A stretch of DNA of 64,000 nucleotides, from IMG/VR virus record IMGVR_UViG_3300027672_001796; one strand, written 5' to 3'. Each line of letters opens with the position of its first letter. Positions within the stretch are counted from its first letter, which is position 1. This document shows, one piece after another, positions 1 to 64,000 of the stretch. The position numbers and the translations under genes were made by a program. Source of the stretch: a virus. Its lineage: Duplodnaviria > Caudoviricetes. A model generated the notes under the pieces. The model was given only the letters and a program-made list of their open reading frames with translations, made no database searches and was not told the origin of the DNA.

Positions 1-2
1 AA

Positions 3-263
3 CTAGAATACGGTACTGCAAGTTTAAACATACAATGCAGTACAGACATTGCACCACACGACAAAGTAGTAATCATGGACGACTTAATTGCTACAGGCGG
101 CACAGCAATAGCGTGTGCTGACATTGTACATGAACATTTTGCTGTACCAAAAGAAAATATTTTAATTTTAGCACTAATAGACTTGCCCACACTTAAAGGA
201 AGTGCTATAATAAAACAACATGGATACAGCGTAAACACACTAATCGAATTTGAAGGTGAATAA
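3..263 (+). CDS. apt: Adenine phosphoribosyltransferase, C-terminal part (5' end outside window)
   Basis: Frame is open from position 3: LEYGT motif followed by the PRPP-binding loop VVIMDDLIATGGT. Confidence 0.9.
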   Translation, partial: LEYGTASLNIQCSTDIAPHDKVVIMDDLIATGGTAIACADIVHEHFAVPKENILILALIDLPTLKGSAIIKQHGYSVNTLIEFEGE

Positions 264-804
264 TATCAAAGATATAATTTTAATAGCATTGGAGCAAGAA
301 GCTCCTGAAATGGCTACATGGGAAAACGTTTTCTTTACTGGAGTAGGTAAAGTTAATGCAAGTATGACAGCGGCAAAGTTAATAGAAAGATACAAGCCTG
401 AACGTGTTTGGAACTTTGGTACTGCTGGAGGAATCACATTGCATAACGGCATACATCAAGTTGGTAAAGTTGTACAACGTGATATGAAATGCACACAACT
501 AGGTATCGAACTAGGAGAGACACCATTCGAACCAAACAGCAGAACAATTGTTATTGGTGAAGGCATCTCTTGTAGTACTGGAGATGATTTTGTTATAAAT
601 CCTAAACTGGCAATACCTACAGACATTGTTGAAATGGAAGCCTATGCAATTGCAAAAGTTTGTAAAAATGAAGTCGTAAAATTTTACTGTTATAAATACA
701 TCAGCGATACTGCAGATGAGGAAGCCGGATCTACATGGGCTGAAAATGTTGCTAATGGCGAGGAACACTTTATAAAAACATACAAGGATTATCATGGCGG
801 CTAA
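256..804 (+). CDS. mtnN: 5'-methylthioadenosine/S-adenosylhomocysteine nucleosidase-like protein (PNP/MTAN family)
   Basis: ALEQE, GVGKVNA, NFGTAGG, STGDDF, VEMEAYA and ISDxAD motifs; GTG at 256 overlaps the apt stop. Confidence 0.8.
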   Translation: MNNIKDIILIALEQEAPEMATWENVFFTGVGKVNASMTAAKLIERYKPERVWNFGTAGGITLHNGIHQVGKVVQRDMKCTQLGIELGETPFEPNSRTIVIGEGISCSTGDDFVINPKLAIPTDIVEMEAYAIAKVCKNEVVKFYCYKYISDTADEEAGSTWAENVANGEEHFIKTYKDYHGG

Positions 805-1267
805 GAAGAAGGCACCAGCTATACCACTATCAGAAGTTATGAGAGCGATTGACGTAAAGGATCGAGGATGGTATACTAGGCTTGATGCAGAAAAGAAAAA
901 GGCATTTAGTGCCTGGATGATGATGCGTTATGCTAGTTGTGTTCGAGGCCCAAAGTCAGCTGACTACTTATATATGGTTAACGAATGTATTAATAATAGA
1001 TTTAGTGATGTTAGTAAACATCCAGAATTACAATGGCTATTGTTTACTGTAGCTGGTTGTGGCAAAACGCAAAATCATGAATACATTAAACCGCCGAACA
1101 CTAGAAAAAAGAAAAACAAGGTGTTTACAGCAATATCAGAATTACTGCCACATTTAAAGCATGATGAGTTAGAGTTACTATTAAGTATAAACACTAAAGA
1201 CGAACTCAAGCAATATGTTAAAGATGCTGGCGTTGAGGATAAAGAAATAAAAGAGATATTTAAATAA
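794..1267 (+). CDS. Probable clamp-loader small subunit (T4 gp62-like)
   Basis: Size and FSAWMMMRY...N...HPELQWLL...YIKP pattern recalled for gp62-like proteins of large myoviruses; replication-gene context. Confidence 0.55.
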   Translation: MAAKKKAPAIPLSEVMRAIDVKDRGWYTRLDAEKKKAFSAWMMMRYASCVRGPKSADYLYMVNECINNRFSDVSKHPELQWLLFTVAGCGKTQNHEYIKPPNTRKKKNKVFTAISELLPHLKHDELELLLSINTKDELKQYVKDAGVEDKEIKEIFK

Positions 1268-1935
1268 TGGAATGTAAGTGGTGCAAAAAATCATTTAAGT
1301 CAGAGACTACTCTGGCAGTTCATATGTGTGTAAAGAAACGCAGATATGCAGACAAGGATATGAGCCACATACGATTAAGCCACCGTGCATTCCAAATGTT
1401 TTATGATTTAAATACTAGTGCTAAACATCCTAAGACAATGGAAGACTTTATTGTAAGTCCTTATTACGAATCATTTGTTAAATTTGGCAGAGCATGTCAA
1501 GTGAACGAATGGCTACAGCCAGAACAATTTACAGAATGGCTAATTAAGACAGGCGTAAAATTAAAGTTATGGATATCTGATGCACAGTACGATAAGTTTT
1601 TAAAAGAATATGTAAAAAAAGAGCCTGGTCTAAAAGCATTAGAGCGAACTGTAATTTACATGTCCAAGTGGGGAGAAGAACATAATGAAATATGGCAGTC
1701 ATACTTTATTAATGTATCTCCTAGCAGAGCAGTATATGATATACGTTCAGGCAAAGTAAGTCCTTGGGTGTTGTATTTAAGTGACACAGGCGGAACATTG
1801 TTAGAACGTTTTAACGATGAACAAATAAAAATGATACAAGATAATATAGATCCTCCGTTTTGGATGAAACTATTTAAAAATAACAAAGATGAAGTAGCAG
1901 AGATTAAAGAAACATGCGTGAGAGCAAATCTATGA
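1267..1935 (+). CDS. Conserved phage protein with N-terminal zinc-finger-like motif
   Basis: CKWCKKSFKSETTLAVHMC at the N-terminus; translationally coupled to neighbours. Confidence 0.6.
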   Translation: MECKWCKKSFKSETTLAVHMCVKKRRYADKDMSHIRLSHRAFQMFYDLNTSAKHPKTMEDFIVSPYYESFVKFGRACQVNEWLQPEQFTEWLIKTGVKLKLWISDAQYDKFLKEYVKKEPGLKALERTVIYMSKWGEEHNEIWQSYFINVSPSRAVYDIRSGKVSPWVLYLSDTGGTLLERFNDEQIKMIQDNIDPPFWMKLFKNNKDEVAEIKETCVRANL

Positions 1936-2777
1936 GGAAAAAAAATAAGCTGATGGTCAGTGGAGCAAGTTATTCCGCCGCTAATTGGAACGAACCACAT
2001 TGGGCAGACATTATTGCAGAACAAGGCGACTTTAAAAAAGTAGAATTTGAAGGCATTAATTGGAGTGATTGGGAAGCCGGCGCATTTGTTACTATTGGTA
2101 GATTATTAAACGATAGAAAAATATCCCATTTAATTTATACTGGTACATTTACATTTGTAGAGCAATTACAACAAGAAAACATACCTGATAAGAAGAGTTT
2201 ATTTGACCTAAATGAAAAGATAGTGATAGACATGGCTAGAACTCCAGCATTTTTATCTAAACTTGGAATACTGTTTAGCAATTTCCTGCCTACTAAGTCC
2301 AGAGATCCAGCTGGTAGAAGACTTGGTAATCGTGAATGGGTAGCACATAGAGGAGTTGTTGCAAGTGAAGTACCTGTAGTACCTGCAAATAAAGTAGTTG
2401 ACAAATTTGGTCAAGTGTTTGTAGGGTTAGAAGATAAAGAGTTTTATACTACTCCTCAATATAAACGATATTTAAGAGCATTATCCAGTATATCATTAGT
2501 TAAAGCGATATGTGACCAATTGGGGGTCAAAGTAATATTATTGCCCTTCCCTTTCACAGACGATTTAACTTCCAGCACATTAACAAGGTTACCAGACTTT
2601 TCGTTAATGGATATTTGGGACATTATTCCAGAATCATTTGGCTCTATTGAAAACTGGAGAAAATTATCATCGGAACGAGGCTGGATACCTTTAGCTTCGC
2701 ACTTTGATGATTGGGGACATGACCAAGTAGCAAAAGCATTTTTAAACAACGATAACAATAAGGAATTTTTAAAATAA
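1932..2777 (+). CDS. SGNH/GDSL-hydrolase-like protein
   Basis: N-terminal VSGASYS...W and C-terminal SHFDDWGHDQVAKAF match the SGNH block I and V layout; ATG at 1932 overlaps the upstream TGA. Confidence 0.5.
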   Translation: MRKKNKLMVSGASYSAANWNEPHWADIIAEQGDFKKVEFEGINWSDWEAGAFVTIGRLLNDRKISHLIYTGTFTFVEQLQQENIPDKKSLFDLNEKIVIDMARTPAFLSKLGILFSNFLPTKSRDPAGRRLGNREWVAHRGVVASEVPVVPANKVVDKFGQVFVGLEDKEFYTTPQYKRYLRALSSISLVKAICDQLGVKVILLPFPFTDDLTSSTLTRLPDFSLMDIWDIIPESFGSIENWRKLSSERGWIPLASHFDDWGHDQVAKAFLNNDNNKEFLK

Positions 2778-3466
2778 TGAAAGCAAAGATAATTAGTTAT
2801 AGTCAAGCACCAGACCCATCCGGATTAGATAAAGATTCAAGTCTATTAGGCTTAGTGGCATATTGTGCCAGGGTAAGTAATCCAGAAAATCAAGACAATA
2901 CAAAAACAAATGACAAGCTAGTAAAGTATCTAATGAAGCACAAACATTGGAGCCCACTTGAAATGGTAAGTGTTTGTATGGAAGTAGAAACTACTAGAGA
3001 CATTGCTAGACAATTATTGAGACACAGAAGTTTTAGTTTCCAAGAGTTTAGTCAACGTTACGCAGACCCTACAAAAGATTTAGCATTTGAGATTAGACAA
3101 GCAAGATTACAAGATCCTGTTAATAGGCAAAACAGTATTGAACTTGATCCTGAGATGGATGGACATGCAGTACTCCAAGGCGAATGGAAAAACAAGCAAC
3201 AACGAGTTATAGACGCATCCTTAGACGCTTACAATTGGGCTATAAGCAAAGGAATTGCTAAAGAGCAGGCAAGAGCAGTACTTCCAGAAGGAAACACACT
3301 AAGCAGGCTCTACGTGAATGGTACACTTCGTAGCTGGATACATTATATTGAATTGCGTGGATCAAATGGCACACAGTTAGAACATATGGAATTAGCACAT
3401 GCAGTAGCAGAAGTTATTGCAACGGTATTCCCAATGGCTGGAGAATTTGCTGGAAAAGAGATATGA
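2777..3466 (+). CDS. thyX: FAD-dependent thymidylate synthase
   Basis: ARVS, HWSPLE, RQLLRHRSFSFQEFSQRY (ThyX motif), ARAVLP, WIHYIELR. Confidence 0.97.
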   Translation: MKAKIISYSQAPDPSGLDKDSSLLGLVAYCARVSNPENQDNTKTNDKLVKYLMKHKHWSPLEMVSVCMEVETTRDIARQLLRHRSFSFQEFSQRYADPTKDLAFEIRQARLQDPVNRQNSIELDPEMDGHAVLQGEWKNKQQRVIDASLDAYNWAISKGIAKEQARAVLPEGNTLSRLYVNGTLRSWIHYIELRGSNGTQLEHMELAHAVAEVIATVFPMAGEFAGKEI

Positions 3467-3642
3467 ATAAGTATTGGAAAGTTTGGGCAAAAAGTTTAGG
3501 CGAGAAAGTCGGCGAAACAGATACCCAAGCAAATACTGTAGCAGGAATTAGAACGGTATGGTGGTTAACTCACATGTTGACATGTGTTGCTATTATACTT
3601 AATGCAATTGCTAACCACGGTTGGGGTTTAATCGGACTATGA
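3463..3642 (+). CDS. Small membrane protein, 59 aa (not in ORF track)
   Basis: [17 protein letters not shown]...[27 protein letters not shown]; ATGA overlaps with thyX and with glyA. Confidence 0.7.
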
Positions 3643-4781
3643 ATATGGATACAAAAATAAGAGAAATCTTAGATAAAGAAACAGTACGTCAAGATAACAC
3701 AATAGAGCTTATAGCAAGTGAAAACTATGCCAGCGATGCAGTAATGGAATTAAGCGGAAGTGTATTTACTAATAAGTATGCAGAAGGTTATCCTGGAGCA
3801 CGATACTATAACGGTTGCGAACATATGGACGAAATTGAAACCCTTGCAATCGAAGAGGTTAAGAAGTTATTTGGTTGTAACTTTGCTAATGTACAACCGC
3901 ATTGTGGTGCTAATGCCAATACAGCAGTATACCAAGCATTCTTAAAGCCGGGCGATACAATACTTGGCATGGATTTAGCAAGTGGTGGACATTTAAGCCA
4001 TGGCAGTAAGCCAAATATATCAGGCAAGGTTTACCAAGCATATCATTATGGTGTTGACGATGATGGTTACATCGATTATGTTGAAGTTCAAATGTTAGCC
4101 GAACGTCACAAGCCAAAGATGATTGTTGCTGGTGCTAGTGCATACCCACGTGAAATTGATTGGGGATGGTTTAGAGCTATTGCTGATTCAGTAGGAGCAT
4201 TGTTATTAGTTGACATGGCACACTACAGTGGACTAGTTGCAGGCAAGGCATATCCAAGTCCGCTACCTTATGCAGATGTAGTTACGTCAACTACACACAA
4301 GACATTACGAGGTCCTAGGGGCGGCATTATATTGTGGAATAACGAAGAATACTCTAAACGTATTAATAGTGCAATCTTTCCTGGAACACAAGGTGGTCCG
4401 TTGATGCATTTAATTGCCGCAAAAGCACAATGTTTTATTGAGGCAAACACTCCGTCTTTCAGTCAGTATGCAAAAGATGTTGTTATAAATGCTCAGGCAT
4501 TTGCAAAGCAACTTACAGCAAATGGATTTAACTGCTTGACAAACGGCACAGATTCGCATATAATATTACTTGACTTAACTAATAGAGGTGTAAGTGGTAA
4601 AGATGCCGCGAACATGTTAGAGGCGAATGGTATTACTGTAAACAAAAACGGCATACCAAATGACCCTAGAAGTTTTACAGAAACAAGTGGTATTCGATTA
4701 GGTACTGCCGCTGAAACAACTAAAGGACATGACGCTAAATGGTTTGTAAACTTAGCAAACACGATAGCTAAAATAATATGA
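3639..4781 (+). CDS. glyA: Serine hydroxymethyltransferase
   Basis: [25 protein letters not shown]-lysine motif [37 protein letters not shown]. Confidence 0.97.
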
Positions 4782-5350
4782 ATATAGATTTTGACGTAGA
4801 CATTGATATGGCTGATAGGGATAAGTTACTAGAACTTATTCAACATACGCCAGCAAGTATCAAACGTGGAATAGAATTTGAAAAGCATAACACTGGAGTG
4901 TATGTGCAACCTATTCCTATGTTTCCGTTAAAAGGCTTTAGTACAATAGACCACAAAGAAGCAGAAGCAGTTGGTTACTTTAAATTAGATGTATTGAACA
5001 ACCACATTTACAATGGCGTTAAAAGTGAACAGCATTTAGATAAACTTTTAGCAACAGAACCTATGTGGGAGTTGTTTGAGCATAAAGAAATTGTTGACCA
5101 ACTGTTTCATATTAGCAAACACCACGACATTGTTAAACAACACTTACCTAATAGTGTGGAAGACTTAGCAATGATACTTGCACTTATAAGACCAGGCAAA
5201 CGACATTTGGTTGGTAATACTTGGGAAGTTATTTCAAAAGAAGTATGGGAACAAACTGATGGTTACTTCTTTAAAAGAAGTCATGCAATTGGATATGCTA
5301 CAGCTATTATTGTGCAGTTAAATTTAATCTTAGAGCAATTAGGTAAGTAA
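4778..5350 (+). CDS. Minimal family C (DnaE/PolIII-alpha-like) polymerase core, 190 aa
   Basis: Ordered DnaE-like motifs [33 protein letters not shown]. Confidence 0.75.
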
Positions 5351-5354
5351 CGTC

Positions 5355-5738
5355 TTATTTAAGTTTTGGGTCGATACTTCTAACTAACTGAATACTTCTT
5401 CTTTTGATCCGCTTTTTAAGTATGTTTTGCATACTAGTTACAGGCCCAAACAATATTTCAGTTTCTTTTAGAATAAACGTACTAACACAGTGCCTGAATT
5501 CTTGCATTTCATGGAATAAAAATACATCAATTGGTAACATCCTGTTAGATTCCCACCACCATAAGTCTCCACAATCCATCATGATTTTCTTTTCTTCACT
5601 GTTACGACATTTGTCAATATCGTAAAAACTTATAATCTGGTTGTCCTTGTTTTGCACAATGCCGACATAGTCTTTGCCATTGTACGCCATTCCAGTTAAA
5701 AAAGGGAATTTCTCTTGTAGGTTAGTCTCATTAGTCAT
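5355..5738 (-). CDS. Hypothetical conserved phage protein
   Basis: 127-aa ORF with TATAAATA 6 nt upstream on the minus strand; only minus-strand gene in this block. Confidence 0.7.
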   Translation of the reverse strand: MTNETNLQEKFPFLTGMAYNGKDYVGIVQNKDNQIISFYDIDKCRNSEEKKIMMDCGDLWWWESNRMLPIDVFLFHEMQEFRHCVSTFILKETEILFGPVTSMQNILKKRIKRRSIQLVRSIDPKLK

Positions 5739-5744
5739 CAAAAG

Positions 5745-5752
5745 TATTTATA
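5745..5752 (-). promoter_or_regulatory. T4-type late promoter TATAAATA
   Basis: tatttata on +; back-to-back with a + strand copy at 5762. Confidence 0.65.
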
Positions 5753-5761
5753 GTACAAATG

Positions 5762-5769
5762 GATAAATA
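5762..5769 (+). promoter_or_regulatory. Late promoter GATAAATA
   Basis: Upstream of 5793 ORF. Confidence 0.55.
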
Positions 5770-5792
5770 CATAACAAACATGGAATTAAATA

Positions 5793-6620
5793 ATGTCCTT
5801 TAACGGTAGTCATACAATATATAATTTAGGAAACCAGTCGTTAGACTTAGTTTTAACGATAGAAGGCATAAAAACGGATAACAGACCTATGAATCAAAAT
5901 AAATTAACAGTCCACAAAGGGTTTAATAATAAGTTAAGTTTCTTTGTAAGAAATAGAGATAGAGCTTTGCAAAACATTAGCACCAAGGCCCTATATGCAA
6001 CCATCATGAACCCAAACACCAAACGTAGAATAATGCTCAAGCAACTTACATTGGTAAACAGCGGTACTACTGGAGAAGCAACACTTGATTTAGTCCCATC
6101 CGATTTAAGAAACATTGGCGCAGGACTTTACACAATTGCTATTACAGAATCTGCAGATAACGGTGCATCAGAGTATCCTTTATATGCAAACCAAAATGAT
6201 AGAATTGTAACTGACTTGGAAGTAAAGAGCTCTTTGGAGTACGAACCAATAGCAACACAAGAAACAACAACATTTACACAAACATCAAACACTGATTTGG
6301 GCGATGCCGCCAATACGTTTGTTACTAGTGCAATGTACGGCAATATGGATAACGATCAGAACGGTAGCCATACATGTGCATTTTATATGACTAGCTTTAC
6401 TGGAAATATCACAATACAAGCAAGTGCATTAGAGACTACACCAAGCGAAACAGATTGGTATGATGTAAATGTGCAAGGAGACATCGGTTCTCCAAGTATG
6501 CCATACAACACAGCATTCAGTGGAGTAGATCCTTTCAACTTCAAGATTAACACTAATTGGATTAGGGTTAAATATCACCCAACAGCCGGCACAATAGATA
6601 AATTTCAACTAAGAAATTAA
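5793..6620 (+). CDS. Probable virion structural protein (beta-rich, BppU/Ig-like N-terminus)
   Basis: Beta-strand-rich Thr/Asn/Gly composition; late promoter upstream. Confidence 0.4.
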   Translation: MSFNGSHTIYNLGNQSLDLVLTIEGIKTDNRPMNQNKLTVHKGFNNKLSFFVRNRDRALQNISTKALYATIMNPNTKRRIMLKQLTLVNSGTTGEATLDLVPSDLRNIGAGLYTIAITESADNGASEYPLYANQNDRIVTDLEVKSSLEYEPIATQETTTFTQTSNTDLGDAANTFVTSAMYGNMDNDQNGSHTCAFYMTSFTGNITIQASALETTPSETDWYDVNVQGDIGSPSMPYNTAFSGVDPFNFKINTNWIRVKYHPTAGTIDKFQLRN

Positions 6621-6649
6621 TTGACTTCTTCGCATTAAGCTGTTATAAT
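6621..6649 (+). promoter_or_regulatory. Sigma70-type promoter for primase
   Basis: TTGACT-17 nt-TATAAT. Confidence 0.8.
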
Positions 6650-6657
6650 AACTGAAT

Positions 6658-7635
6658 ATGCATCATCATGAACTAGTAGACCAAGTACATCGATTACTTA
6701 TGGATAATTTGCCCTTAAACTCTGGCAAAACTCCTAGTGGTTGGATAACGTTTGATTGTCCTCTATGTAGCGACAAGAGAAAACGTGCAGGAGTAATTCA
6801 GAGTAATGCTAAAATAAGCTATCACTGTTTTAACTGTAGTTTTACAACTGGCTGGGCACCTAGTCCAAAGTTAGGTCATAAGTACAGGCAACTATGTGAG
6901 ACATTAGGTGTGTCTAACAAGGATATACATAAAGTTGTTTTAGACTTAATGAAGCATTCCGAAGAATTAGAGATAGAAGACAGCACTGAGTATGTTTATA
7001 CAGCGGCTAGTTTCGTAACACATCAATTACCAGAAGAAACTACACTAGTAGAACACATGGAAGATGGACACCCAATTAAAGAATATGCACAACAACGTGG
7101 ATTGCTAGGCAATTTCCCTTTGATGCACATTAACAACAGTCTATACAAAAAACGTTTAGTTGTTCCGTTTCTATATAACAACGAATTAGTAGGATGGACC
7201 GGCAGACACATTAGCCCACCTAACAAAGAAACTGCAAAGTACCTATTAAATGTACAACCAGGCTATGTGTTTAACATAGACAGGTATGTAGACAGTGATA
7301 GAGACTTTGTTATAGTAGTAGAAGGCGTATTTGATGCAATACTTATAGATGGCATAAGTGTTTTGGGTAATAGTGTAACACCTGAACAAGCACATTTGAT
7401 TTCTAAACTTAATAAACGTGTTATACTATGTCCTGATAGAGATAGTGCAGGTAAAGACTTAATAGCAACAGCAGTAGAACTAGGATGGGAAGTAAGTTTT
7501 CCTAAATGGTCGTCTGAATGCAAAGATGTTGCCGATGCAGTAAACAAATATGGCAGGTTATTAACAATGAAGAGCATTACAGAAAATGCAGTTAGTAACG
7601 AACTTAAAATACAAGTTCAGGCAAAAATGCTATGA
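6658..7635 (+). CDS. DNA primase (T4 gp61/DnaG-type TOPRIM)
   Basis: Zn-knuckle CPLC...HCFNC; TOPRIM motifs VVEGVFDA and PDRD; terminal KDVADAV. Confidence 0.9.
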   Translation: MHHHELVDQVHRLLMDNLPLNSGKTPSGWITFDCPLCSDKRKRAGVIQSNAKISYHCFNCSFTTGWAPSPKLGHKYRQLCETLGVSNKDIHKVVLDLMKHSEELEIEDSTEYVYTAASFVTHQLPEETTLVEHMEDGHPIKEYAQQRGLLGNFPLMHINNSLYKKRLVVPFLYNNELVGWTGRHISPPNKETAKYLLNVQPGYVFNIDRYVDSDRDFVIVVEGVFDAILIDGISVLGNSVTPEQAHLISKLNKRVILCPDRDSAGKDLIATAVELGWEVSFPKWSSECKDVADAVNKYGRLLTMKSITENAVSNELKIQVQAKML

Positions 7636-8363
7636 CAAAATTATTTGTAAATGGATGTAGTTTTACAGCAGGTAATGGTGAAGTACATACTGCTGATGGC
7701 GAACTGGCACCTCCGTTAGAGTATGTTTGGGCAAACCAAATACCCGAATTTGAATCTGTTACTAATTTAGCAATTAGAGGTGCGAGTAACGATAGAATAC
7801 TTCGTACCACAATGGAATATTTTAATTCTCGTAATGCTACAGACTATGTTGCAGTTATACAATGGACTAGTCCTTTGCGTTTTGAACGCTTTATACCTTC
7901 ATGTAACGCATTTGCTGGCTTTTGTAATACAACGGGGAAGACTATTAGTTTTAACATGGATAATGCTAATGATTTAGAAAAGCTACAAACCAATGGCATG
8001 TACGACAGGCTAACAGATGCGGCTGAGAAACAGTTAATGCATGGAAAGAGCATAACTGATTACCAGATAAATTTTTATAAGAAAGTTATTTTGATGCAAC
8101 AGTATTTAGACAGCAAAATGATACCGTATATATTTACATCAATGTCACTTTACAGCCATCTCCTTAGTGATGATGCTGACAAGGAACAATACGAACTACA
8201 TTTAAAGAACAATGTGGATACTGATAAATGGACAGCTCGACCGTTAACAATTTACCAAGAGCGTAATTTTATTAGTGCTGAAGATAAACACCCTAATGAA
8301 ACCGGACATAAACTTATAGGCGATGCAATTTATAAAGAACTACAACAGAGGAATTATGTATGA
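7632..8363 (+). CDS. SGNH-hydrolase-like protein
   Basis: NGCSFTAG, NLAIRGASNDRI, IQWT, DKHPNETGHKLI. Confidence 0.75.
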   Translation: MTKLFVNGCSFTAGNGEVHTADGELAPPLEYVWANQIPEFESVTNLAIRGASNDRILRTTMEYFNSRNATDYVAVIQWTSPLRFERFIPSCNAFAGFCNTTGKTISFNMDNANDLEKLQTNGMYDRLTDAAEKQLMHGKSITDYQINFYKKVILMQQYLDSKMIPYIFTSMSLYSHLLSDDADKEQYELHLKNNVDTDKWTARPLTIYQERNFISAEDKHPNETGHKLIGDAIYKELQQRNYV

Positions 8364-9088
8364 ATAATTTGCTTGTGAATGGTTGTAGTTATACAGCAGG
8401 GTCTGGTATGGCTGGCGGAGACAACAATATATCTCCGATAGTATGGTCAAATCATTTAGCAGACAGATTCGATACTGTAGATAATCTTGCAATGGGCGGA
8501 GAGAGTAATGATAGAATAGTACGAACTACATTAGACTTTTGTAATAATCACGATATGACAGACTATGCTGTGATTATACAATGGACGTCAGTATATAGAT
8601 CAGAATATTGGAATGCAGAGAGGAAAGAATGGGTAAATGTTGTTGTAAATAATGGACTTCAGGGTGCAGACGAATGGACACTTAGTACAAACGAGGACAC
8701 CGATGGCAGAATTAGAGATGCATACGATAAAGAAATGAAATGGCTAAATTCGCCAAATGATTATAATATTGCATACTATAATAACATACTAATACTACAA
8801 AACTATTTCGAGTATATGGATATTCCATATATGTTTAGTTGTATGACATTACAAGACCATCCTTGCTGTGACCCAACATTAATGGATCTAATGCATCTAT
8901 TAAATAGAACAACTACAGAAATAAATTTAAGAAGATTGATGGATAAAAGCAAATGGTCAGAATTATCACTTGCAAAGTACTCAGGCGATAACTATATTAG
9001 CCAAGAAGATAGCCATCCAAACTTAAAAGGTAATAAATTAATAGCACAGGCTTTATATAAGGAGCTCATGGAAAAATATGGAAGATAA
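8360..9088 (+). CDS. SGNH-hydrolase-like protein (paralogue of 7632-8363)
   Basis: NGCSYTAG, NLAMGGESNDRI, IQWT, DSHPNLKGNKLI. Confidence 0.75.
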   Translation: MNNLLVNGCSYTAGSGMAGGDNNISPIVWSNHLADRFDTVDNLAMGGESNDRIVRTTLDFCNNHDMTDYAVIIQWTSVYRSEYWNAERKEWVNVVVNNGLQGADEWTLSTNEDTDGRIRDAYDKEMKWLNSPNDYNIAYYNNILILQNYFEYMDIPYMFSCMTLQDHPCCDPTLMDLMHLLNRTTTEINLRRLMDKSKWSELSLAKYSGDNYISQEDSHPNLKGNKLIAQALYKELMEKYGR

Positions 9089-10457
9089 CAACTACACACC
9101 CGAAATACAAGAACTATTTTTAAGGTTTATTGTCAGTGACCCTGAACTATTTGTAAGGGTAAACACTATTGTACGCCCTTATATGTTTGATAAGAAGTTT
9201 CAAAAGACAATAACATTCCTTCAAGAGCATACAACTGAATATAATGCAATACCTACTATTGACCAAATAGAAGCGACAACTGGTTTATTACTAGAGCGTG
9301 TTGAAGGCATTAGTGATAACCATACAGACTGGTTTCTTGATAGTTTAGAAAGATTTTGTAGACACAAAGCACTAGAAAAAGCAATCTTGGATAGCACGGA
9401 CTTATTAGAAACGGGCGATTATGGTGCAGTAGAGAATAAAATTAAAGAAGCAACACAGGTTAGTCTCGTAAAAGACTTAGGTCTTGAATATTTTGAAAAT
9501 CCTAAAGAAAGATTGGAATGGATTAGAGCCCAAAGTGGTGCAACAAGTAGTGGCTGGAAAATGTTTGACCAAAAGTTATATGGTGGCATGAACAGAGGCG
9601 AGATTACAATCTTTGCTGGAGGATCTGGTGCAGGTAAAAGTTTGTTCTTGCAGAACTTAGGTGTTAACTGGGCATTAGCAGGACTTAATGTTGTATACAT
9701 TAGTTTAGAGCTTAGTGAACAACTTATTAGTATGCGTTTAGATGCAATGGTCAGTGAACATAGTACTAGAGACATCATGCGTAATATAGATGATGTTGAT
9801 TTAAAAGTAAGAATGAAAGGTAAGAGTGCAGGCAAGTTCCGTATTAAGCAAATGTCGAGTGGTATTAATGCAAACGATATTAGAGCATACGTTAGAGAGT
9901 ATGAAATCAACCATGATGTTAAAGTAGACTGTTTACTTGTAGATTATTTAGACTTGATGAGTCCTATTAGTACAAAAATTAGTGCTAATGACCAGTTTAT
10001 TAAAGACAAATATGTATCTGAAGAATTGCGTAACATTGCAATGGAAAGAAACATACTATTTGCAACAGCATCTCAGTTAAACAGAGGAGCAGTAGAAGAA
10101 ATTGAATTTGACCACAGTCATATTGCTGGTGGTATTAGTAAAATCCAAACAGCAGATAATGTTGTGGGTATCTTTACTAGTAATGCTATGAGAGAACGTG
10201 GCAGATATCAAATACAGTTTATGAAAACACGTTCTAGTAGTGGAGTGGGCAGTAAAGTAGATTTAAAGTTTAATCCAGACACTTTAAGAGTTACAGATTT
10301 AGATGAAGATGACGATGATGCACTAACAGTAACAACAAATAGCCTAGTTAATCAGCTAAAAAGAACCAATACTATTAAAACAGACGAGCCAGAAGCATCC
10401 AGCACAGTTAACGCGGCATTAAACATTAGAGAGTTCATGAAGAAAAATGATGTCTAA
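9078..10457 (+). CDS. Replicative DNA helicase (T4 gp41/DnaB family)
   Basis: Walker A GGSGAGKS, ISLELSE, Walker B LLVDYLDLM, TASQLNR, QFMKTRSS. Confidence 0.92.
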   Translation: MEDNNYTPEIQELFLRFIVSDPELFVRVNTIVRPYMFDKKFQKTITFLQEHTTEYNAIPTIDQIEATTGLLLERVEGISDNHTDWFLDSLERFCRHKALEKAILDSTDLLETGDYGAVENKIKEATQVSLVKDLGLEYFENPKERLEWIRAQSGATSSGWKMFDQKLYGGMNRGEITIFAGGSGAGKSLFLQNLGVNWALAGLNVVYISLELSEQLISMRLDAMVSEHSTRDIMRNIDDVDLKVRMKGKSAGKFRIKQMSSGINANDIRAYVREYEINHDVKVDCLLVDYLDLMSPISTKISANDQFIKDKYVSEELRNIAMERNILFATASQLNRGAVEEIEFDHSHIAGGISKIQTADNVVGIFTSNAMRERGRYQIQFMKTRSSSGVGSKVDLKFNPDTLRVTDLDEDDDDALTVTTNSLVNQLKRTNTIKTDEPEASSTVNAALNIREFMKKNDV

Positions 10458-10459
10458 AT

Positions 10460-10467
10460 GATAAATA
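10460..10467 (+). promoter_or_regulatory. Late promoter GATAAATA opening the head-protein block
   Basis: Immediately after the helicase stop. Confidence 0.55.
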
Positions 10468-10489
10468 TGACTATAACGAGAAATAATTT

Positions 10490-10738
10490 ATGAAAAAGTC
10501 AAGAAGTATATTAGAAGAATTGAACTCTATTAGCACAGATAGAAACAAGCACCACGTTTTGGAAAACAGAGTGGAGCACCTAGTTTCTAGTGCGGCTAAC
10601 ATTAAAGAGATATTATATTCTTTATACGAGGAAGATGTTGCATTGGATTTAGAACGTAGACTCATTAACAGCATTAAAAGTGGCGATCCTAAAAAATTCT
10701 CTCGAGGCATAAACAAAGCCACAAAAGAATCTAAATAA
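10490..10738 (+). CDS. Hypothetical 82-aa helical protein
   Basis: ORF in operon context. Confidence 0.6.
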   Translation: MKKSRSILEELNSISTDRNKHHVLENRVEHLVSSAANIKEILYSLYEEDVALDLERRLINSIKSGDPKKFSRGINKATKESK

Positions 10739-10748
10739 GAGAACTTGT

Positions 10749-12167
10749 ATGAAACTCGATGAACTAACTAATGCAGAGATGGTACCAGGCGGTGTAAAGG
10801 ATCGTTTAGCAAGGAAGAAAGCGGCTAACCCGGCACCAGCACAACCCACAGCAGAACCAACACCAGAACCTACAGGGCCTACAGGCGCTCCAGCTGGAAC
10901 AGTTGTTTCTCAATCAAACGGCGAATTTTATACTAAGTCTGCAGAAGGTACTTGGGCACAGTCCGATGAAAAAGGAACGTTAACTGGCAGACCAGCTGAA
11001 AATCCTAACAGTTCAATGGCGTTAGAATTAGAAAAGCAGTCAGCTCAAGCAGGCGTACAACAGCCAACAGCTACACCAACTGCTACAGCTACACCAACTG
11101 CTACAGCAACACCAACACCAACTGCTACAGCACCAGCAACACCGAGACCTATTAGAAAAGGTGAATTACTTAAAGCATCAGACGGCTTTGTATACGAGTG
11201 GCAAGGTGCTCAATGGATTAATCAAAGAAACGGCAGAATGGCAACAAAGGAAGTAGGAGCAGAACTTACAAAGAAAGCACAGCCAGTACAACCTACAGCA
11301 ACAGCACAACCTACAGCAACAGCACAACCTACAGCAACAGCACAACCTACAGCAACAGCGGCACCAGTACAACCTACAGCAACAGCGGCACCAGTTGCCC
11401 CACAGAAACCAGTTGGCGGAGTTGTACCACAAGCACCATCAACAGCAGGTATGAGTAGAAGCGGAGCACCGCAGGCAGAAATTGATCCTAAAACAGGAGT
11501 TGTTGCCGCACCAGAGCCAGAAGGCGTAATGGATAAGATTAAACGTGGAGCTCAAGCAGTAGGCGATAAAATTGCAACAGCGGCAGGTGGACCATTAGCA
11601 AGTAAAACAAGACAAAATCCTAATGCAACACGTGGTCAAAAAATTGGCGCAACAGTTGGAGCAGGACTTGGACGAGCAATGTCAGGTGGAGCAAAAGCTA
11701 TAGGTCAAATGATGAAAAAGAGAGGCGGACAAGCACCAGCACAAGGTCAAGCACAACCTAAAGCATTAAAGCCAGTCCCAGGGCCTACTACAGCAGAACT
11801 AAAAAGTTTACAAAAAAGAACACTAGGTGGTGATTTAGAAGCTGGCAAACAATTAGTTGCAACATTAAGTAATTTAAAGAAAGGCGGATATGATGCTGAT
11901 AACTTTATACAAGCCGCCGCACCAGTATTAAAGAAAGGTGGACTACCGCAATCAGATCCACAAGCATACACACATTTTACTAAACTTGCTAGAAGTATGA
12001 GAGCAGAAGCATACAAGCATGTTTGTAAGATATTAGAACATGCTGGAATTAGTTGGGCTGACTTAGGATATGAAGTATTACTTTCAGAATCAGTTACATC
12101 ACATGTGATGTTAATAGAAACAAAAGACATACAACTATACAACCTCAAAAAATTATCAGGCATTTAA
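10749..12167 (+). CDS. Probable virion/head protein with Pro/Thr/Ala/Gln-rich linkers
   Basis: MKLDELTNAE start; two short Trp-containing beta modules separated by PTAT and QPTATA repeats; ends LKKLSGI. Confidence 0.6.
   Translation: MKLDELTNAEMVPGGVKDRLARKKAANPAPAQPTAEPTPEPTGPTGAPAGTVVSQSNGEFYTKSAEGTWAQSDEKGTLTGRPAENPNSSMALELEKQSAQAGVQQPTATPTATATPTATATPTPTATAPATPRPIRKGELLKASDGFVYEWQGAQWINQRNGRMATKEVGAELTKKAQPVQPTATAQPTATAQPTATAQPTATAAPVQPTATAAPVAPQKPVGGVVPQAPSTAGMSRSGAPQAEIDPKTGVVAAPEPEGVMDKIKRGAQAVGDKIATAAGGPLASKTRQNPNATRGQKIGATVGAGLGRAMSGGAKAIGQMMKKRGGQAPAQGQAQPKALKPVPGPTTAELKSLQKRTLGGDLEAGKQLVATLSNLKKGGYDADNFIQAAAPVLKKGGLPQSDPQAYTHFTKLARSMRAEAYKHVCKILEHAGISWADLGYEVLLSESVTSHVMLIETKDIQLYNLKKLSGI
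11061..11143 (+). repeat. Coding tandem repeat encoding (TPTATA)n
   Basis: About three imperfect 18-nt units ACACCAACTGCTACAGC(T/A). Confidence 0.8.
11289..11396 (+). repeat. Coding tandem repeat encoding (QPTATA)n
   Basis: Four consecutive 18-nt units CAACCTACAGCAACAGC(A/G), then GCACCAGTA and a fifth unit. Confidence 0.9.
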
Positions 12168-12168
12168 A

Positions 12169-13449
12169 ATGAATATTAATGAGATAGCAAAGCCTCTTAT
12201 TACACAATTACTTACAGAGAGTCATTTTCAAGAAGGTAAGGAAGGTAAGAATACTCATTTAGAGCATTTAGAGGATAACATCTTTAACAAAGGATATCCC
12301 GGAGCCAAAGAAGCAGTAAATTATTTGTATAGTTTACATGATATGCTAGATGGCAAATCACAACAAGCAGTAAGCATGACAACTAAGTGGGACGGCGCTC
12401 CAGCCATTATTGCTGGCAAAGATCCAGCAACTGGTAAGTTCTTTGTAGGCACCAAAGGCGTATTTGCAAAAATTCCTAAAATGAATTTTACCACTAACGA
12501 CATCAAACTAAATCATCCTGGACAAGATGACCTGCAGAATAAATTAGCATTAGCATTAACTAAATTAAGTAAACTAACTTGGAATACAGTAGCACAGGGA
12601 GATTTTCTTTTTGCGAAAGACACTCTAAGTGAAAAAGAAATTGATGGAGAAAGTTATTTAATTTTTAAACCTAACACATTAGTATATGCTGTGCCTTCCC
12701 AAAGCGAACTGTCTAGTCAGATAGTAAAAAGTGATATAGGTATTGTTTGGCATACAGAATATGTAGGCGGTCCAACATTAGCAGACACTCAAGCAAAGTT
12801 TGGATTTGATAGTAGTGTATTAGGACAAGCACCTGGTGTTTGGCACAGAGATGCAATTATTAAAGACCTTAGTGGCACAGTTACATTTACTGCTACTGAA
12901 AGTGCAGACATTATGTCGGCTATTGCTACAGCAGACCAGTACTTAAAAACTGTAGACCAGGATACATTTGCTTGGTTAGGACAGGGCACAGACTTAGTAG
13001 GCAAAGAGTTCTTACAGCAATTAAAAGCACATGCAAACAATCAAGTAAGGCAAGGACATTTTGACGAACCTACTAAATTTGCACAAGGCTTTGTACAAAA
13101 ATATATAGACTACATGACAAAAGAAATAGACAAAGTTAAAACACAAAAAAGTATCGATGCTAAAACAGAAAAAATGGTAGCAGGCGTTAAATTTATTAGA
13201 GAACATTTACAAAGTATTGTATCAGTGTATGACTTATATTTAAAACTTATTGAAGCAAAAATTAAAATAGTTAAGAAGCTAGAACAAATCCGTGTAATGA
13301 ATACATTTGTACCAACAGAAGATGGATATGAAGTAACAGGCGAAGAAGGCTTTGTTGCAGTTGACAGAATGGGCAATGCATTAAAACTGGTAGACAGATT
13401 AGAGTTTAGTAGACTTAACTTTGGATCAGGTAAACCTAGTGGAAAATAA
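12169..13449 (+). CDS. Ligase-like covalent nucleotidyltransferase (RNA-ligase/capping-enzyme fold), probably head-packaged
   Basis: Motif I TTKWDGAPA, motif III QGDFLF, motif IV EEGFVA, motif V KLVDRLEFS; N-terminal NTHLEHLED; MNINE start. Confidence 0.65.
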   Translation: MNINEIAKPLITQLLTESHFQEGKEGKNTHLEHLEDNIFNKGYPGAKEAVNYLYSLHDMLDGKSQQAVSMTTKWDGAPAIIAGKDPATGKFFVGTKGVFAKIPKMNFTTNDIKLNHPGQDDLQNKLALALTKLSKLTWNTVAQGDFLFAKDTLSEKEIDGESYLIFKPNTLVYAVPSQSELSSQIVKSDIGIVWHTEYVGGPTLADTQAKFGFDSSVLGQAPGVWHRDAIIKDLSGTVTFTATESADIMSAIATADQYLKTVDQDTFAWLGQGTDLVGKEFLQQLKAHANNQVRQGHFDEPTKFAQGFVQKYIDYMTKEIDKVKTQKSIDAKTEKMVAGVKFIREHLQSIVSVYDLYLKLIEAKIKIVKKLEQIRVMNTFVPTEDGYEVTGEEGFVAVDRMGNALKLVDRLEFSRLNFGSGKPSGK

Positions 13450-14212
13450 TTTAGACTTAAAGTTAGTTAATAAAGAGTTATGTGAAAGCAAGTTATATAG
13501 ATCAACGTCTGGCTTTAAAAGTCTGACAGGTAGAGATATTGCAGATTTATTTTATTTGCAAACACTAAGTCTTATAATGATGTATCAAGATAACAAGCAA
13601 CAGGACTATGCGTTAGTGTATGCAAGAAAAACATGCCAGTATGGACCCTATGCAGTTTTTAGAACAGCGGCAACTGACTTGTACATGTTAGGGTTTGCTA
13701 TTAACAATCCTGACTACCAAAGTTTAAAGTTTAAAAGTAAAGATGTAAGTTTTTTAAATTCTTTACAATTCCAAAACAGAAAGCATTATGCTTTTATGCA
13801 ACGTGTACAACGACAGGGTCTTAGTAAAAGTGATATTACAACAACTCTGTTTAGGTTCGAATCACAATTACAAATTAAAAATCCAATACTTAAACAGTTA
13901 AGACGATTAATTATAAGTTGGCCCAGTCTAAAATTTGCTCAACGACAGTTAGTTGTTAGTAAAATAATCCAGTTAATGAGATTAAAAGGAAGAGGCAGTG
14001 AGATATTTACTCAAGTAAGTTCAATGAGCTCTAGAAAGGAACTTAAACCTATACCAAAAACATCGACTCTTAAACGTGCCGCTGGTACGGCAGTTGGTGC
14101 CTATGCAGGAAGTAAAATCTTGCCAAGAGTATCAAGTAAAATATCATCTGTTTCAGGTGCCGGCATTGGCGCAATCGCAGGGTATTGGGCAAGTGGACGA
14201 AAAAAGGCATAA
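13439..14212 (+). CDS. Hypothetical phage protein with C-terminal glycine-zipper-like helices
   Basis: Probable GTG start at 13439; GTAVGAYAG and GAGIGAIAG at C-terminus. Confidence 0.55.
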   Translation: MENNLDLKLVNKELCESKLYRSTSGFKSLTGRDIADLFYLQTLSLIMMYQDNKQQDYALVYARKTCQYGPYAVFRTAATDLYMLGFAINNPDYQSLKFKSKDVSFLNSLQFQNRKHYAFMQRVQRQGLSKSDITTTLFRFESQLQIKNPILKQLRRLIISWPSLKFAQRQLVVSKIIQLMRLKGRGSEIFTQVSSMSSRKELKPIPKTSTLKRAAGTAVGAYAGSKILPRVSSKISSVSGAGIGAIAGYWASGRKKA

Positions 14213-14213
14213 G

Positions 14214-14221
14214 GATAAATA
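14214..14221 (+). promoter_or_regulatory. Late promoter, 5 nt before ATG
   Basis: GATAAATA-gttgt-ATG. Confidence 0.6.
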
Positions 14222-14226
14222 GTTGT

Positions 14227-14760
14227 ATGAAAATAAGTGAAATAGAAGCACCGGGCAAAACCTTAGACCAATTACATAAAGAATGGGTAGTAGCTTATAG
14301 TCCGGACGGTGCCACTCAAGCGAGGGTATGGTCACAGGCAATTAAAGCCCAGGCGGCTGGTATGGAACCAGCAAGAGCACATAATTCTGCATTGTCGGCT
14401 GTTAATAGTAGTAATGATCGCAGACAAGATAGGGCGTTAAACCAACGACAAGCTGATAGAAAAGACAAGCCGTTTGTTGGCGTACCAATGAAGCAAAAAG
14501 GAACTCCACCCACTGCATCAGATTCACCCAAAACTAGAGGCGGACAAATAGGTAACCAAAATGCTTATAGAGGCGGCCCAAAAGCAAAAGCTGGTCCAGG
14601 CAAGAACGCGATTGACGTAATGAAAGACAAATGGGACGATTTCAACAAAGTTGATGGTTTAGCAGGCAAATCTGCCGCTAAAGGAAGTATGATATCAAAA
14701 TATCTCAATAAAGCCGCCGGCGAGATAGTAGCAATGGGTGATAGAGCCCGAAGGAAGTAA
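14227..14760 (+). CDS. Probable head-internal protein
   Basis: MKISEIE start (true ATG 14227 inside the 14185 ORF); basic, low-complexity sequence. Confidence 0.6.
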   Translation: MKISEIEAPGKTLDQLHKEWVVAYSPDGATQARVWSQAIKAQAAGMEPARAHNSALSAVNSSNDRRQDRALNQRQADRKDKPFVGVPMKQKGTPPTASDSPKTRGGQIGNQNAYRGGPKAKAGPGKNAIDVMKDKWDDFNKVDGLAGKSAAKGSMISKYLNKAAGEIVAMGDRARRK

Positions 14761-14805
14761 TACCTATTTAACTACAATAAAACACTCTTAAAATCTCCTA
14801 TTTTG

Positions 14806-14813
14806 CATAAATA
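14806..14813 (+). promoter_or_regulatory. Late promoter CATAAATA
   Basis: Upstream of AGGAG RBS and the 14847 ATG. Confidence 0.55.
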
Positions 14814-14846
14814 AACGTAACATTAACAAATTCTAGGAGAATTAAC

Positions 14847-15215
14847 ATGGCACAAACTCAAAACACAGGCGCCGCAGTAGCACCAGGTCACTATAGTGGT
14901 CTTCCTCTTGCAGGCGTTCAAGTAGATTTCGGTGTTGACGTTTCAGCTAAATTGGCTGTAGGCGGAGCATTAGATATATTTTTAAAAGCAGTCGGTAACG
15001 AAGGCTTAACACCAGTAGCAGTTGGCACAGTCGACGCAACAGGTGGAGCAGGACAAGGACTTAAGGTTCTTTTCGAAGGCACACATGGAACAGACAAATA
15101 TGACGGAACTAACAGTGAAGCTCTAGCGGCTCATTTGGAAGACGTTGTAATTGCTCTTACAGACGCTGATGGCGTTACATGGGCTAACGTAACTGTTGTA
15201 GCATTTACTCTTTAA
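14847..15215 (+). CDS. Small Ala/Gly/Val-rich virion protein, paralogue A
   Basis: Strong AGGAG RBS, own late promoter and terminator; similar to 15396-15725. Confidence 0.7.
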   Translation: MAQTQNTGAAVAPGHYSGLPLAGVQVDFGVDVSAKLAVGGALDIFLKAVGNEGLTPVAVGTVDATGGAGQGLKVLFEGTHGTDKYDGTNSEALAAHLEDVVIALTDADGVTWANVTVVAFTL

Positions 15216-15234
15216 GATTAAATCACAAACATTT

Positions 15235-15260
15235 AAAAAGCACCTTACGGTGCTTTTTTT
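15235..15260 (+). terminator. Rho-independent terminator (A-tract on the 5' side, possibly bidirectional)
   Basis: AAAAAGCACC-TTAC-GGTGCTTTTTTT. Confidence 0.9.
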
Positions 15261-15303
15261 ATGAGTTTAACTTTATGCAACATACGAATAAACTCTACAT
15301 TTA

Positions 15304-15311
15304 GATAAATA
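15304..15311 (+). promoter_or_regulatory. Late promoter GATAAATA
   Basis: Precedes the structured leader of paralogue B. Confidence 0.55.
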
Positions 15312-15395
15312 AAAGTAACCAGAATACATATCTAATTTAATTTGGTAGTGGTACAAAGACCACAGATATGTAAATTTATAATTAGGAGTCATATT

Positions 15396-15725
15396 ATGGC
15401 ATTAGTAAGAGTAGCAGGGGCAGGTTTTGCCCATGGAGTTTCATTTTCAACAGCACAAGTAACAGCGATCGAAATCGATGCAGGTGTATCATTAGCGGCT
15501 AAAGACGGTTTAGGCGGAGCAGTAGAAAACATCGTATCAGAGTTTTCACCATTGCTTTACATCTCAACAGGCACAGCTGGTAAGATCTTTGCAATCGTTG
15601 ACGGCGTTAATATTGACGCGGCATCATTGACAAAAAGATTACAAGCAAAGGGTACAATAGACGGTGTTAATTTATCAGCACAGACAGTTGTAATCCGCGA
15701 TTTAGCTTCGTTCAGCGCCGCATAG
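15396..15725 (+). CDS. Small virion protein, paralogue B
   Basis: AGGAG RBS at 15384-15388, ATG 15396; AIEIDAGVSLAAKDGLGGAVE aligns with GVQVDFGVDVSAKLAVGGALD of paralogue A. Confidence 0.7.
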   Translation: MALVRVAGAGFAHGVSFSTAQVTAIEIDAGVSLAAKDGLGGAVENIVSEFSPLLYISTGTAGKIFAIVDGVNIDAASLTKRLQAKGTIDGVNLSAQTVVIRDLASFSAA

Positions 15726-15782
15726 TAGTTTAAAAATATCCTAACTACCTTAGGTTCGTGACAACGGAAGGCGTCACATTTT

Positions 15783-15810
15783 AAAAGCACTCTTAGGAGT
15801 GCTTTTTTTT
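15783..15810 (+). terminator. Rho-independent terminator
   Basis: AAAAGCACTC-TTAG-GAGTGCTTTTTTTT. Confidence 0.9.
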
Positions 15811-15845
15811 GAATATAATTTCTGTATAGTAAAAACTGATAAAGT

Positions 15846-15853
15846 GATAAATA
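15846..15853 (+). promoter_or_regulatory. Late promoter GATAAATA
   Basis: Upstream of GGAG RBS and ATG 15880. Confidence 0.55.
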
Positions 15854-15879
15854 GTTGTAAGAATACACAGGAGACATAC

Positions 15880-16284
15880 ATGAGTTTAATAAGAGGTGGG
15901 GCAATGGGCTCCGTAGAAGCACTAACAGGTAATATAGAATTTTTTACTTTGTTTACTTCAATTGACATAACTGTAACCGGTGATTATGACGATAACACTC
16001 AAAAAGATTTTGAAAGTGTTGTACAAGTAATAGGATTAAGGGCAATGCCTGTAGTGATGAATAATCCTGTAGCACTAAATGGAGTTGGTACAAACTTATT
16101 ACAAACTTATGGAGCACCAACTATGACAGGTGCCGGGTGGATATTTAAATTTGCTACAGAAGTGCCACATGCACATACTGTTGCAACTTTAGTTAATGAA
16201 CTTAACGGCATAGTGCTTAACAGCGGAACATTAGATACAACGGGCACCATAAACATGGAGTTCACTAAACAGGATTTATTATAA
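15880..16284 (+). CDS. Small virion protein, probable distant paralogue C
   Basis: CAGGAG RBS; MSLIRGG start resembles MALVRVAG; similar size and beta/alpha pattern. Confidence 0.6.
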   Translation: MSLIRGGAMGSVEALTGNIEFFTLFTSIDITVTGDYDDNTQKDFESVVQVIGLRAMPVVMNNPVALNGVGTNLLQTYGAPTMTGAGWIFKFATEVPHAHTVATLVNELNGIVLNSGTLDTTGTINMEFTKQDLL

Positions 16285-16285
16285 A

Positions 16286-16537
16286 ATGGCTAAGAAACTA
16301 GACCCAGATGCAGTACCAGAGATACAAGTGTACGCAGATAAAGAAAATTTAGAAGCTCATATCATTGCTGATATGCTTCGGATAGAAAGTATTACTACAG
16401 AACTTAGAGAGTTTAAAGTAGATACTAAAGAAAGATTAAATAAAATTGAAAATTGGGTACTAGCAATTGTTGGTACTACATTTACAACATTAGTTACTAT
16501 TGTAATTGCAATAGGCGTTACTTTGGCAGGTGGCTAA
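16286..16537 (+). CDS. Small coiled-coil protein with C-terminal transmembrane helix
   Basis: RIESITTELREFKVDTKERLNKIE followed by WVLAIVGTTFTTLVTIVIAIGVTL. Confidence 0.65.
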   Translation: MAKKLDPDAVPEIQVYADKENLEAHIIADMLRIESITTELREFKVDTKERLNKIENWVLAIVGTTFTTLVTIVIAIGVTLAGG

Positions 16538-16911
16538 TGAGAATACATGAATATATGAATCCAAGTGATGAGATAACATTAGAAGAAGGACAATGTTTTC
16601 ATGAAGAGTTTGGAGTATTAGCGTATAGCGAGTGCGAAGAAAACGTATTCGAAGCAGAATATCAAGGTCGTAAGGTTAAACTAAACAAGCCTATGCAAGG
16701 CGATTCTAAAAAGTTTAAAGTTTATGTCAAAGATCCTAAAACAGGTAATGTTAAAAAAGTAAACTTTGGACAAGGTGGTGACGCTAAAGGCGGCACAATG
16801 CGTATCAGAAAATCCAATCCAAAAGCAAGAAAAAGTTTTAGAGCAAGACACAATTGCGAGAATCCAGGACCAAAAACAAAAGCCAGGTACTGGTCATGCA
16901 GGAAATGGTAA
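16537..16911 (+). CDS. Basic conserved phage domain protein (RARHxC...YWSC), probable head protein
   Basis: MRIHE start at 16537; ARKSFRARHNC...KTKARYWSCRKW, a motif recalled from marine T4-like phages. Confidence 0.65.
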   Translation: MRIHEYMNPSDEITLEEGQCFHEEFGVLAYSECEENVFEAEYQGRKVKLNKPMQGDSKKFKVYVKDPKTGNVKKVNFGQGGDAKGGTMRIRKSNPKARKSFRARHNCENPGPKTKARYWSCRKW

Positions 16912-16912
16912 A

Positions 16913-17209
16913 ATGCGATTAGAAGAAATTACAGAAGAATCGATTGTCGAAGCCAGAATGGTTTGGCGCAAAATGGGTAATAAAGTTAAACGTGCCGTAA
17001 GATGTACTAGTGGCAGACGTAAAGGTAGAGTAGTATCTAATGCGGCTCAATGTCATAAACCAGTAGATATTAAAAAACGTATGGTATTAAGACGAACCAA
17101 AGCCAAGATGGGTGCTAGGATGTCTAGAAAGTCACAAAGATCAAAAAGAATGAATCCAGCTAGTAGAAGGCTAAAAACATTAAACAAATCAAGTAATAGA
17201 AGAAGGTAA
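16913..17209 (+). CDS. Very basic small head protein
   Basis: MRLEEITEESIVEA start then K/R-rich body with RCTSG...QC. Confidence 0.65.
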   Translation: MRLEEITEESIVEARMVWRKMGNKVKRAVRCTSGRRKGRVVSNAAQCHKPVDIKKRMVLRRTKAKMGARMSRKSQRSKRMNPASRRLKTLNKSSNRRR

Positions 17210-17210
17210 T

Positions 17211-20200
17211 ATGAAGTTTACGGATGTAAGGACGTTAAACAGTGTACTCAAGGAATACGGACTACAATCTGGTGCTCCAACTCCTGTGGGACAACAAGTT
17301 ACCGGCGCAGTTGCAAAAGCAACAGCGGCACCTACTAAAGCACCTAAAAAAGATTTAGGTAGCCCAACAGTAACACCAGGATTAGACCTTCCTGATATCG
17401 GAGATCCTGAAACAGATACAGTTGCACCAACTTTAATGAAAGCAAAAGATTTTGATGACGGCGCTGAATACTTAGATGATAAAGGCGAAGTTGCAGGTAA
17501 AGTTGTAAGTAAAGTTGGCAAAGGCCCAGCTCTTAAAAAATTAGTTGTACAAGATCCTAAAGGAGAGTACACACTAATAGACCCTGATGAAGAATTAACA
17601 GTTGCGCCAATTACAGAATCAAAAGGCGGCAAGTACAGTAAAAAAGTTCATAAGAACGCTTTACGAAAAACATCTAAAAGCAAAAACAGTGTATCATCAG
17701 TTAAACAAAAAATTAAAAAACTTGCACGAAAAGTACAGATGCAAGAGCAAGGTGAAGAACAATTATTCGAATTAAACTTCAACACTAAAGAAATAATTGA
17801 ATCAGCGTTAGATTCTCCTATCAAATGTGGATTTGAAGCAGAAACAGTATGGGGAGGCTATGTAGATTCTGATGCCAATTACGGCGAAGATATTGACGAC
17901 ATGTCTTGGAGCGATATCGAAGACAGAATTATGGATGAATTTGGTAGAAGTTACTTAGACGACATCAACGAAGCATACCGTAATTGGATCATGGAAGACA
18001 AGATGTACGAGTATGAAGGCGACCTTATAAGCGAGTTAGTTACCGAACGTAAAGAAGATCCAGAATACATAGAAAATTTTGTTGATTCGCAAGGTGGCCC
18101 TACAGAATATGCAGTAGAGAGATACAAAGAAGATTTTCGATCCAACAATCCAGAAGAATATGAATCCAGAATAGAAGATGGCTACGAGTACATGAACTGG
18201 GTGAGAGAAATTGTTGAAGAAGAAATGGAAGACGAATTCATCGAATGGTTAGAACAAGACATCCGAGATAACGGAGAAGTATTTGACGCCGCCATGGAAG
18301 CCGCAGAGGAAGACCTATCTATATCGGATTGGGTAAGTGATACCTATGGAGGCATGAGTGCGATGTTAGGCGAGTTTGAAATTTGGCTCGCTGATAATAA
18401 CGAGGCCGGTCTTGAAGGAATCGGAGAAGAACTAAGATCATGGGCCTATGACAATAGTCAGTCCACGCAATTTGAAGTTGGGGAATATCATTCCGGTGGT
18501 ATTAATAATGACTACTGGAGATTAGAAGACGACAGCAGTATCGAAGGCGATGGAGCTGGAGCAGAGATTATATCACCTGTGTATAATACACCAAGAGTAA
18601 TGCTTGAAGAAATAAAATCATTGTTTGAGTTACTAGCAGACAGAGATGTAGAAACAAATAGGTCAACTGGCTTGCATGTTACTATGAGCTTAGACCCAAC
18701 TCGACAAGACATGCCTGCAAATTCAGATGTTAATAAAGTAAAACTTGCTGTGTTGTTAGGCGACAAATATATAGCAAGTACTTTTGGTAGAGAAAATAAC
18801 AGTTACTCTAAATCACAGTATGAACGATTAGAAAGGAAAGCGGCTGAACTTAAAGCAAATCCTAACAGTACAAAAACAATACAAGCAATTGAAGAAATTT
18901 TAGAAGGTGCTATAAGCAGTGACAAGTTTAGTTCAATTAATTTTAAAAATCAAGCGGATAATCAGTCAGGTTACAATCTTATAGAATTTAGAATTGCAGG
19001 CGGTCATGATTACCACGAAGATATACAAAAAATTGTTAAGGCAACTGTGCGTTATGCAGAAACACTTAGGGCGGCATACACTGACGATCATCAACAAGAT
19101 TATGTAAAAGCATTATTTAAGTTAATCAATAACGTTGGTAAAATTAGTAATGATCTTGAGGACAGAGTTAAAGGTAGATACGAAGATTTAGATCACCCTG
19201 TCGTTGATGTGTTAAAAGGTTTCTTTGGCAAAGATCATTATATGGAAAGTGTAGGAACGTTAGCTCGAGCATTTAAACACTTATTCGACTACAGAGAGAA
19301 TATGGCAACAGATGCTGATGCAAAATGGGAACAGCGAGTAGCCCAATGGGAAGAACAGACTGGTGATAAACACGAAAGATTAAAGGAAGCACCTACACCA
19401 CGTGAAGCCGCAATAGAAATAATGAAGCCTCAAAAAAGACCACCAAGTGTGCAGGCACCTAAATATCTAAAAGAAGCTCAAAACATGTTTAGTGCCGCAG
19501 TTGCACAGGCAGGGTATGACTTAAATCAAAACATGAATAGAACTCCGGTTAATGCCAAAGCAATTGGTGTGCTGAGAAAAACAATATCCGAATTTGAATT
19601 AACATATGAAACACTTTCTGAATTTGTAAATAGAAATTACAAGCAGATAGAATTTGCTAGAGGCTCTGCAGACCAAGAGACCGAATTTAGCAGAGTTAAA
19701 AATGGCGTCGATAGATTATTTAAGAAAGACATAATTGAATCGCCAGAATGGTTATCGCCATTGCAAGTTGAAAAAATTGTAACAGGAGTTTGGAACGCAA
19801 TAAACTCTGAAGATCAAAGTCATTTAACTGATAAAGAACTGGCCCGTGCAATAATCAACGCTTCAGGAAATACGCATGAAGACGATGTTGAACGTATATT
19901 TAACGATGTAACGAAATCAAACTCGACTACCTATGAAAACTTATATCGGCTGATTGCAGGTGGCAGAGGCGACTGGTTCTCAGCTGGTAACCCTATACAG
20001 GCTAAGGATTATGATACACTACTTAAACGATTAAAATCATATCCTGCATGGGATAAGCCTGTTGCAAGATCATATGATGCAAGAAATGTCAGTAACGACT
20101 CATACGCTAATACATCTATGAGATCTATGTTTGGTAAATTAGATAGACGTATGGATGCATTAGGTAATTTAAACAGCACAAATCCAGAATTATATATTAA

Positions 20201-23200
20201 CAGTTTGAAACAAGTCTTTAACAGTACAAAGCAATTACTTAAAGCTGTAGTCGAAGAGGGTGGGTTCTCCGGTGAACCATCTCGCGATGCTCCAAACTTC
20301 GTTATGCCGCCACGTAATCATGATAGAATAGTTGAGATTATGAAAGATTTAGAAGCAACAAACTATACAGCTAGTCCGTTTGATGATAACGCAATACCGC
20401 AAGTTTATGGACATGTTAGGTCTTGGTTAGCAGATGCGTTTAATACTTTTAATCGATCAGAGCGAACACCCGAACAAATGGAAGAAATGAAGCCACGAAC
20501 AGATGCGATTTCAAAATGGTTAAGTGGGTTAGATGTTATAGCACAGAAATTAGGATTCAGTAGCCAATCAGGTGCAATAGATAGTAAACTGAATCAAGTA
20601 CAAAAAGGTAAAGAATTTCAAATAGCAAATCACGGAGAGTGGCCCGCGACTATCACAGCATTTAACTATGGTGGTCAGGTATATGTTCTTAACGAGATCA
20701 TGGAAATGATCCAGTTCACTCAAAACACACCAGGAATGGATGAACCAGTTCCAGAATTTTATGGACAATTTAATTTTAATAGTAGTATGTTTAGAAGTAG
20801 CACCAACGGAGTATTAGTTATACCAAATGCACATTACTTTATAGCTCTCGAAGCCTATGAAATGTTCACTAACAAAGATTACTTCAGTAAAGCTGGCTGG
20901 AGACAAACCAGAATACGAGCAATCCTTGATAAGTTCACTAAGGTATATGGCATACGTTTTGAAACTTTAGATAGTGCATACAAAAAAATTAACCTACGTT
21001 TACTAAAAGAAATGGGCGTACAAGTTATAGAGAAAGGCGATGGCAGAGAAGGTTTAGCACCGTATAACTTTGCACCATTGTTACCAAGAGAAGAGATTAA
21101 CGCTCCAAATGGAGAACCATTTGAACCAGGAAGTGCGGCAACATGGGCATTAGCGAATCCAGACCGCAACAATGCAGGCGTTGAGCGTATCCGTGGTGTA
21201 ACTGAGTTACCAATGGACGGTCTCGACGATGGCCCAACGGCGCCATTTCGCATAGCAAGAGCCGCCTATCCAGTATTTGACAAAATGATGCGTGACGGCA
21301 TGCAAAGGTATCTGCCAGCAGGCGCACCAGTAAATGAATTAGTTGCGTTTTTAAATAACCCAGAAAGACAACTATCGATCAAAGAGGCAGTGTTGCTGGT
21401 GATTTTTCAAGGCGGCGCAACGAGAGGCTCCAATGCCAACCAGCCACCTATCCTTACATTCCAGAACGCTTATTCAAGGGGAACCGAAGCCCTTCGGAAC
21501 GGCGAGGTCCCTTACGAACAGGGTCCACTGGCAAGCTCCTCGGCTAACCACATTCCACATGACGAAAGTGTGTTTGACAAATTTGATAAACTACCACTGG
21601 AAGAACAATTAAACTTACTTGATAAAGTTAACGACAGTAAATTAAATAAAGTGTTTGAAACACTCGCGGCAAATACAACATCATTATCACCAGTTACAGA
21701 AGGCGAAGAAAGATCAGACATTCAGGCATTAATGAAAGATAAGTGCGACGAATGGTTAAACAGCGTACATCCAGGACAGTATTCAGGCTATGACGATTTA
21801 GCAAGTGCTATGTTTGAATATGCTAGAGAGTTATCACATGATGATTTAAACAGTCCTTATGAACTTAGAAACTTCATGCACAATCCAGGCGAAGAAGCAA
21901 GTCAAGTAGTACAAGATGTGTTGGCAAGAACCGATATGAGCCACTACTTCCCAATACATGAAATATTTGGAGGAGGCGGAGTACCAGATTACAAAACTAT
22001 GCCTACTTATAAATTAAAGAGAGCAACGAAAGGTAAGCATAAGTTTTTTGTACCAAGTAATGAACCAACACCAAAAGGTGTAGCCGCATTAGAAGATGTT
22101 ACAGACACATTAACATTGCCTAAAATTAAAGTAGGTGATGAAGTTAAAGTAGGCAAGTTTAAGAACCGTAAAGCAGAAGTAACTGGCTTTGACAAAGACG
22201 AGAACAATCACCCTTTACTTAAAACTACTAAAGGCAATCAACAAGTATTTAAGCCACGTATCTCTAAACTAATGAAGGAAGGTGTGCCTAACTTAAATAA
22301 AATACGCATACTGAATAAGATACTAGCAGACCATTTTCCTGTAAGTGATCTTAAAAAGCAAATGTTAGCCTACGAAGCAATTCCAATTCCACAAATGTTA
22401 ACAGACTTTAGAGGACTTAGAGCTGGTTCAGGTGACGATGCATGTGCTAGAGGTGTAGTGAGACATTATATCCAAGCATTAACCACAGAAGAACAGAAAC
22501 AGATTAATTTACAAGAATGGAGCAAAAGCAAAGTTCGTGCATTAGTTGAATCCAAAGGCATAATGGGAAGGGTTACCGGAGATACATTTTTAAAAGGTGA
22601 CGACAAGTTGGAGTTTCAACAAGTTGATTTGTATCCATTAGAAGAGATGCAGTTTGAAAATGCTGAATTAAGAGATGCTTACATACAACAATTAGAACAA
22701 GAAAACAACCTACAAATAGAATGGACAAATAATCCTAACAATGGTAGTTTAGCATTTGGACTAGCAATGTTAACTGATCCTATGTTAGATGATAAGATAA
22801 CATATTGGGGTAGATACTTTAAACAAAAGACAGCAAACATGATGGGCAAGTGGAGTAACAGCCAAGTGCCAATTGGATGGAAATTACAAACTTCAGGAGC
22901 ATTGAAGCTTGATATAGGTATTGATCCACAGCACATGATTAAGACAGATGATCCATTTAACGGAGTCATGGAAGTAATACAGGCAGTTAAAACCAACTCA
23001 GCCGGGCATGACCTATCTGAAATGCTAGTATCTGCACTAGAGACTATACATACCCAACAAAATCCTGTGTTTCCAGGTCAAATAGGTAATATGCCAGCGA
23101 TAAGAGATTACTTTGGCGAGATTATGGGACCAGTTGCACTTATGAGTGATATGGTCGGCGGCCAAGCAGATGACGCCAAAGCAGAGTTATTAAATGGTCA

Positions 23201-23873
23201 ACCGTGGGGAAGTTGTAATGTATTTTGGCCCATGGCAATGAATGCTCCGCTAGTTGATAGTTACCTCACAGCACCAGATGGTACTAGAGTGGGTATTAGT
23301 AGCAAAGGCGGAGAAGGTGCAAAAGCAAGTGTTAAGAATATATTTGATGGTATTGCTAAAGCACCGGATGAAATGAAAGCACAATATCAAACAACCGTAA
23401 ACATTGTAAATATTGTACAAGCCAATAGTGCAAAAGACGGACCGTTTAGATTAGCAGAATTATACCAACAACTACCGGCTGGGTTAGAAGAAGAAATAAA
23501 CAGCTACATTCAAGCAGGCAAACAAGATTACGCAGGCATTAGTCCGGCGGCAACTGAATTGTTTAACTACGGAACGCCTAAACAAGGTATTCCGGGATTT
23601 AATACTGGTTTTGCACTGTTAGCTCTACTGGCTAAAAAAGTATCAAACATAATCAACGAATCTGGCCCAGAGTTTGGACAAGGCTGTTTGGCATTCATTA
23701 ACCAATCCAGTATTATACAGTTATATCTCAAGATGGGTAAACAAGGACAAGACACTATGGTGTCGAGTTGGCGGGCAATATATCCACCCAATTTCCGAGG
23801 CACAGTTACACTTGACGGAAGTAAAAACTATTACAGTTCACGGATTGGCGGCAAGTTCGCGTTCAAACTTTAA
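17211..23873 (+). CDS. 2220-aa multidomain, probably head-packaged polyprotein: amidoligase-like domain, SH3/KOW-like module, C-terminal PD-(D/E)xK-like nuclease
   Basis: GFEAE...DSSI...GAEIISP...STGLHV...SSINF...IEFRIAGG (COOH-NH2 ligase/amidoligase-2 pattern); PLVDSYL...GISSKGG near the C-terminus; repeated hydrophobic-x-E junctions. Confidence 0.7.
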   Translation: MKFTDVRTLNSVLKEYGLQSGAPTPVGQQVTGAVAKATAAPTKAPKKDLGSPTVTPGLDLPDIGDPETDTVAPTLMKAKDFDDGAEYLDDKGEVAGKVVSKVGKGPALKKLVVQDPKGEYTLIDPDEELTVAPITESKGGKYSKKVHKNALRKTSKSKNSVSSVKQKIKKLARKVQMQEQGEEQLFELNFNTKEIIESALDSPIKCGFEAETVWGGYVDSDANYGEDIDDMSWSDIEDRIMDEFGRSYLDDINEAYRNWIMEDKMYEYEGDLISELVTERKEDPEYIENFVDSQGGPTEYAVERYKEDFRSNNPEEYESRIEDGYEYMNWVREIVEEEMEDEFIEWLEQDIRDNGEVFDAAMEAAEEDLSISDWVSDTYGGMSAMLGEFEIWLADNNEAGLEGIGEELRSWAYDNSQSTQFEVGEYHSGGINNDYWRLEDDSSIEGDGAGAEIISPVYNTPRVMLEEIKSLFELLADRDVETNRSTGLHVTMSLDPTRQDMPANSDVNKVKLAVLLGDKYIASTFGRENNSYSKSQYERLERKAAELKANPNSTKTIQAIEEILEGAISSDKFSSINFKNQADNQSGYNLIEFRIAGGHDYHEDIQKIVKATVRYAETLRAAYTDDHQQDYVKALFKLINNVGKISNDLEDRVKGRYEDLDHPVVDVLKGFFGKDHYMESVGTLARAFKHLFDYRENMATDADAKWEQRVAQWEEQTGDKHERLKEAPTPREAAIEIMKPQKRPPSVQAPKYLKEAQNMFSAAVAQAGYDLNQNMNRTPVNAKAIGVLRKTISEFELTYETLSEFVNRNYKQIEFARGSADQETEFSRVKNGVDRLFKKDIIESPEWLSPLQVEKIVTGVWNAINSEDQSHLTDKELARAIINASGNTHEDDVERIFNDVTKSNSTTYENLYRLIAGGRGDWFSAGNPIQAKDYDTLLKRLKSYPAWDKPVARSYDARNVSNDSYANTSMRSMFGKLDRRMDALGNLNSTNPELYINSLKQVFNSTKQLLKAVVEEGGFSGEPSRDAPNFVMPPRNHDRIVEIMKDLEATNYTASPFDDNAIPQVYGHVRSWLADAFNTFNRSERTPEQMEEMKPRTDAISKWLSGLDVIAQKLGFSSQSGAIDSKLNQVQKGKEFQIANHGEWPATITAFNYGGQVYVLNEIMEMIQFTQNTPGMDEPVPEFYGQFNFNSSMFRSSTNGVLVIPNAHYFIALEAYEMFTNKDYFSKAGWRQTRIRAILDKFTKVYGIRFETLDSAYKKINLRLLKEMGVQVIEKGDGREGLAPYNFAPLLPREEINAPNGEPFEPGSAATWALANPDRNNAGVERIRGVTELPMDGLDDGPTAPFRIARAAYPVFDKMMRDGMQRYLPAGAPVNELVAFLNNPERQLSIKEAVLLVIFQGGATRGSNANQPPILTFQNAYSRGTEALRNGEVPYEQGPLASSSANHIPHDESVFDKFDKLPLEEQLNLLDKVNDSKLNKVFETLAANTTSLSPVTEGEERSDIQALMKDKCDEWLNSVHPGQYSGYDDLASAMFEYARELSHDDLNSPYELRNFMHNPGEEASQVVQDVLARTDMSHYFPIHEIFGGGGVPDYKTMPTYKLKRATKGKHKFFVPSNEPTPKGVAALEDVTDTLTLPKIKVGDEVKVGKFKNRKAEVTGFDKDENNHPLLKTTKGNQQVFKPRISKLMKEGVPNLNKIRILNKILADHFPVSDLKKQMLAYEAIPIPQMLTDFRGLRAGSGDDACARGVVRHYIQALTTEEQKQINLQEWSKSKVRALVESKGIMGRVTGDTFLKGDDKLEFQQVDLYPLEEMQFENAELRDAYIQQLEQENNLQIEWTNNPNNGSLAFGLAMLTDPMLDDKITYWGRYFKQKTANMMGKWSNSQVPIGWKLQTSGALKLDIGIDPQHMIKTDDPFNGVMEVIQAVKTNSAGHDLSEMLVSALETIHTQQNPVFPGQIGNMPAIRDYFGEIMGPVALMSDMVGGQADDAKAELLNGQPWGSCNVFWPMAMNAPLVDSYLTAPDGTRVGISSKGGEGAKASVKNIFDGIAKAPDEMKAQYQTTVNIVNIVQANSAKDGPFRLAELYQQLPAGLEEEINSYIQAGKQDYAGISPAATELFNYGTPKQGIPGFNTGFALLALLAKKVSNIINESGPEFGQGCLAFINQSSIIQLYLKMGKQGQDTMVSSWRAIYPPNFRGTVTLDGSKNYYSSRIGGKFAFKL

Positions 23874-23879
23874 ATAACG

Positions 23880-24665
23880 GTGTTACTAGACTACAGTAAG
23901 ATTTATAGTAAACAAACTATGGATACTTCTGATGGAAGGATTAGTTACTCACAAGGCATGTTAAAATTTGGTGATGCCTTAGCCGCAATAGGTTATGCAT
24001 ACGGTATTCCTTATTCCAAACTAATAGAAACGTTCCCTCAGGTTAAAGTACATAATAGATTTGAAAACCTTCAATTAAAGCACCCGGGCATATACGATTC
24101 ACGCAATATCACAACTGTATACTCTGCCCAAGACCAAATAGATTTTATTAAAGACAACTATACTCGCATACCTAAAAATATATTAGAAATAGGCGGCGGC
24201 AGATTAGAAGTAGTAACGGTCCTAGCAGAAATATCAAGACAACTAGGCGTAGCACAAACTATTGTAGTTGTAGAGCCAGGCGAACATGCTCAAGAATACT
24301 TGCGAGAAACAGCAAGAAAATACTTTCCGAGTACTTGTTCTATATTGCCAGTTATTAATCTTATTAATATGCCTTTACATTCGGTAGAAGGAATAGATTA
24401 TAGTAAGTTTGATACTATTTTAATGGTAGAGAGTTTAGAGCATATATTACCAGATCAGTTTGATCCTTGTATGGAACAGATAAAGCAACAATTTAAAGGA
24501 TCATTTATTGTTACTAACTGGTTAGAATATCATCCTATTGCAGTAGGTCAATATGCTCCAGCAAATGTGCATTGTAGATTAGTAGACGATGCATTGTACG
24601 ACAGTTATGCTACAATGGGCACGGTTAAGCATAGAGATCGTAGCCATCTTTGGATAGATTCTTAA
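23880..24665 (+). CDS. Class I SAM-dependent methyltransferase-like protein
   Basis: ILEIGGG motif I, VVVEP, FDTILMVESLEHI. Confidence 0.7.
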   Translation: MLLDYSKIYSKQTMDTSDGRISYSQGMLKFGDALAAIGYAYGIPYSKLIETFPQVKVHNRFENLQLKHPGIYDSRNITTVYSAQDQIDFIKDNYTRIPKNILEIGGGRLEVVTVLAEISRQLGVAQTIVVVEPGEHAQEYLRETARKYFPSTCSILPVINLINMPLHSVEGIDYSKFDTILMVESLEHILPDQFDPCMEQIKQQFKGSFIVTNWLEYHPIAVGQYAPANVHCRLVDDALYDSYATMGTVKHRDRSHLWIDS

Positions 24666-24674
24666 CAAATCTTT

Positions 24675-24682
24675 GTTAAATA
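24675..24682 (+). promoter_or_regulatory. Variant late promoter, 5 nt before ATG
   Basis: GTTAAATA-gtgtt-ATG. Confidence 0.4.
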
Positions 24683-24687
24683 GTGTT

Positions 24688-26007
24688 ATGCAATTTGCTG
24701 ACATTGAAAATCCGTTTATTAATTTTTTATACAGTTGTAATAAGGCTAACTTATTAGAACATGTACCAACACATGCCCGAACTTCGTTGTACGGAATGTG
24801 CCCACAGTTGTCTGATTACTGGAAACCTTTAAATGAGTTACATAAAGGCATTAAAACAATTTATGTAATTAGTCTTGATGGGATTGGATCTAAAGAATTA
24901 TATGAGATATGGGAACAACACCGGTATACTTGCAACCCATTAATACCAGGATACATGCAACAGACAGATTCGGTTATAGTATTTGATAATAGTGCTGAAG
25001 GGCATTGTGATGATTACATGTTTAAGTTTATATCACAAGTAGTCAGTCATTATGAATTAGATTCTACTAAAACATATTATTGTAATAGCAGTACAAATAT
25101 AAATGACCTCCAATCAAAAACACCTTATACTAACTTTATTACATTTACAGCTGATAATTATTTAGAAGATGCTATGACCGATTTGCATGAAGAACTACAA
25201 CCTATGTTAGCACCATTGTTATTCAAAGAAGAAGCAGAAGTATTCGATATTGAAATGAACTTATCTAAAAAGTTTCTTTTTAGTTGCTTAAACAATGCAC
25301 CTAAGCCTTATAGAGCACTATTGCTCGGAGCAATAGCCGAAAGCGGCTTAGACGGCTTCTGTAGTAGTCCTAGAGTGCCATATGACCAGCTTTATGGTAG
25401 TACAATAACGTATTTAAGCGAAGAATTGATTAAACAAACAATCTCTAAAGCAGATTTTAAGATTGGGCTAAAATGGCTAGATAAGTTAGAAGAACATTAC
25501 CCTATTATATTAGACAATCCTAGTGAAGACAGTATTCATATGAAAGAGTTGTCTGCAGATGAAGAATTTATTAACAATTTATTTGATTGCGATCTAAACG
25601 TAGTAACGGAATCAGTTGTTGATAACAACTTGTTTGTGTCAGAAAAAATATATAAGCCTATTATTATGTGTCAGCCGTTTATTGTGTTAGGCCCTACTAA
25701 CGTATATAACTACATTAATGAATTAGGATATAATACTTTTGATTATATCATAGATAATAAACTAATGAATGTAGACCATAACATTATTAGTAGAATTAAA
25801 CGTATAATAGATGCACTCAATACACTTAAAAACACTAAAGCAAACCCTATTGCATGGCAAACACTTAATGATAAGATAGCAATAGATGTTGTACATAATT
25901 ATAACTTATTTAATAAGCGAGTACATGGTTTAAAGACCGCCGGACTAGAAAGTTTGGATGGGTATTTTAAATATCGCCCCGGTTTAAAACAGCCATTATA
26001 TAGTTAA
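24688..26007 (+). CDS. Putative GT-B glycosyltransferase-like protein
   Basis: FSCLNNAPKPYRALL and VVTES...FVSEKIYKPI...PFIVLG...LGYNTFD, resembling the GT10-like C-terminal motif. Confidence 0.55.
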   Translation: MQFADIENPFINFLYSCNKANLLEHVPTHARTSLYGMCPQLSDYWKPLNELHKGIKTIYVISLDGIGSKELYEIWEQHRYTCNPLIPGYMQQTDSVIVFDNSAEGHCDDYMFKFISQVVSHYELDSTKTYYCNSSTNINDLQSKTPYTNFITFTADNYLEDAMTDLHEELQPMLAPLLFKEEAEVFDIEMNLSKKFLFSCLNNAPKPYRALLLGAIAESGLDGFCSSPRVPYDQLYGSTITYLSEELIKQTISKADFKIGLKWLDKLEEHYPIILDNPSEDSIHMKELSADEEFINNLFDCDLNVVTESVVDNNLFVSEKIYKPIIMCQPFIVLGPTNVYNYINELGYNTFDYIIDNKLMNVDHNIISRIKRIIDALNTLKNTKANPIAWQTLNDKIAIDVVHNYNLFNKRVHGLKTAGLESLDGYFKYRPGLKQPLYS

Positions 26008-26010
26008 TAG

Positions 26011-26018
26011 TATAAATA
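26011..26018 (+). promoter_or_regulatory. Late promoter, 5 nt before ATG
   Basis: TATAAATA-caagt-ATG. Confidence 0.7.
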
Positions 26019-26023
26019 CAAGT

Positions 26024-26224
26024 ATGAAGATTAGTGAAATATTTGTAAATGAATCAATGGGAGGAATGACTTCCGCAGGATCAATAGCTACAGTGGTAAA
26101 ACCATTAACTAGTGATGTTCAGCGTGTAGTACAACGACCTAAGAAGCCTAAAAAAATTGGCGGCAAAAAGAAACCTGGACCAAAGACAGAAACGACGACT
26201 AAGTCCACAATCATAAAAAGATAA
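26024..26224 (+). CDS. Small basic probable head-internal protein
   Basis: MKISEIFVNE leader followed by K/P-rich tail. Confidence 0.65.
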   Translation: MKISEIFVNESMGGMTSAGSIATVVKPLTSDVQRVVQRPKKPKKIGGKKKPGPKTETTTKSTIIKR

Positions 26225-26227
26225 TTT

Positions 26228-26449
26228 ATGAGAATTTTGCAATCAAAAAATGGCTCCACGATAGTCCACTCAAAAGAATTCCAGTTCTTTGACCGATTAC
26301 GTCACGAAAACGGTATATATGAGTGTGACTTAAATGAATCTGAGCTTTACTCAGCAACCCAACTACGTCAAAGAGGTGTAGTATTAAAGGTGAATGAAAA
26401 TGGTAAAATTAAATACAAAGCCTACCCCCAAGACCAAGACCAAACCTAA
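26228..26449 (+). CDS. Hypothetical 73-aa protein
   Basis: ORF in operon. Confidence 0.6.
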   Translation: MRILQSKNGSTIVHSKEFQFFDRLRHENGIYECDLNESELYSATQLRQRGVVLKVNENGKIKYKAYPQDQDQT

Positions 26450-26936
26450 GAAACTTAGAAGCAATTTAGCGGCTAAGAAGAAAAAAGAACTTTTAACTAG
26501 GCTAGAAACTACTGTAAACAATGTAGCAACTAAAGGTTTGTATTTTGTTTCTGGTTCCAAGGAATCTTATTATAAAGTAATTGATAGTAAGAATAGACGT
26601 ATTACATATACCGATATTAGTATTTCAGAAGCCGCTGATGCAATTAAAGAAATTTTAAATAAAGCATCTATAAAAGACCATGCAGTACTTATTAAGCAAC
26701 TAAATTTAACAGTAGCTAAACATCAACCTGCTCTAGATAAGTTAATAATGGATCTTAGATTTTACCACCACACACTTGAAGTTACTGAAGACTTTGAAAA
26801 GGTGTGTATAGTTGAAGCCAGAGAGCAAGATGCTTATGGCAAATATTTGTATTTAAAAGACGACTATATTGGCAGTTTATACATTAACAGGACCCATTAC
26901 TCACAGGGTATCACAAACATAGCAACATTTCGTTAA
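26394..26936 (+). CDS. Hypothetical protein
   Basis: 180-aa ORF overlapping the upstream gene. Confidence 0.55.
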   Translation: MKMVKLNTKPTPKTKTKPKKLRSNLAAKKKKELLTRLETTVNNVATKGLYFVSGSKESYYKVIDSKNRRITYTDISISEAADAIKEILNKASIKDHAVLIKQLNLTVAKHQPALDKLIMDLRFYHHTLEVTEDFEKVCIVEAREQDAYGKYLYLKDDYIGSLYINRTHYSQGITNIATFR

Positions 26937-26952
26937 AAAATTCTTCTTATTT

Positions 26953-26960
26953 GATAAATA
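26953..26960 (+). promoter_or_regulatory. Late promoter GATAAATA
   Basis: Upstream of ATG 26993. Confidence 0.55.
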
Positions 26961-26992
26961 CAATTAACAAATTTATAATATCGGGATATACT

Positions 26993-28237
26993 ATGAAAAT
27001 AACAAATTTTAATCAATCTCCTGCAACAAAGATTGCAAAGATTAACAAATACCTACAAGAAGCACACGGCGTTAAAGTCGGCGGCTTCCATACCAAAGAC
27101 GAACTTCAAGCTGTTAGAGAACAAGCTGAAATGCAAGTCATTACATTAAGAAATACTAATAAGAAATTTAACTTGGACCCAGACTATGCAAAGTATCTAG
27201 GTGTTAAAGATGTTATTGATGTTATGATGGCAGAAGGCATGTACGCAGAAGGTCCTGCGGCATTAGGCATGAAGAACGAAGTCCAAGAAACTGTTAAGCA
27301 ATTAATGGACAGTGGTTATACAATGGACGAAGCTAGTACAGAATGCATGAACAGATTCAGACAAGATTCCCGATTTGCGTATGATGATGATTTTGTATTA
27401 CCAATAGTTTTAAAAGCGGCTAAAGACTACTATGAGTCATGTGGTTCAACACATGAAGGCATGTACGAAGCTCCAAGCACAGATTTAGGTGAGAACTTAC
27501 TTAGTGCATTAGCAAAAGAGTGTGGTGTAGAGTTAACTGATCCATCAAGCATTGATGCTATTGAAGAAAAGTTAAACATGTTTGCATCAGTAAGTGGTAA
27601 GAGCAGAGATTCAGTAGCTGGATTTTTAAATAGTTTAGAAGAAGATGCACTAACAAGTGGCATCCAAATGTTTGGTGCTAAAATTGGCGAAGCAAATAAG
27701 CCTGACTTTTTAGACCTAGACAAAGACGGCGATAAAAACGAGCCAATGAAGAAAGCGGCTAAAGACGCCAAAAAAGAAAGCATGTTTGATGACATCATCG
27801 ACAACATGTTAGCAGAAGAAGTAGACGTAGAACAAGCAGAAGTTGTTATGGCGGCAAGAGCCTTAGCAGACGATATCCAAGATATGATTGCTAGACTAGG
27901 CAAAATGCAGAACGAAGATGTTCCTGCAATTGCTGACCAAATGAGAGCAGAAATGGGAGCGGAAGTAGCCTCTGGTTTTAACTCACAAATGGGAACAACA
28001 TTGTCAACACACTTAGAAGCAACAAAGGCTACTAAGGATGCAATGGAAACAGCAATAGCACAAATTACTGGCGAGGCACCGTTAGGCGCACCTGGTGGAG
28101 ATATGGGACTTGCTGATGTCGAAGAGCCAATGCCAACTGAAGAGCCAAGCATTGACGACATGGCTATGGATACTACAGAACCTGCCGCGGCTGGCCCAGA
28201 AGATGAGCCACTAGGTAGAGCACCAGTAGAGATTTAA
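26993..28237 (+). CDS. Probable prohead core/scaffold-type protein
   Basis: Acidic helical protein with many xxE junctions, KPDFLDLDKDGDKNEPMKKAAKD motif and P/E/D-rich tail. Confidence 0.5.
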   Translation: MKITNFNQSPATKIAKINKYLQEAHGVKVGGFHTKDELQAVREQAEMQVITLRNTNKKFNLDPDYAKYLGVKDVIDVMMAEGMYAEGPAALGMKNEVQETVKQLMDSGYTMDEASTECMNRFRQDSRFAYDDDFVLPIVLKAAKDYYESCGSTHEGMYEAPSTDLGENLLSALAKECGVELTDPSSIDAIEEKLNMFASVSGKSRDSVAGFLNSLEEDALTSGIQMFGAKIGEANKPDFLDLDKDGDKNEPMKKAAKDAKKESMFDDIIDNMLAEEVDVEQAEVVMAARALADDIQDMIARLGKMQNEDVPAIADQMRAEMGAEVASGFNSQMGTTLSTHLEATKATKDAMETAIAQITGEAPLGAPGGDMGLADVEEPMPTEEPSIDDMAMDTTEPAAAGPEDEPLGRAPVEI

Positions 28238-28239
28238 TT

Positions 28240-28578
28240 ATGAAAATTGCTGAAGTATTTTTACTGGAAGCATATTTCGATGACCTACAAAGTGCTGTAA
28301 TGGATCGATTGGCCCAGTACAACTCGGACGAGCAGTCGACTATCCCAACAGAAGAATTTAGACAATCACTAGCAAGTGACGGTTTTTTGTTGAGTGTCAC
28401 TGAATTACAAAAAGCATTAACAGACATGGACGCAGTAACAAATGTTGATGCTAACACTATTACCCCGAAAGGTGCTATAGATAGCGAACTAGCAAATGAT
28501 ATGGAACCTCAAGTTGATGTACATAGCATGGCAACAGATCAATCTATGTCAGATGTTAACGCATCACTCCCACAGTAG
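28240..28578 (+). CDS. Small acidic probable head protein
   Basis: MKIAEVFLLE leader. Confidence 0.6.
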   Translation: MKIAEVFLLEAYFDDLQSAVMDRLAQYNSDEQSTIPTEEFRQSLASDGFLLSVTELQKALTDMDAVTNVDANTITPKGAIDSELANDMEPQVDVHSMATDQSMSDVNASLPQ

Positions 28579-28594
28579 ATAACTTGTGAGGCAA

Positions 28595-28771
28595 ATGTAT
28601 TTTAATTTGCTATCGCCTGGCATCTCACATCTTCCTATCTGGAAAGTTGAAGTCCCCAAATTAAAAGAATTCGACGAATCGTTATTAGAAGACGACAAAT
28701 GGTTTATAGATGATTTTGGCAAGACTGGCGATAATATACCAGAGCAACTTAGATTTAAAGTATTAGATTAA
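28595..28771 (+). CDS. Short ORF, possibly the frameshift-separated N-terminus of 28907-29911
   Basis: GAGG RBS; same frame as the downstream gene; see findings. Confidence 0.4.
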   Translation: MYFNLLSPGISHLPIWKVEVPKLKEFDESLLEDDKWFIDDFGKTGDNIPEQLRFKVLD

Positions 28772-28906
28772 CTAACAGAATAAATAATTATATAATTTAA
28801 AACAATTAGAGGGCTACCCATCAAACACACAGCAGATTTTGCCTCGCAGATAGATATTCAAATCTTTGAAAAATTTAATGCATCACACGAAGAAATTAGT
28901 CTTAGT

Positions 28907-29911
28907 ATGGTTAAGGCAATTACTCGTGGCGGTGATCCTGCATTTTATAAACAAGCACAAATACGTGAAGTAGCACACGACTATATAGAATCTCAAGATA
29001 GCACTTATACAATACAACCAGATGCCTTGCCCACAGAAATACCTTACATAAATTTTGATGTGCCTGTTGATAATTCCGAGCTTATAAAACGTTCGCTGGC
29101 CTCTGCAAGTTCTATTAGCGGAAAGAATTTCCAGCAAATGCATTCTGCAAGTTTTAAACGTGGACAACAAGAAGAAACAAAATACCAGACATTATTTGAG
29201 ATAGACAGAATTGGCTGGTATAATGCTTTTCCAAAAATAAGTTATAAACTTAATTCACTAGGTACTCGTAATCATATGGAATTTGACGACTTGACTGAAA
29301 ACGAATTTATTCCTGCATTCGGTGATAGTAATACTTTTGGTATGGGACTGCCTGAACACGAGTTGTGGTATAATAAATTAGGTGAGGAACATCCTGTATA
29401 CAATGCTGGAGTTATAAACGGTAACTTAACAGATGTATATTTAATGATGACTAGCATGTATAAAAGCAAGAAGTTCAAGAAGGCATATGTAGTAACACCA
29501 CATGCAGAACGTTGGACTGGAGTTTCAGATGCAGGGTACTTTGAAGGCATAACTAACGGAGCACATTATTTTTTAGAACAGTTTGCACATGCACCAGAAG
29601 TTTTAAATAATAATACTAGACAATTATACAGATGGATGGCATTACAAAGCATAATAAATTTTTGTGCTGTTAACGACATCGAATTAAAAATATATCAATC
29701 AAATACATTTATGCATGTAGCATGGTGTGGAGAACAAAACTTACACATACCTAACTGGTACTTTATTTTTCAACACATGCACAAAAATATTAAAATTGCA
29801 AATGAAAGTGGAAACGACCTTTCAGAGTGGCCCAAACATATGGCAAGGGATTTAATACACTTTGGTTCAGAATGGCATGACAAGATGGCAGAACATCTAC
29901 TAAATATGTAA
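28907..29911 (+). CDS. Protein with C-terminal SGNH-like domain (true start uncertain)
   Basis: YKLNSLGTR, AFGDSNTFGMGLP, YNAG, ARDLIHFGSEWH; frame is open upstream to 28796. Confidence 0.65.
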   Translation: MVKAITRGGDPAFYKQAQIREVAHDYIESQDSTYTIQPDALPTEIPYINFDVPVDNSELIKRSLASASSISGKNFQQMHSASFKRGQQEETKYQTLFEIDRIGWYNAFPKISYKLNSLGTRNHMEFDDLTENEFIPAFGDSNTFGMGLPEHELWYNKLGEEHPVYNAGVINGNLTDVYLMMTSMYKSKKFKKAYVVTPHAERWTGVSDAGYFEGITNGAHYFLEQFAHAPEVLNNNTRQLYRWMALQSIINFCAVNDIELKIYQSNTFMHVAWCGEQNLHIPNWYFIFQHMHKNIKIANESGNDLSEWPKHMARDLIHFGSEWHDKMAEHLLNM

Positions 29912-30553
29912 ATGCATATAAGTGAAACAATGGAAACAATTGTAAATCGTGCAACTGTTTACGAACGTTACATACCACACAAAGAATTCTTTACAGACAC
30001 CTCCGGTCAAATAGAATATACTTTAAACAGTTTATGGCACAGAGATATAGAACTCGAAAGCTATTCCGACTATACTCTAGCAGTAGGATGTAGTCATACA
30101 TTTGGTATAGGCGTAGATACTCCCTGGCCCACACTTATAGATAACTGTTATAATGCAGGCATACCAGGAGCAACAGTACACGACATGTGTGACGTTGCTA
30201 TGGACATATATAGGATAAATCCTTATAAACGAGTACTAATGTTTGCCCCTCACGGCGAGCGATTTTTGGTGTCCCCTAAGGGCAAAACCACAGCATTAAT
30301 GCCGTATAGCGAGGATGCAAACCGGTATAAATCGGTTGACACAGACACTAAAATGCTGTATACTATGAGAAGTATTAATGCATTTAAGTACTTTTGTGAA
30401 GTAAATGGTATTGAACACACTATAATCTGTAATAACAGTATACGGTTTATAAGAGAAAACAAGTCCATATTAGTAGATAAAGGTACAGACGGTGTGCATT
30501 ACGGAAACTTAACTCAACAAAAATTTGCAGGATTATTTAATGCTACTAACTGA
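29912..30553 (+). CDS. SGNH-hydrolase-like protein
   Basis: YTLNSL, AVGCSHTFGIGV, YNAGIPG, GTDGVHYG. Confidence 0.7.
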   Translation: MHISETMETIVNRATVYERYIPHKEFFTDTSGQIEYTLNSLWHRDIELESYSDYTLAVGCSHTFGIGVDTPWPTLIDNCYNAGIPGATVHDMCDVAMDIYRINPYKRVLMFAPHGERFLVSPKGKTTALMPYSEDANRYKSVDTDTKMLYTMRSINAFKYFCEVNGIEHTIICNNSIRFIRENKSILVDKGTDGVHYGNLTQQKFAGLFNATN

Positions 30554-31214
30554 AAAAATCGAATATAAGAAATTAGACAGAACAACAACTCCAACAGGCA
30601 GAATGTATGTAGGAGACGATAATGTTCCTGTACCTAGTGTTACTACAGTACTAGATAAAACAGCAGACAAAACAGCCTTAATTGCTTGGCGTAAACGTGT
30701 AGGCGATGCCGAAGCAACACGAGTAAGTAATGAAGCGGCTGGCTTAGGAACTAAAGTACATAATGCTTTAGAAAATTATATACTAGGCGAAGAATGGGAA
30801 CCTAAGGGTAATAACTTTGTAAGTATCCTTGCAAGGGATATGACAAACTTAATGATTAACGAAGGATTTAAAGACGTTGATGAAGTTTGGGGTACTGAAG
30901 TTGGACTTATTGCTAAAGGTCTTTATGCAGGCACAACAGATTGTGTTGGTATGCATGGCGGCGAAGAAGCAATTATTGATTTCAAGACAAGTAAAAAAAT
31001 TAAACCTACTAAGTGGGTTCAAGATTATTTCCTACAATGTTGTGCTTATGCAATGGCACATAACGAGATGTATGGAACTAATATTCGTAAAGGTGTAATA
31101 CTTATGGTTAGCAGAGATGTTGAACTTAAAGAATACATTATTGAAGGCGAAGAGTTTGACAACTATTGCTTAGAATGGACAAAACGTCTAGAACTATATT
31201 ATAGTAGTTTGTAA
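30540..31214 (+). CDS. PD-(D/E)xK exonuclease (lambda-exo/Cas4-like phage family)
   Basis: PSVTTVL, WRKRVG, GTKVH, YAGTTDC, IIDFKTS, YFLQCCAYA. Confidence 0.85.
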   Translation: MLLTEKIEYKKLDRTTTPTGRMYVGDDNVPVPSVTTVLDKTADKTALIAWRKRVGDAEATRVSNEAAGLGTKVHNALENYILGEEWEPKGNNFVSILARDMTNLMINEGFKDVDEVWGTEVGLIAKGLYAGTTDCVGMHGGEEAIIDFKTSKKIKPTKWVQDYFLQCCAYAMAHNEMYGTNIRKGVILMVSRDVELKEYIIEGEEFDNYCLEWTKRLELYYSSL

Positions 31215-32203
31215 TGCTTTCCAAGTATTGGACTATATCGTCAAAGCCTCTAGCTGAGGCCGACTCAGACATATTTACACTATCTGCAGAAAACGTAGAC
31301 GAAAAACAATTAGGTGGTTGGGAAACGCCTGGCTGGTGTATAGTTAAAAACACACATCTCACAATTAACCCTAATCAAAAACCTATATTAGCTTCAAGTT
31401 TTATTCTAGAGCATTTACAAGAAGATGCTGTGGGTGTTTGTGTTATGAGTAATAGAGAAGATATTGCCACCGGCGATATTGTTTTCCATAGAAAAGGCAT
31501 GAGACAGTTTGCTGGACTTAATGCAGATGATTGGGTACAACGTGTACCATGGCAATCAATAGACCCAAGTTTATATTTAAGTGTATTAGGTACGCCAGGC
31601 AAAACAGCATGGGTAAGCATGACTGAAATTATGAAACTTAAATCGGGTATGACCGTAGGTATTAGTGGTTGTGCTGGAACAGTTGGAGTGCTACTGGCTC
31701 AAATGGCATTAATGCAAGGTTGCACAGTTATAGGATTTACTAGCACACAGGAAAAAGCTGACTGGTTGGAAACATTAGGTGTGAAAGCTATTGTGTCAAG
31801 TAATACAACTATTGACAGATTAGATAAAGCAACCAAGGAGTTAGTGCCAGACGGATTTGATGCATATCATGAAAATGTTGATAATGCTCATTTGCTTAAT
31901 GCTATACAAAATATGAAACTTAACGGCACAATAGCATTGTGTGGTTTAATGAAAAGTTACACACAGCACATGGGACCTGGACCAAATTTATTAGGGACTA
32001 TATACAAGAACGTAAACATTCAAGGATTTGGAGTTAGCAACTATAAAGAATCCTTATTAGCTAACTTCCACAATTATATGGAAGACAAATACACAGACTT
32101 TGAATTTAATCAGCATACAGTAGCCGGAATTATGCAAGTTCCAGCAGTATATAGCGATTTATACAATGCATATGGCAAAGGTAAACTTATAATCAAAATT
32201 TAA
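31214..32203 (+). CDS. NADP-dependent oxidoreductase, MDR family (prostaglandin-reductase/CurA-like)
   Basis: LSVLGTPGKTAW, TVGISGCAGTVG, DAYHENV, IALCG...Y, GPNL. Confidence 0.8.
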   Translation: MLSKYWTISSKPLAEADSDIFTLSAENVDEKQLGGWETPGWCIVKNTHLTINPNQKPILASSFILEHLQEDAVGVCVMSNREDIATGDIVFHRKGMRQFAGLNADDWVQRVPWQSIDPSLYLSVLGTPGKTAWVSMTEIMKLKSGMTVGISGCAGTVGVLLAQMALMQGCTVIGFTSTQEKADWLETLGVKAIVSSNTTIDRLDKATKELVPDGFDAYHENVDNAHLLNAIQNMKLNGTIALCGLMKSYTQHMGPGPNLLGTIYKNVNIQGFGVSNYKESLLANFHNYMEDKYTDFEFNQHTVAGIMQVPAVYSDLYNAYGKGKLIIKI

Positions 32204-32215
32204 TTGTGTAAAAGT

Positions 32216-32223
32216 GATAAATA
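32216..32223 (+). promoter_or_regulatory. Late promoter GATAAATA for tail fibre
   Basis: Followed by GGAG RBS and GTG 32251. Confidence 0.6.
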
Positions 32224-32250
32224 CAATTAACAAATGATTGGAGTTTAATA

Positions 32251-34869
32251 GTGTCACACAGCGACGATGCAAATCTAAAAGTAATAATTTCGAGAATCCA
32301 GCAAAGACGGGGTCTGAAGCAGGAGTTACCTCAACCTTTGCGACCTGGAGAAATCGGGTTTGCAACAGATAGCCGACAAGTTTATATTGGTGCCGATACG
32401 GCAGATGCAACAAGTAACACATACAACAAACAGGTTGTATTTGAAACTACACAGAATGCACAAGATTTAACTAAGGCAATGGCTAACAGCCAAATTATTA
32501 AGTTTGAAGTACCCCACATTAGATTCCCTAAAGGATCTGGTAACTTTAATAGTGCAACAAAGCAAATAAGCTGGAACGCAACTACAAGTTCTACTTATAC
32601 TATTTCAGATGGCACTACAGCAACAAGAACTGTTTTCCCAGCTAATGTTACAGGCGTTGGCACACCATCTATTAACCAAAACGCAACCAACAGCACGTTC
32701 AATGCAGAAAACTTAACTGTTACTATTGGTGGCAAAGCACAGACTGGTGATGACGATGGAACAGGAGCTACAGTTAATGCGGCGTTCGATTACAACTTTA
32801 TAAGTGGTAGTGGCTCAGCTTCAGATCATATTATTAATTTTAGAAGTGCTCCAGCAAACAGTCAAGACGTAAGTATTTCATACTACGGCAACACTCATGT
32901 TATTGCTTTATTAACAGCCAGTGGCGCAGTTACTAACGGAGCAACTACATCAGGTTTTTATGCCAACAAAGGTATTCCAGAATGGCAAAAGTTAGACCAT
33001 AACAATGTTTTTGTTAATGGTGAAGTAGGTACAGGATATATTGGATTAGCATCAAAACATATTGATGTAGTAGGCACTGGATCAGGTATAGCAAATATAG
33101 CCAGCGTAACAGTTGGTAATGTTATTGCCGCTAAGAATCCATCAGACGTAAGTTACTATGGCGGAAGTGCAAGTTACAATGCCGCTAAATATTCAGGCAC
33201 AACAGTAACATCAGTTGTAGGCAGTGGAATTATAACATTTACATCTGGTACTACAGTACTTGGATTAGCACATCAGGGTAGCAATCCTACTAACGGCTCA
33301 TACGAGTATGTTTATATAGAAGGATTGAATCCAGCAGGCGTTACAGAAGCAGGATACTTACACCAAAAGATTTTACCAATTAAGAACACAACAGATGTTG
33401 CAACATCATTATTTATAGTTGACACTCCAGCAAATGCATTCACAGTTGCTAGAGCAGTTACATCAGCAGGATCCGGAGCCACACTTACTATTACAGGTAA
33501 TACGGACGGATTGTCGGTTGGCAATTATGTAGACTTTGCAGGAACTAATGCAACAGAATTTACAAGTAACCCATACGCAATTACAGGCGTAACTGGAACT
33601 ACATTTACAGTAGCAAACACTGGTAGCTCAGTAACAGGCGCTAAAGCAAATAACTTAACAGTTGTACCATTTAACAATGTAACAAGAACAAACGTAGTGG
33701 TAACATCCGCTAAAAACGGATTAACAACAGCACAAAACGTAACATTTAGTGTAGCAGTTGGATCTGTTAACGCGGCAACATCAACAGCAGTTATTAATGC
33801 TGGCACAAATACATTTGAAGTTGTTAGTGGAGATGTAGCAGAATCTGTAACAGGAACATTTAGTCCTGTACTAACAAACATTACAGCAAACGTCGGAGTT
33901 ACACCAGCTGTAACAATTAGACTAGCTCCTGCTAGTGGCGACAAAACACTTAATAGTGCGGTAGCAGATATTAATACACATGGCAATTGGGTAAAGGCGG
34001 CACTTATTCCTGGTAGTACAGATACTACATACGTTAGAAGCAGTGACCAAACTGAATATCTTTTATTCAATGATCCAAATGATGGAATAGATTCTTGGGG
34101 CAATATAGGTATTAACTTAGCACTAGCTGATGCACTAACAGTAGGAGCTCAACATAAGTATTTGAAGAGCACAAAAACTGTTAAAGCAAAATTTGAAAAC
34201 TGGTTAAAATTACTTACAGCGGAACATGAGCCTAACGTATTAACTACAGTTTACATGAACGACCAGTACGAAACACTTAATCCGTTTGCGACATACAGTT
34301 TAGATATTAACAGTACAACTGGCGAAATAGATTTTGACGGACACGAAGAAGCTGGTAACTTTAGCGAACTAGTTAACAAACTTTACTTTGAAAAAACAAA
34401 TGCAAATATTAAAGGCTTAACTACTATTAAGACTAATATTGAATTGTTAACTAACGAAGCAACAGCGGCAAGTAGTGCCACAGCAGAATACAGTGAACCA
34501 AATGCAATAACACTAACAGAAACTAGTACACCAGTAGCAGTTAGTTCATTAGGTACAGACTCTACTATTATTGATACAATGATGGTCGACTATGTTATTG
34601 ATGCTAGAATGAGCGGTGGATTGTTTTATAGCAAAATTGGTACGTTACAGTACTCAGCTAATCCAAATGCAAATGCTGGCGCAGGCACAGTTATTATACA
34701 AGACCTAGGCACAGAATACGGTGATAGTGGTGTTACAATAAATGATGGTGTGCAGTTTACTGCCGCTATAGCAAGTGGTACAGTTACAGTTAATGCGGCT
34801 TGTACAGTAATTCCAACTCCTGGTAACGTTACTATGAAGTATGTTACTCGAAGATGGAAATCATTCTAA
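32251..34869 (+). CDS. Tail fibre / baseplate-associated adhesin with Mtd_N-like N-terminus
   Basis: RIQQRRG...LRPGEIGFATDSRQVYIG; long Thr/Gly/Ala/Asn-rich beta region. Confidence 0.75.
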   Translation: MSHSDDANLKVIISRIQQRRGLKQELPQPLRPGEIGFATDSRQVYIGADTADATSNTYNKQVVFETTQNAQDLTKAMANSQIIKFEVPHIRFPKGSGNFNSATKQISWNATTSSTYTISDGTTATRTVFPANVTGVGTPSINQNATNSTFNAENLTVTIGGKAQTGDDDGTGATVNAAFDYNFISGSGSASDHIINFRSAPANSQDVSISYYGNTHVIALLTASGAVTNGATTSGFYANKGIPEWQKLDHNNVFVNGEVGTGYIGLASKHIDVVGTGSGIANIASVTVGNVIAAKNPSDVSYYGGSASYNAAKYSGTTVTSVVGSGIITFTSGTTVLGLAHQGSNPTNGSYEYVYIEGLNPAGVTEAGYLHQKILPIKNTTDVATSLFIVDTPANAFTVARAVTSAGSGATLTITGNTDGLSVGNYVDFAGTNATEFTSNPYAITGVTGTTFTVANTGSSVTGAKANNLTVVPFNNVTRTNVVVTSAKNGLTTAQNVTFSVAVGSVNAATSTAVINAGTNTFEVVSGDVAESVTGTFSPVLTNITANVGVTPAVTIRLAPASGDKTLNSAVADINTHGNWVKAALIPGSTDTTYVRSSDQTEYLLFNDPNDGIDSWGNIGINLALADALTVGAQHKYLKSTKTVKAKFENWLKLLTAEHEPNVLTTVYMNDQYETLNPFATYSLDINSTTGEIDFDGHEEAGNFSELVNKLYFEKTNANIKGLTTIKTNIELLTNEATAASSATAEYSEPNAITLTETSTPVAVSSLGTDSTIIDTMMVDYVIDARMSGGLFYSKIGTLQYSANPNANAGAGTVIIQDLGTEYGDSGVTINDGVQFTAAIASGTVTVNAACTVIPTPGNVTMKYVTRRWKSF

Positions 34870-34886
34870 ACTAAGCGTACTAAAAT

Positions 34887-35312
34887 ATGTTTGAAAAACA
34901 CACTACAGTAGAGACTCGCCTTGAGCAATTCAGGGAGTTACGAAAGTCAAATCTATCAATGAACGCCATTGTAGAACGGTTTGGCAACATAAAACCCCAC
35001 AACAGATACCTCGATTATTACTCCCCCGACACCTGGCCCAAAGCCTTCGATCTTATTGAGCAAGGTCACTTTGATACCACATCTATATCCATTCTAATGT
35101 ACCAAACTTTAGGTCATCTAAATTACCTAAAACCAGAACTTGTAAGTTGGAAAGTGATAAGTAATAACATGAATGGAAGAGACGGCGCAGTATTTACATA
35201 CAACTCAATGATGTATAATCTAGACCCTCAAACCGCAATGGAGTCTAATGAAGCTAAGAATCATTACATTACATTAGTTGAATTAAGAAACTTACACATA
35301 CCTTTAGTTTAA
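34887..35312 (+). CDS. Hypothetical protein, possibly degenerate transglutaminase-like fold
   Basis: YLDYYSPDTWP...MYQTL; follows the tail fibre. Confidence 0.45.
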   Translation: MFEKHTTVETRLEQFRELRKSNLSMNAIVERFGNIKPHNRYLDYYSPDTWPKAFDLIEQGHFDTTSISILMYQTLGHLNYLKPELVSWKVISNNMNGRDGAVFTYNSMMYNLDPQTAMESNEAKNHYITLVELRNLHIPLV

Positions 35313-35319
35313 AATTTAG

Positions 35320-35347
35320 TTGACATTGCACAGCGATGTGCTATAAT
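35320..35347 (+). promoter_or_regulatory. Sigma70-type promoter for nrdAB
   Basis: TTGACA-16 nt-TATAAT. Confidence 0.7.
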
Positions 35348-35395
35348 GCAGTAAAACAATCTACAGGGCAGAAACAAATATTGGGCACACAAACA

Positions 35396-37675
35396 ATGCA
35401 GGTAATAAAAAGAGACGGCACGACAGAAGACTTAAACATAGACAAATTACACAGAGTAGTGATGTATGCATGTGAAGGTATTACTGGTGTGAGTGCTAGT
35501 GAAGTTGAGATACATTCACAGATCCAATTTTTCGATAAAATTGTAACTGAAAATATTCAAGAAACACTTATTAAAAGTGCCGCAGATTTAATATCTGAAG
35601 AGAATCCTAACTATCAATATGTAGCAGGAAGGTTAATTAACTATCACTTGCGTAAACAAGTGTACGGAACATTTACGCCTCCTTGCTTATGCGATATTAT
35701 CGACGATAATATTAGTGCTGGTTTTTATGATAGCGAATTTACAGAGCTATATACTAAAGAAGAAATTAATGAACTACAAACGTTCATAGACCATAACAGA
35801 GATGAGTTTTTAACTTATGCGGCTATGGAACAATTCCGTGGCAAGTACCTAGTACAAAATAGAAGCACAGGCAAAATTTACGAAACGCCACAAGTAGCAT
35901 ACATGATGATTGCGGCTACATTGTTTGGTAAGTATCCTGCAAATACTAGAATGAAGTATGTTAAAGATTACTATGATGCTATCAGTACTTTTAAAATTTC
36001 CTTGCCTACACCGGTAATGGCTGGAGTTAGAACTCCACAAAGACAGTTTAGCAGTTGCGTACTTATTGAGACTGGTGACAGTTTAGATAGTTTGAATGCT
36101 ACGACAAGTGCTATTGTTAAGTATGTTAGTCAAAAAGCAGGTATTGGTATTGGCGCAGGAAGTATTAGAGCAATTGGCTCGCCTATTAGAAATGGAGATG
36201 CAACCCACACAGGAGTTATCCCATTCTTTAAACTATTCCAGTCAGCAGTTAAGTCATGCTCACAAGGCGGAGTAAGAGGCGGAGCGGCAACATTATACTA
36301 TCCGTTATGGCATTTAGAAGTAGAAGATTTACTCGTACTTAAAAACAATAAAGGCACAGAAGACAATCGTGTTAGACACATGGACTATGGTGTACAGTTT
36401 AACAAATTAATGTATGAGCGTCTATTAAGTGGCGGAAGTATCACATTGTTCTCGCCTAAAGATGTTCCAGGACTGTATGATTCATTCTTCGAAGACCAAG
36501 ACAAGTTTAAAGAGTTATACGAAAAAGCAGAACGTATGACAAGTATTAATAAGAAAAGCATTCCAGCAATTGATTTGTTCAGTGCTTTTGTAACAGAAAG
36601 AAAAGACACAGGTAGAATTTACTTAATGAATGTTGACCATGCAAACACACATGGCTCATTTATTGAAGACCTAGCACCTATACATCAAAGTAATTTATGT
36701 TGTGAGATTGATTTACCTACTAAGCCGTTAAATGATATTAACGATGAAGAAGGTGAGATTAGTTTATGTACATTAAGTGCAGTCAATTGGGGTGCTATTA
36801 AAACACCTGAGCAAATGCATAAAATTACTAACTTAGCCGTTAGAGCATTAGACGAGCTACTAGATTATCAAGACTATCCAGTTAGAGCGGCTGAACTCAG
36901 CACTTATAACAGACGTCCGTTAGGCGTAGGCATTATTAACTTTGCATACTGGTTGGCTAAAAATAATACATCGTATCAAGATCCAGATTTTGAATTAATT
37001 GATACGTGGGCAGAAGCATGGAGTTATGGACTTATTAAAGCCAGTAACGACCTAGCAATAGAAAAAGGTGCATGTCCTAAGAACATGGAAACAAAATACG
37101 GACACGGCATTACACCTAACCAAACATACAAGAAAGATGTCGACGAATTAGTTAAACATAAAGAACGTATGGATTGGAAAGGTCTTAGAGCTAGTTTAAA
37201 AGAACACGGTATTCGTAACTCGACACTAATGGCACTTATGCCAGCTGAAACATCAGCACAAATTAGTAACAGTACAAACGGCATTGAGCCACCACGCAGT
37301 TTTGTAAGTATCAAACAAAGTAAGCATGGTGTATTAAAGCAAGTAGTACCAGGCTATCCTAGACTGAAAAACAAGTATGACCTACTGTGGGATCAGAAGA
37401 GTCCACAAGGTTACTTAAAAATTATGGCTGTATTACAGAAGTATATAGACCAGGGTATTAGTGTTAATACTAGTTACAACCCAGAACACTACGAAGACGA
37501 TAAAGTTCCTATGAGCGTATTGCTACAAGATATCATTACTTTTTATAAATATGGTGGCAAGCAATTGTATTACAATAATACACATGACGGGCAAGGCGAG
37601 ATAGACATCAATAAAGATGATCCATTACCACTTACGGAAATAGAAGAAGATGATTGCGACAGTTGTAAAATATAA
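35396..37675 (+). CDS. nrdA: Ribonucleotide reductase class Ia alpha subunit
   Basis: ATP-cone MQVIKRDG, PTPVMAG, QFSSC, SNLCCEI, LCTLSA, LMPAETSAQISNSTNGIEP, KQLYY, CDSCKI. Confidence 0.98.
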   Translation: MQVIKRDGTTEDLNIDKLHRVVMYACEGITGVSASEVEIHSQIQFFDKIVTENIQETLIKSAADLISEENPNYQYVAGRLINYHLRKQVYGTFTPPCLCDIIDDNISAGFYDSEFTELYTKEEINELQTFIDHNRDEFLTYAAMEQFRGKYLVQNRSTGKIYETPQVAYMMIAATLFGKYPANTRMKYVKDYYDAISTFKISLPTPVMAGVRTPQRQFSSCVLIETGDSLDSLNATTSAIVKYVSQKAGIGIGAGSIRAIGSPIRNGDATHTGVIPFFKLFQSAVKSCSQGGVRGGAATLYYPLWHLEVEDLLVLKNNKGTEDNRVRHMDYGVQFNKLMYERLLSGGSITLFSPKDVPGLYDSFFEDQDKFKELYEKAERMTSINKKSIPAIDLFSAFVTERKDTGRIYLMNVDHANTHGSFIEDLAPIHQSNLCCEIDLPTKPLNDINDEEGEISLCTLSAVNWGAIKTPEQMHKITNLAVRALDELLDYQDYPVRAAELSTYNRRPLGVGIINFAYWLAKNNTSYQDPDFELIDTWAEAWSYGLIKASNDLAIEKGACPKNMETKYGHGITPNQTYKKDVDELVKHKERMDWKGLRASLKEHGIRNSTLMALMPAETSAQISNSTNGIEPPRSFVSIKQSKHGVLKQVVPGYPRLKNKYDLLWDQKSPQGYLKIMAVLQKYIDQGISVNTSYNPEHYEDDKVPMSVLLQDIITFYKYGGKQLYYNNTHDGQGEIDINKDDPLPLTEIEEDDCDSCKI

Positions 37676-38766
37676 TGTCAGTATTTAAGGCAAATAAAAA
37701 ACGTGACCACAATAAGGTCAAAATGTTCCTCGATGGGAATGTGGATATCCAACGGTATGATGTACTAAAGTACAAACAATTTGATAAACTAACCGATAAG
37801 CAGTTAGGTTTCTTTTGGCGCCCAGAAGAAGTAGATATTTTAAAAGATGCTAAAGACTTCAAAGACTTAACAGACTTTGAAAGACATATTTTTACAAGTA
37901 ATCTCAAAAGACAGATACTACTTGATAGTGTGCAAGGACGCTCACCTAATCTTGCTTTCTTGCCTATAGTAAGTTTGCCAGAGTTAGAGACATGGATTGA
38001 GACTTGGGCATTTAGTGAAACTATCCACAGCAGAAGTTATACACATATTATTAGAAATGTCTTCTCGAATCCGAGTAAGGTGTTCGACGAGTTACTAGAC
38101 ATTAAAGAGATTGTTGAATGTGCAGATAGTATATCATCAAACTATGATAGACTAATGGATTACAACGACCTCCGCAAACGTGGTCTTACAAGTTACGATG
38201 AATACGAACACAAAAAACGTATTTGGTTGTGTTTAATGAGTGTTAACATTTTAGAAGGTGTACGTTTTTATGTATCCTTTGCATGTAGTTGGGCCTTTGC
38301 TGAACTTAAAAAAATGGAAGGCAATGCTAAAATTATTAAACTAATTGCTAGAGATGAAAACGTTCACTTGGCAAGTACACAGCAAATGCTAAAGTTACTG
38401 CCGTTAGAAGACAAGGACTTTGCTAAGATTAAACTAGAAACAGCAGACGAATGTAAGCAAATGTTTGTAGATGCTGTTGAGCAAGAAAAAACATGGGCTG
38501 ACTACTTATTTAAAGATGGTAGCATTATTGGACTCAACGCAGAACTGTTAAAACAGTATGTAGAGTTTATTGCTGGCAAACGAATGAGAGCAGTAGGCAT
38601 AGCATCAGATTACAACACTGGCACAAACCCTCTACCTTGGACAATGTCTTGGATAGCAGGAGGTAGTGTCCAAGTTGCACCACAGGAGACCGAGATTAGT
38701 TCGTATGTTATTGGTGGCACTAAGCAAGACATCGACAACGAAACACTAAAAGGGTTCTCGTTATAA
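37675..38766 (+). CDS. nrdB: Ribonucleotide reductase class Ia beta subunit
   Basis: FFWRPEE, QILLDSVQ, ETIHSRSY, LEGVRFYVSF, IARDENVH, QVAPQETEISSY. Confidence 0.98.
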   Translation: MSVFKANKKRDHNKVKMFLDGNVDIQRYDVLKYKQFDKLTDKQLGFFWRPEEVDILKDAKDFKDLTDFERHIFTSNLKRQILLDSVQGRSPNLAFLPIVSLPELETWIETWAFSETIHSRSYTHIIRNVFSNPSKVFDELLDIKEIVECADSISSNYDRLMDYNDLRKRGLTSYDEYEHKKRIWLCLMSVNILEGVRFYVSFACSWAFAELKKMEGNAKIIKLIARDENVHLASTQQMLKLLPLEDKDFAKIKLETADECKQMFVDAVEQEKTWADYLFKDGSIIGLNAELLKQYVEFIAGKRMRAVGIASDYNTGTNPLPWTMSWIAGGSVQVAPQETEISSYVIGGTKQDIDNETLKGFSL

Positions 38767-38770
38767 GGTT

Positions 38771-39397
38771 ATGAAAACGGCATCAGTTACCGGAGCATCA
38801 AATGGAATTGGCAAAGCAATAGTAGACTTGCTAAAACTCAATCAGTATTCTGTACTGGAATTTGATATAGAAAGGGATATAAGCGTTCCTGAAAATAGAC
38901 AGTATATAGTTAACGAATCTATAGATTGTGATGTGTTTATTAACAATGCCTGGACCAGTACCATTTCACCTGAAAGTCAACTTGATATGTTTCAAGATTT
39001 TGTAACAGCATGGCATGATGACAAAGACAAGCATATTATAAACATGGGATCGCTAATGAAATCTACTCCACAATGGCTTATCGGCAAAGCGAATGAAGAT
39101 GAAGACGATCATCAATTTATCGATAAACGCCGACGTGCCAATATATACAGAGTGTCTAAAAAAGATTTATATAAACATACTATCTTAAAACATTTAGATG
39201 CAAGTATACTATGCAAAATATCAATAGCACAACCAGGGTTTACTAAAACAGAATTTGCACAAGAATATATGTTTTCACCTGGCAGAGACCATCAAGAAAT
39301 GATAGAAGTGATGCAACCAGCCCAAGTAGCCAGGCAGATATTGGATATAATAGAATCACCCGTGCATGTAATAGAAACAAGTTTCAGATTAAGATGA
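38771..39397 (+). CDS. Short-chain dehydrogenase/reductase-like protein
   Basis: VTGASNGIG, VFINNA, INMGS, YRVSK. Confidence 0.75.
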   Translation: MKTASVTGASNGIGKAIVDLLKLNQYSVLEFDIERDISVPENRQYIVNESIDCDVFINNAWTSTISPESQLDMFQDFVTAWHDDKDKHIINMGSLMKSTPQWLIGKANEDEDDHQFIDKRRRANIYRVSKKDLYKHTILKHLDASILCKISIAQPGFTKTEFAQEYMFSPGRDHQEMIEVMQPAQVARQILDIIESPVHVIETSFRLR

Positions 39398-39999
39398 AAA
39401 CGGTAGCGATCACTGGTCATCTTAATGGTATTGGTAAAGCAACTAATGATTTACTAATAGCTAATGGCTATACTGTTAAAGGTTTTGACATTGAGCATGA
39501 TATTAACGATCCCGAACAACGCTTTTCAATTCTAGAACAATCTAGAGATTGTGATATCTTTATCAATAACGCCGTTGGAAAAAAAGACTCGCAAAATATT
39601 ATGTTTGAATTATTCTTTAACGAATGGAAACGTGATAAATCAAAACATATTCTCTCGGTCGGGTCTCTGATGAAATACTTTAACAGTAGAGGAGATGTTA
39701 TTAACAGAAACGTTTTATTACATCCACCGGACTATGTAGCAACAAAGAAAAAACTTAATAACCAAACAATTGTAGCTTCAAACCAACCAGATACGGAATG
39801 TCAGCTAGGCATAATTCAGCCTGGGTTTGTATATACCGAATTTATATCATCGATAATAGAAGAAAAAAACGATCTGCCGGCTTTGACGGCAGACAATGTC
39901 GCAGACAAGATTTTGTATATGATAGAAGCTGAAGAAGAGATAGTTGAACTCACATATAGAGTAAGAGGCTCTTTCAAACAATATAGAGATGATAAATAA
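39394..39999 (+). CDS. Short-chain dehydrogenase/reductase-like protein (tandem paralogue)
   Basis: ITGHLNGIG, IFINNA, LSVGS, YVATK, QPGFV. Confidence 0.75.
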   Translation: MKTVAITGHLNGIGKATNDLLIANGYTVKGFDIEHDINDPEQRFSILEQSRDCDIFINNAVGKKDSQNIMFELFFNEWKRDKSKHILSVGSLMKYFNSRGDVINRNVLLHPPDYVATKKKLNNQTIVASNQPDTECQLGIIQPGFVYTEFISSIIEEKNDLPALTADNVADKILYMIEAEEEIVELTYRVRGSFKQYRDDK

Positions 40000-40061
40000 A
40001 TAATATGATATGTTTAGCAATTTTAATGATAATGACACAATTAGTATATTAGGAAAAAAGT

Positions 40062-40325
40062 ATGCCAGGAGTAACTAGAGTCGGAAAAGATACAGCAAAA
40101 GGTTCCATTTTAGGGACCGGTGCAAGTACGGTATTCACAGAAGGCTCAAGAACAAGTTTACTAGGTGACAAAGTTGCACCTCACGGCAAACCTCCCCACA
40201 CCGCTCCAACTATAGTTAAATCCAGTACAACAGTATTTGCTGAAGGTAAAGGAGTTGTTAGAAAAGGCGACCCTGCCACGTGTGCTCATACCGCCACTGG
40301 CTCTAGTACCGTATTTTCCGGATAA
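40062..40325 (+). CDS. PAAR-motif spike-tip protein (T4 gp5.4-like)
   Basis: MPGVTRVGKD, HGKPPH, STTVFAEGKGVVRKGD...CAH...GSSTVF. Confidence 0.9.
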   Translation: MPGVTRVGKDTAKGSILGTGASTVFTEGSRTSLLGDKVAPHGKPPHTAPTIVKSSTTVFAEGKGVVRKGDPATCAHTATGSSTVFSG

Positions 40326-40354
40326 TATAACCTAAAAACAGATAAGTATTAACT

Positions 40355-41497
40355 ATGCTGTTAATTCAATTCAACACCTCGATAGATATTTCAATTTTCC
40401 CTGTTGAGATAATTCAAACATTTAAACATGACACATATCTTATTGATTTGAACTTGACCGATTATAGTACAATTAACTATATAACAAGCAACTATGACAT
40501 ACTAAGTATGCAAAGCAATGCTGATATGCCGTATATCGACGTATACGAAGCTCATACAACGTCATACACCAACGTTACAACCGAAGACACACTTGCGCCA
40601 CTTATAGAAAAACTTGACCTACTGAGCATGGCAGAGCCCCATATAGTATGCTTTAGTTGGACAACAGACCGTAACTATATATTAGATTACCGTGTTAAAA
40701 AACTATTAGAAGCTGGATTTTTAGTTGTTTGTGGCGGCGGAAATGCAGACTTACCTATAACAGATGTAAGCCCAGTTGCAGTAGACGGTGTAATTAGAGT
40801 AGGTGGAAACAAATACAACGGACAATATCAAAACTGGATAGACATATATGATGTAACTGTTCCAGATGTGCCTAACACTCATGAAGCGGCACACATAGTA
40901 TGCGAACTAATGATTAATAAGAATTTAGAACTAGATTACAGTTTAGGATTTTATAGCGAAAGTACTATTCGTAGTGCGCCATGGCCTCTTAGACTCGCAC
41001 AAACGCCCAGCACAGCAATTAAATACTATGAATTTATGCCTGTATCCAATTTGCGATACTTTAGCGGAGAGCATTTATTACCAGTTAGAGAAGGCGACAC
41101 AGTAAGTGTACTGTATGGCGGAGTTCCACTAGAAGACTTTACAAGCCCAAGGAACATTCAACTAGACACTACAGTACCAAGAGGGTGTACATTTAACACA
41201 CAAAGTGGTTGGCTGTACGGCACATTTAAATTTAAAGTACCTATGTTCCATAGATTTTTAGCAGACATAAATGGGCAGTTATTCGAGTATCACATTATAA
41301 GTGCTGACGCAGATACTAAGCCAGACTTTGCAGAATGTAAACAAAAATATTTAAACCAGCCATACGATGCTCCACCATTTACTATGAGAGAGTATTGGGT
41401 GCCTATGGCAAGACCTATTAAACTATTAGAGCCAGGCGACCCATTTATTAGAACTTTTAATTTAAACGACTTACATTTATATAGGAGTTACGAATGA
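40355..41497 (+). CDS. Degenerate subtilase (S8)-like protein
   Basis: VCFSW...LLEAGFLVVCGGGN...SPVAVDGVIRVGG follows the subtilisin core; catalytic D/H/S motifs not recognisable. Confidence 0.5.
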   Translation: MLLIQFNTSIDISIFPVEIIQTFKHDTYLIDLNLTDYSTINYITSNYDILSMQSNADMPYIDVYEAHTTSYTNVTTEDTLAPLIEKLDLLSMAEPHIVCFSWTTDRNYILDYRVKKLLEAGFLVVCGGGNADLPITDVSPVAVDGVIRVGGNKYNGQYQNWIDIYDVTVPDVPNTHEAAHIVCELMINKNLELDYSLGFYSESTIRSAPWPLRLAQTPSTAIKYYEFMPVSNLRYFSGEHLLPVREGDTVSVLYGGVPLEDFTSPRNIQLDTTVPRGCTFNTQSGWLYGTFKFKVPMFHRFLADINGQLFEYHIISADADTKPDFAECKQKYLNQPYDAPPFTMREYWVPMARPIKLLEPGDPFIRTFNLNDLHLYRSYE

Positions 41498-42450
41498 GAG
41501 GTGTAACTTTTAGTGAATTCGCCGGCGGACAAAATGTAGAAATGTTTTTACATGCTCCTACACAATTACCTGGCACACCAATGCAAGAAGCTGTTAAGAC
41601 AGCAATAACCATTAGAGAAAAATATACAAAAGATTTATATGTATGGTGTGATTATAGTGTACAACATATCTATTCACAGATAGCCATGCAGGCTTTTACA
41701 ATGGCAGACATTCCATTTGTAGCCGCAATACCAGTTTTAAGTAATAACCTTAGTAAACGTGAAAACGATTGTACTATTGCATATTGCGAACAGCGAAATA
41801 TACCGTACAAACTTTTCCATATAGATGTTCCTGCATTTTTTGACAGTGAAGAGTTTGAATTACACGGAGAAACATTCCCAACAACCCAACCACAGATGAC
41901 TATAGTTGGCAAGTTCTTTTCCATGCTACCGGATTGTTGCGTAGTGTATCCCGGATTTATGATGCACATAAGTAATAGTGATTGGACAAGAACTAAGAAC
42001 AATGGCTTTATGCCTTTTGTTCCACATGTAACACAAGAACATGCGGCTGAACACCATGGGCTAGAATATACAAATTTCCAAGAGCATTATGTTGACATGT
42101 ATACTAGTTGGATGTTTACCCAAAGTTATGGCGAAGTATTAAAGTCGGCAACACAGGAATTTGTTGACAATGCACCACATAGATATTATCAATATGAGAT
42201 GCGAACAATTAAACAAGCTGGGTTTGATATTAAACCAACAACAAACAAGCTAATTGGCATTGAAAAACTCAAAAGTCACTTCGGTCATGATAAATATGAT
42301 AAAGAGCTACGTCAACGTCTAGTACCATTTAGCCCACTAACCTTGAAGTATGCCAGTTTACAATACACAGTAAAAGTAGACACAAAGCTGAAGGAGATGT
42401 TGCAAACATACCATGAGACGAATTTTGAATTCTTTAACAAACTTTTTTAA
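41494..42450 (+). CDS. Adenine-nucleotide alpha-hydrolase (PP-loop)-like protein with altered loop
   Basis: Layout LYVW...S...F...IPF...N...YCEQRNIPY...IDV..FF and terminal KLIGIE recalled for phage PP-loop proteins; SGGxDS absent. Confidence 0.4.
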   Translation: MRGVTFSEFAGGQNVEMFLHAPTQLPGTPMQEAVKTAITIREKYTKDLYVWCDYSVQHIYSQIAMQAFTMADIPFVAAIPVLSNNLSKRENDCTIAYCEQRNIPYKLFHIDVPAFFDSEEFELHGETFPTTQPQMTIVGKFFSMLPDCCVVYPGFMMHISNSDWTRTKNNGFMPFVPHVTQEHAAEHHGLEYTNFQEHYVDMYTSWMFTQSYGEVLKSATQEFVDNAPHRYYQYEMRTIKQAGFDIKPTTNKLIGIEKLKSHFGHDKYDKELRQRLVPFSPLTLKYASLQYTVKVDTKLKEMLQTYHETNFEFFNKLF

Positions 42451-43246
42451 CGATAAAGCAAAAGCAAACTTTTGGCTTTACACCTTACCGGTCCAATTAG
42501 TAGGCTGGTGCATAATTCCTATTATGGCATACAACGGCGATTGGAATTACTTATGGTTAAGTCTTATAACATATTTCTTGTTTGGATGTGTGGGAATGGC
42601 TATAGGACTACACAGATATTGGGGCCATGCATGTACTGAGATGCCTAAATGGAAAGAACGTATAATGACAACGTGTAGTGTGTTTAATGGATACGGCGCA
42701 ATCTTCCCTTGGGTTATGATACATACCTCTGGACACCATAAGAACGCAGACAAAGAAGGAGACCCACATAGTCCACTACAAGGATTTTGGCATGCCTTTT
42801 TAACATGGCATAGGGAACAAAAATATTTCGACCAGCACATTGATAGAAGAGTGCTAGTCACATACATTAGGCGCGGATTTGTAAACGACAAATACTACCA
42901 GTTCTTAAATGACAATCATTTAGCAATTAACTACGGAACAGTATTATTAGCATGGTTATTGTTTGGCTGGCAAGTTGCACTATACGGTATTGTGTTCGGT
43001 ATATGGTCAACACTAATGAATACAAGTACGGTAACAGCACTAAGTCATTACAGTTGGTTTGGGTATAAAAACTTTGAAACTAAAGACAATAGTGTAAACA
43101 ATAGAGTAGGCGCAATACTTACATGGGGCGAAATGCTACATAACAATCATCACAGATATTGGAATGCACAAAGCAACAGCCACCATTGGAGTGAAATAGA
43201 TATGAGTGGGTGGGTTATAAAATATCTACTCAAGAAGAAAGACTGA
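42413..43246 (+). CDS. Membrane fatty-acyl desaturase (delta-9/OLE1-like) 1
   Basis: His boxes HRYWGH, HTSGHH, HNNHH; DPHSP, GE..HNNHH, D. Confidence 0.9.
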   Translation: MRRILNSLTNFFNDKAKANFWLYTLPVQLVGWCIIPIMAYNGDWNYLWLSLITYFLFGCVGMAIGLHRYWGHACTEMPKWKERIMTTCSVFNGYGAIFPWVMIHTSGHHKNADKEGDPHSPLQGFWHAFLTWHREQKYFDQHIDRRVLVTYIRRGFVNDKYYQFLNDNHLAINYGTVLLAWLLFGWQVALYGIVFGIWSTLMNTSTVTALSHYSWFGYKNFETKDNSVNNRVGAILTWGEMLHNNHHRYWNAQSNSHHWSEIDMSGWVIKYLLKKKD

Positions 43247-44013
43247 TGTTATTTTACTTAATATTCTTTCCAATTGCTCTTGCAAGTTTAGGCTGGAGTC
43301 TATTTAATGGTAGTTTAGAATTATGGGTAGCAACATCCATATTTACATTTTTATACAGTGGATATGGAATTAGTGTTGGCTTCCACAGATTACTAAGTCA
43401 CGGAACATTTAAAACATCTGAAACTATACGAAAGTTATTGTTATTTTGGGGATGTCAAGGAGCTCAAGGCTCACCGGTCACATGGAGTTTGATACATAAT
43501 AGAAGTCATCATGCTTACACGGATACAGACAGAGATGTACATACACCAACAAAAGGTATATGGTATTCATTATTTGGATGGATATTTCACAAAGAGAACC
43601 ACGAATTTGCACGAAAAGAATTGTTTAAGATTAGAAAGCAATTAGATCCGTTTGCATTGTGGTGCCATAAAAATTATAATATGTTAATCATATTGAACTT
43701 GGTAGTTATTGGATTACTAAGCGGATATATGTTTGGCGGCAGATTTGTACTTGCAAGTTTAAATGCAAGTATTTTAAGTGTGGTAATAAGTGGTATAGTT
43801 AATTGGCTAGGTCACTACCCTATTAAAGGATTAACATACACAGACTACAAAATGAATAACAAAAGCACAAACAATCCTTGGGCAGTATTTTTAACATGGG
43901 GTGAAAGTTTACACAACAACCATCATGCAAATCCAAGGAGATTAAGTTTCGCCACTAGATGGTATGAATTGGATGTTGGATTATGGATGATAAACCTAAT
44001 AAAGAAATCTTAA
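43246..44013 (+). CDS. Membrane fatty-acyl desaturase (delta-9/OLE1-like) 2
   Basis: His boxes HRLLSH, HNRSHH, HNNHH; QGSPVTW; ATG overlaps the upstream TGA. Confidence 0.9.
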   Translation: MLFYLIFFPIALASLGWSLFNGSLELWVATSIFTFLYSGYGISVGFHRLLSHGTFKTSETIRKLLLFWGCQGAQGSPVTWSLIHNRSHHAYTDTDRDVHTPTKGIWYSLFGWIFHKENHEFARKELFKIRKQLDPFALWCHKNYNMLIILNLVVIGLLSGYMFGGRFVLASLNASILSVVISGIVNWLGHYPIKGLTYTDYKMNNKSTNNPWAVFLTWGESLHNNHHANPRRLSFATRWYELDVGLWMINLIKKS

Positions 44014-44585
44014 GAACTTTCTTTGATGGCAAAATAGGCTGTATTGAGTACAGCGAAAAATGGCGTCCTCAATTGGAAGAATTTTGCCGTGTAGCAAAAG
44101 ACTTAGGATATGTTAATAACGAATCACCTGAAGCAATGAAAGTAGATGAAATACAATACCATTGTATGATTCATATCCCAACAAACAGAATATATGCCGT
44201 AGCTGGTGTACAATATATGCCTGAATATAGAGAAGGATACTATCGTATCTGGACTAGGCTTTCTAGAATACCAATGGAAGATATACCAATGACCAGGATG
44301 ACCAGATACGGACGAGGCGAAATGCCTGAGTTTGACGGTCTACTGTATTTTAATTGTGACTGGGCCTGGAAACAATCTAATTGTAAAGCAACATTTGGCA
44401 CAACACTAGCCAACAAAGCCTATGCAGATAATTATGTTAGAAGTGCAAACACTATAACAGATTATGTTGCAAAGAACTGGTGGAGAAGGAAAGGCATAGC
44501 AACACCAGAAGGTATGACAGAATTTTATGGAGTTCCACAAGTAGTTTGGAATATGCATTTTGATAAATTTAAGGAGTTGTCGTGA
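43983..44585 (+). CDS. Putative GNAT-fold acyltransferase
   Basis: YAVAGV...YYRIWTRL pattern typical of GNAT beta3-beta4; weak. Confidence 0.4.
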   Translation: MDDKPNKEILRTFFDGKIGCIEYSEKWRPQLEEFCRVAKDLGYVNNESPEAMKVDEIQYHCMIHIPTNRIYAVAGVQYMPEYREGYYRIWTRLSRIPMEDIPMTRMTRYGRGEMPEFDGLLYFNCDWAWKQSNCKATFGTTLANKAYADNYVRSANTITDYVAKNWWRRKGIATPEGMTEFYGVPQVVWNMHFDKFKELS

Positions 44586-45439
44586 ACAACGTAAAAAGAG
44601 TTATTTTTGATGTACAGAGTGCTAAGAACATCTTTTGGGACGATACCCCAATTAGAGTTGGAGCATTATTAACAATACCAGATAAGTTTAAAGGCAACCA
44701 ACCGTTATGTATTATAAGTCATGGTTCAGGTGGACTTGGTGCTGATACTGATTTATTTGTAGACAGTCTAGGTAAACATGGTATTGCCACATTATGTGTC
44801 GATAGTTTTACAGGCAGAAGCATGGAAGCCATTGGATGGAATGACTTTAGCAGTTATGTAAGTCCAAAGATGAGAGCAATGGAAACAGTAGAAGCATACA
44901 AGTTCTTATGTGATAACCACAAGAATATGTTCGCTGGCATAGATTTACAACGTATAGCATTTGTAGGATTTAGTTGGGGAGCAGATTCAGTAGCAAATGT
45001 CATTGCCCACTATAGCGAAATACTACCTAAGAAAACATTCTTTTCATTATGCTATGGGAACTTATGGCCCTTTGAGCAAGAGTTTTACAAAGCAAAAGAC
45101 TGGGACGTTACATGCTACCACGGTGCAGATGACCTTTGGACTAGTGCAGAAAAAAGTAAAATATTTGCACAAGAAACAAACAGTCAATTTGTAGAGTTTA
45201 TGGGCGTAACACATGGATTCACAAAGCCTGGATATAAGAAAGAAATAGCAAAGCAAGTGATAATAAATCATCATGCAGACTTTCCAGTACCCACAGACCT
45301 AAAGCAAGTGTACAGCTGGATACAAAAGGGCAAAGTTTGGGAAGATACTGAATGGAAGAAAGTAGATGCCCCATTAGACTATGACCAAATGGCAACAGAA
45401 AGAGTATTAGCGGATATAGTTAACAAACTCAAATCATAG
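44582..45439 (+). CDS. Alpha/beta hydrolase, dienelactone-hydrolase family
   Basis: IISHGSGG, nucleophile elbow GFSWG, HGADD, HGF. Confidence 0.8.
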   Translation: MNNVKRVIFDVQSAKNIFWDDTPIRVGALLTIPDKFKGNQPLCIISHGSGGLGADTDLFVDSLGKHGIATLCVDSFTGRSMEAIGWNDFSSYVSPKMRAMETVEAYKFLCDNHKNMFAGIDLQRIAFVGFSWGADSVANVIAHYSEILPKKTFFSLCYGNLWPFEQEFYKAKDWDVTCYHGADDLWTSAEKSKIFAQETNSQFVEFMGVTHGFTKPGYKKEIAKQVIINHHADFPVPTDLKQVYSWIQKGKVWEDTEWKKVDAPLDYDQMATERVLADIVNKLKS

Positions 45440-45446
45440 ATAAATA
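45439..45446 (+). promoter_or_regulatory. Late promoter, 5 nt before ATG
   Basis: GATAAATA-caagt-ATG. Confidence 0.6.
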
Positions 45447-45451
45447 CAAGT

Positions 45452-53785: not shown

Positions 53786-54313
53786 ATGTCAAAGTTAGTA
53801 ATTCAAACACAATATAGAGAGAACTATTCAGCTCATAACGAGGACTATGTGTCCGGAGTTAGTGCTGACCATTGGAAGTTCAAGGGTGGTTCTACTTATG
53901 TGGTTGAGAACCTCACGCCTGCTCAGGCAATGAAGATTGGAGTACACGGTATTCCAACTCTTACGGATATGATAGCATATTCAAACCCAGCTTCAGAAGA
54001 ATACATTCTGGATTACGAGGTTGTTGAGGACGACAATGCGCCTGTTTGTGAAGAGTGGGAAACTCCTTATGTACTAGAGTATGACACAGACATCAAACGA
54101 TGGAGAGCTACTAAGTTCACTTTCAATGGTGACATGGGTTATATGAAGAACGACATCATCAGCAAAACAGAAAGCTGGTTAGTTGTTGCCGAAGAAGGCG
54201 GCAGTGGTCGTGAAGACTACAAGGCATTGTACACAATGTCAGATGGTCATACTGGATTAGGCGACTCTTTTCTAAGAGAGTGGTTTGCCCAAAACGAAAA
54301 AGAAGACTCGTAA
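53786..54313 (+). CDS. Hypothetical early protein
   Basis: AGGAG RBS; KLVIQTQYRENY...HWKFKGG. Confidence 0.75.
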   Translation: MSKLVIQTQYRENYSAHNEDYVSGVSADHWKFKGGSTYVVENLTPAQAMKIGVHGIPTLTDMIAYSNPASEEYILDYEVVEDDNAPVCEEWETPYVLEYDTDIKRWRATKFTFNGDMGYMKNDIISKTESWLVVAEEGGSGREDYKALYTMSDGHTGLGDSFLREWFAQNEKEDS

Positions 54314-54337
54314 GCGTTCTTGCTTACAAATTAATAT

Positions 54338-54414
54338 ACGCTCTTAGCTCAGCTGGATAGAGCAACAGCCTTCTAAGCTGTGGGTCAGTGGTTCGAATCC
54401 ACTAGGGCGTACCA
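54338..54414 (+). tRNA. trnR: tRNA-Arg(UCU)
   Basis: ACGCTCT/AGGGCGT, anticodon loop CTTCTAA, GTTCGAA, CCA. Confidence 0.95.
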
Positions 54415-54442
54415 AAAACGTAACATTAATAAGGAAAGTAAA

Positions 54443-54679
54443 ATGGAAGTAGACGTGCAACAGCAGATAACATTTGTTGACTACAAGTTTGTCCGAAACT
54501 GGCAAAATGGTGGTAACGTTATTATATTCGACAAGGAATTATCAATGGAACAAATGGATGTTCAAATTGGTGATAGCTTTGTAGTAGATATTCGTGATGA
54601 CCAAGTTTGCTTTGTGGCAGTAGATTTTCAAGAGGAGTTGGAGAAAGAATATAGCCAGCTAGACTTGTTTTCTTCTTAG
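54443..54679 (+). CDS. Hypothetical 78-aa acidic protein
   Basis: AAGGA RBS, ATG 54443 (the 54380 start overlaps the tRNA and is rejected). Confidence 0.65.
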   Translation: MEVDVQQQITFVDYKFVRNWQNGGNVIIFDKELSMEQMDVQIGDSFVVDIRDDQVCFVAVDFQEELEKEYSQLDLFSS

Positions 54680-54730
54680 GCAACAGAGGGATGCCTCTGA
54701 AACATAAACTTATATGAGAAAGTTTTGATA

Positions 54731-54815
54731 GCCCGAGTGGTGAAATAGGTAAACACAGTAGACTTAAAATCTGCCGCCGACAGGCTTGACGGTTCGATTC
54801 CGTCCTCGGGCACCA
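54731..54815 (+). tRNA. trnL: tRNA-Leu(UAA)
   Basis: GCCCGAG/CTCGGGC, anticodon loop CTTAAAA, long variable arm, GTTCGAT, CCA. Confidence 0.95.
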
Positions 54816-54820
54816 AACTA

Positions 54821-54858
54821 AGTAGGTCTCATTGCCCTACTATAAATAATCGAATGAG
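54821..54858 (+). promoter_or_regulatory. H-type pseudoknot resembling a preQ1-I aptamer, overlapping a TATAAATA late promoter (54841-54848)
   Basis: AGTAGG/CCTACT stem, loop TCTCATTGC, A-rich tail, CTCATT/AATGAG second stem. Confidence 0.4.
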
Positions 54859-54964
54859 TGGTGCACTCGGCCCCTTGGGTTTTATTCCCCAAGTAAAATA
54901 ATTGAATGAATGGTGCCCAGGTATAGGCAACACATAATTATTATTAACTAGCATAAGGAGAAGC

Positions 54965-55138
54965 ATGGCATTGAATAAATCAGAGAGTACTATCAAACGA
55001 GAGAAGGAAGAGTCTGATCGTTTGGTCCAGGAGTATTTAGATAGAGGCGGCAAGGTAACAGTTTGCGAACCTTTTGCTATTTCTCCACCAAGTGAAAACC
55101 CACCCAATAAGTGGGGAGCAAAAAAGAAAGCAGACTGA
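54965..55138 (+). CDS. 57-aa SutA-like RNA-polymerase-binding protein (not in ORF track)
   Basis: TAAGGAG RBS; KEESDRLVQEYLDRGGKVTVCEP...PPNKWG resembles the recalled SutA core ERDAL...EEFLSRGGKVQEIEP...PDSKYG. Confidence 0.65.
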   Translation: MALNKSESTIKREKEESDRLVQEYLDRGGKVTVCEPFAISPPSENPPNKWGAKKKAD

Positions 55139-55173
55139 TGGACCGAAACAATAACCCTGACACCGTAAATTCA

Positions 55174-55181
55174 CATAAATA
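55174..55181 (+). promoter_or_regulatory. Late promoter, 5 nt before ATG
   Basis: CATAAATA-gtagc-ATG. Confidence 0.55.
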
Positions 55182-55186
55182 GTAGC

Positions 55187-55699
55187 ATGAAAGAATTTAT
55201 AAAAAGTGCAGGGTTATTGTTAGGTTGCATTGCTCTTGCAAGATTCATTGACTTGCCAGCAAATGTAACGCCATTTATGGCAATGGCAGTCTTTATGCCA
55301 TACATGACAAGCAATCGCTTGTTACAACTAGCACTTCCAACTACACTATTGTTTGCCACAGACCTTATAATTGGGCTATATGGACCGCTTATGCTGTTTG
55401 TATACGGCACTATGCTCCTCACAGGGCTCTTGTCTCGGCTTTTACATAAGGATAACATACAAACACTACTGGGTACTTCTGTGTTAAGTGTTGTTTTATG
55501 GCACTTTATTGTTAACGGAGCAGTGGTATTCTTTGGTAGTGGCTTTGGCCCATTAACACCAGAAGCATTATTGTTTGATATACGATTGCTTGTAAGTACA
55601 CTTGTATTTTCAAGTATGTTTTATGGAGTAAGGAGTTTGTTTACACAAGAACAAGCAGATATAATACAAATAAGTGAATATAAAAATGTCAGACTTTAA
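55187..55699 (+). CDS. Multi-pass membrane protein, ECF S-component-like (DUF6580/CblT-type)
   Basis: About five hydrophobic helices; ARF..LPANVTP..AMAVF, L..TDLIIG.Y, W..IVN, FDIRLLVSTL.FS. Confidence 0.55.
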   Translation: MKEFIKSAGLLLGCIALARFIDLPANVTPFMAMAVFMPYMTSNRLLQLALPTTLLFATDLIIGLYGPLMLFVYGTMLLTGLLSRLLHKDNIQTLLGTSVLSVVLWHFIVNGAVVFFGSGFGPLTPEALLFDIRLLVSTLVFSSMFYGVRSLFTQEQADIIQISEYKNVRL

Positions 55700-56234
55700 A
55701 TTAGATTTAGTTGATGCTAGGAATCCAGCACTTCATACAGTAGCAAGTGTTAATCCATTTGACGACAAAGAAGCAAATTGGGAAGAACGTGAACAAGAGA
55801 TGTTTGGACTTATGGAAAGACGTATGGGAGTTGGCTTAGCCTCTCCACAGATAGGCATGGGTTATAGAATGTTTGTAATGACATTCGAATCAGGCGAAAA
55901 TATCGGGATATACAATCCAGAAATTATAGAATCGAGTGACGAAACAGCACCAATGGAAGAAGGATGTTTAACATTCCCATTATTGTATTTTATTGTTACT
56001 AGACCAGCAAAAGTTAAAGTTAAATTTCAAACAACAGATGGCACAGAAGTTGAAGATTGGTTAGAAGGTAGAGATGCAAGATGCTTTCAACACGAGTTAG
56101 ACCACTTAAACGGTAAACTATACCTAGAGTATGCAAGTGACATGAAACTTAAACGTGCAATGAAGAAACGTGATAAACTGTTTAATACGTTCAAGTTGGA
56201 CCAGGACTTGCAACGATTAGATAATGAGTCTTAA
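55686..56234 (+). CDS. def: Peptide deformylase
   Basis: GVGLASPQIG, EEGCLT, FQHELDHLNG. Confidence 0.95.
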   Translation: MSDFKLDLVDARNPALHTVASVNPFDDKEANWEEREQEMFGLMERRMGVGLASPQIGMGYRMFVMTFESGENIGIYNPEIIESSDETAPMEEGCLTFPLLYFIVTRPAKVKVKFQTTDGTEVEDWLEGRDARCFQHELDHLNGKLYLEYASDMKLKRAMKKRDKLFNTFKLDQDLQRLDNES

Positions 56235-57072
56235 TTACCCGTTCTGGGTAAATGACTTTGATAGAGTTAGAGACTACAAAGAACAATTCCCACTAGCAAC
56301 TAAAATATTTGAAAACCCAGTTTCTTTTTGGTACGGCAGTCGTAACGGAAAAGAGATGGAACAAATTGACTACAGCCTTCAACGTCTATTGCGTAGAACG
56401 GCTCCTCAGTTGCCCGTATTAGTCGTGTACAACATGCCTAATAGAGATGTGGGGCAATACAGTAAAGGTGGTGCTACAACAAGGGAAAGTTATTTGGATT
56501 TTCTTAAGAGTTTTGCTGATGGCATAGGTAGTAACAAGCCTATTCTTATATTCGAACCAGATAGTTTAACTCACACAGGTGATATGAATGATGTTGAAGC
56601 ACAGGACCGTATAAGTTTAATGAAAGAAGGCTTACAATTACTCACAGACAATTGTGATGCATTAGTATATATTGATATAGGGCATAGTAATTGGCTTAGT
56701 CCAGCTGAAGCATCTAAGTTGTTGGATAAAGTAACAAATCATAAGGTCAGAGGTTTTGCAGTTAATGTAAGTAACTACAGAACAACAAAAGAGAGTATGG
56801 AATGGAGTTTAAAACTTTGTGAACATAGACCAAATGATTATTTTGTTATAGACACTAGTCGTAATGGCAATGGCCCACATGGCAATGAGTGGTGTAACCC
56901 ACCAGGTAGAGCAGTAGGTGAAGAACCAACATGTGATACTGGTGAAGAACAATGTGATGCATTCCTATGGATTAAAATACCCGGTGAAAGTGATGGCAAA
57001 CTAAACAATGGTCCTAGAGCTGGAAGGTTCTGGGGAGAAATGGCGGAGGATTTAGTAAAAAATGTTAATTAA
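56224..57072 (+). CDS. Glycoside hydrolase family 6 (cellulase-like) catalytic domain
   Basis: VYNMPNRD, IFEPDSL, YIDIGHSNWL, RGFAVNVSNY, FVIDTSRNG, WCNPPGRAVG, DAFLWIKIPGESDG. Confidence 0.9.
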   Translation: MSLNYPFWVNDFDRVRDYKEQFPLATKIFENPVSFWYGSRNGKEMEQIDYSLQRLLRRTAPQLPVLVVYNMPNRDVGQYSKGGATTRESYLDFLKSFADGIGSNKPILIFEPDSLTHTGDMNDVEAQDRISLMKEGLQLLTDNCDALVYIDIGHSNWLSPAEASKLLDKVTNHKVRGFAVNVSNYRTTKESMEWSLKLCEHRPNDYFVIDTSRNGNGPHGNEWCNPPGRAVGEEPTCDTGEEQCDAFLWIKIPGESDGKLNNGPRAGRFWGEMAEDLVKNVN

Positions 57073-57652
57073 ATATACTGATCCGTGGGTACATTATGTA
57101 TGGGAAGACTTCCTCACATTTGACGAACAAAAATACCTTTATGACCGATGCTTAGATGAGTTGCCTAAAGAAGAATACGAATCAAACGAGATGTTTTACT
57201 TAAATAACGAGTTACAAAACAATGCGGGTGTACAAGCAGTGAATTATGACTCTGTACTAGAAACTAAGATACAATCACAACTACTTCAAATGAGTAATCA
57301 ATTAGAATATGTAGACAAAGGTAAATGGAGCGTAAGTTATAATATTACTAAAAACTTTAAAGACAAACAGTTATTCCCACATAACGATGACTATGAAAAG
57401 TTAGGTCAATATGGTGCTGGAATGCTTAAAGTATTAGTATACTTGGGCAATGGCACAGACGATTATACTGACTGGGGTACTAAGTTATACACTGAAGATA
57501 ACAACGTAGATAGTTTTAAGAAAGAAATTAATTTCCAGCCTGGAACATGTTTTTTATTCGAAGCGAATAAATATTCATACCACGGAACAGAATTTACTAA
57601 TGGTATCAATGGGTACCGATTTATGCTAGGAGCAGAATATGTCAATAAATAG
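57062..57652 (+). CDS. 2OG-Fe(II) oxygenase-like protein
   Basis: PHNDD, VLVYL, WGTKLY, F.PG..FLF, SYHG, R. Confidence 0.75.
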   Translation: MLIKYTDPWVHYVWEDFLTFDEQKYLYDRCLDELPKEEYESNEMFYLNNELQNNAGVQAVNYDSVLETKIQSQLLQMSNQLEYVDKGKWSVSYNITKNFKDKQLFPHNDDYEKLGQYGAGMLKVLVYLGNGTDDYTDWGTKLYTEDNNVDSFKKEINFQPGTCFLFEANKYSYHGTEFTNGINGYRFMLGAEYVNK

Positions 57653-57971
57653 AATTAAGAATACATTCGCAATGATATGCTGGCTTGGATATGCATCATT
57701 ATCCACATGCTATACAGCACCAGCCAATGCCGAAGAAGTTCCAGTTCAATGGCAGACATGTGCGGCTTGTCATGGCGCACAAGGACAAGGACAAGGAATG
57801 TTTCCTAAGTTAGCAGGACAAACTCCAGACTATCTATCTGGTAGACTAACAGCATACAAGAACAAAGAAAAGGTTGGCATGAATAGCTCTATGATGTGGG
57901 GCATGTCTGCACAATTATCTGACCAGGACATAAAAGCATTGTCAGAATACATATCAACATTGGGGAAATAA
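57639..57971 (+). CDS. Secreted monohaem c-type cytochrome (c553/c4-domain-like)
   Basis: Signal peptide ending ANA-EE; CAACHG; PKLAGQ..DYL...L..YK; axial Met in SSMMWGM; LSDQDI.AL..YI. Confidence 0.9.
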   Translation: MSINRIKNTFAMICWLGYASLSTCYTAPANAEEVPVQWQTCAACHGAQGQGQGMFPKLAGQTPDYLSGRLTAYKNKEKVGMNSSMMWGMSAQLSDQDIKALSEYISTLGK

Positions 57972-58642
57972 TGGATAGTTATTGGGAATGGAATAAAGAA
58001 AACTTTGATTGGCACTATGATCCTAGTAGTAAACAAAAGGATGTAACGTATGTTGGTAGATTCGTACACGAAAACTTAGAAGCAGTAGTTCAAAGTACAG
58101 TTGACCTTTTAACAGATGAAGATTACTATAACGAAGTTAGTATTAAGGGCGAGCCATATAACGAAGAAGCTAGAGAGATTATGGAAGGTTACCATAACGA
58201 TTTAACTAGAGCAGGATTTAACGAACATAACACTGGTGGCAGACAAACTAGACAAAACTTGAATACATTATTTCAAATAATGGCACAGGCATCTGGTTTA
58301 TGGAATCCCCAGATAATGTTTTTAGAACAACCTCCCGGAAAGTTTGTACCTTGGCATAGAGATGCATACAATAACTATAGACGAAACTTTGCTAAAGTAA
58401 ACGACGATACAGAGGTTATTAGATACCTTGTACAACTGAATGACTGGCAATGGGGTCATTATGTTAGTGTTGGCAACGAAGTAATACATCAATATAAAAT
58501 GGGCGATATACATTGTTGGCCCGAGGGTATATATCATGCTACAGGTAATGCTGGGTTATGGCCCAGATATGCATTAACGATTACAGGGTGTGTTGGTCCA
58601 GACAGTTTACATTTAAAAACGCCAAAACAGTATAATTTATGA
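57971..58642 (+). CDS. Cupin/DSBH oxygenase-like protein
   Basis: PGKFVPWHRD, W..GIYHATGNAGLWPRYALTITG. Confidence 0.7.
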   Translation: MDSYWEWNKENFDWHYDPSSKQKDVTYVGRFVHENLEAVVQSTVDLLTDEDYYNEVSIKGEPYNEEAREIMEGYHNDLTRAGFNEHNTGGRQTRQNLNTLFQIMAQASGLWNPQIMFLEQPPGKFVPWHRDAYNNYRRNFAKVNDDTEVIRYLVQLNDWQWGHYVSVGNEVIHQYKMGDIHCWPEGIYHATGNAGLWPRYALTITGCVGPDSLHLKTPKQYNL

Positions 58643-59328
58643 ACGCATTTAAAAAAATAAATGTTGAGTTTGATTACATTAAACTTCGTAATGATGTTTC
58701 TAATGTAACTAAGCAAATAAAAGCAGAAGCAGTAGGCACAGCATCAGAAGGACAGTCTACTAGAAATATATGTTTAACAGTACCCACACAAGATAGCGAT
58801 GACTGGACAGATGGTAGTGCTGGTAAAACTTATGCTAATAATCAACAAACACGATACGATTTAAAAACACAATTCGATGCAAATGCAAATGAAATGATAG
58901 ATGAGCATTTGTACATACACCCTATTAGTCAAATTAAAGGAACATACTTAGAAGAATTTATAAACAGTTTTGATGATGTGTATAGATGGCGCATAAGTAT
59001 GCTACCACCAAGAACAACATTAAGTATACACAAAGACGGAAGTCCTATGATGTCTACTTTTAACAGCAATGGTGCTATTTTAGATTGGAGATTACATTTT
59101 CCGATTACTACTAACAACAGATGCTTTTTAGTTAATTGGCCTGAGCACTTTACTACACCCAAAGAAGATGGCGAAACAGTTCCTCTAGAAATGGCGCATT
59201 TTAAAGCAGGTAGTAGTTATTTGCTGAATACTAGCATGACTCATTGTGCAACGAACTACAGTAATGTAGAACGTATACACTTAATTGCTAGTTTAGGTTC
59301 TGAGTCTACTAAGAATTTTTCTGTATAA
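58639..59328 (+). CDS. Aspartyl/asparaginyl beta-hydroxylase-like oxygenase
   Basis: RISMLPPRTTLSIHKD, RLHFPITTN, LNTSMTHCATNYSNVERIHLI. Confidence 0.75.
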   Translation: MNAFKKINVEFDYIKLRNDVSNVTKQIKAEAVGTASEGQSTRNICLTVPTQDSDDWTDGSAGKTYANNQQTRYDLKTQFDANANEMIDEHLYIHPISQIKGTYLEEFINSFDDVYRWRISMLPPRTTLSIHKDGSPMMSTFNSNGAILDWRLHFPITTNNRCFLVNWPEHFTTPKEDGETVPLEMAHFKAGSSYLLNTSMTHCATNYSNVERIHLIASLGSESTKNFSV

Positions 59329-60058
59329 CAAACGGATTTTGAATACTCCACATAGGCGGTAGTCTTCTAGTTGTTACTGTAGCGTCTGGAAATGCTGTTT
59401 GAGCTCTTTGTGTTAAATAGTCGTTATTCCAAAACCATGTGTAGTGTTGAGCTTCTAGTACAGCATCATCGCCTGTAGTAGGTACTCTATCTATATTAAT
59501 TCTAGAATCGTCATTATTAATTAAACAGAACACATTACTGTTTTCAGTCTTTTCAACAATCTCATTATCTAACATACCATATTCATGTGTACGTCTTACA
59601 ATAAAATAGTTAAGTGCAACTTCTCTTAAGAACACACTAAAGATAACTGTTCCACCTGGATTCAAGTGTTCGTAACATTCATCTAACTGACGAAAAAGTA
59701 TTTCAGGATCTTCGTTTGCTGTTTTCATGTAAGTAAAGATTAAATCAAACTTCTCATCTCCACTCCATGGTAGAGGAGCGTCAATATCTCCGCCTGGATT
59801 ATTCATTTGGTTATGAATGTTCCATGCTCTAAAATCTGCATCGGGAAAGTCTTCTATACCCAGGTCTAATGCTTCCTGGTCATATTCAAATACTGTATAG
59901 TTTTCTTCTTCTACTAGATTCTCTGGATCATTAAGTAGTGTACCAGCATTGCCGTACAATTCTAATACTTTTGCTGTAGATAAATCTATTGTGATATTTG
60001 CACTTGCTAGTGCTGTTGATACGAAACTGTGCTTAGGCACATAGGCTTCAATTGTCAT
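59309..60058 (-). CDS. Class I methyltransferase-like protein (similar to 51478-52275)
   Basis: VLELYGNAG, VFEYD, KFDLIFTY, HLNPGGTVIFS. Confidence 0.7.
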   Translation of the reverse strand: MTIEAYVPKHSFVSTALASANITIDLSTAKVLELYGNAGTLLNDPENLVEEENYTVFEYDQEALDLGIEDFPDADFRAWNIHNQMNNPGGDIDAPLPWSGDEKFDLIFTYMKTANEDPEILFRQLDECYEHLNPGGTVIFSVFLREVALNYFIVRRTHEYGMLDNEIVEKTENSNVFCLINNDDSRINIDRVPTTGDDAVLEAQHYTWFWNNDYLTQRAQTAFPDATVTTRRLPPMWSIQNPFVIQKNS

Positions 60059-60099
60059 GTGTAGTGTCCTTGGTTACTTATTTACTTAATTACAGTAAC

Positions 60100-60107
60100 T
60101 ATTTATA
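60100..60107 (-). promoter_or_regulatory. Late promoter TATAAATA
   Basis: tatttata on +, upstream of AGGA RBS and the 60058 start. Confidence 0.55.
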
Positions 60108-60738
60108 TGCCGATACCGACATCACCACCAAAGTCTTGAACATCTTGTTCAAAATCTGCAGGATCTATTGTTACTGGAGATAAAACTTTTGGAAAAACAT
60201 GGCATGGTACACATTGTGATGCACCAGCTCTTATAACTTCACCGGTAGTTGAATGTTTAAGCCATACTGTGCCAAACATTGAATTTTCTGTTGCAACATT
60301 TGATGAAGCAACCATTTCCCAATCCCATCGTTCTTGCACATTAGCAGGAATACCCATTCTGTTAACCATGATCCTGTCTTCTCTATTATTAGGACCCAGA
60401 CCAGGCATGAACTCGGTGGTTATGAATGTTCCGTCTCTTTGTTGGAAACTTCTGATATCACTTTCATGCAGATCTTCTCCCAATTCTTCTGGATATGTCG
60501 AAACTAGCCAATGCAATTCTTCTGGCCATTCATCATTACCATCTGGGTCAACTGGTGGGGATTGGCTAGGTGCCAAATAGTCTTCTGGCATGTGAGGGAA
60601 TTGTCTAAGTCTTGTGGTTTCTACGTTATCAACGTATTTGTATATATTTTGACCGCCATCTACAGTAGTATATCGTAGATTGTCAATTTCAAAGGTTAAT
60701 CGGTTTTGTGTGTAGTCTATTACCCAATCCAACTGCAT
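60103..60738 (-). CDS. Hypothetical acidic protein
   Basis: 211-aa ORF coupled to the upstream gene. Confidence 0.65.
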   Translation of the reverse strand: MQLDWVIDYTQNRLTFEIDNLRYTTVDGGQNIYKYVDNVETTRLRQFPHMPEDYLAPSQSPPVDPDGNDEWPEELHWLVSTYPEELGEDLHESDIRSFQQRDGTFITTEFMPGLGPNNREDRIMVNRMGIPANVQERWDWEMVASSNVATENSMFGTVWLKHSTTGEVIRAGASQCVPCHVFPKVLSPVTIDPADFEQDVQDFGGDVGIGI

Positions 60739-60739
60739 G

Positions 60740-61666
60740 TTAAACTCCTGAAGGGTTTATGTCTTGTAATTCTTGTTCTTGATCAGTATCTAATGGACTC
60801 TCTTCTTCAGGTGCATGTAGTTCACCGTCTAAATAGTGTTTTGCAGATGAAAGGTATTCTCCTGCTTTAACTATTTTGGCTTGCCACCAATGAGGGAAGT
60901 CACCGTCCGGTAACTTATCTAGCATTTTATATAAATCAACACTATACTTGCCCATTTTAAATAATTCTTTTCTAAGCATATCTGCTTCGTTATCAACATG
61001 CCCAATAACATCTTTCTCTACTGAGTCTTCTTTGATTGCATGTTTGCCTGTGCCGCCACAATGATCACAGCCTTTGCCTTTACATGATTTACATTGTTTG
61101 TATTTTGCTTCTTGCATACTTTCAGGCTTCCATATTGCAATAGCTTGGTCCATTATGCCTTTAGCTGAATCATCTGTTTCAAAACCACACTCTGTTGCAA
61201 AATCCATAGATGAACTATAATACATGTCATCTATATCAGCACCGGAATGTTGTAATTCATTTGCAATCTCTTCTGGAGTTTTGCCTAGTCTAAGTTCTTT
61301 GCCATTTACAAAAATATAGAATGATTGGTCTTCAGTACAACCAACTACACTTCTTTCTTCTTGTATTGTTTTTTCTTCCAATCCAGATAATTTTCTAAGT
61401 CTGTTTAAACCGTTAACATCTTCATGAGGATTAACTGAAGGGACCATATTAGGCTCCTGCTTTCTCATAGTCTTTTCTTGCGAGTATTCTCTTTCTAATC
61501 CAGGCATCTTAGTTTGTAGTTGCCCTAGTGTAAGTTGTGGGTATTTAGTCATTGCCCACTGAAAGAAGTTACCGATACCAAACTGTGTTCCTTGGCTGTT
61601 ATCTCGCTTTGCATCAGCTTTAGCAGATGCTGTTTTAAAGTTTAATACTTTCTTATCTTCTGGCAT
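60740..61666 (-). CDS. Probable multidomain head protein with DnaJ-type Zn-ribbon
   Basis: LRKLSGLEE; CKSCKGKGCDHCGGTG; conserved-looking DNEADM...L...L.KML...FPHWWQAKIVKA.EYL module. Confidence 0.65.
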   Translation of the reverse strand: MPEDKKVLNFKTASAKADAKRDNSQGTQFGIGNFFQWAMTKYPQLTLGQLQTKMPGLEREYSQEKTMRKQEPNMVPSVNPHEDVNGLNRLRKLSGLEEKTIQEERSVVGCTEDQSFYIFVNGKELRLGKTPEEIANELQHSGADIDDMYYSSSMDFATECGFETDDSAKGIMDQAIAIWKPESMQEAKYKQCKSCKGKGCDHCGGTGKHAIKEDSVEKDVIGHVDNEADMLRKELFKMGKYSVDLYKMLDKLPDGDFPHWWQAKIVKAGEYLSSAKHYLDGELHAPEEESPLDTDQEQELQDINPSGV

Positions 61667-61667
61667 G

Positions 61668-64000: not shown

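What the first reader, a model, noticed from the sequence alone, without database searches (positions are those of the whole stretch)
5738..55189. Systematic leaderless-mRNA architecture: ATAAATA-N5-ATG
Seen: in five + strand genes (four-base variation in the first octamer position, N-ATAAATA) and one near-match (GTTAAATA) the late-promoter octamer is exactly 5 nt before the ATG with no Shine-Dalgarno: 14214 (gttgt), 24675 (gtgtt), 26011 (caagt), 45439 (caagt), 47258 (gtagt), 55174 (gtagc). It is 6 nt before the ATG at 5745(-). Sigma70 promoters show the same: TATAAT is 6, 7 and 8 nt before the ATG at 52291, 52983 and 6658. Established: a -10-type element lies about 5-7 nt upstream of +1. Inference: transcription starts at or next to the A of AUG, so the phage uses two translation classes, leaderless mRNAs versus strong-AGGAG mRNAs for abundant virion proteins. 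Leaderless initiation on 70S ribosomes could persist under stress or after anti-SD cleavage.
Basis: partly seen in the sequence, partly recalled or inferred. Interest (0 to 1): 0.7.

Follow-up and report, generated by a model that had tools for sequence, protein, structure and literature searches.

The report
Late promoters fused to start codons
In this uncultured marine giant phage, many late genes begin exactly where a T4-type promoter should start transcription, so their messages probably open with the AUG itself and lack a ribosome-binding leader, while the most abundant particle proteins keep the normal leader; no RNA 5'-end map confirms this yet.

Summary
Observation confirmed. The window belongs to a marine jumbo phage related to Paride/PA5oct. 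Five of 29 ATAAATA boxes lie exactly 5 nt before an ORF-opening ATG, one at 6, none at 0-4 or 7-19 (corrected P about 1e-5). I found two more near-match sites (29912, 40355). T4's late box spans -13 to -6, which puts the A of ATG at +1. Relatives agree: 75 of 440 boxes at 5 nt, pyrimidine at -1 in 98%, ATG only, weakly folded 5' ends, and SD-led boxes show the same start step. The layout is frequent in this marine clade and in SAR11 phages HTVC008M and Mosig, rare in Paride and SCTP-2, and absent in T4, Syn9 and Atu_ph07. Major capsid, sheath and tube keep SD leaders in every genome checked. Neck, terminase, baseplate and tape-measure genes are often leaderless, so the two-class idea holds as a copy-number split. 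The stress or anti-SD-cleavage purpose is unsupported: a 91%-complete relative has no RegB or MazF match and encodes bS21. No transcription start was mapped and the host is unknown. This scan already noted the layout in this and other genomes; I found no paper on it.

The parts
14214..14229 (+). Late box GATAAATA + 5 nt + ATG; predicted leaderless start of a 177-aa gene (14227-14760, unknown function, begins MKISEI)
   Evidence: orthologs L005, L006, L009, L013, L014, L023 keep d=5
24675..24690 (+). Near-match box GTTAAATA + 5 nt + ATG; 439-aa gene (24688-26007, unknown function)
   Evidence: orthologs in G001 and G002 have a perfect box at d=6
26011..26026 (+). TATAAATA + 5 nt + ATG; 66-aa basic protein (26024-26224)
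   Evidence: orthologs leaderless in G001, G002, G003
29899..29914 (+). Additional near-match site ACTAAATA + 5 nt + ATG (29912); 213-aa gene; the ATG follows the upstream stop codon directly, so coupling is also possible here
40341..40357 (+). Additional variant site GATAAGTA + 6 nt + ATG (40355); 380-aa gene
   Evidence: similar-size genes with similar N-termini in G001, G002, G003 have perfect ATAAATA at d=6 (orthology inferred, not aligned)
45439..45454 (+). GATAAATA + 5 nt + ATG; radical SAM protein (45452-46474)
   Evidence: orthologs d=5 or 6 in G001, G003
47258..47273 (+). TATAAATA + 5 nt + ATG; first of three paralogous genes (47271-47849)
55174..55189 (+). CATAAATA + 5 nt + ATG; DUF6580 membrane protein (55187-55699)
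   Evidence: G001 ortholog also d=5
5736..5752 (-). TATAAATA + 6 nt + ATG 5738 (0- or 1-nt leader); 127-aa gene 5355-5738, divergent from gene 5793, so no upstream gene can feed it
   Evidence: (more than ten orthologs at d=6)
52256..52293 (+). Sigma70 promoter TTGACA-17-TATAAT, 6 nt before ATG 52291 (76-aa gene)
52947..52985 (+). Sigma70 promoter TTGACA-17-TATAAT, 7 nt before ATG 52983 (115-aa gene)
6621..6660 (+). Sigma70 promoter TTGACT-17-TATAAT, 8 nt before the primase ATG 6658 (about a 2-nt leader here; 24 of 36 primase-size cases in relatives have 6 nt)
14806..14849 (+). Contrast class: late box, 28-nt leader with AGGAG, ATG 14847
15304..15398 (+). Contrast class: late box, long leader with AGGAG, ATG 15396
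15846..15882 (+). Contrast class: GATAAATA with the same spacer (gttgt, then A) as leaderless site 14214, but followed by a 21-nt AGGAG leader; 134-aa gene, SD-led in 7 of 7 genomes
26953..26995 (+). Contrast class: late box with 27-nt leader before virion structural gene 26993
60056..60107 (-). Contrast class: TATAAATA with 36-nt leader containing AAGGA before ATG 60058

Best explanation
NATAAATA is the phage's late promoter, read by host RNA polymerase with a phage gp55-like sigma factor. As in T4 it spans -13 to -6, so transcription starts at the sixth base after the box, on a pyrimidine|purine step. At roughly a third to a half of promoter-led late genes that base is the A of the start codon (d=5), or the base just before it (d=6). 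These mRNAs have a 0-1 nt leader and are translated by the known leaderless route, in which a 70S ribosome with fMet-tRNA binds a 5'-terminal AUG. At the other late promoters the same +1 is followed by a 10-55 nt leader with a Shine-Dalgarno site. A minority of sigma70 early promoters (primase and others) are leaderless too. Likely use (inferred, about 50%): one invariant late promoter drives two translation strengths. SD leaders serve high-copy parts (capsid, sheath, tube); no leader serves low-copy parts and enzymes (neck, terminase, baseplate, tape measure) and saves about 50 bp of intergenic DNA per gene. Shown: spacing, enrichment, conservation, sequence signatures, gene classes. Inferred: promoter activity, exact +1, leaderless translation, lower output.
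For: Spike at d=5: window 5/29; marine loci 75/440, against 6/1330 for control ATAAAT[CGT]; 340-kb relative G003 17/121 plus 7 at d=6; G004 10/36; G006 8/28. T4 box at -13 to -6 (PMC1524935; PMC2988020). The same ATAAATA box was proposed as the late promoter of relatives CBB and GAP32 (PMC5259590). gp55 homologs in G003 (E 9e-7 to T4 gp55) and Paride. Pyrimidine at -1 in 55/56 d=5 starts versus 43/78 SD starts (P=2e-9). At SD-led boxes the Y|R step peaks at the same position, 100/155 versus 31-62 elsewhere; this places +1 without using the leaderless genes. No GTG/TTG at d=5 in four genomes. First 40 nt fold less, median -1.8 versus -3.2 kcal/mol (P=0.002). A at +4 in 47/77 versus 29/78. AUG only, low structure and a 0-nt peak with a 1-nt shoulder are the measured signature of leaderless mRNAs (PMC8459731). 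SD-like motif upstream of only 3/77. Tube 8/8 and sheath 6/6 SD-led, capsid SD-led in 3/3; neck Ad2 and TerL leaderless in marine genomes but SD-led in Paride and/or SCTP-2.
Against: No transcription start has been mapped in this phage or clade; +1 is borrowed from T4 and from sequence bias. The gp55 homolog lies outside the window and was shown only in relatives; gp45 and gp33 homologs were not found in G003. Orthologous sites are not independent, so the pooled P-values are optimistic. About a quarter of sites (18/77) lie within 12 nt of an upstream stop and could also be translated by re-initiation. Some low-copy genes are SD-led (portal 4/4) and some switch class (PAAR), so the copy-number rule is a tendency. 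Protein levels were not measured. The host is unknown.
Confidence: 0.8

Rival explanations
1. The genes are translated by re-initiation or 70S scanning on read-through transcripts from the upstream gene. The AT-rich box merely fills a small intergenic gap, or supplies the upstream TAA stop codon.
For: The upstream stop falls inside the box at 17/77 sites and within 12 nt of the ATG at 18/77. Window sites 14227, 26024 and 45452 have 12-16 nt gaps; 29912 directly follows a stop.
Against: 20/77 sites have a divergent neighbour and 27/77 have no co-directional ORF of 80 aa or more ending within 60 nt; window site 5738 (-) has no upstream gene on its strand. Coupling predicts neither an exact 5-nt spacing nor a 98% pyrimidine at -1. 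SD-led boxes overlap stops about as often (12/80).
Confidence: 0.08
2. ATAAATA at -12 to -6 acts at the RNA level as a non-SD translation-initiation signal, like the Kozak-like A-rich signals of Bacteroidota, and the mRNAs have ordinary leaders from other promoters.
For: Fixed distance to the ATG and AU-richness; such signals exist in Flavobacterium (PMC6847099, abstract).
Against: The same box lies at variable distances (14-60 nt) before SD-led genes with the same Y|R step. It equals the T4 late promoter. The phage uses strong AGGAG sites, so the host reads SD. A at -3 is not enriched in the class (22/56 versus 46/78 for SD genes).
Confidence: 0.04
3. The mRNAs are leaderless, and their purpose is to keep translation going when the host is stressed or the anti-SD is cleaved.
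For: (p)ppGpp and oxidative stress can favour leaderless translation in E. coli (PMC9031893). The likely hosts live in nutrient-poor water. The relative Paride is known, from my own knowledge, to replicate in dormant cells.
Against: Capsid, sheath and tube need SD pairing, so anti-SD loss would stop virion production anyway. RegB and PemK/MazF families were not found in G003, Paride, HTVC008M or Mosig. All four encode bS21, which supports SD pairing (PMC9723584; PMC10491246). Paride has few leaderless sites (3/144). The MazF model was not reproduced.
Confidence: 0.1
4. The mRNAs are leaderless, but the sorting is near-neutral: deletion bias removes leaders wherever lower expression is tolerated and the host ribosome permits it, with no positive selection for tuning.
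For: Intergenic gaps are shorter at leaderless sites, median 22-27 versus 70 nt. Orthologs switch class between genomes (neck, TerL, PAAR, a 420-aa virion protein). The trait appears on both sides of the deep split in the helicase tree, in marine phages.
Against: Not distinguishable from tuning with sequence alone. These are 340-kb genomes and keep long leaders at many genes.
Confidence: 0.3

Closest known systems
Phage T4 late promoters (TATAAATA at -13 to -6; gp55 sigma, gp33, gp45 clamp; PMC1524935, PMC2988020)
   Same: Same box, no -35 element, in front of virion and packaging genes; gp55 homolog in close relatives.
   Different: T4 has 0 of 65 boxes at 5 nt from an ORF-opening ATG, and its box-led genes have leaders. 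Here the first base is often G, and gp33/gp45 were not found in G003.
Predicted ATAAATA late promoter of Rak2-like jumbo phages CBB and GAP32 (PMC5259590); PA5oct/Paride
   Same: Same phage lineage (helicase 56% to PA5oct/Paride, gene order like Paride) and same motif.
   Different: No leaderless class is described in the CBB or PA5oct papers. Cultured members have few (Paride 3/144, SCTP-2 7/335) or none (Atu_ph07 0/102).
Bacterial leaderless mRNAs (lambda cI; Caulobacter, mycobacteria; PMC8459731, PMC9031893, PMC10491246)
   Same: AUG at the 5' end, AUG only, low structure, 0-nt peak with 1-nt shoulder, frequent A at +4.
   Different: Known phage cases are mostly single repressor genes from host-sigma promoters (own knowledge), and phiKZ dRNA-seq found none (PMC8244752). 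Here it is a large share of a lytic late programme under a phage sigma factor.
Pelagibacter myophages HTVC008M and Mosig
   Same: Same box-N5-ATG layout (9/45 and 6/56); in HTVC008M at annotated starts of tube cap, baseplate wedge, tape measure, DNA end protector and CsgF.
   Different: A different lineage (groups with cyanophage Syn9 and T4 in the helicase tree); not described as leaderless in the papers I found.

Membership tests
T4-type (gp55) late promoter | Octamer (T/N)ATAAATA without a -35 element | tested here: met
   29 ATAAATA in the window; base composition around 557 sites shows no conserved upstream bases beyond the first octamer position over the 3 nt examined; a -35 region was not scanned in full
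T4-type (gp55) late promoter | Located before virion and packaging genes | tested here: met
   Sheath, tube, neck, TerL, portal, baseplate wedge, tape measure in relatives
T4-type (gp55) late promoter | Phage encodes a gp55-like sigma factor | tested here: inconclusive
   Not in the window; found in 340-kb relative G003 (E 9e-7) and Paride; own genome not held
T4-type (gp55) late promoter | gp33 co-activator and gp45 sliding clamp | tested here: inconclusive
   No significant phmmer match in G003 or Paride with T4 queries; also not detected in CBB (PMC5259590); may be too divergent
T4-type (gp55) late promoter | Transcription starts 6 bases after the box, late in infection | not testable with these tools
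   Only indirect: Y|R step at that position in 100/155 SD-led boxes; only RNA contigs, no raw reads, were offered
Leaderless mRNA | Mapped 5' end at or within about 1 nt of the start codon | not testable with these tools
   No 5'-end data; leaderless genes were barely covered by the RNA contigs
Leaderless mRNA | No Shine-Dalgarno site before the start | tested here: met
   SD-like motif at -18 to -4 in 3/77 sites
Leaderless mRNA | Strong AUG preference | tested here: met
   0 GTG/TTG at d=5 in window, G002, G003, HTVC008M, against 39 ATG
Leaderless mRNA | Accessible, weakly folded 5' end | tested here: met
   Median MFE of first 40 nt -1.8 versus -3.2 kcal/mol, P=0.002
Leaderless mRNA | Translation begins at the 5' AUG on 70S ribosomes | not testable with these tools
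   Needs ribosome profiling or toeprinting; ortholog N-termini do begin at that Met
MazF/RegB-type selective translation (stress ribosomes, SD cleavage) | Phage-encoded nuclease that removes anti-SD or SD sites | tested here: not met
   REGB_T4 found only in T4; PemK_toxin in none of five phage records; the window's own full genome and host nucleases could not be searched

The most novel reading that the evidence does not exclude
Marine jumbo phages and SAR11 myophages independently turned a third to a half of their gp55-type late promoters into leaderless units. They use leader presence as a two-level stoichiometry code for virion assembly under one invariant promoter, possibly balanced by a phage-encoded bS21. 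The box-to-ATG histogram would then give exact transcription starts from sequence alone and mark a shared kind of host ribosome.
Probability: 0.4. Interest if true: 0.68.

Novelty: new variant of a known kind. Interest (0 to 1): 0.5.

Why it matters
T4-type late promoters are nearly identical to one another, so protein ratios must be set after transcription. If true, this shows a simple way to do it: keep or drop the leader. It would make leaderless initiation, usually treated as a minor route in proteobacteria, central to the late programme of widespread ocean phages. It is directly testable in cultured systems (HTVC008M on Pelagibacter; a few genes of Paride on P. aeruginosa PAO1). It also helps gene calling: the public call starts one window gene at 52276, inside its promoter, rather than at 52291.

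Tried and rejected
(1) RNA evidence: only Logan contigs were offered. On 10400-30300 the predicted leaderless starts were barely covered, so nothing was tested. Contigs of two runs from one study began 12-17 nt downstream of the predicted +1 at SD-led boxes (14836 vs 14819; 15329/15330 vs 15317; 26983 vs 26966). This fits but is too weak to count. (2) Host: glyA gave 56-61% identity to Alphaproteobacteria and Clostridia alike, and its 68-70% hits are probably mis-binned phage contigs. Cytochrome c and DUF6580 homologs carried no useful taxon names. Host unknown. (3) Do streamlined Alphaproteobacteria themselves show a -10-to-ATG spike? 400 kb of a 1,410,127-bp, 33% GC genome (size matches HIMB59 from memory, not verified) showed none. 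It is not a known host and the test is weak. (4) Alphaproteobacterial host as predictor: Cr30, phiN3 and Phosso have no ATAAATA-N5-ATG, and Atu_ph07 has none opening an ORF in 400 kb; these phages may use other boxes. (5) One family search used a wrong Pfam accession and was replaced by phmmer. (6) SAR11 5' UTR statistics were not found in the mdRNA-seq paper text. (7) The helicase tree does not formally exclude one origin with losses. (8) Four literature searches aimed at leaderless phage late transcripts found no description of this layout; the library lacks most subscription papers.
Full report
What the window is. It is 37% GC, carries five tRNAs, and encodes primase, DnaB helicase, ribonucleotide reductase and virion proteins. 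The helicase is 56% identical to Pseudomonas jumbo phages PA5oct and Paride, 51% to Atu_ph07 and about 41% to 121Q-like phages, and the gene order resembles Paride. A window protein occurs on a 340,740-bp contig, and near-identical DNA occurs in marine RNA libraries. So this is an uncultured marine jumbo myophage of the Rak2/PA5oct lineage. The host was not identified.

Observation. Every listed site is real. Of 29 ATAAATA heptamers, five lie 5 nt before an ATG that opens an ORF of at least 50 codons, one lies at 6 nt, and none at 0-4 or 7-19. Chance expectation is 0.14 per distance (P=3e-7; 1.4e-5 after 46 distances). Two more near-match sites exist, at ATG 29912 and ATG 40355. One correction: the first octamer position shows G, T and C in the five genes, not all four bases.

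Relatives. In 1.49 Mb of related IMG/VR loci, 75 of 440 distinct boxes sit at d=5 and 21 at d=6, with one in total at d=0-4. The control ATAAAT[CGT] gives 6 of 1330. Per genome (d5/d6/all boxes): G003, a 340-kb contig rated 91% complete, 17/7/121; G004 10/4/36; G006 8/0/28; G002 8/3/33; G001 6/4/30; G007 2/2/26. Counting only boxes that lead to a gene, a third to over half are leaderless (window 6 of 12, G003 24 of 61); my SD-led count covers only leaders up to 60 nt and so undercounts. Cultured phages: HTVC008M 9/45 and Mosig 6/56, both on SAR11; Paride 3/144 and SCTP-2 7/335, weak but above background; T4 0/65, Syn9 0/38, Atu_ph07 0/102 in 400 kb. A pattern scan without an ORF filter showed no spike in P-SSM2, 121Q, XaC1, Vibrio 2.275.O, Cr30, phiN3 or Phosso. 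In a helicase tree HTVC008M groups with Syn9 and T4, apart from the jumbo clade. The trait is therefore rich on both sides of a deep split and poor in the nearest cultured relatives of each. Convergence is likely but not formally shown.

Why this means +1 is the A of ATG. The T4 late box TATAAATA spans -13 to -6 (PMC1524935; PMC2988020), which leaves five bases before +1. The same ATAAATA motif was proposed as the late promoter of the related phages CBB and GAP32 (PMC5259590). G003 and Paride encode gp55 homologs. An internal check that does not use the leaderless genes: at 155 boxes followed by an SD leader, a pyrimidine|purine step occurs between the fifth and sixth base in 100 cases, against 31-62 at other positions. 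In the window, box 15846 has the same spacer as leaderless site 14214, followed by A and then an AGGAG leader. At d=5 starts the base before the ATG is a pyrimidine in 55 of 56, against 43 of 78 for SD starts. The start codon is always ATG (no GTG/TTG at d=5 in four genomes), the first 40 nt fold less (P=0.002), and +4 is more often A (47/77 versus 29/78). AUG only, low structure and a 0-nt peak with a small 1-nt shoulder are the measured features of natural leaderless mRNAs (PMC8459731). A(+4) stacking was seen in the lambda cI initiation complex (PMC10491246). Orthologous sites are not independent, so pooled P-values are optimistic. None of this replaces a mapped 5' end; the RNA contigs could not provide one.

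Sigma70 class. Two perfect promoters lie 6 and 7 nt before ATGs 52291 and 52983. The primase promoter is 8 nt away here but 6 nt in 24 of 36 primase-size cases in relatives. Two other conserved families (485 aa and 224 aa) also sit at 5-7 nt. Most sigma70 promoters in G003 have leaders of about 25-35 nt, so this is a smaller class.

Which genes. Clustering the first gene behind each box with PHROGs labels gives a pattern. Tail tube is SD-led in 8 of 8 genomes, sheath in 6 of 6, portal in 4 of 4, and the major capsid gene has AGGAG in G003, Paride and HTVC008M. The head-tail adaptor is leaderless in G003, G004 and G006 but SD-led in G007, Paride, SCTP-2 and Mosig. Large terminase is leaderless in G002 and G003 but SD-led in SCTP-2. 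A baseplate wedge subunit, a tape-measure-like protein and a tube-like paralog are leaderless in G003. In HTVC008M the annotated starts of tube cap, two baseplate wedge genes, tape measure, DNA end protector and CsgF are at d=5. The split is therefore not virion versus non-virion but roughly high-copy versus low-copy, with exceptions (portal SD-led; PAAR in either class). Orthologs switch by losing or gaining the leader while the box stays. That lower output results is inferred; efficient leaderless translation is known in some hosts.

Rivals. Re-initiation from the upstream gene may add to expression at tight junctions (18 of 77 within 12 nt of a stop), but 20 of 77 sites are divergent and coupling does not explain the exact spacing or the -1 pyrimidine. 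An RNA-level signal is unlikely because the box also lies at variable distances before SD genes. RegB and MazF families were not found. bS21, which supports SD pairing, is encoded by G003, Paride, HTVC008M and Mosig. The most needed late proteins rely on SD. The MazF model was not reproduced by others (PMC9031893). Near-neutral loss of leaders where tolerated cannot be told from selected tuning with sequence alone.

Comparison and novelty. Both parts are known: the T4-type late promoter and leaderless initiation. Their systematic union in a lytic late programme was not found in the paper library; phiKZ dRNA-seq found no leaderless phage transcripts (PMC8244752). This scan has noted the same layout in other windows of this genome and in other marine and lake giant phages. 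Those notes are unchecked AI readings and are not counted as support. My tests add the internal +1 calibration, the ortholog switching, the copy-number sorting and the weak signal in Paride and SCTP-2, which offers a fast-growing laboratory system.

Verdict. Real and far above chance. Leaderless late mRNAs are about 80% likely; purpose most likely expression tuning or tolerated compaction. New variant of a known kind; interest 0.5.

Noticed in passing
window 5736-5795: Back-to-back late boxes (TATAAATA on -, GATAAATA on +) about 10 nt apart drive divergent genes. The + gene 5793 (virion structural family) has an 18-nt leader containing an out-of-frame ATG that opens a 7-codon ORF, whereas its orthologs in Paride (Paride_0019) and several marine loci are leaderless.
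   Followed up: partly
window 10749, 12169, 14227, 16537, 16913, 26024, 28240: Many late proteins begin M-K/R/N-I/L-x-E-I/L/V (MKISEI, MKLDEL, MNINEI, MRLEEI, MKIAEV). From memory this resembles a T4-type capsid-targeting or prohead-protease signal; it occurs in both leader classes.
   Followed up: no
G003:145827-145979 (L139:5680-6078, -): The close relative encodes an extended bS21-like protein (about 130 aa, with N- and C-terminal extensions); Paride, HTVC008M and Mosig also encode bS21. A role in balancing SD-led and leaderless translation is untested.
   Followed up: partly
window 52276-52521: Public gene calls start this ORF at ATG 52276, which lies inside the spacer of a perfect sigma70 promoter; the likely start is 52291.
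   Followed up: partly
window 3639-4781, 55187-56234, 57639-57971: Host-like metabolic genes: serine hydroxymethyltransferase (recognised from sequence and homologs), DUF6580 membrane protein, peptide deformylase, glycoside hydrolase family 6 match and a c-type cytochrome.
   Followed up: partly
window 61668-63963 versus L330-L333: The cytidyltransferase-like gene and its neighbour vary in length among near-identical strains (495 to 570 aa; 430 to 524 aa), suggesting variable inserts.
   Followed up: no
window 62708-62765: Two late-type boxes face each other inside gene 61668-63155 (TATAAATA on +, GATAAATA on -), about 50 nt apart; could be antisense or internal promoters, or chance.
   Followed up: no
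L167-L169 (GTDB MAG contigs): Contigs filed under Crocinitomicaceae and Rhodobacteraceae MAGs carry the phage-type glyA at 68-70% identity and may be mis-binned phage DNA.
   Followed up: no

What the first reader, a model, noticed from the sequence alone, without database searches (positions are those of the whole stretch)
54965..55138. Phage-encoded SutA-like RNA polymerase binder lacking the acidic N-tail
Seen: a 57-aa ORF missed by the track, with a perfect TAAGGAG RBS: MALNKSESTIKREKEESDRLVQEYLDRGGKVTVCEPFAISPPSENPPNKWGAKKKAD. Established (recalled): Pseudomonas SutA binds the RNAP beta-1 lobe via a helix ending EEFLSRGGKVQEIEP, followed by a Pro-rich tail ending KYG; it supports rRNA and ribosomal-protein transcription in dormant cells and has a long acidic N-tail important for activation. 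Inference: the phage either boosts RNAP in starved oligotrophic hosts or uses a tail-less mimic to occupy the site and redirect RNAP to phage promoters. It also points to a gammaproteobacterial host.
Basis: partly seen in the sequence, partly recalled or inferred. Interest (0 to 1): 0.75.

Follow-up and report, generated by a model that had tools for sequence, protein, structure and literature searches.

The report
Phage mini-SutA lacking the acidic tail
An uncultured ~340-360 kb marine jumbo phage carries a real, conserved 57-residue gene that is a remote relative of only the RNA-polymerase-docking half of the Pseudomonas dormancy regulator SutA. It probably sits on the host polymerase without being able to activate it, but no binding has been tested.

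Summary
The ORF is real: ATG at 54965, TAAGGAG 4 nt upstream, 70-91% identical homologues in marine metagenomes, and pN/pS 0.22.

The SutA resemblance also holds, at sub-threshold scores. NCBIfam SutA gives E 3.5e-6 and PDB 7F0R chain G gives E 1.1e-4 over a gapless 43 residues. A phage-family HMM finds SutA in 26 of 30 bacterial loci with no false positive among 1200 ORFs. hhalign gives 96% probability. The AF2 helix (residues 7-26) coincides with SutA helix 57-76.

The protein starts at SutA residue ~51, so it has no acidic N-domain. It ends in a Lys-rich tail where bacterial SutA ends in SRPI.

It belongs to a family of about 35 clusters of 49-77 aa proteins. All 13 genomic contexts examined look like large phages, and five relatives' records imply ~360 kb genomes. 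Eight cultured phages tested lack it.

The C-terminal half of the published docking interface is kept (M71, F74, L75, GG, V81, I84). K60, R64 and L67 are not.

Published SutA deltaN inhibits rrn transcription, so the best reading is a beta-protrusion binder that occupies or dampens rather than activates. That step is inferred.

The gammaproteobacterial-host inference is weak. I found no paper on phage SutA homologues, although automatic annotation already labels similar viral clusters "SutA-RBD".

The parts
54954..54960 (+). Shine-Dalgarno sequence TAAGGAG, 4 nt before the ATG
   Evidence: Read directly. Relatives L001-L006 lack it; there a small upstream ORF overlaps the start instead.
54965..55138 (+). 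57-aa mini-SutA gene (P0001), stop codon included
   Evidence: homologues; synteny; pN/pS 0.22; SutA matches.
54983..55042 (+). Residues 7-26: predicted alpha-helix, equivalent to SutA helix 57-76 (phage residue = SutA residue minus 50)
   Evidence: AF2 helix 7-26, mean pLDDT 71. Gapless alignment to 7f0r_G. Helix limits from PMC9300723.
55046..55072 (+). Residues 28-36, GGKVTVCEP: Gly-Gly turn and short strand, equivalent to SutA G78-P86, the part that adds a strand to the beta protrusion
   Evidence: G28 is invariant and G29 is G or N in 34 family members; V31 is I/V; C34 (29/34) stands where bacteria have V/I. Roles of these residues from PMC9300723.
55073..55117 (+). Residues 37-51: Pro-rich tail ending KWG, equivalent to the SutA C-tail PPKKPDSKYG
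   Evidence: Aligned without gaps. W50 in 30/34 and G51 in 29/34 phage members, against Y and G in 26/26 bacterial SutA.
55118..55135 (+). Residues 52-57: Lys-rich C-terminal end (AKKKAD) that replaces the bacterial SRPI ending
   Evidence: Family median is 4 K/R in the 6 residues after WG; bacteria have a fixed 4-residue end with 1 K/R.
54835..54920 (+). Conserved non-coding element in the leader, between tRNA-Leu (54731-54815) and the gene; context only, function unknown
   Evidence: Nearly invariant between the window and L001/L003, while the flanks diverge. No Rfam match at E<=1. Perfect-match contigs from RNA libraries of two studies span 54788-54975 and 54792-55023.

Best explanation
The gene encodes a 6.4-kDa phage protein homologous to SutA residues ~51-105, that is the RNAP-binding helix, the Gly-Gly turn, the short strand and the Pro-rich C-tail. 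It has none of the acidic disordered N-terminal domain and carries a Lys-rich end instead. Most likely it docks on the beta protrusion (beta1 domain) of the host RNA polymerase, on which this phage lineage probably depends. Without the N-domain that guides the wedge loop and opens the beta lobe, it cannot activate as SutA does. It would occupy the site, dampen or re-bias host initiation as engineered SutA deltaN does on rrn, and exclude host SutA if the host has one. The basic tail may contact nearby DNA or the acidic loop of sigma70. Shown: the gene is real, it is homologous to SutA, it has this architecture, and the family is found in phage contexts. Inferred: binding to RNAP and the direction of the effect. 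Sub-probabilities: homology ~0.85; RNAP beta-protrusion binding ~0.55-0.6; net occupier or inhibitor ~0.35-0.4.
For: Sequence matches: NCBIfam SutA E 3.5e-6, residues 11-53 on profile 65-107/109. PDB 7f0r_G SutA E 1.1e-4, the next hit at 0.79. The family profile against PDB again puts SutA first. 27/34 family members hit Pfam SutA-RBD at E<=0.1 and 9/34 hit NCBIfam SutA at E<=0.01. Reciprocal test: the phage HMM recovers the SutA ORF in 26/30 bacterial loci, with no other hit among 1200 ORFs. hhalign gives 96.1%, E 3e-9 over 44 columns. Structure: the AF2 helix 7-26 coincides with the SutA helix. Interface positions M71, F74, L75, G78, G79, V81 and I84 are conserved or conservatively replaced across the family. 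The N-segment before the helix has a median of 4.5 aa and charge +0.5 in phages, against 36 aa and -6.5 in bacteria. Literature: the RBD (57-90) alone binds the beta protrusion, and the NTD is needed for activation (PMC9300723). DeltaN (41-105) inhibits transcription dose-dependently (10.1101/423384). The closest cultured relative by helicase, PA5oct, depends on host RNAP (PMC7318152).
Against: All scores are below the curated cut-offs: 27.8 against 145 bits, and 15.3 against 29.3 bits. K60, R64 and L67, each needed for the yeast two-hybrid interaction in P. aeruginosa, are polar or variable in the phage family (PMC9300723). The helix-FLxxGG segment alone also gives weak hits to exendin-4 and a designed protein, so part of the similarity is a common helix-cap motif. 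The monomer model gave no structural match, as expected for a helix plus coil. The host is unknown and may lack SutA. No complex could be modelled. Expression evidence is limited to RNA-library contigs over the leader and the first 59 nt of the gene.
Confidence: 0.5

Rival explanations
1. It binds the beta protrusion but acts positively for the phage. The Lys-rich tail would replace the acidic N-tail as the effector, for instance by contacting upstream or spacer DNA or the acidic loop of sigma70, so that RNAP is stabilised on phage promoters.
For: The basic tail is a family-wide feature. The SutA C-tail lies near the top of beta1 and is influenced by the sigma70 acidic loop (10.1101/423384). 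The gene is kept under purifying selection in a lineage likely to depend on host RNAP.
Against: No known SutA activity resides in the C-tail: deltaC still activates and deltaN inhibits. There is no promoter or DNA-binding evidence here.
Confidence: 0.2
2. It is specifically a dominant-negative competitor of host SutA. It would block the host's slow-growth transcription programme, which requires a SutA-bearing host of the Pseudomonadales/Alteromonadales type.
For: It has the same docking module without the activating domain. SutA was found in 89/151 genomes of one gammaproteobacterial order but in only 2/301 of a class-wide sample, and both of those two reappear in the order-level sample. The helicase is 56% identical to that of Pseudomonas phage PA5oct.
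Against: The host is unknown. The family is diversified, down to ~30% identity, across many large phages and is absent from PA5oct itself. Other genes in the window resemble cyanophage, pelagiphage and Methylophilales-phage genes.
Confidence: 0.15
3. It does not bind RNAP. The helix-GG-strand module would be a generic small-protein fold shared with SutA and the PFL_1563 small proteins, and here it binds another partner.
For: Scores are sub-threshold and three interface residues are lost. The PFL_1563 family (function unknown) shares the helix-GG segment and its HMM cross-hits SutA loci. Weak hits to exendin-4 and a designed protein show that the motif recurs.
Against: The similarity extends beyond the helix cap through the strand, EP, PP..P and [YW]G without gaps. 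The reciprocal search was specific. The phage HMM scores SutA at up to 31 bits but PFL_1563 proteins at only ~12 bits.
Confidence: 0.2
4. It is a spurious ORF in a non-coding leader.
For: It is short, and a 92-aa ORF overlaps it on the minus strand.
Against: It has full-length protein conservation, pN/pS 0.22, a strong SD and a family of ~35 clusters.
Confidence: 0.02

Closest known systems
SutA of Pseudomonas aeruginosa (NF041490; Pfam PF20661 SutA-RBD; PDB 7F0R/7XL3/7XL4)
   Same: Helix of the same length and register, Gly-Gly turn, short strand ending EP, and a Pro-rich tail ending K-[YW]-G. The alignment is gapless over 43-45 residues. The hydrophobic interface positions M71, F74, L75, V81 and I84 are kept.
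   Different: The 50-55-residue D/E-rich N-domain, which is needed for activation, is absent. The wedge-loop sequence is unrelated. K60, R64 and L67 are not conserved, and a hydrophobic residue at position 20 stands where bacteria have D/E/A. A Cys replaces I84. The end is Lys-rich instead of SRPI. It is phage-encoded, and scores are far below the curated cut-offs.
Engineered SutA deltaN (residues 41-105; Bergkessel et al., 10.1101/423384) and the ~6-kDa truncated SutA species seen on P. aeruginosa western blots (10.64898/2026.06.26.734693)
   Same: Nearly the same span of the protein (RBD plus C-tail) and about the same size (6.4 kDa). DeltaN still binds RNAP but inhibits rrn transcription.
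   Different: Those are derivatives of a bacterial protein. The phage protein is a natural, independently evolving gene with a different N-terminal helix half and a basic tail. Its activity is untested.
Short bacterial SutA homologues (65-68 aa) in the order holding G229
   Same: The N-tail is reduced and the RBD and C-tail are intact. The literature notes homologues lacking most of the first 40 residues.
   Different: They still keep at least 16 residues, mostly acidic, before the helix, as well as the invariant R64, L/M67 and YGSRPI.
PFL_1563 family small proteins (NF058628)
   Same: About 50-60 aa bacterial mini-proteins with a helix ending FLKxGG followed by a strand. The family HMM cross-hits SutA loci.
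   Different: They lack the PP..P..[YW]G tail. P0001 gives no hit at E<=10, only 3/34 family members hit weakly, and the phage HMM scores them at ~12 bits. Their function is unknown.
Small phage RNAP modulators (T7 Gp2, T4 AsiA and the like; named from general knowledge, Gp2 also cited in PMC9300723)
   Same: The concept is the same: a very small phage protein that docks on host RNAP to redirect or inhibit it.
   Different: There is no sequence relation. They bind other sites (beta' jaw, sigma region 4). To my knowledge no phage factor has been described at the SutA groove of the beta protrusion.
Viral clusters automatically named 'SutA RNAP-binding domain-containing protein' in the ESM Atlas
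   Same: A 57-aa cluster whose one phylum-assigned member is viral, with PF20661 on 87% of its 60 members, is among the nearest neighbours (score 0.85, a lead only).
   Different: This is an automatic label only. No paper in the searched library describes phage SutA homologues.

Membership tests
SutA (NCBIfam NF041490, equivalog) | Whole-protein score above the curated cut-off (145 bits) | tested here: not met
   27.8 bits, E 3.5e-6, covering only profile positions 65-107 of 109.
SutA-RBD domain (Pfam PF20661) | Score above the gathering threshold (29.3 bits) | tested here: not met
   P0001 scores 15.3 bits, E 0.013. 27/34 family members hit at E<=0.1, best E 3.9e-7. The best individual score seen was 26.8 bits.
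SutA-RBD domain (homology in the wider sense) | Profile-profile and reciprocal sequence relationship over helix, GG, strand and C-tail | tested here: met
   hhalign 96.1%, E 3e-9, 44 columns. The phage HMM finds SutA in 26/30 loci with no other hit among 1200 ORFs. SutA is the top PDB hit for both the single sequence and the profile.
SutA | Central helix (57-76) followed by a short strand (81-84) | tested here: met
   AF2 predicts a helix at 7-26, in exact register with 57-76. The strand is not formed in the monomer model, as expected for a strand that pairs with RNAP (PMC9300723).
SutA | Ten RNAP-interface residues validated by mutagenesis (K60, R64, L67, M71, F74, L75, G78, G79, V81, I84) | tested here: inconclusive
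   Seven are conserved or conservatively replaced in the family (V/I, Y/F/W, L, G, G/N, I/V, C). K60, R64 and L67 are variable and polar.
SutA | Acidic, disordered N-terminal domain required for activation | tested here: not met
   Only 6 residues precede the helix and the protein's net charge is about +1. The family median is 4.5 residues and +0.5, against 36 residues and -6.5 in bacteria. No upstream in-frame start exists.
SutA | Conserved C-tail ADPP[KR]KPxSxYGSRPI | tested here: inconclusive
   PP, P and K-W-G align without gaps. The SRPI end is replaced by a Lys-rich end.
SutA | Binds the RNAP beta protrusion (beta1) and raises open-complex formation | not testable with these tools
   No complex prediction or assay was available. 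The monomer fold search was uninformative.
SutA | Chromosomal gene of the Pseudomonadales/Alteromonadales | tested here: not met
   The gene lies in a jumbo-phage genome. Bacterial SutA was found in 89/151 genomes of one order and in 2/301 of a class-wide sample.
PFL_1563 family small protein (NF058628) | Score above the cut-off (60 bits) | tested here: not met
   P0001 gives no hit at E<=10. Three of 34 relatives give weak hits, best E 1.9e-4.

The most novel reading that the evidence does not exclude
A lineage of ~360-kb aquatic jumbo phages carries a family of 50-70-residue proteins that are natural 'deltaN SutA' molecules. They would be the first phage factors to target the SutA groove on the RNAP beta protrusion. 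They would act as dominant-negative blockers of lobe opening, or as tethers whose basic tail retunes promoter use, and so help convert host RNAP to phage use in slow-growing oligotrophic hosts.
Probability: 0.35. Interest if true: 0.7.

Novelty: new variant of a known kind. Interest (0 to 1): 0.55.

Why it matters
SutA is one of the few known regulators that act through the beta protrusion and lobe of bacterial RNA polymerase, and until now it has been treated as a narrow bacterial curiosity.

A phage family that keeps only the docking half would give a natural separation-of-function variant of SutA. It would also give a candidate for a new class of phage RNAP modulators at a site that no known phage factor uses. 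Finally, it offers a handle on how abundant marine jumbo phages take over transcription in slow-growing hosts.

It is directly testable with a 57-residue peptide. It matters less if the protein only resembles SutA and binds something else.

Tried and rejected
- **GenBank phages by tblastn:** P0001 and P0069 gave no match at E<=1. This is too insensitive for 57 residues to show absence.
- **Pattern scans:** The genome-contig scan with A2 failed for lack of a conserved block. With A3 it returned only two chance-like hits, an SRPBCC-type 178-aa protein and a 63-aa Acidobacteria ORF. The viral-contig scan with A1 found nothing. The scan with P0003 found 8 relatives.
- **False positives in the exhaustive HMM search:** Many long repeat proteins of the FNIP/LRR type (KITTCxPFAK) matched by their repeats and were discarded.
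- **Fold search:** Foldseek of the monomer model against PDB gave nothing usable.
- **Phage-encoded RNAP:** There was no Rpb2_6 hit in two partial relatives. This is not conclusive, because the records are fragments and phage RNAPs are divergent. The 344-kb ENA contig behind L001 is not held and was not searched.
- **Split-SutA idea:** In relatives L001-L006 an acidic 53-aa ORF overlaps the start. I rejected it as a general feature because it is absent from the window and upstream genes differ in every other family locus.
- **TATAAATA late promoter upstream:** It is not enriched in the window (11 against 10.2 expected) and not conserved in L001/L003.
- **Expression:** RNA-library contigs cover 54788-55023 only. 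Nothing covers the rest of the gene, which proves nothing either way. The first read laying attempt failed.
- **Host:** It could not be determined. The marine jumbo-phage paper PMC9123017 gave no host for this lineage in the passages read.

Full report
**Observation**

The window has an ORF at 54965..55138 (+) that translates to exactly the 57 residues quoted. TAAGGAG lies at 54954-54960, 4 nt before the ATG. No in-frame start lies further upstream, so the short N-terminus is genuine.

The ORF is a gene rather than chance:
- Five protein clusters of the same length are 70-91% identical to it in marine metagenomes.
- The 79%-identical form sits at the same position in related contigs of up to 344 kb: tRNA cluster, this ORF, DUF6580, peptide deformylase, GH6.
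- Against that copy, 19.5 synonymous and 16.5 non-synonymous differences fall on 35 and 136 sites, giving pN/pS 0.22.
- The same 2-kb stretch is held near-identically in marine metagenomes of more than ten studies.
- Contigs from RNA libraries of two studies cover 54788-54975 and 54792-55023 without a mismatch. This is only a weak hint of transcription.

**What kind of genome this is**

No whole genome is held for the window. The window encodes a DnaB-like helicase, class I ribonucleotide reductase, a methyltransferase, five tRNAs and many unknown proteins, at about 37% G+C.

The helicase is 56% identical to that of the Pseudomonas jumbo phage PA5oct and 44-51% identical to those of Agrobacterium, Sinorhizobium and Salicola jumbo phages. 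Another gene is about 40% identical to proteins of cyanomyophages, Methylophilales phage Melnitz and pelagimyophage HTVC008M.

Earlier notes of this scan call it a ~340-kb marine jumbo phage. That agrees with the 344-kb contig and with the IMG/VR relatives: records of 44-203 kb have CheckV completeness of 12-57%, which implies genomes of about 360 kb. PA5oct has no RNAP of its own and depends on host RNAP (PMC7318152). I found no Rpb2-like domain in two partial relatives, but that result is not conclusive.

**Is it SutA-like?**

Yes, as a remote homologue.
- NCBIfam's SutA model matches residues 11-53 to profile positions 65-107 of 109 at E 3.5e-6.
- Pfam SutA-RBD matches at E 0.013.
- In the PDB the only significant hit is SutA itself (7f0r_G), at E 1.1e-4 with a gapless 43-residue alignment. 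The next hit is at E 0.79.

All of these are far below the curated cut-offs, so I tested the relationship independently.

An exhaustive profile search of 1.8 billion representatives gave about 35 clusters of 49-93-aa proteins (49-77 aa in the 34-member alignment). They share one architecture: short N-end, helix, GGK(I/V)T-x-CEP, a variable stretch, WG, then a Lys/Arg run. The search also returned repeat-protein false positives, which I discarded.
- Of 34 members, 27 hit Pfam SutA-RBD at E<=0.1 and 9 hit NCBIfam SutA at E<=0.01.
- I collected bacterial SutA homologues from genomes. They occur in 89 of 151 genomes in one gammaproteobacterial order, but in only 2 of 301 in a class-wide sample, and both of those two reappear in the order-level sample.
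- An HMM of the phage family recovered the SutA ORF in 26 of 30 bacterial loci, with no other hit up to E=10 among 1200 ORFs.
- hhalign of the two alignments gave 96.1% probability and E 3e-9 over 44 columns.
- AF2 predicts one helix, residues 7-26. With the offset fixed by the alignment (phage residue = SutA residue minus 50), this is exactly the SutA helix 57-76 (PMC9300723).

**Anatomy compared with SutA**

The phage protein begins at the equivalent of SutA residue 51.
- **N-end.** Six residues precede the helix. The family median is 4.5 residues with net charge +0.5. The 26 bacterial homologues have a median of 36 residues and -6.5, and never fewer than 16.
- **Docking interface.** Ten SutA residues are known whose substitution impairs binding to the beta protrusion (PMC9300723). 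Those in the C-terminal half of the helix, the turn and the strand are kept across the family:

| SutA residue | Phage family |
|---|---|
| M71 | V/I |
| F74 | Y/F/W |
| L75 | L |
| G78 | G (34/34) |
| G79 | G/N |
| V81 | I/V |
| I84 | Cys (29/34) |

- **Lost contacts.** The three residues in the N-terminal half of the helix are nearly invariant in bacteria (K60, R64, L67) but variable and polar in the phage family. The phage family instead has a conserved Leu or Met one turn later, at position 20.
- **C-tail.** The tail aligns through EP, PP, P and K-[WY]-G. The bacterial SRPI end is replaced by a Lys-rich end, with a median of 4 K/R in the next 6 residues.

So the phage family has exchanged an acidic N-tail for a basic C-tail.

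**How it most likely works**

The following is shown in the literature:
- SutA residues 57-90 alone bind the beta protrusion.
- The N-domain is needed to guide the wedge loop and open the beta lobe.
- Deleting the N-domain abolishes activation (PMC9300723).
- A 2026 preprint also reports a ~6-kDa truncated SutA species in P. aeruginosa.

The following is inferred here. The phage protein docks in the same groove of the host beta protrusion, cannot open the lobe, and therefore occupies or dampens rather than activates. It would exclude host SutA if the host has one. The basic tail may add a contact with DNA or with the sigma70 acidic loop, near which the SutA C-tail lies.

I put homology at about 0.85, RNAP binding at about 0.55-0.6 and the occupier or inhibitor reading at about 0.35-0.4.

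The rivals are a positive role through the basic tail, a strict anti-SutA role, and a different binding partner altogether. The loss of K60, R64 and L67 is the main internal evidence against simple SutA-like docking. The recurrence of the helix-FLxxGG cap in unrelated peptides is a second caution.

**Distribution and host**

All 13 family contexts examined look like large phages: the window, four ENA/JGI loci and eight IMG/VR loci. One IMG/VR record has two copies.

A six-frame profile search found no copy in PA5oct, Atu_ph07, SCTP-2, Phosso, HTVC008M, Melnitz, S-8S53 or DLP_6. The same search found 5 of 5 positive controls. The family therefore looks specific to an uncultured jumbo-phage lineage.

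The host remains unknown. SutA's narrow bacterial range and the PA5oct-like helicase lean towards a gammaproteobacterium. However, the family's depth of divergence and the window's mosaic affinities make this a weak inference.

**Comparison with what is known, and novelty**

The gene is not a member of the SutA equivalog. It fails the score cut-off and lacks the defining acidic N-domain. It is best described as a phage-borne, RBD-plus-C-tail-only variant of the SutA domain family.
- Bacterial homologues with shortened N-tails are known, but those I saw keep an acidic stub and the full interface.
- A separate bacterial mini-protein family, PFL_1563 (NF058628), shares only the helix-GG part.
- No paper in the searched library mentions phage SutA homologues.
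- Automatic annotation in the ESM Atlas already labels a 57-aa viral cluster "SutA RNAP-binding domain-containing protein" (a lead only).

I therefore rate it a new variant of a known kind and moderately interesting. It is a cheap, well-defined experimental target, but its function is unproven.

Noticed in passing
window 54835-54920: An ~85-nt non-coding element between tRNA-Leu and the gene is almost invariant between the window and L001/L003, while the flanking DNA diverges. It contains an imperfect direct repeat (GAATGAGTGGTGC / GAATGAATGGTGC) and a T-arm-like hairpin (CTTGGG...CCCAAG). No Rfam family matches at E<=1, including preQ1. RNA-library contigs span it.
   Followed up: partly
L001 9853-10014 (also L002, L004-L006; shorter in L003 at 7493-7618): Close relatives carry an acidic 53-aa ORF (net charge -9) whose end overlaps the mini-SutA start by 14 nt in another frame. 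The window has lost it and has a strong TAAGGAG instead. Upstream genes differ in all other family loci, so it is probably a separate gene and not a detached SutA N-tail.
   Followed up: partly
IMG/VR record G455 (L057 at 5-166 and L061 at 1480-1668): One related phage fragment carries two family members. The second is much more divergent (E 1.4e-6 against 8.8e-21).
   Followed up: no
bacterial loci L062-L067 and the table: The PFL_1563 small-protein family (NF058628) occurs in 58/101 genomes of the SutA-bearing order, with up to 9 matches in one genome. Its HMM also hits the SutA genes themselves, so it shares the helix-FLxxGG-strand module with SutA. Its function is unknown.
   Followed up: partly
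proteins P0008, P0009, P0043: Long repeat proteins with 'KITTCxPFAK' units (FNIP/LRR-like) score up to E 1e-16 against the mini-protein profile purely through repeats. This is a trap for anyone annotating the family by HMM.
   Followed up: yes
window 9078-10457 and 12169-13449: The phage has mosaic affinities. The helicase is 56% identical to that of Pseudomonas jumbo phage PA5oct, while a neighbouring gene is ~40% identical to proteins of cyanomyophages, Methylophilales phage Melnitz and pelagimyophage HTVC008M.
   Followed up: partly
window 55187-57072: Directly downstream lie a DUF6580 membrane-like protein, a peptide deformylase and a glycoside hydrolase family 6 homologue. The Pfam labels come from the syntenic genes of L001. 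A GH6 gene is an unusual cargo for a marine phage.
   Followed up: no
window 54841-54848 and the whole window: TATAAATA occurs 11 times in the window against 10.2 expected by chance. The copy upstream of this gene is not conserved in L001/L003.
   Followed up: yes
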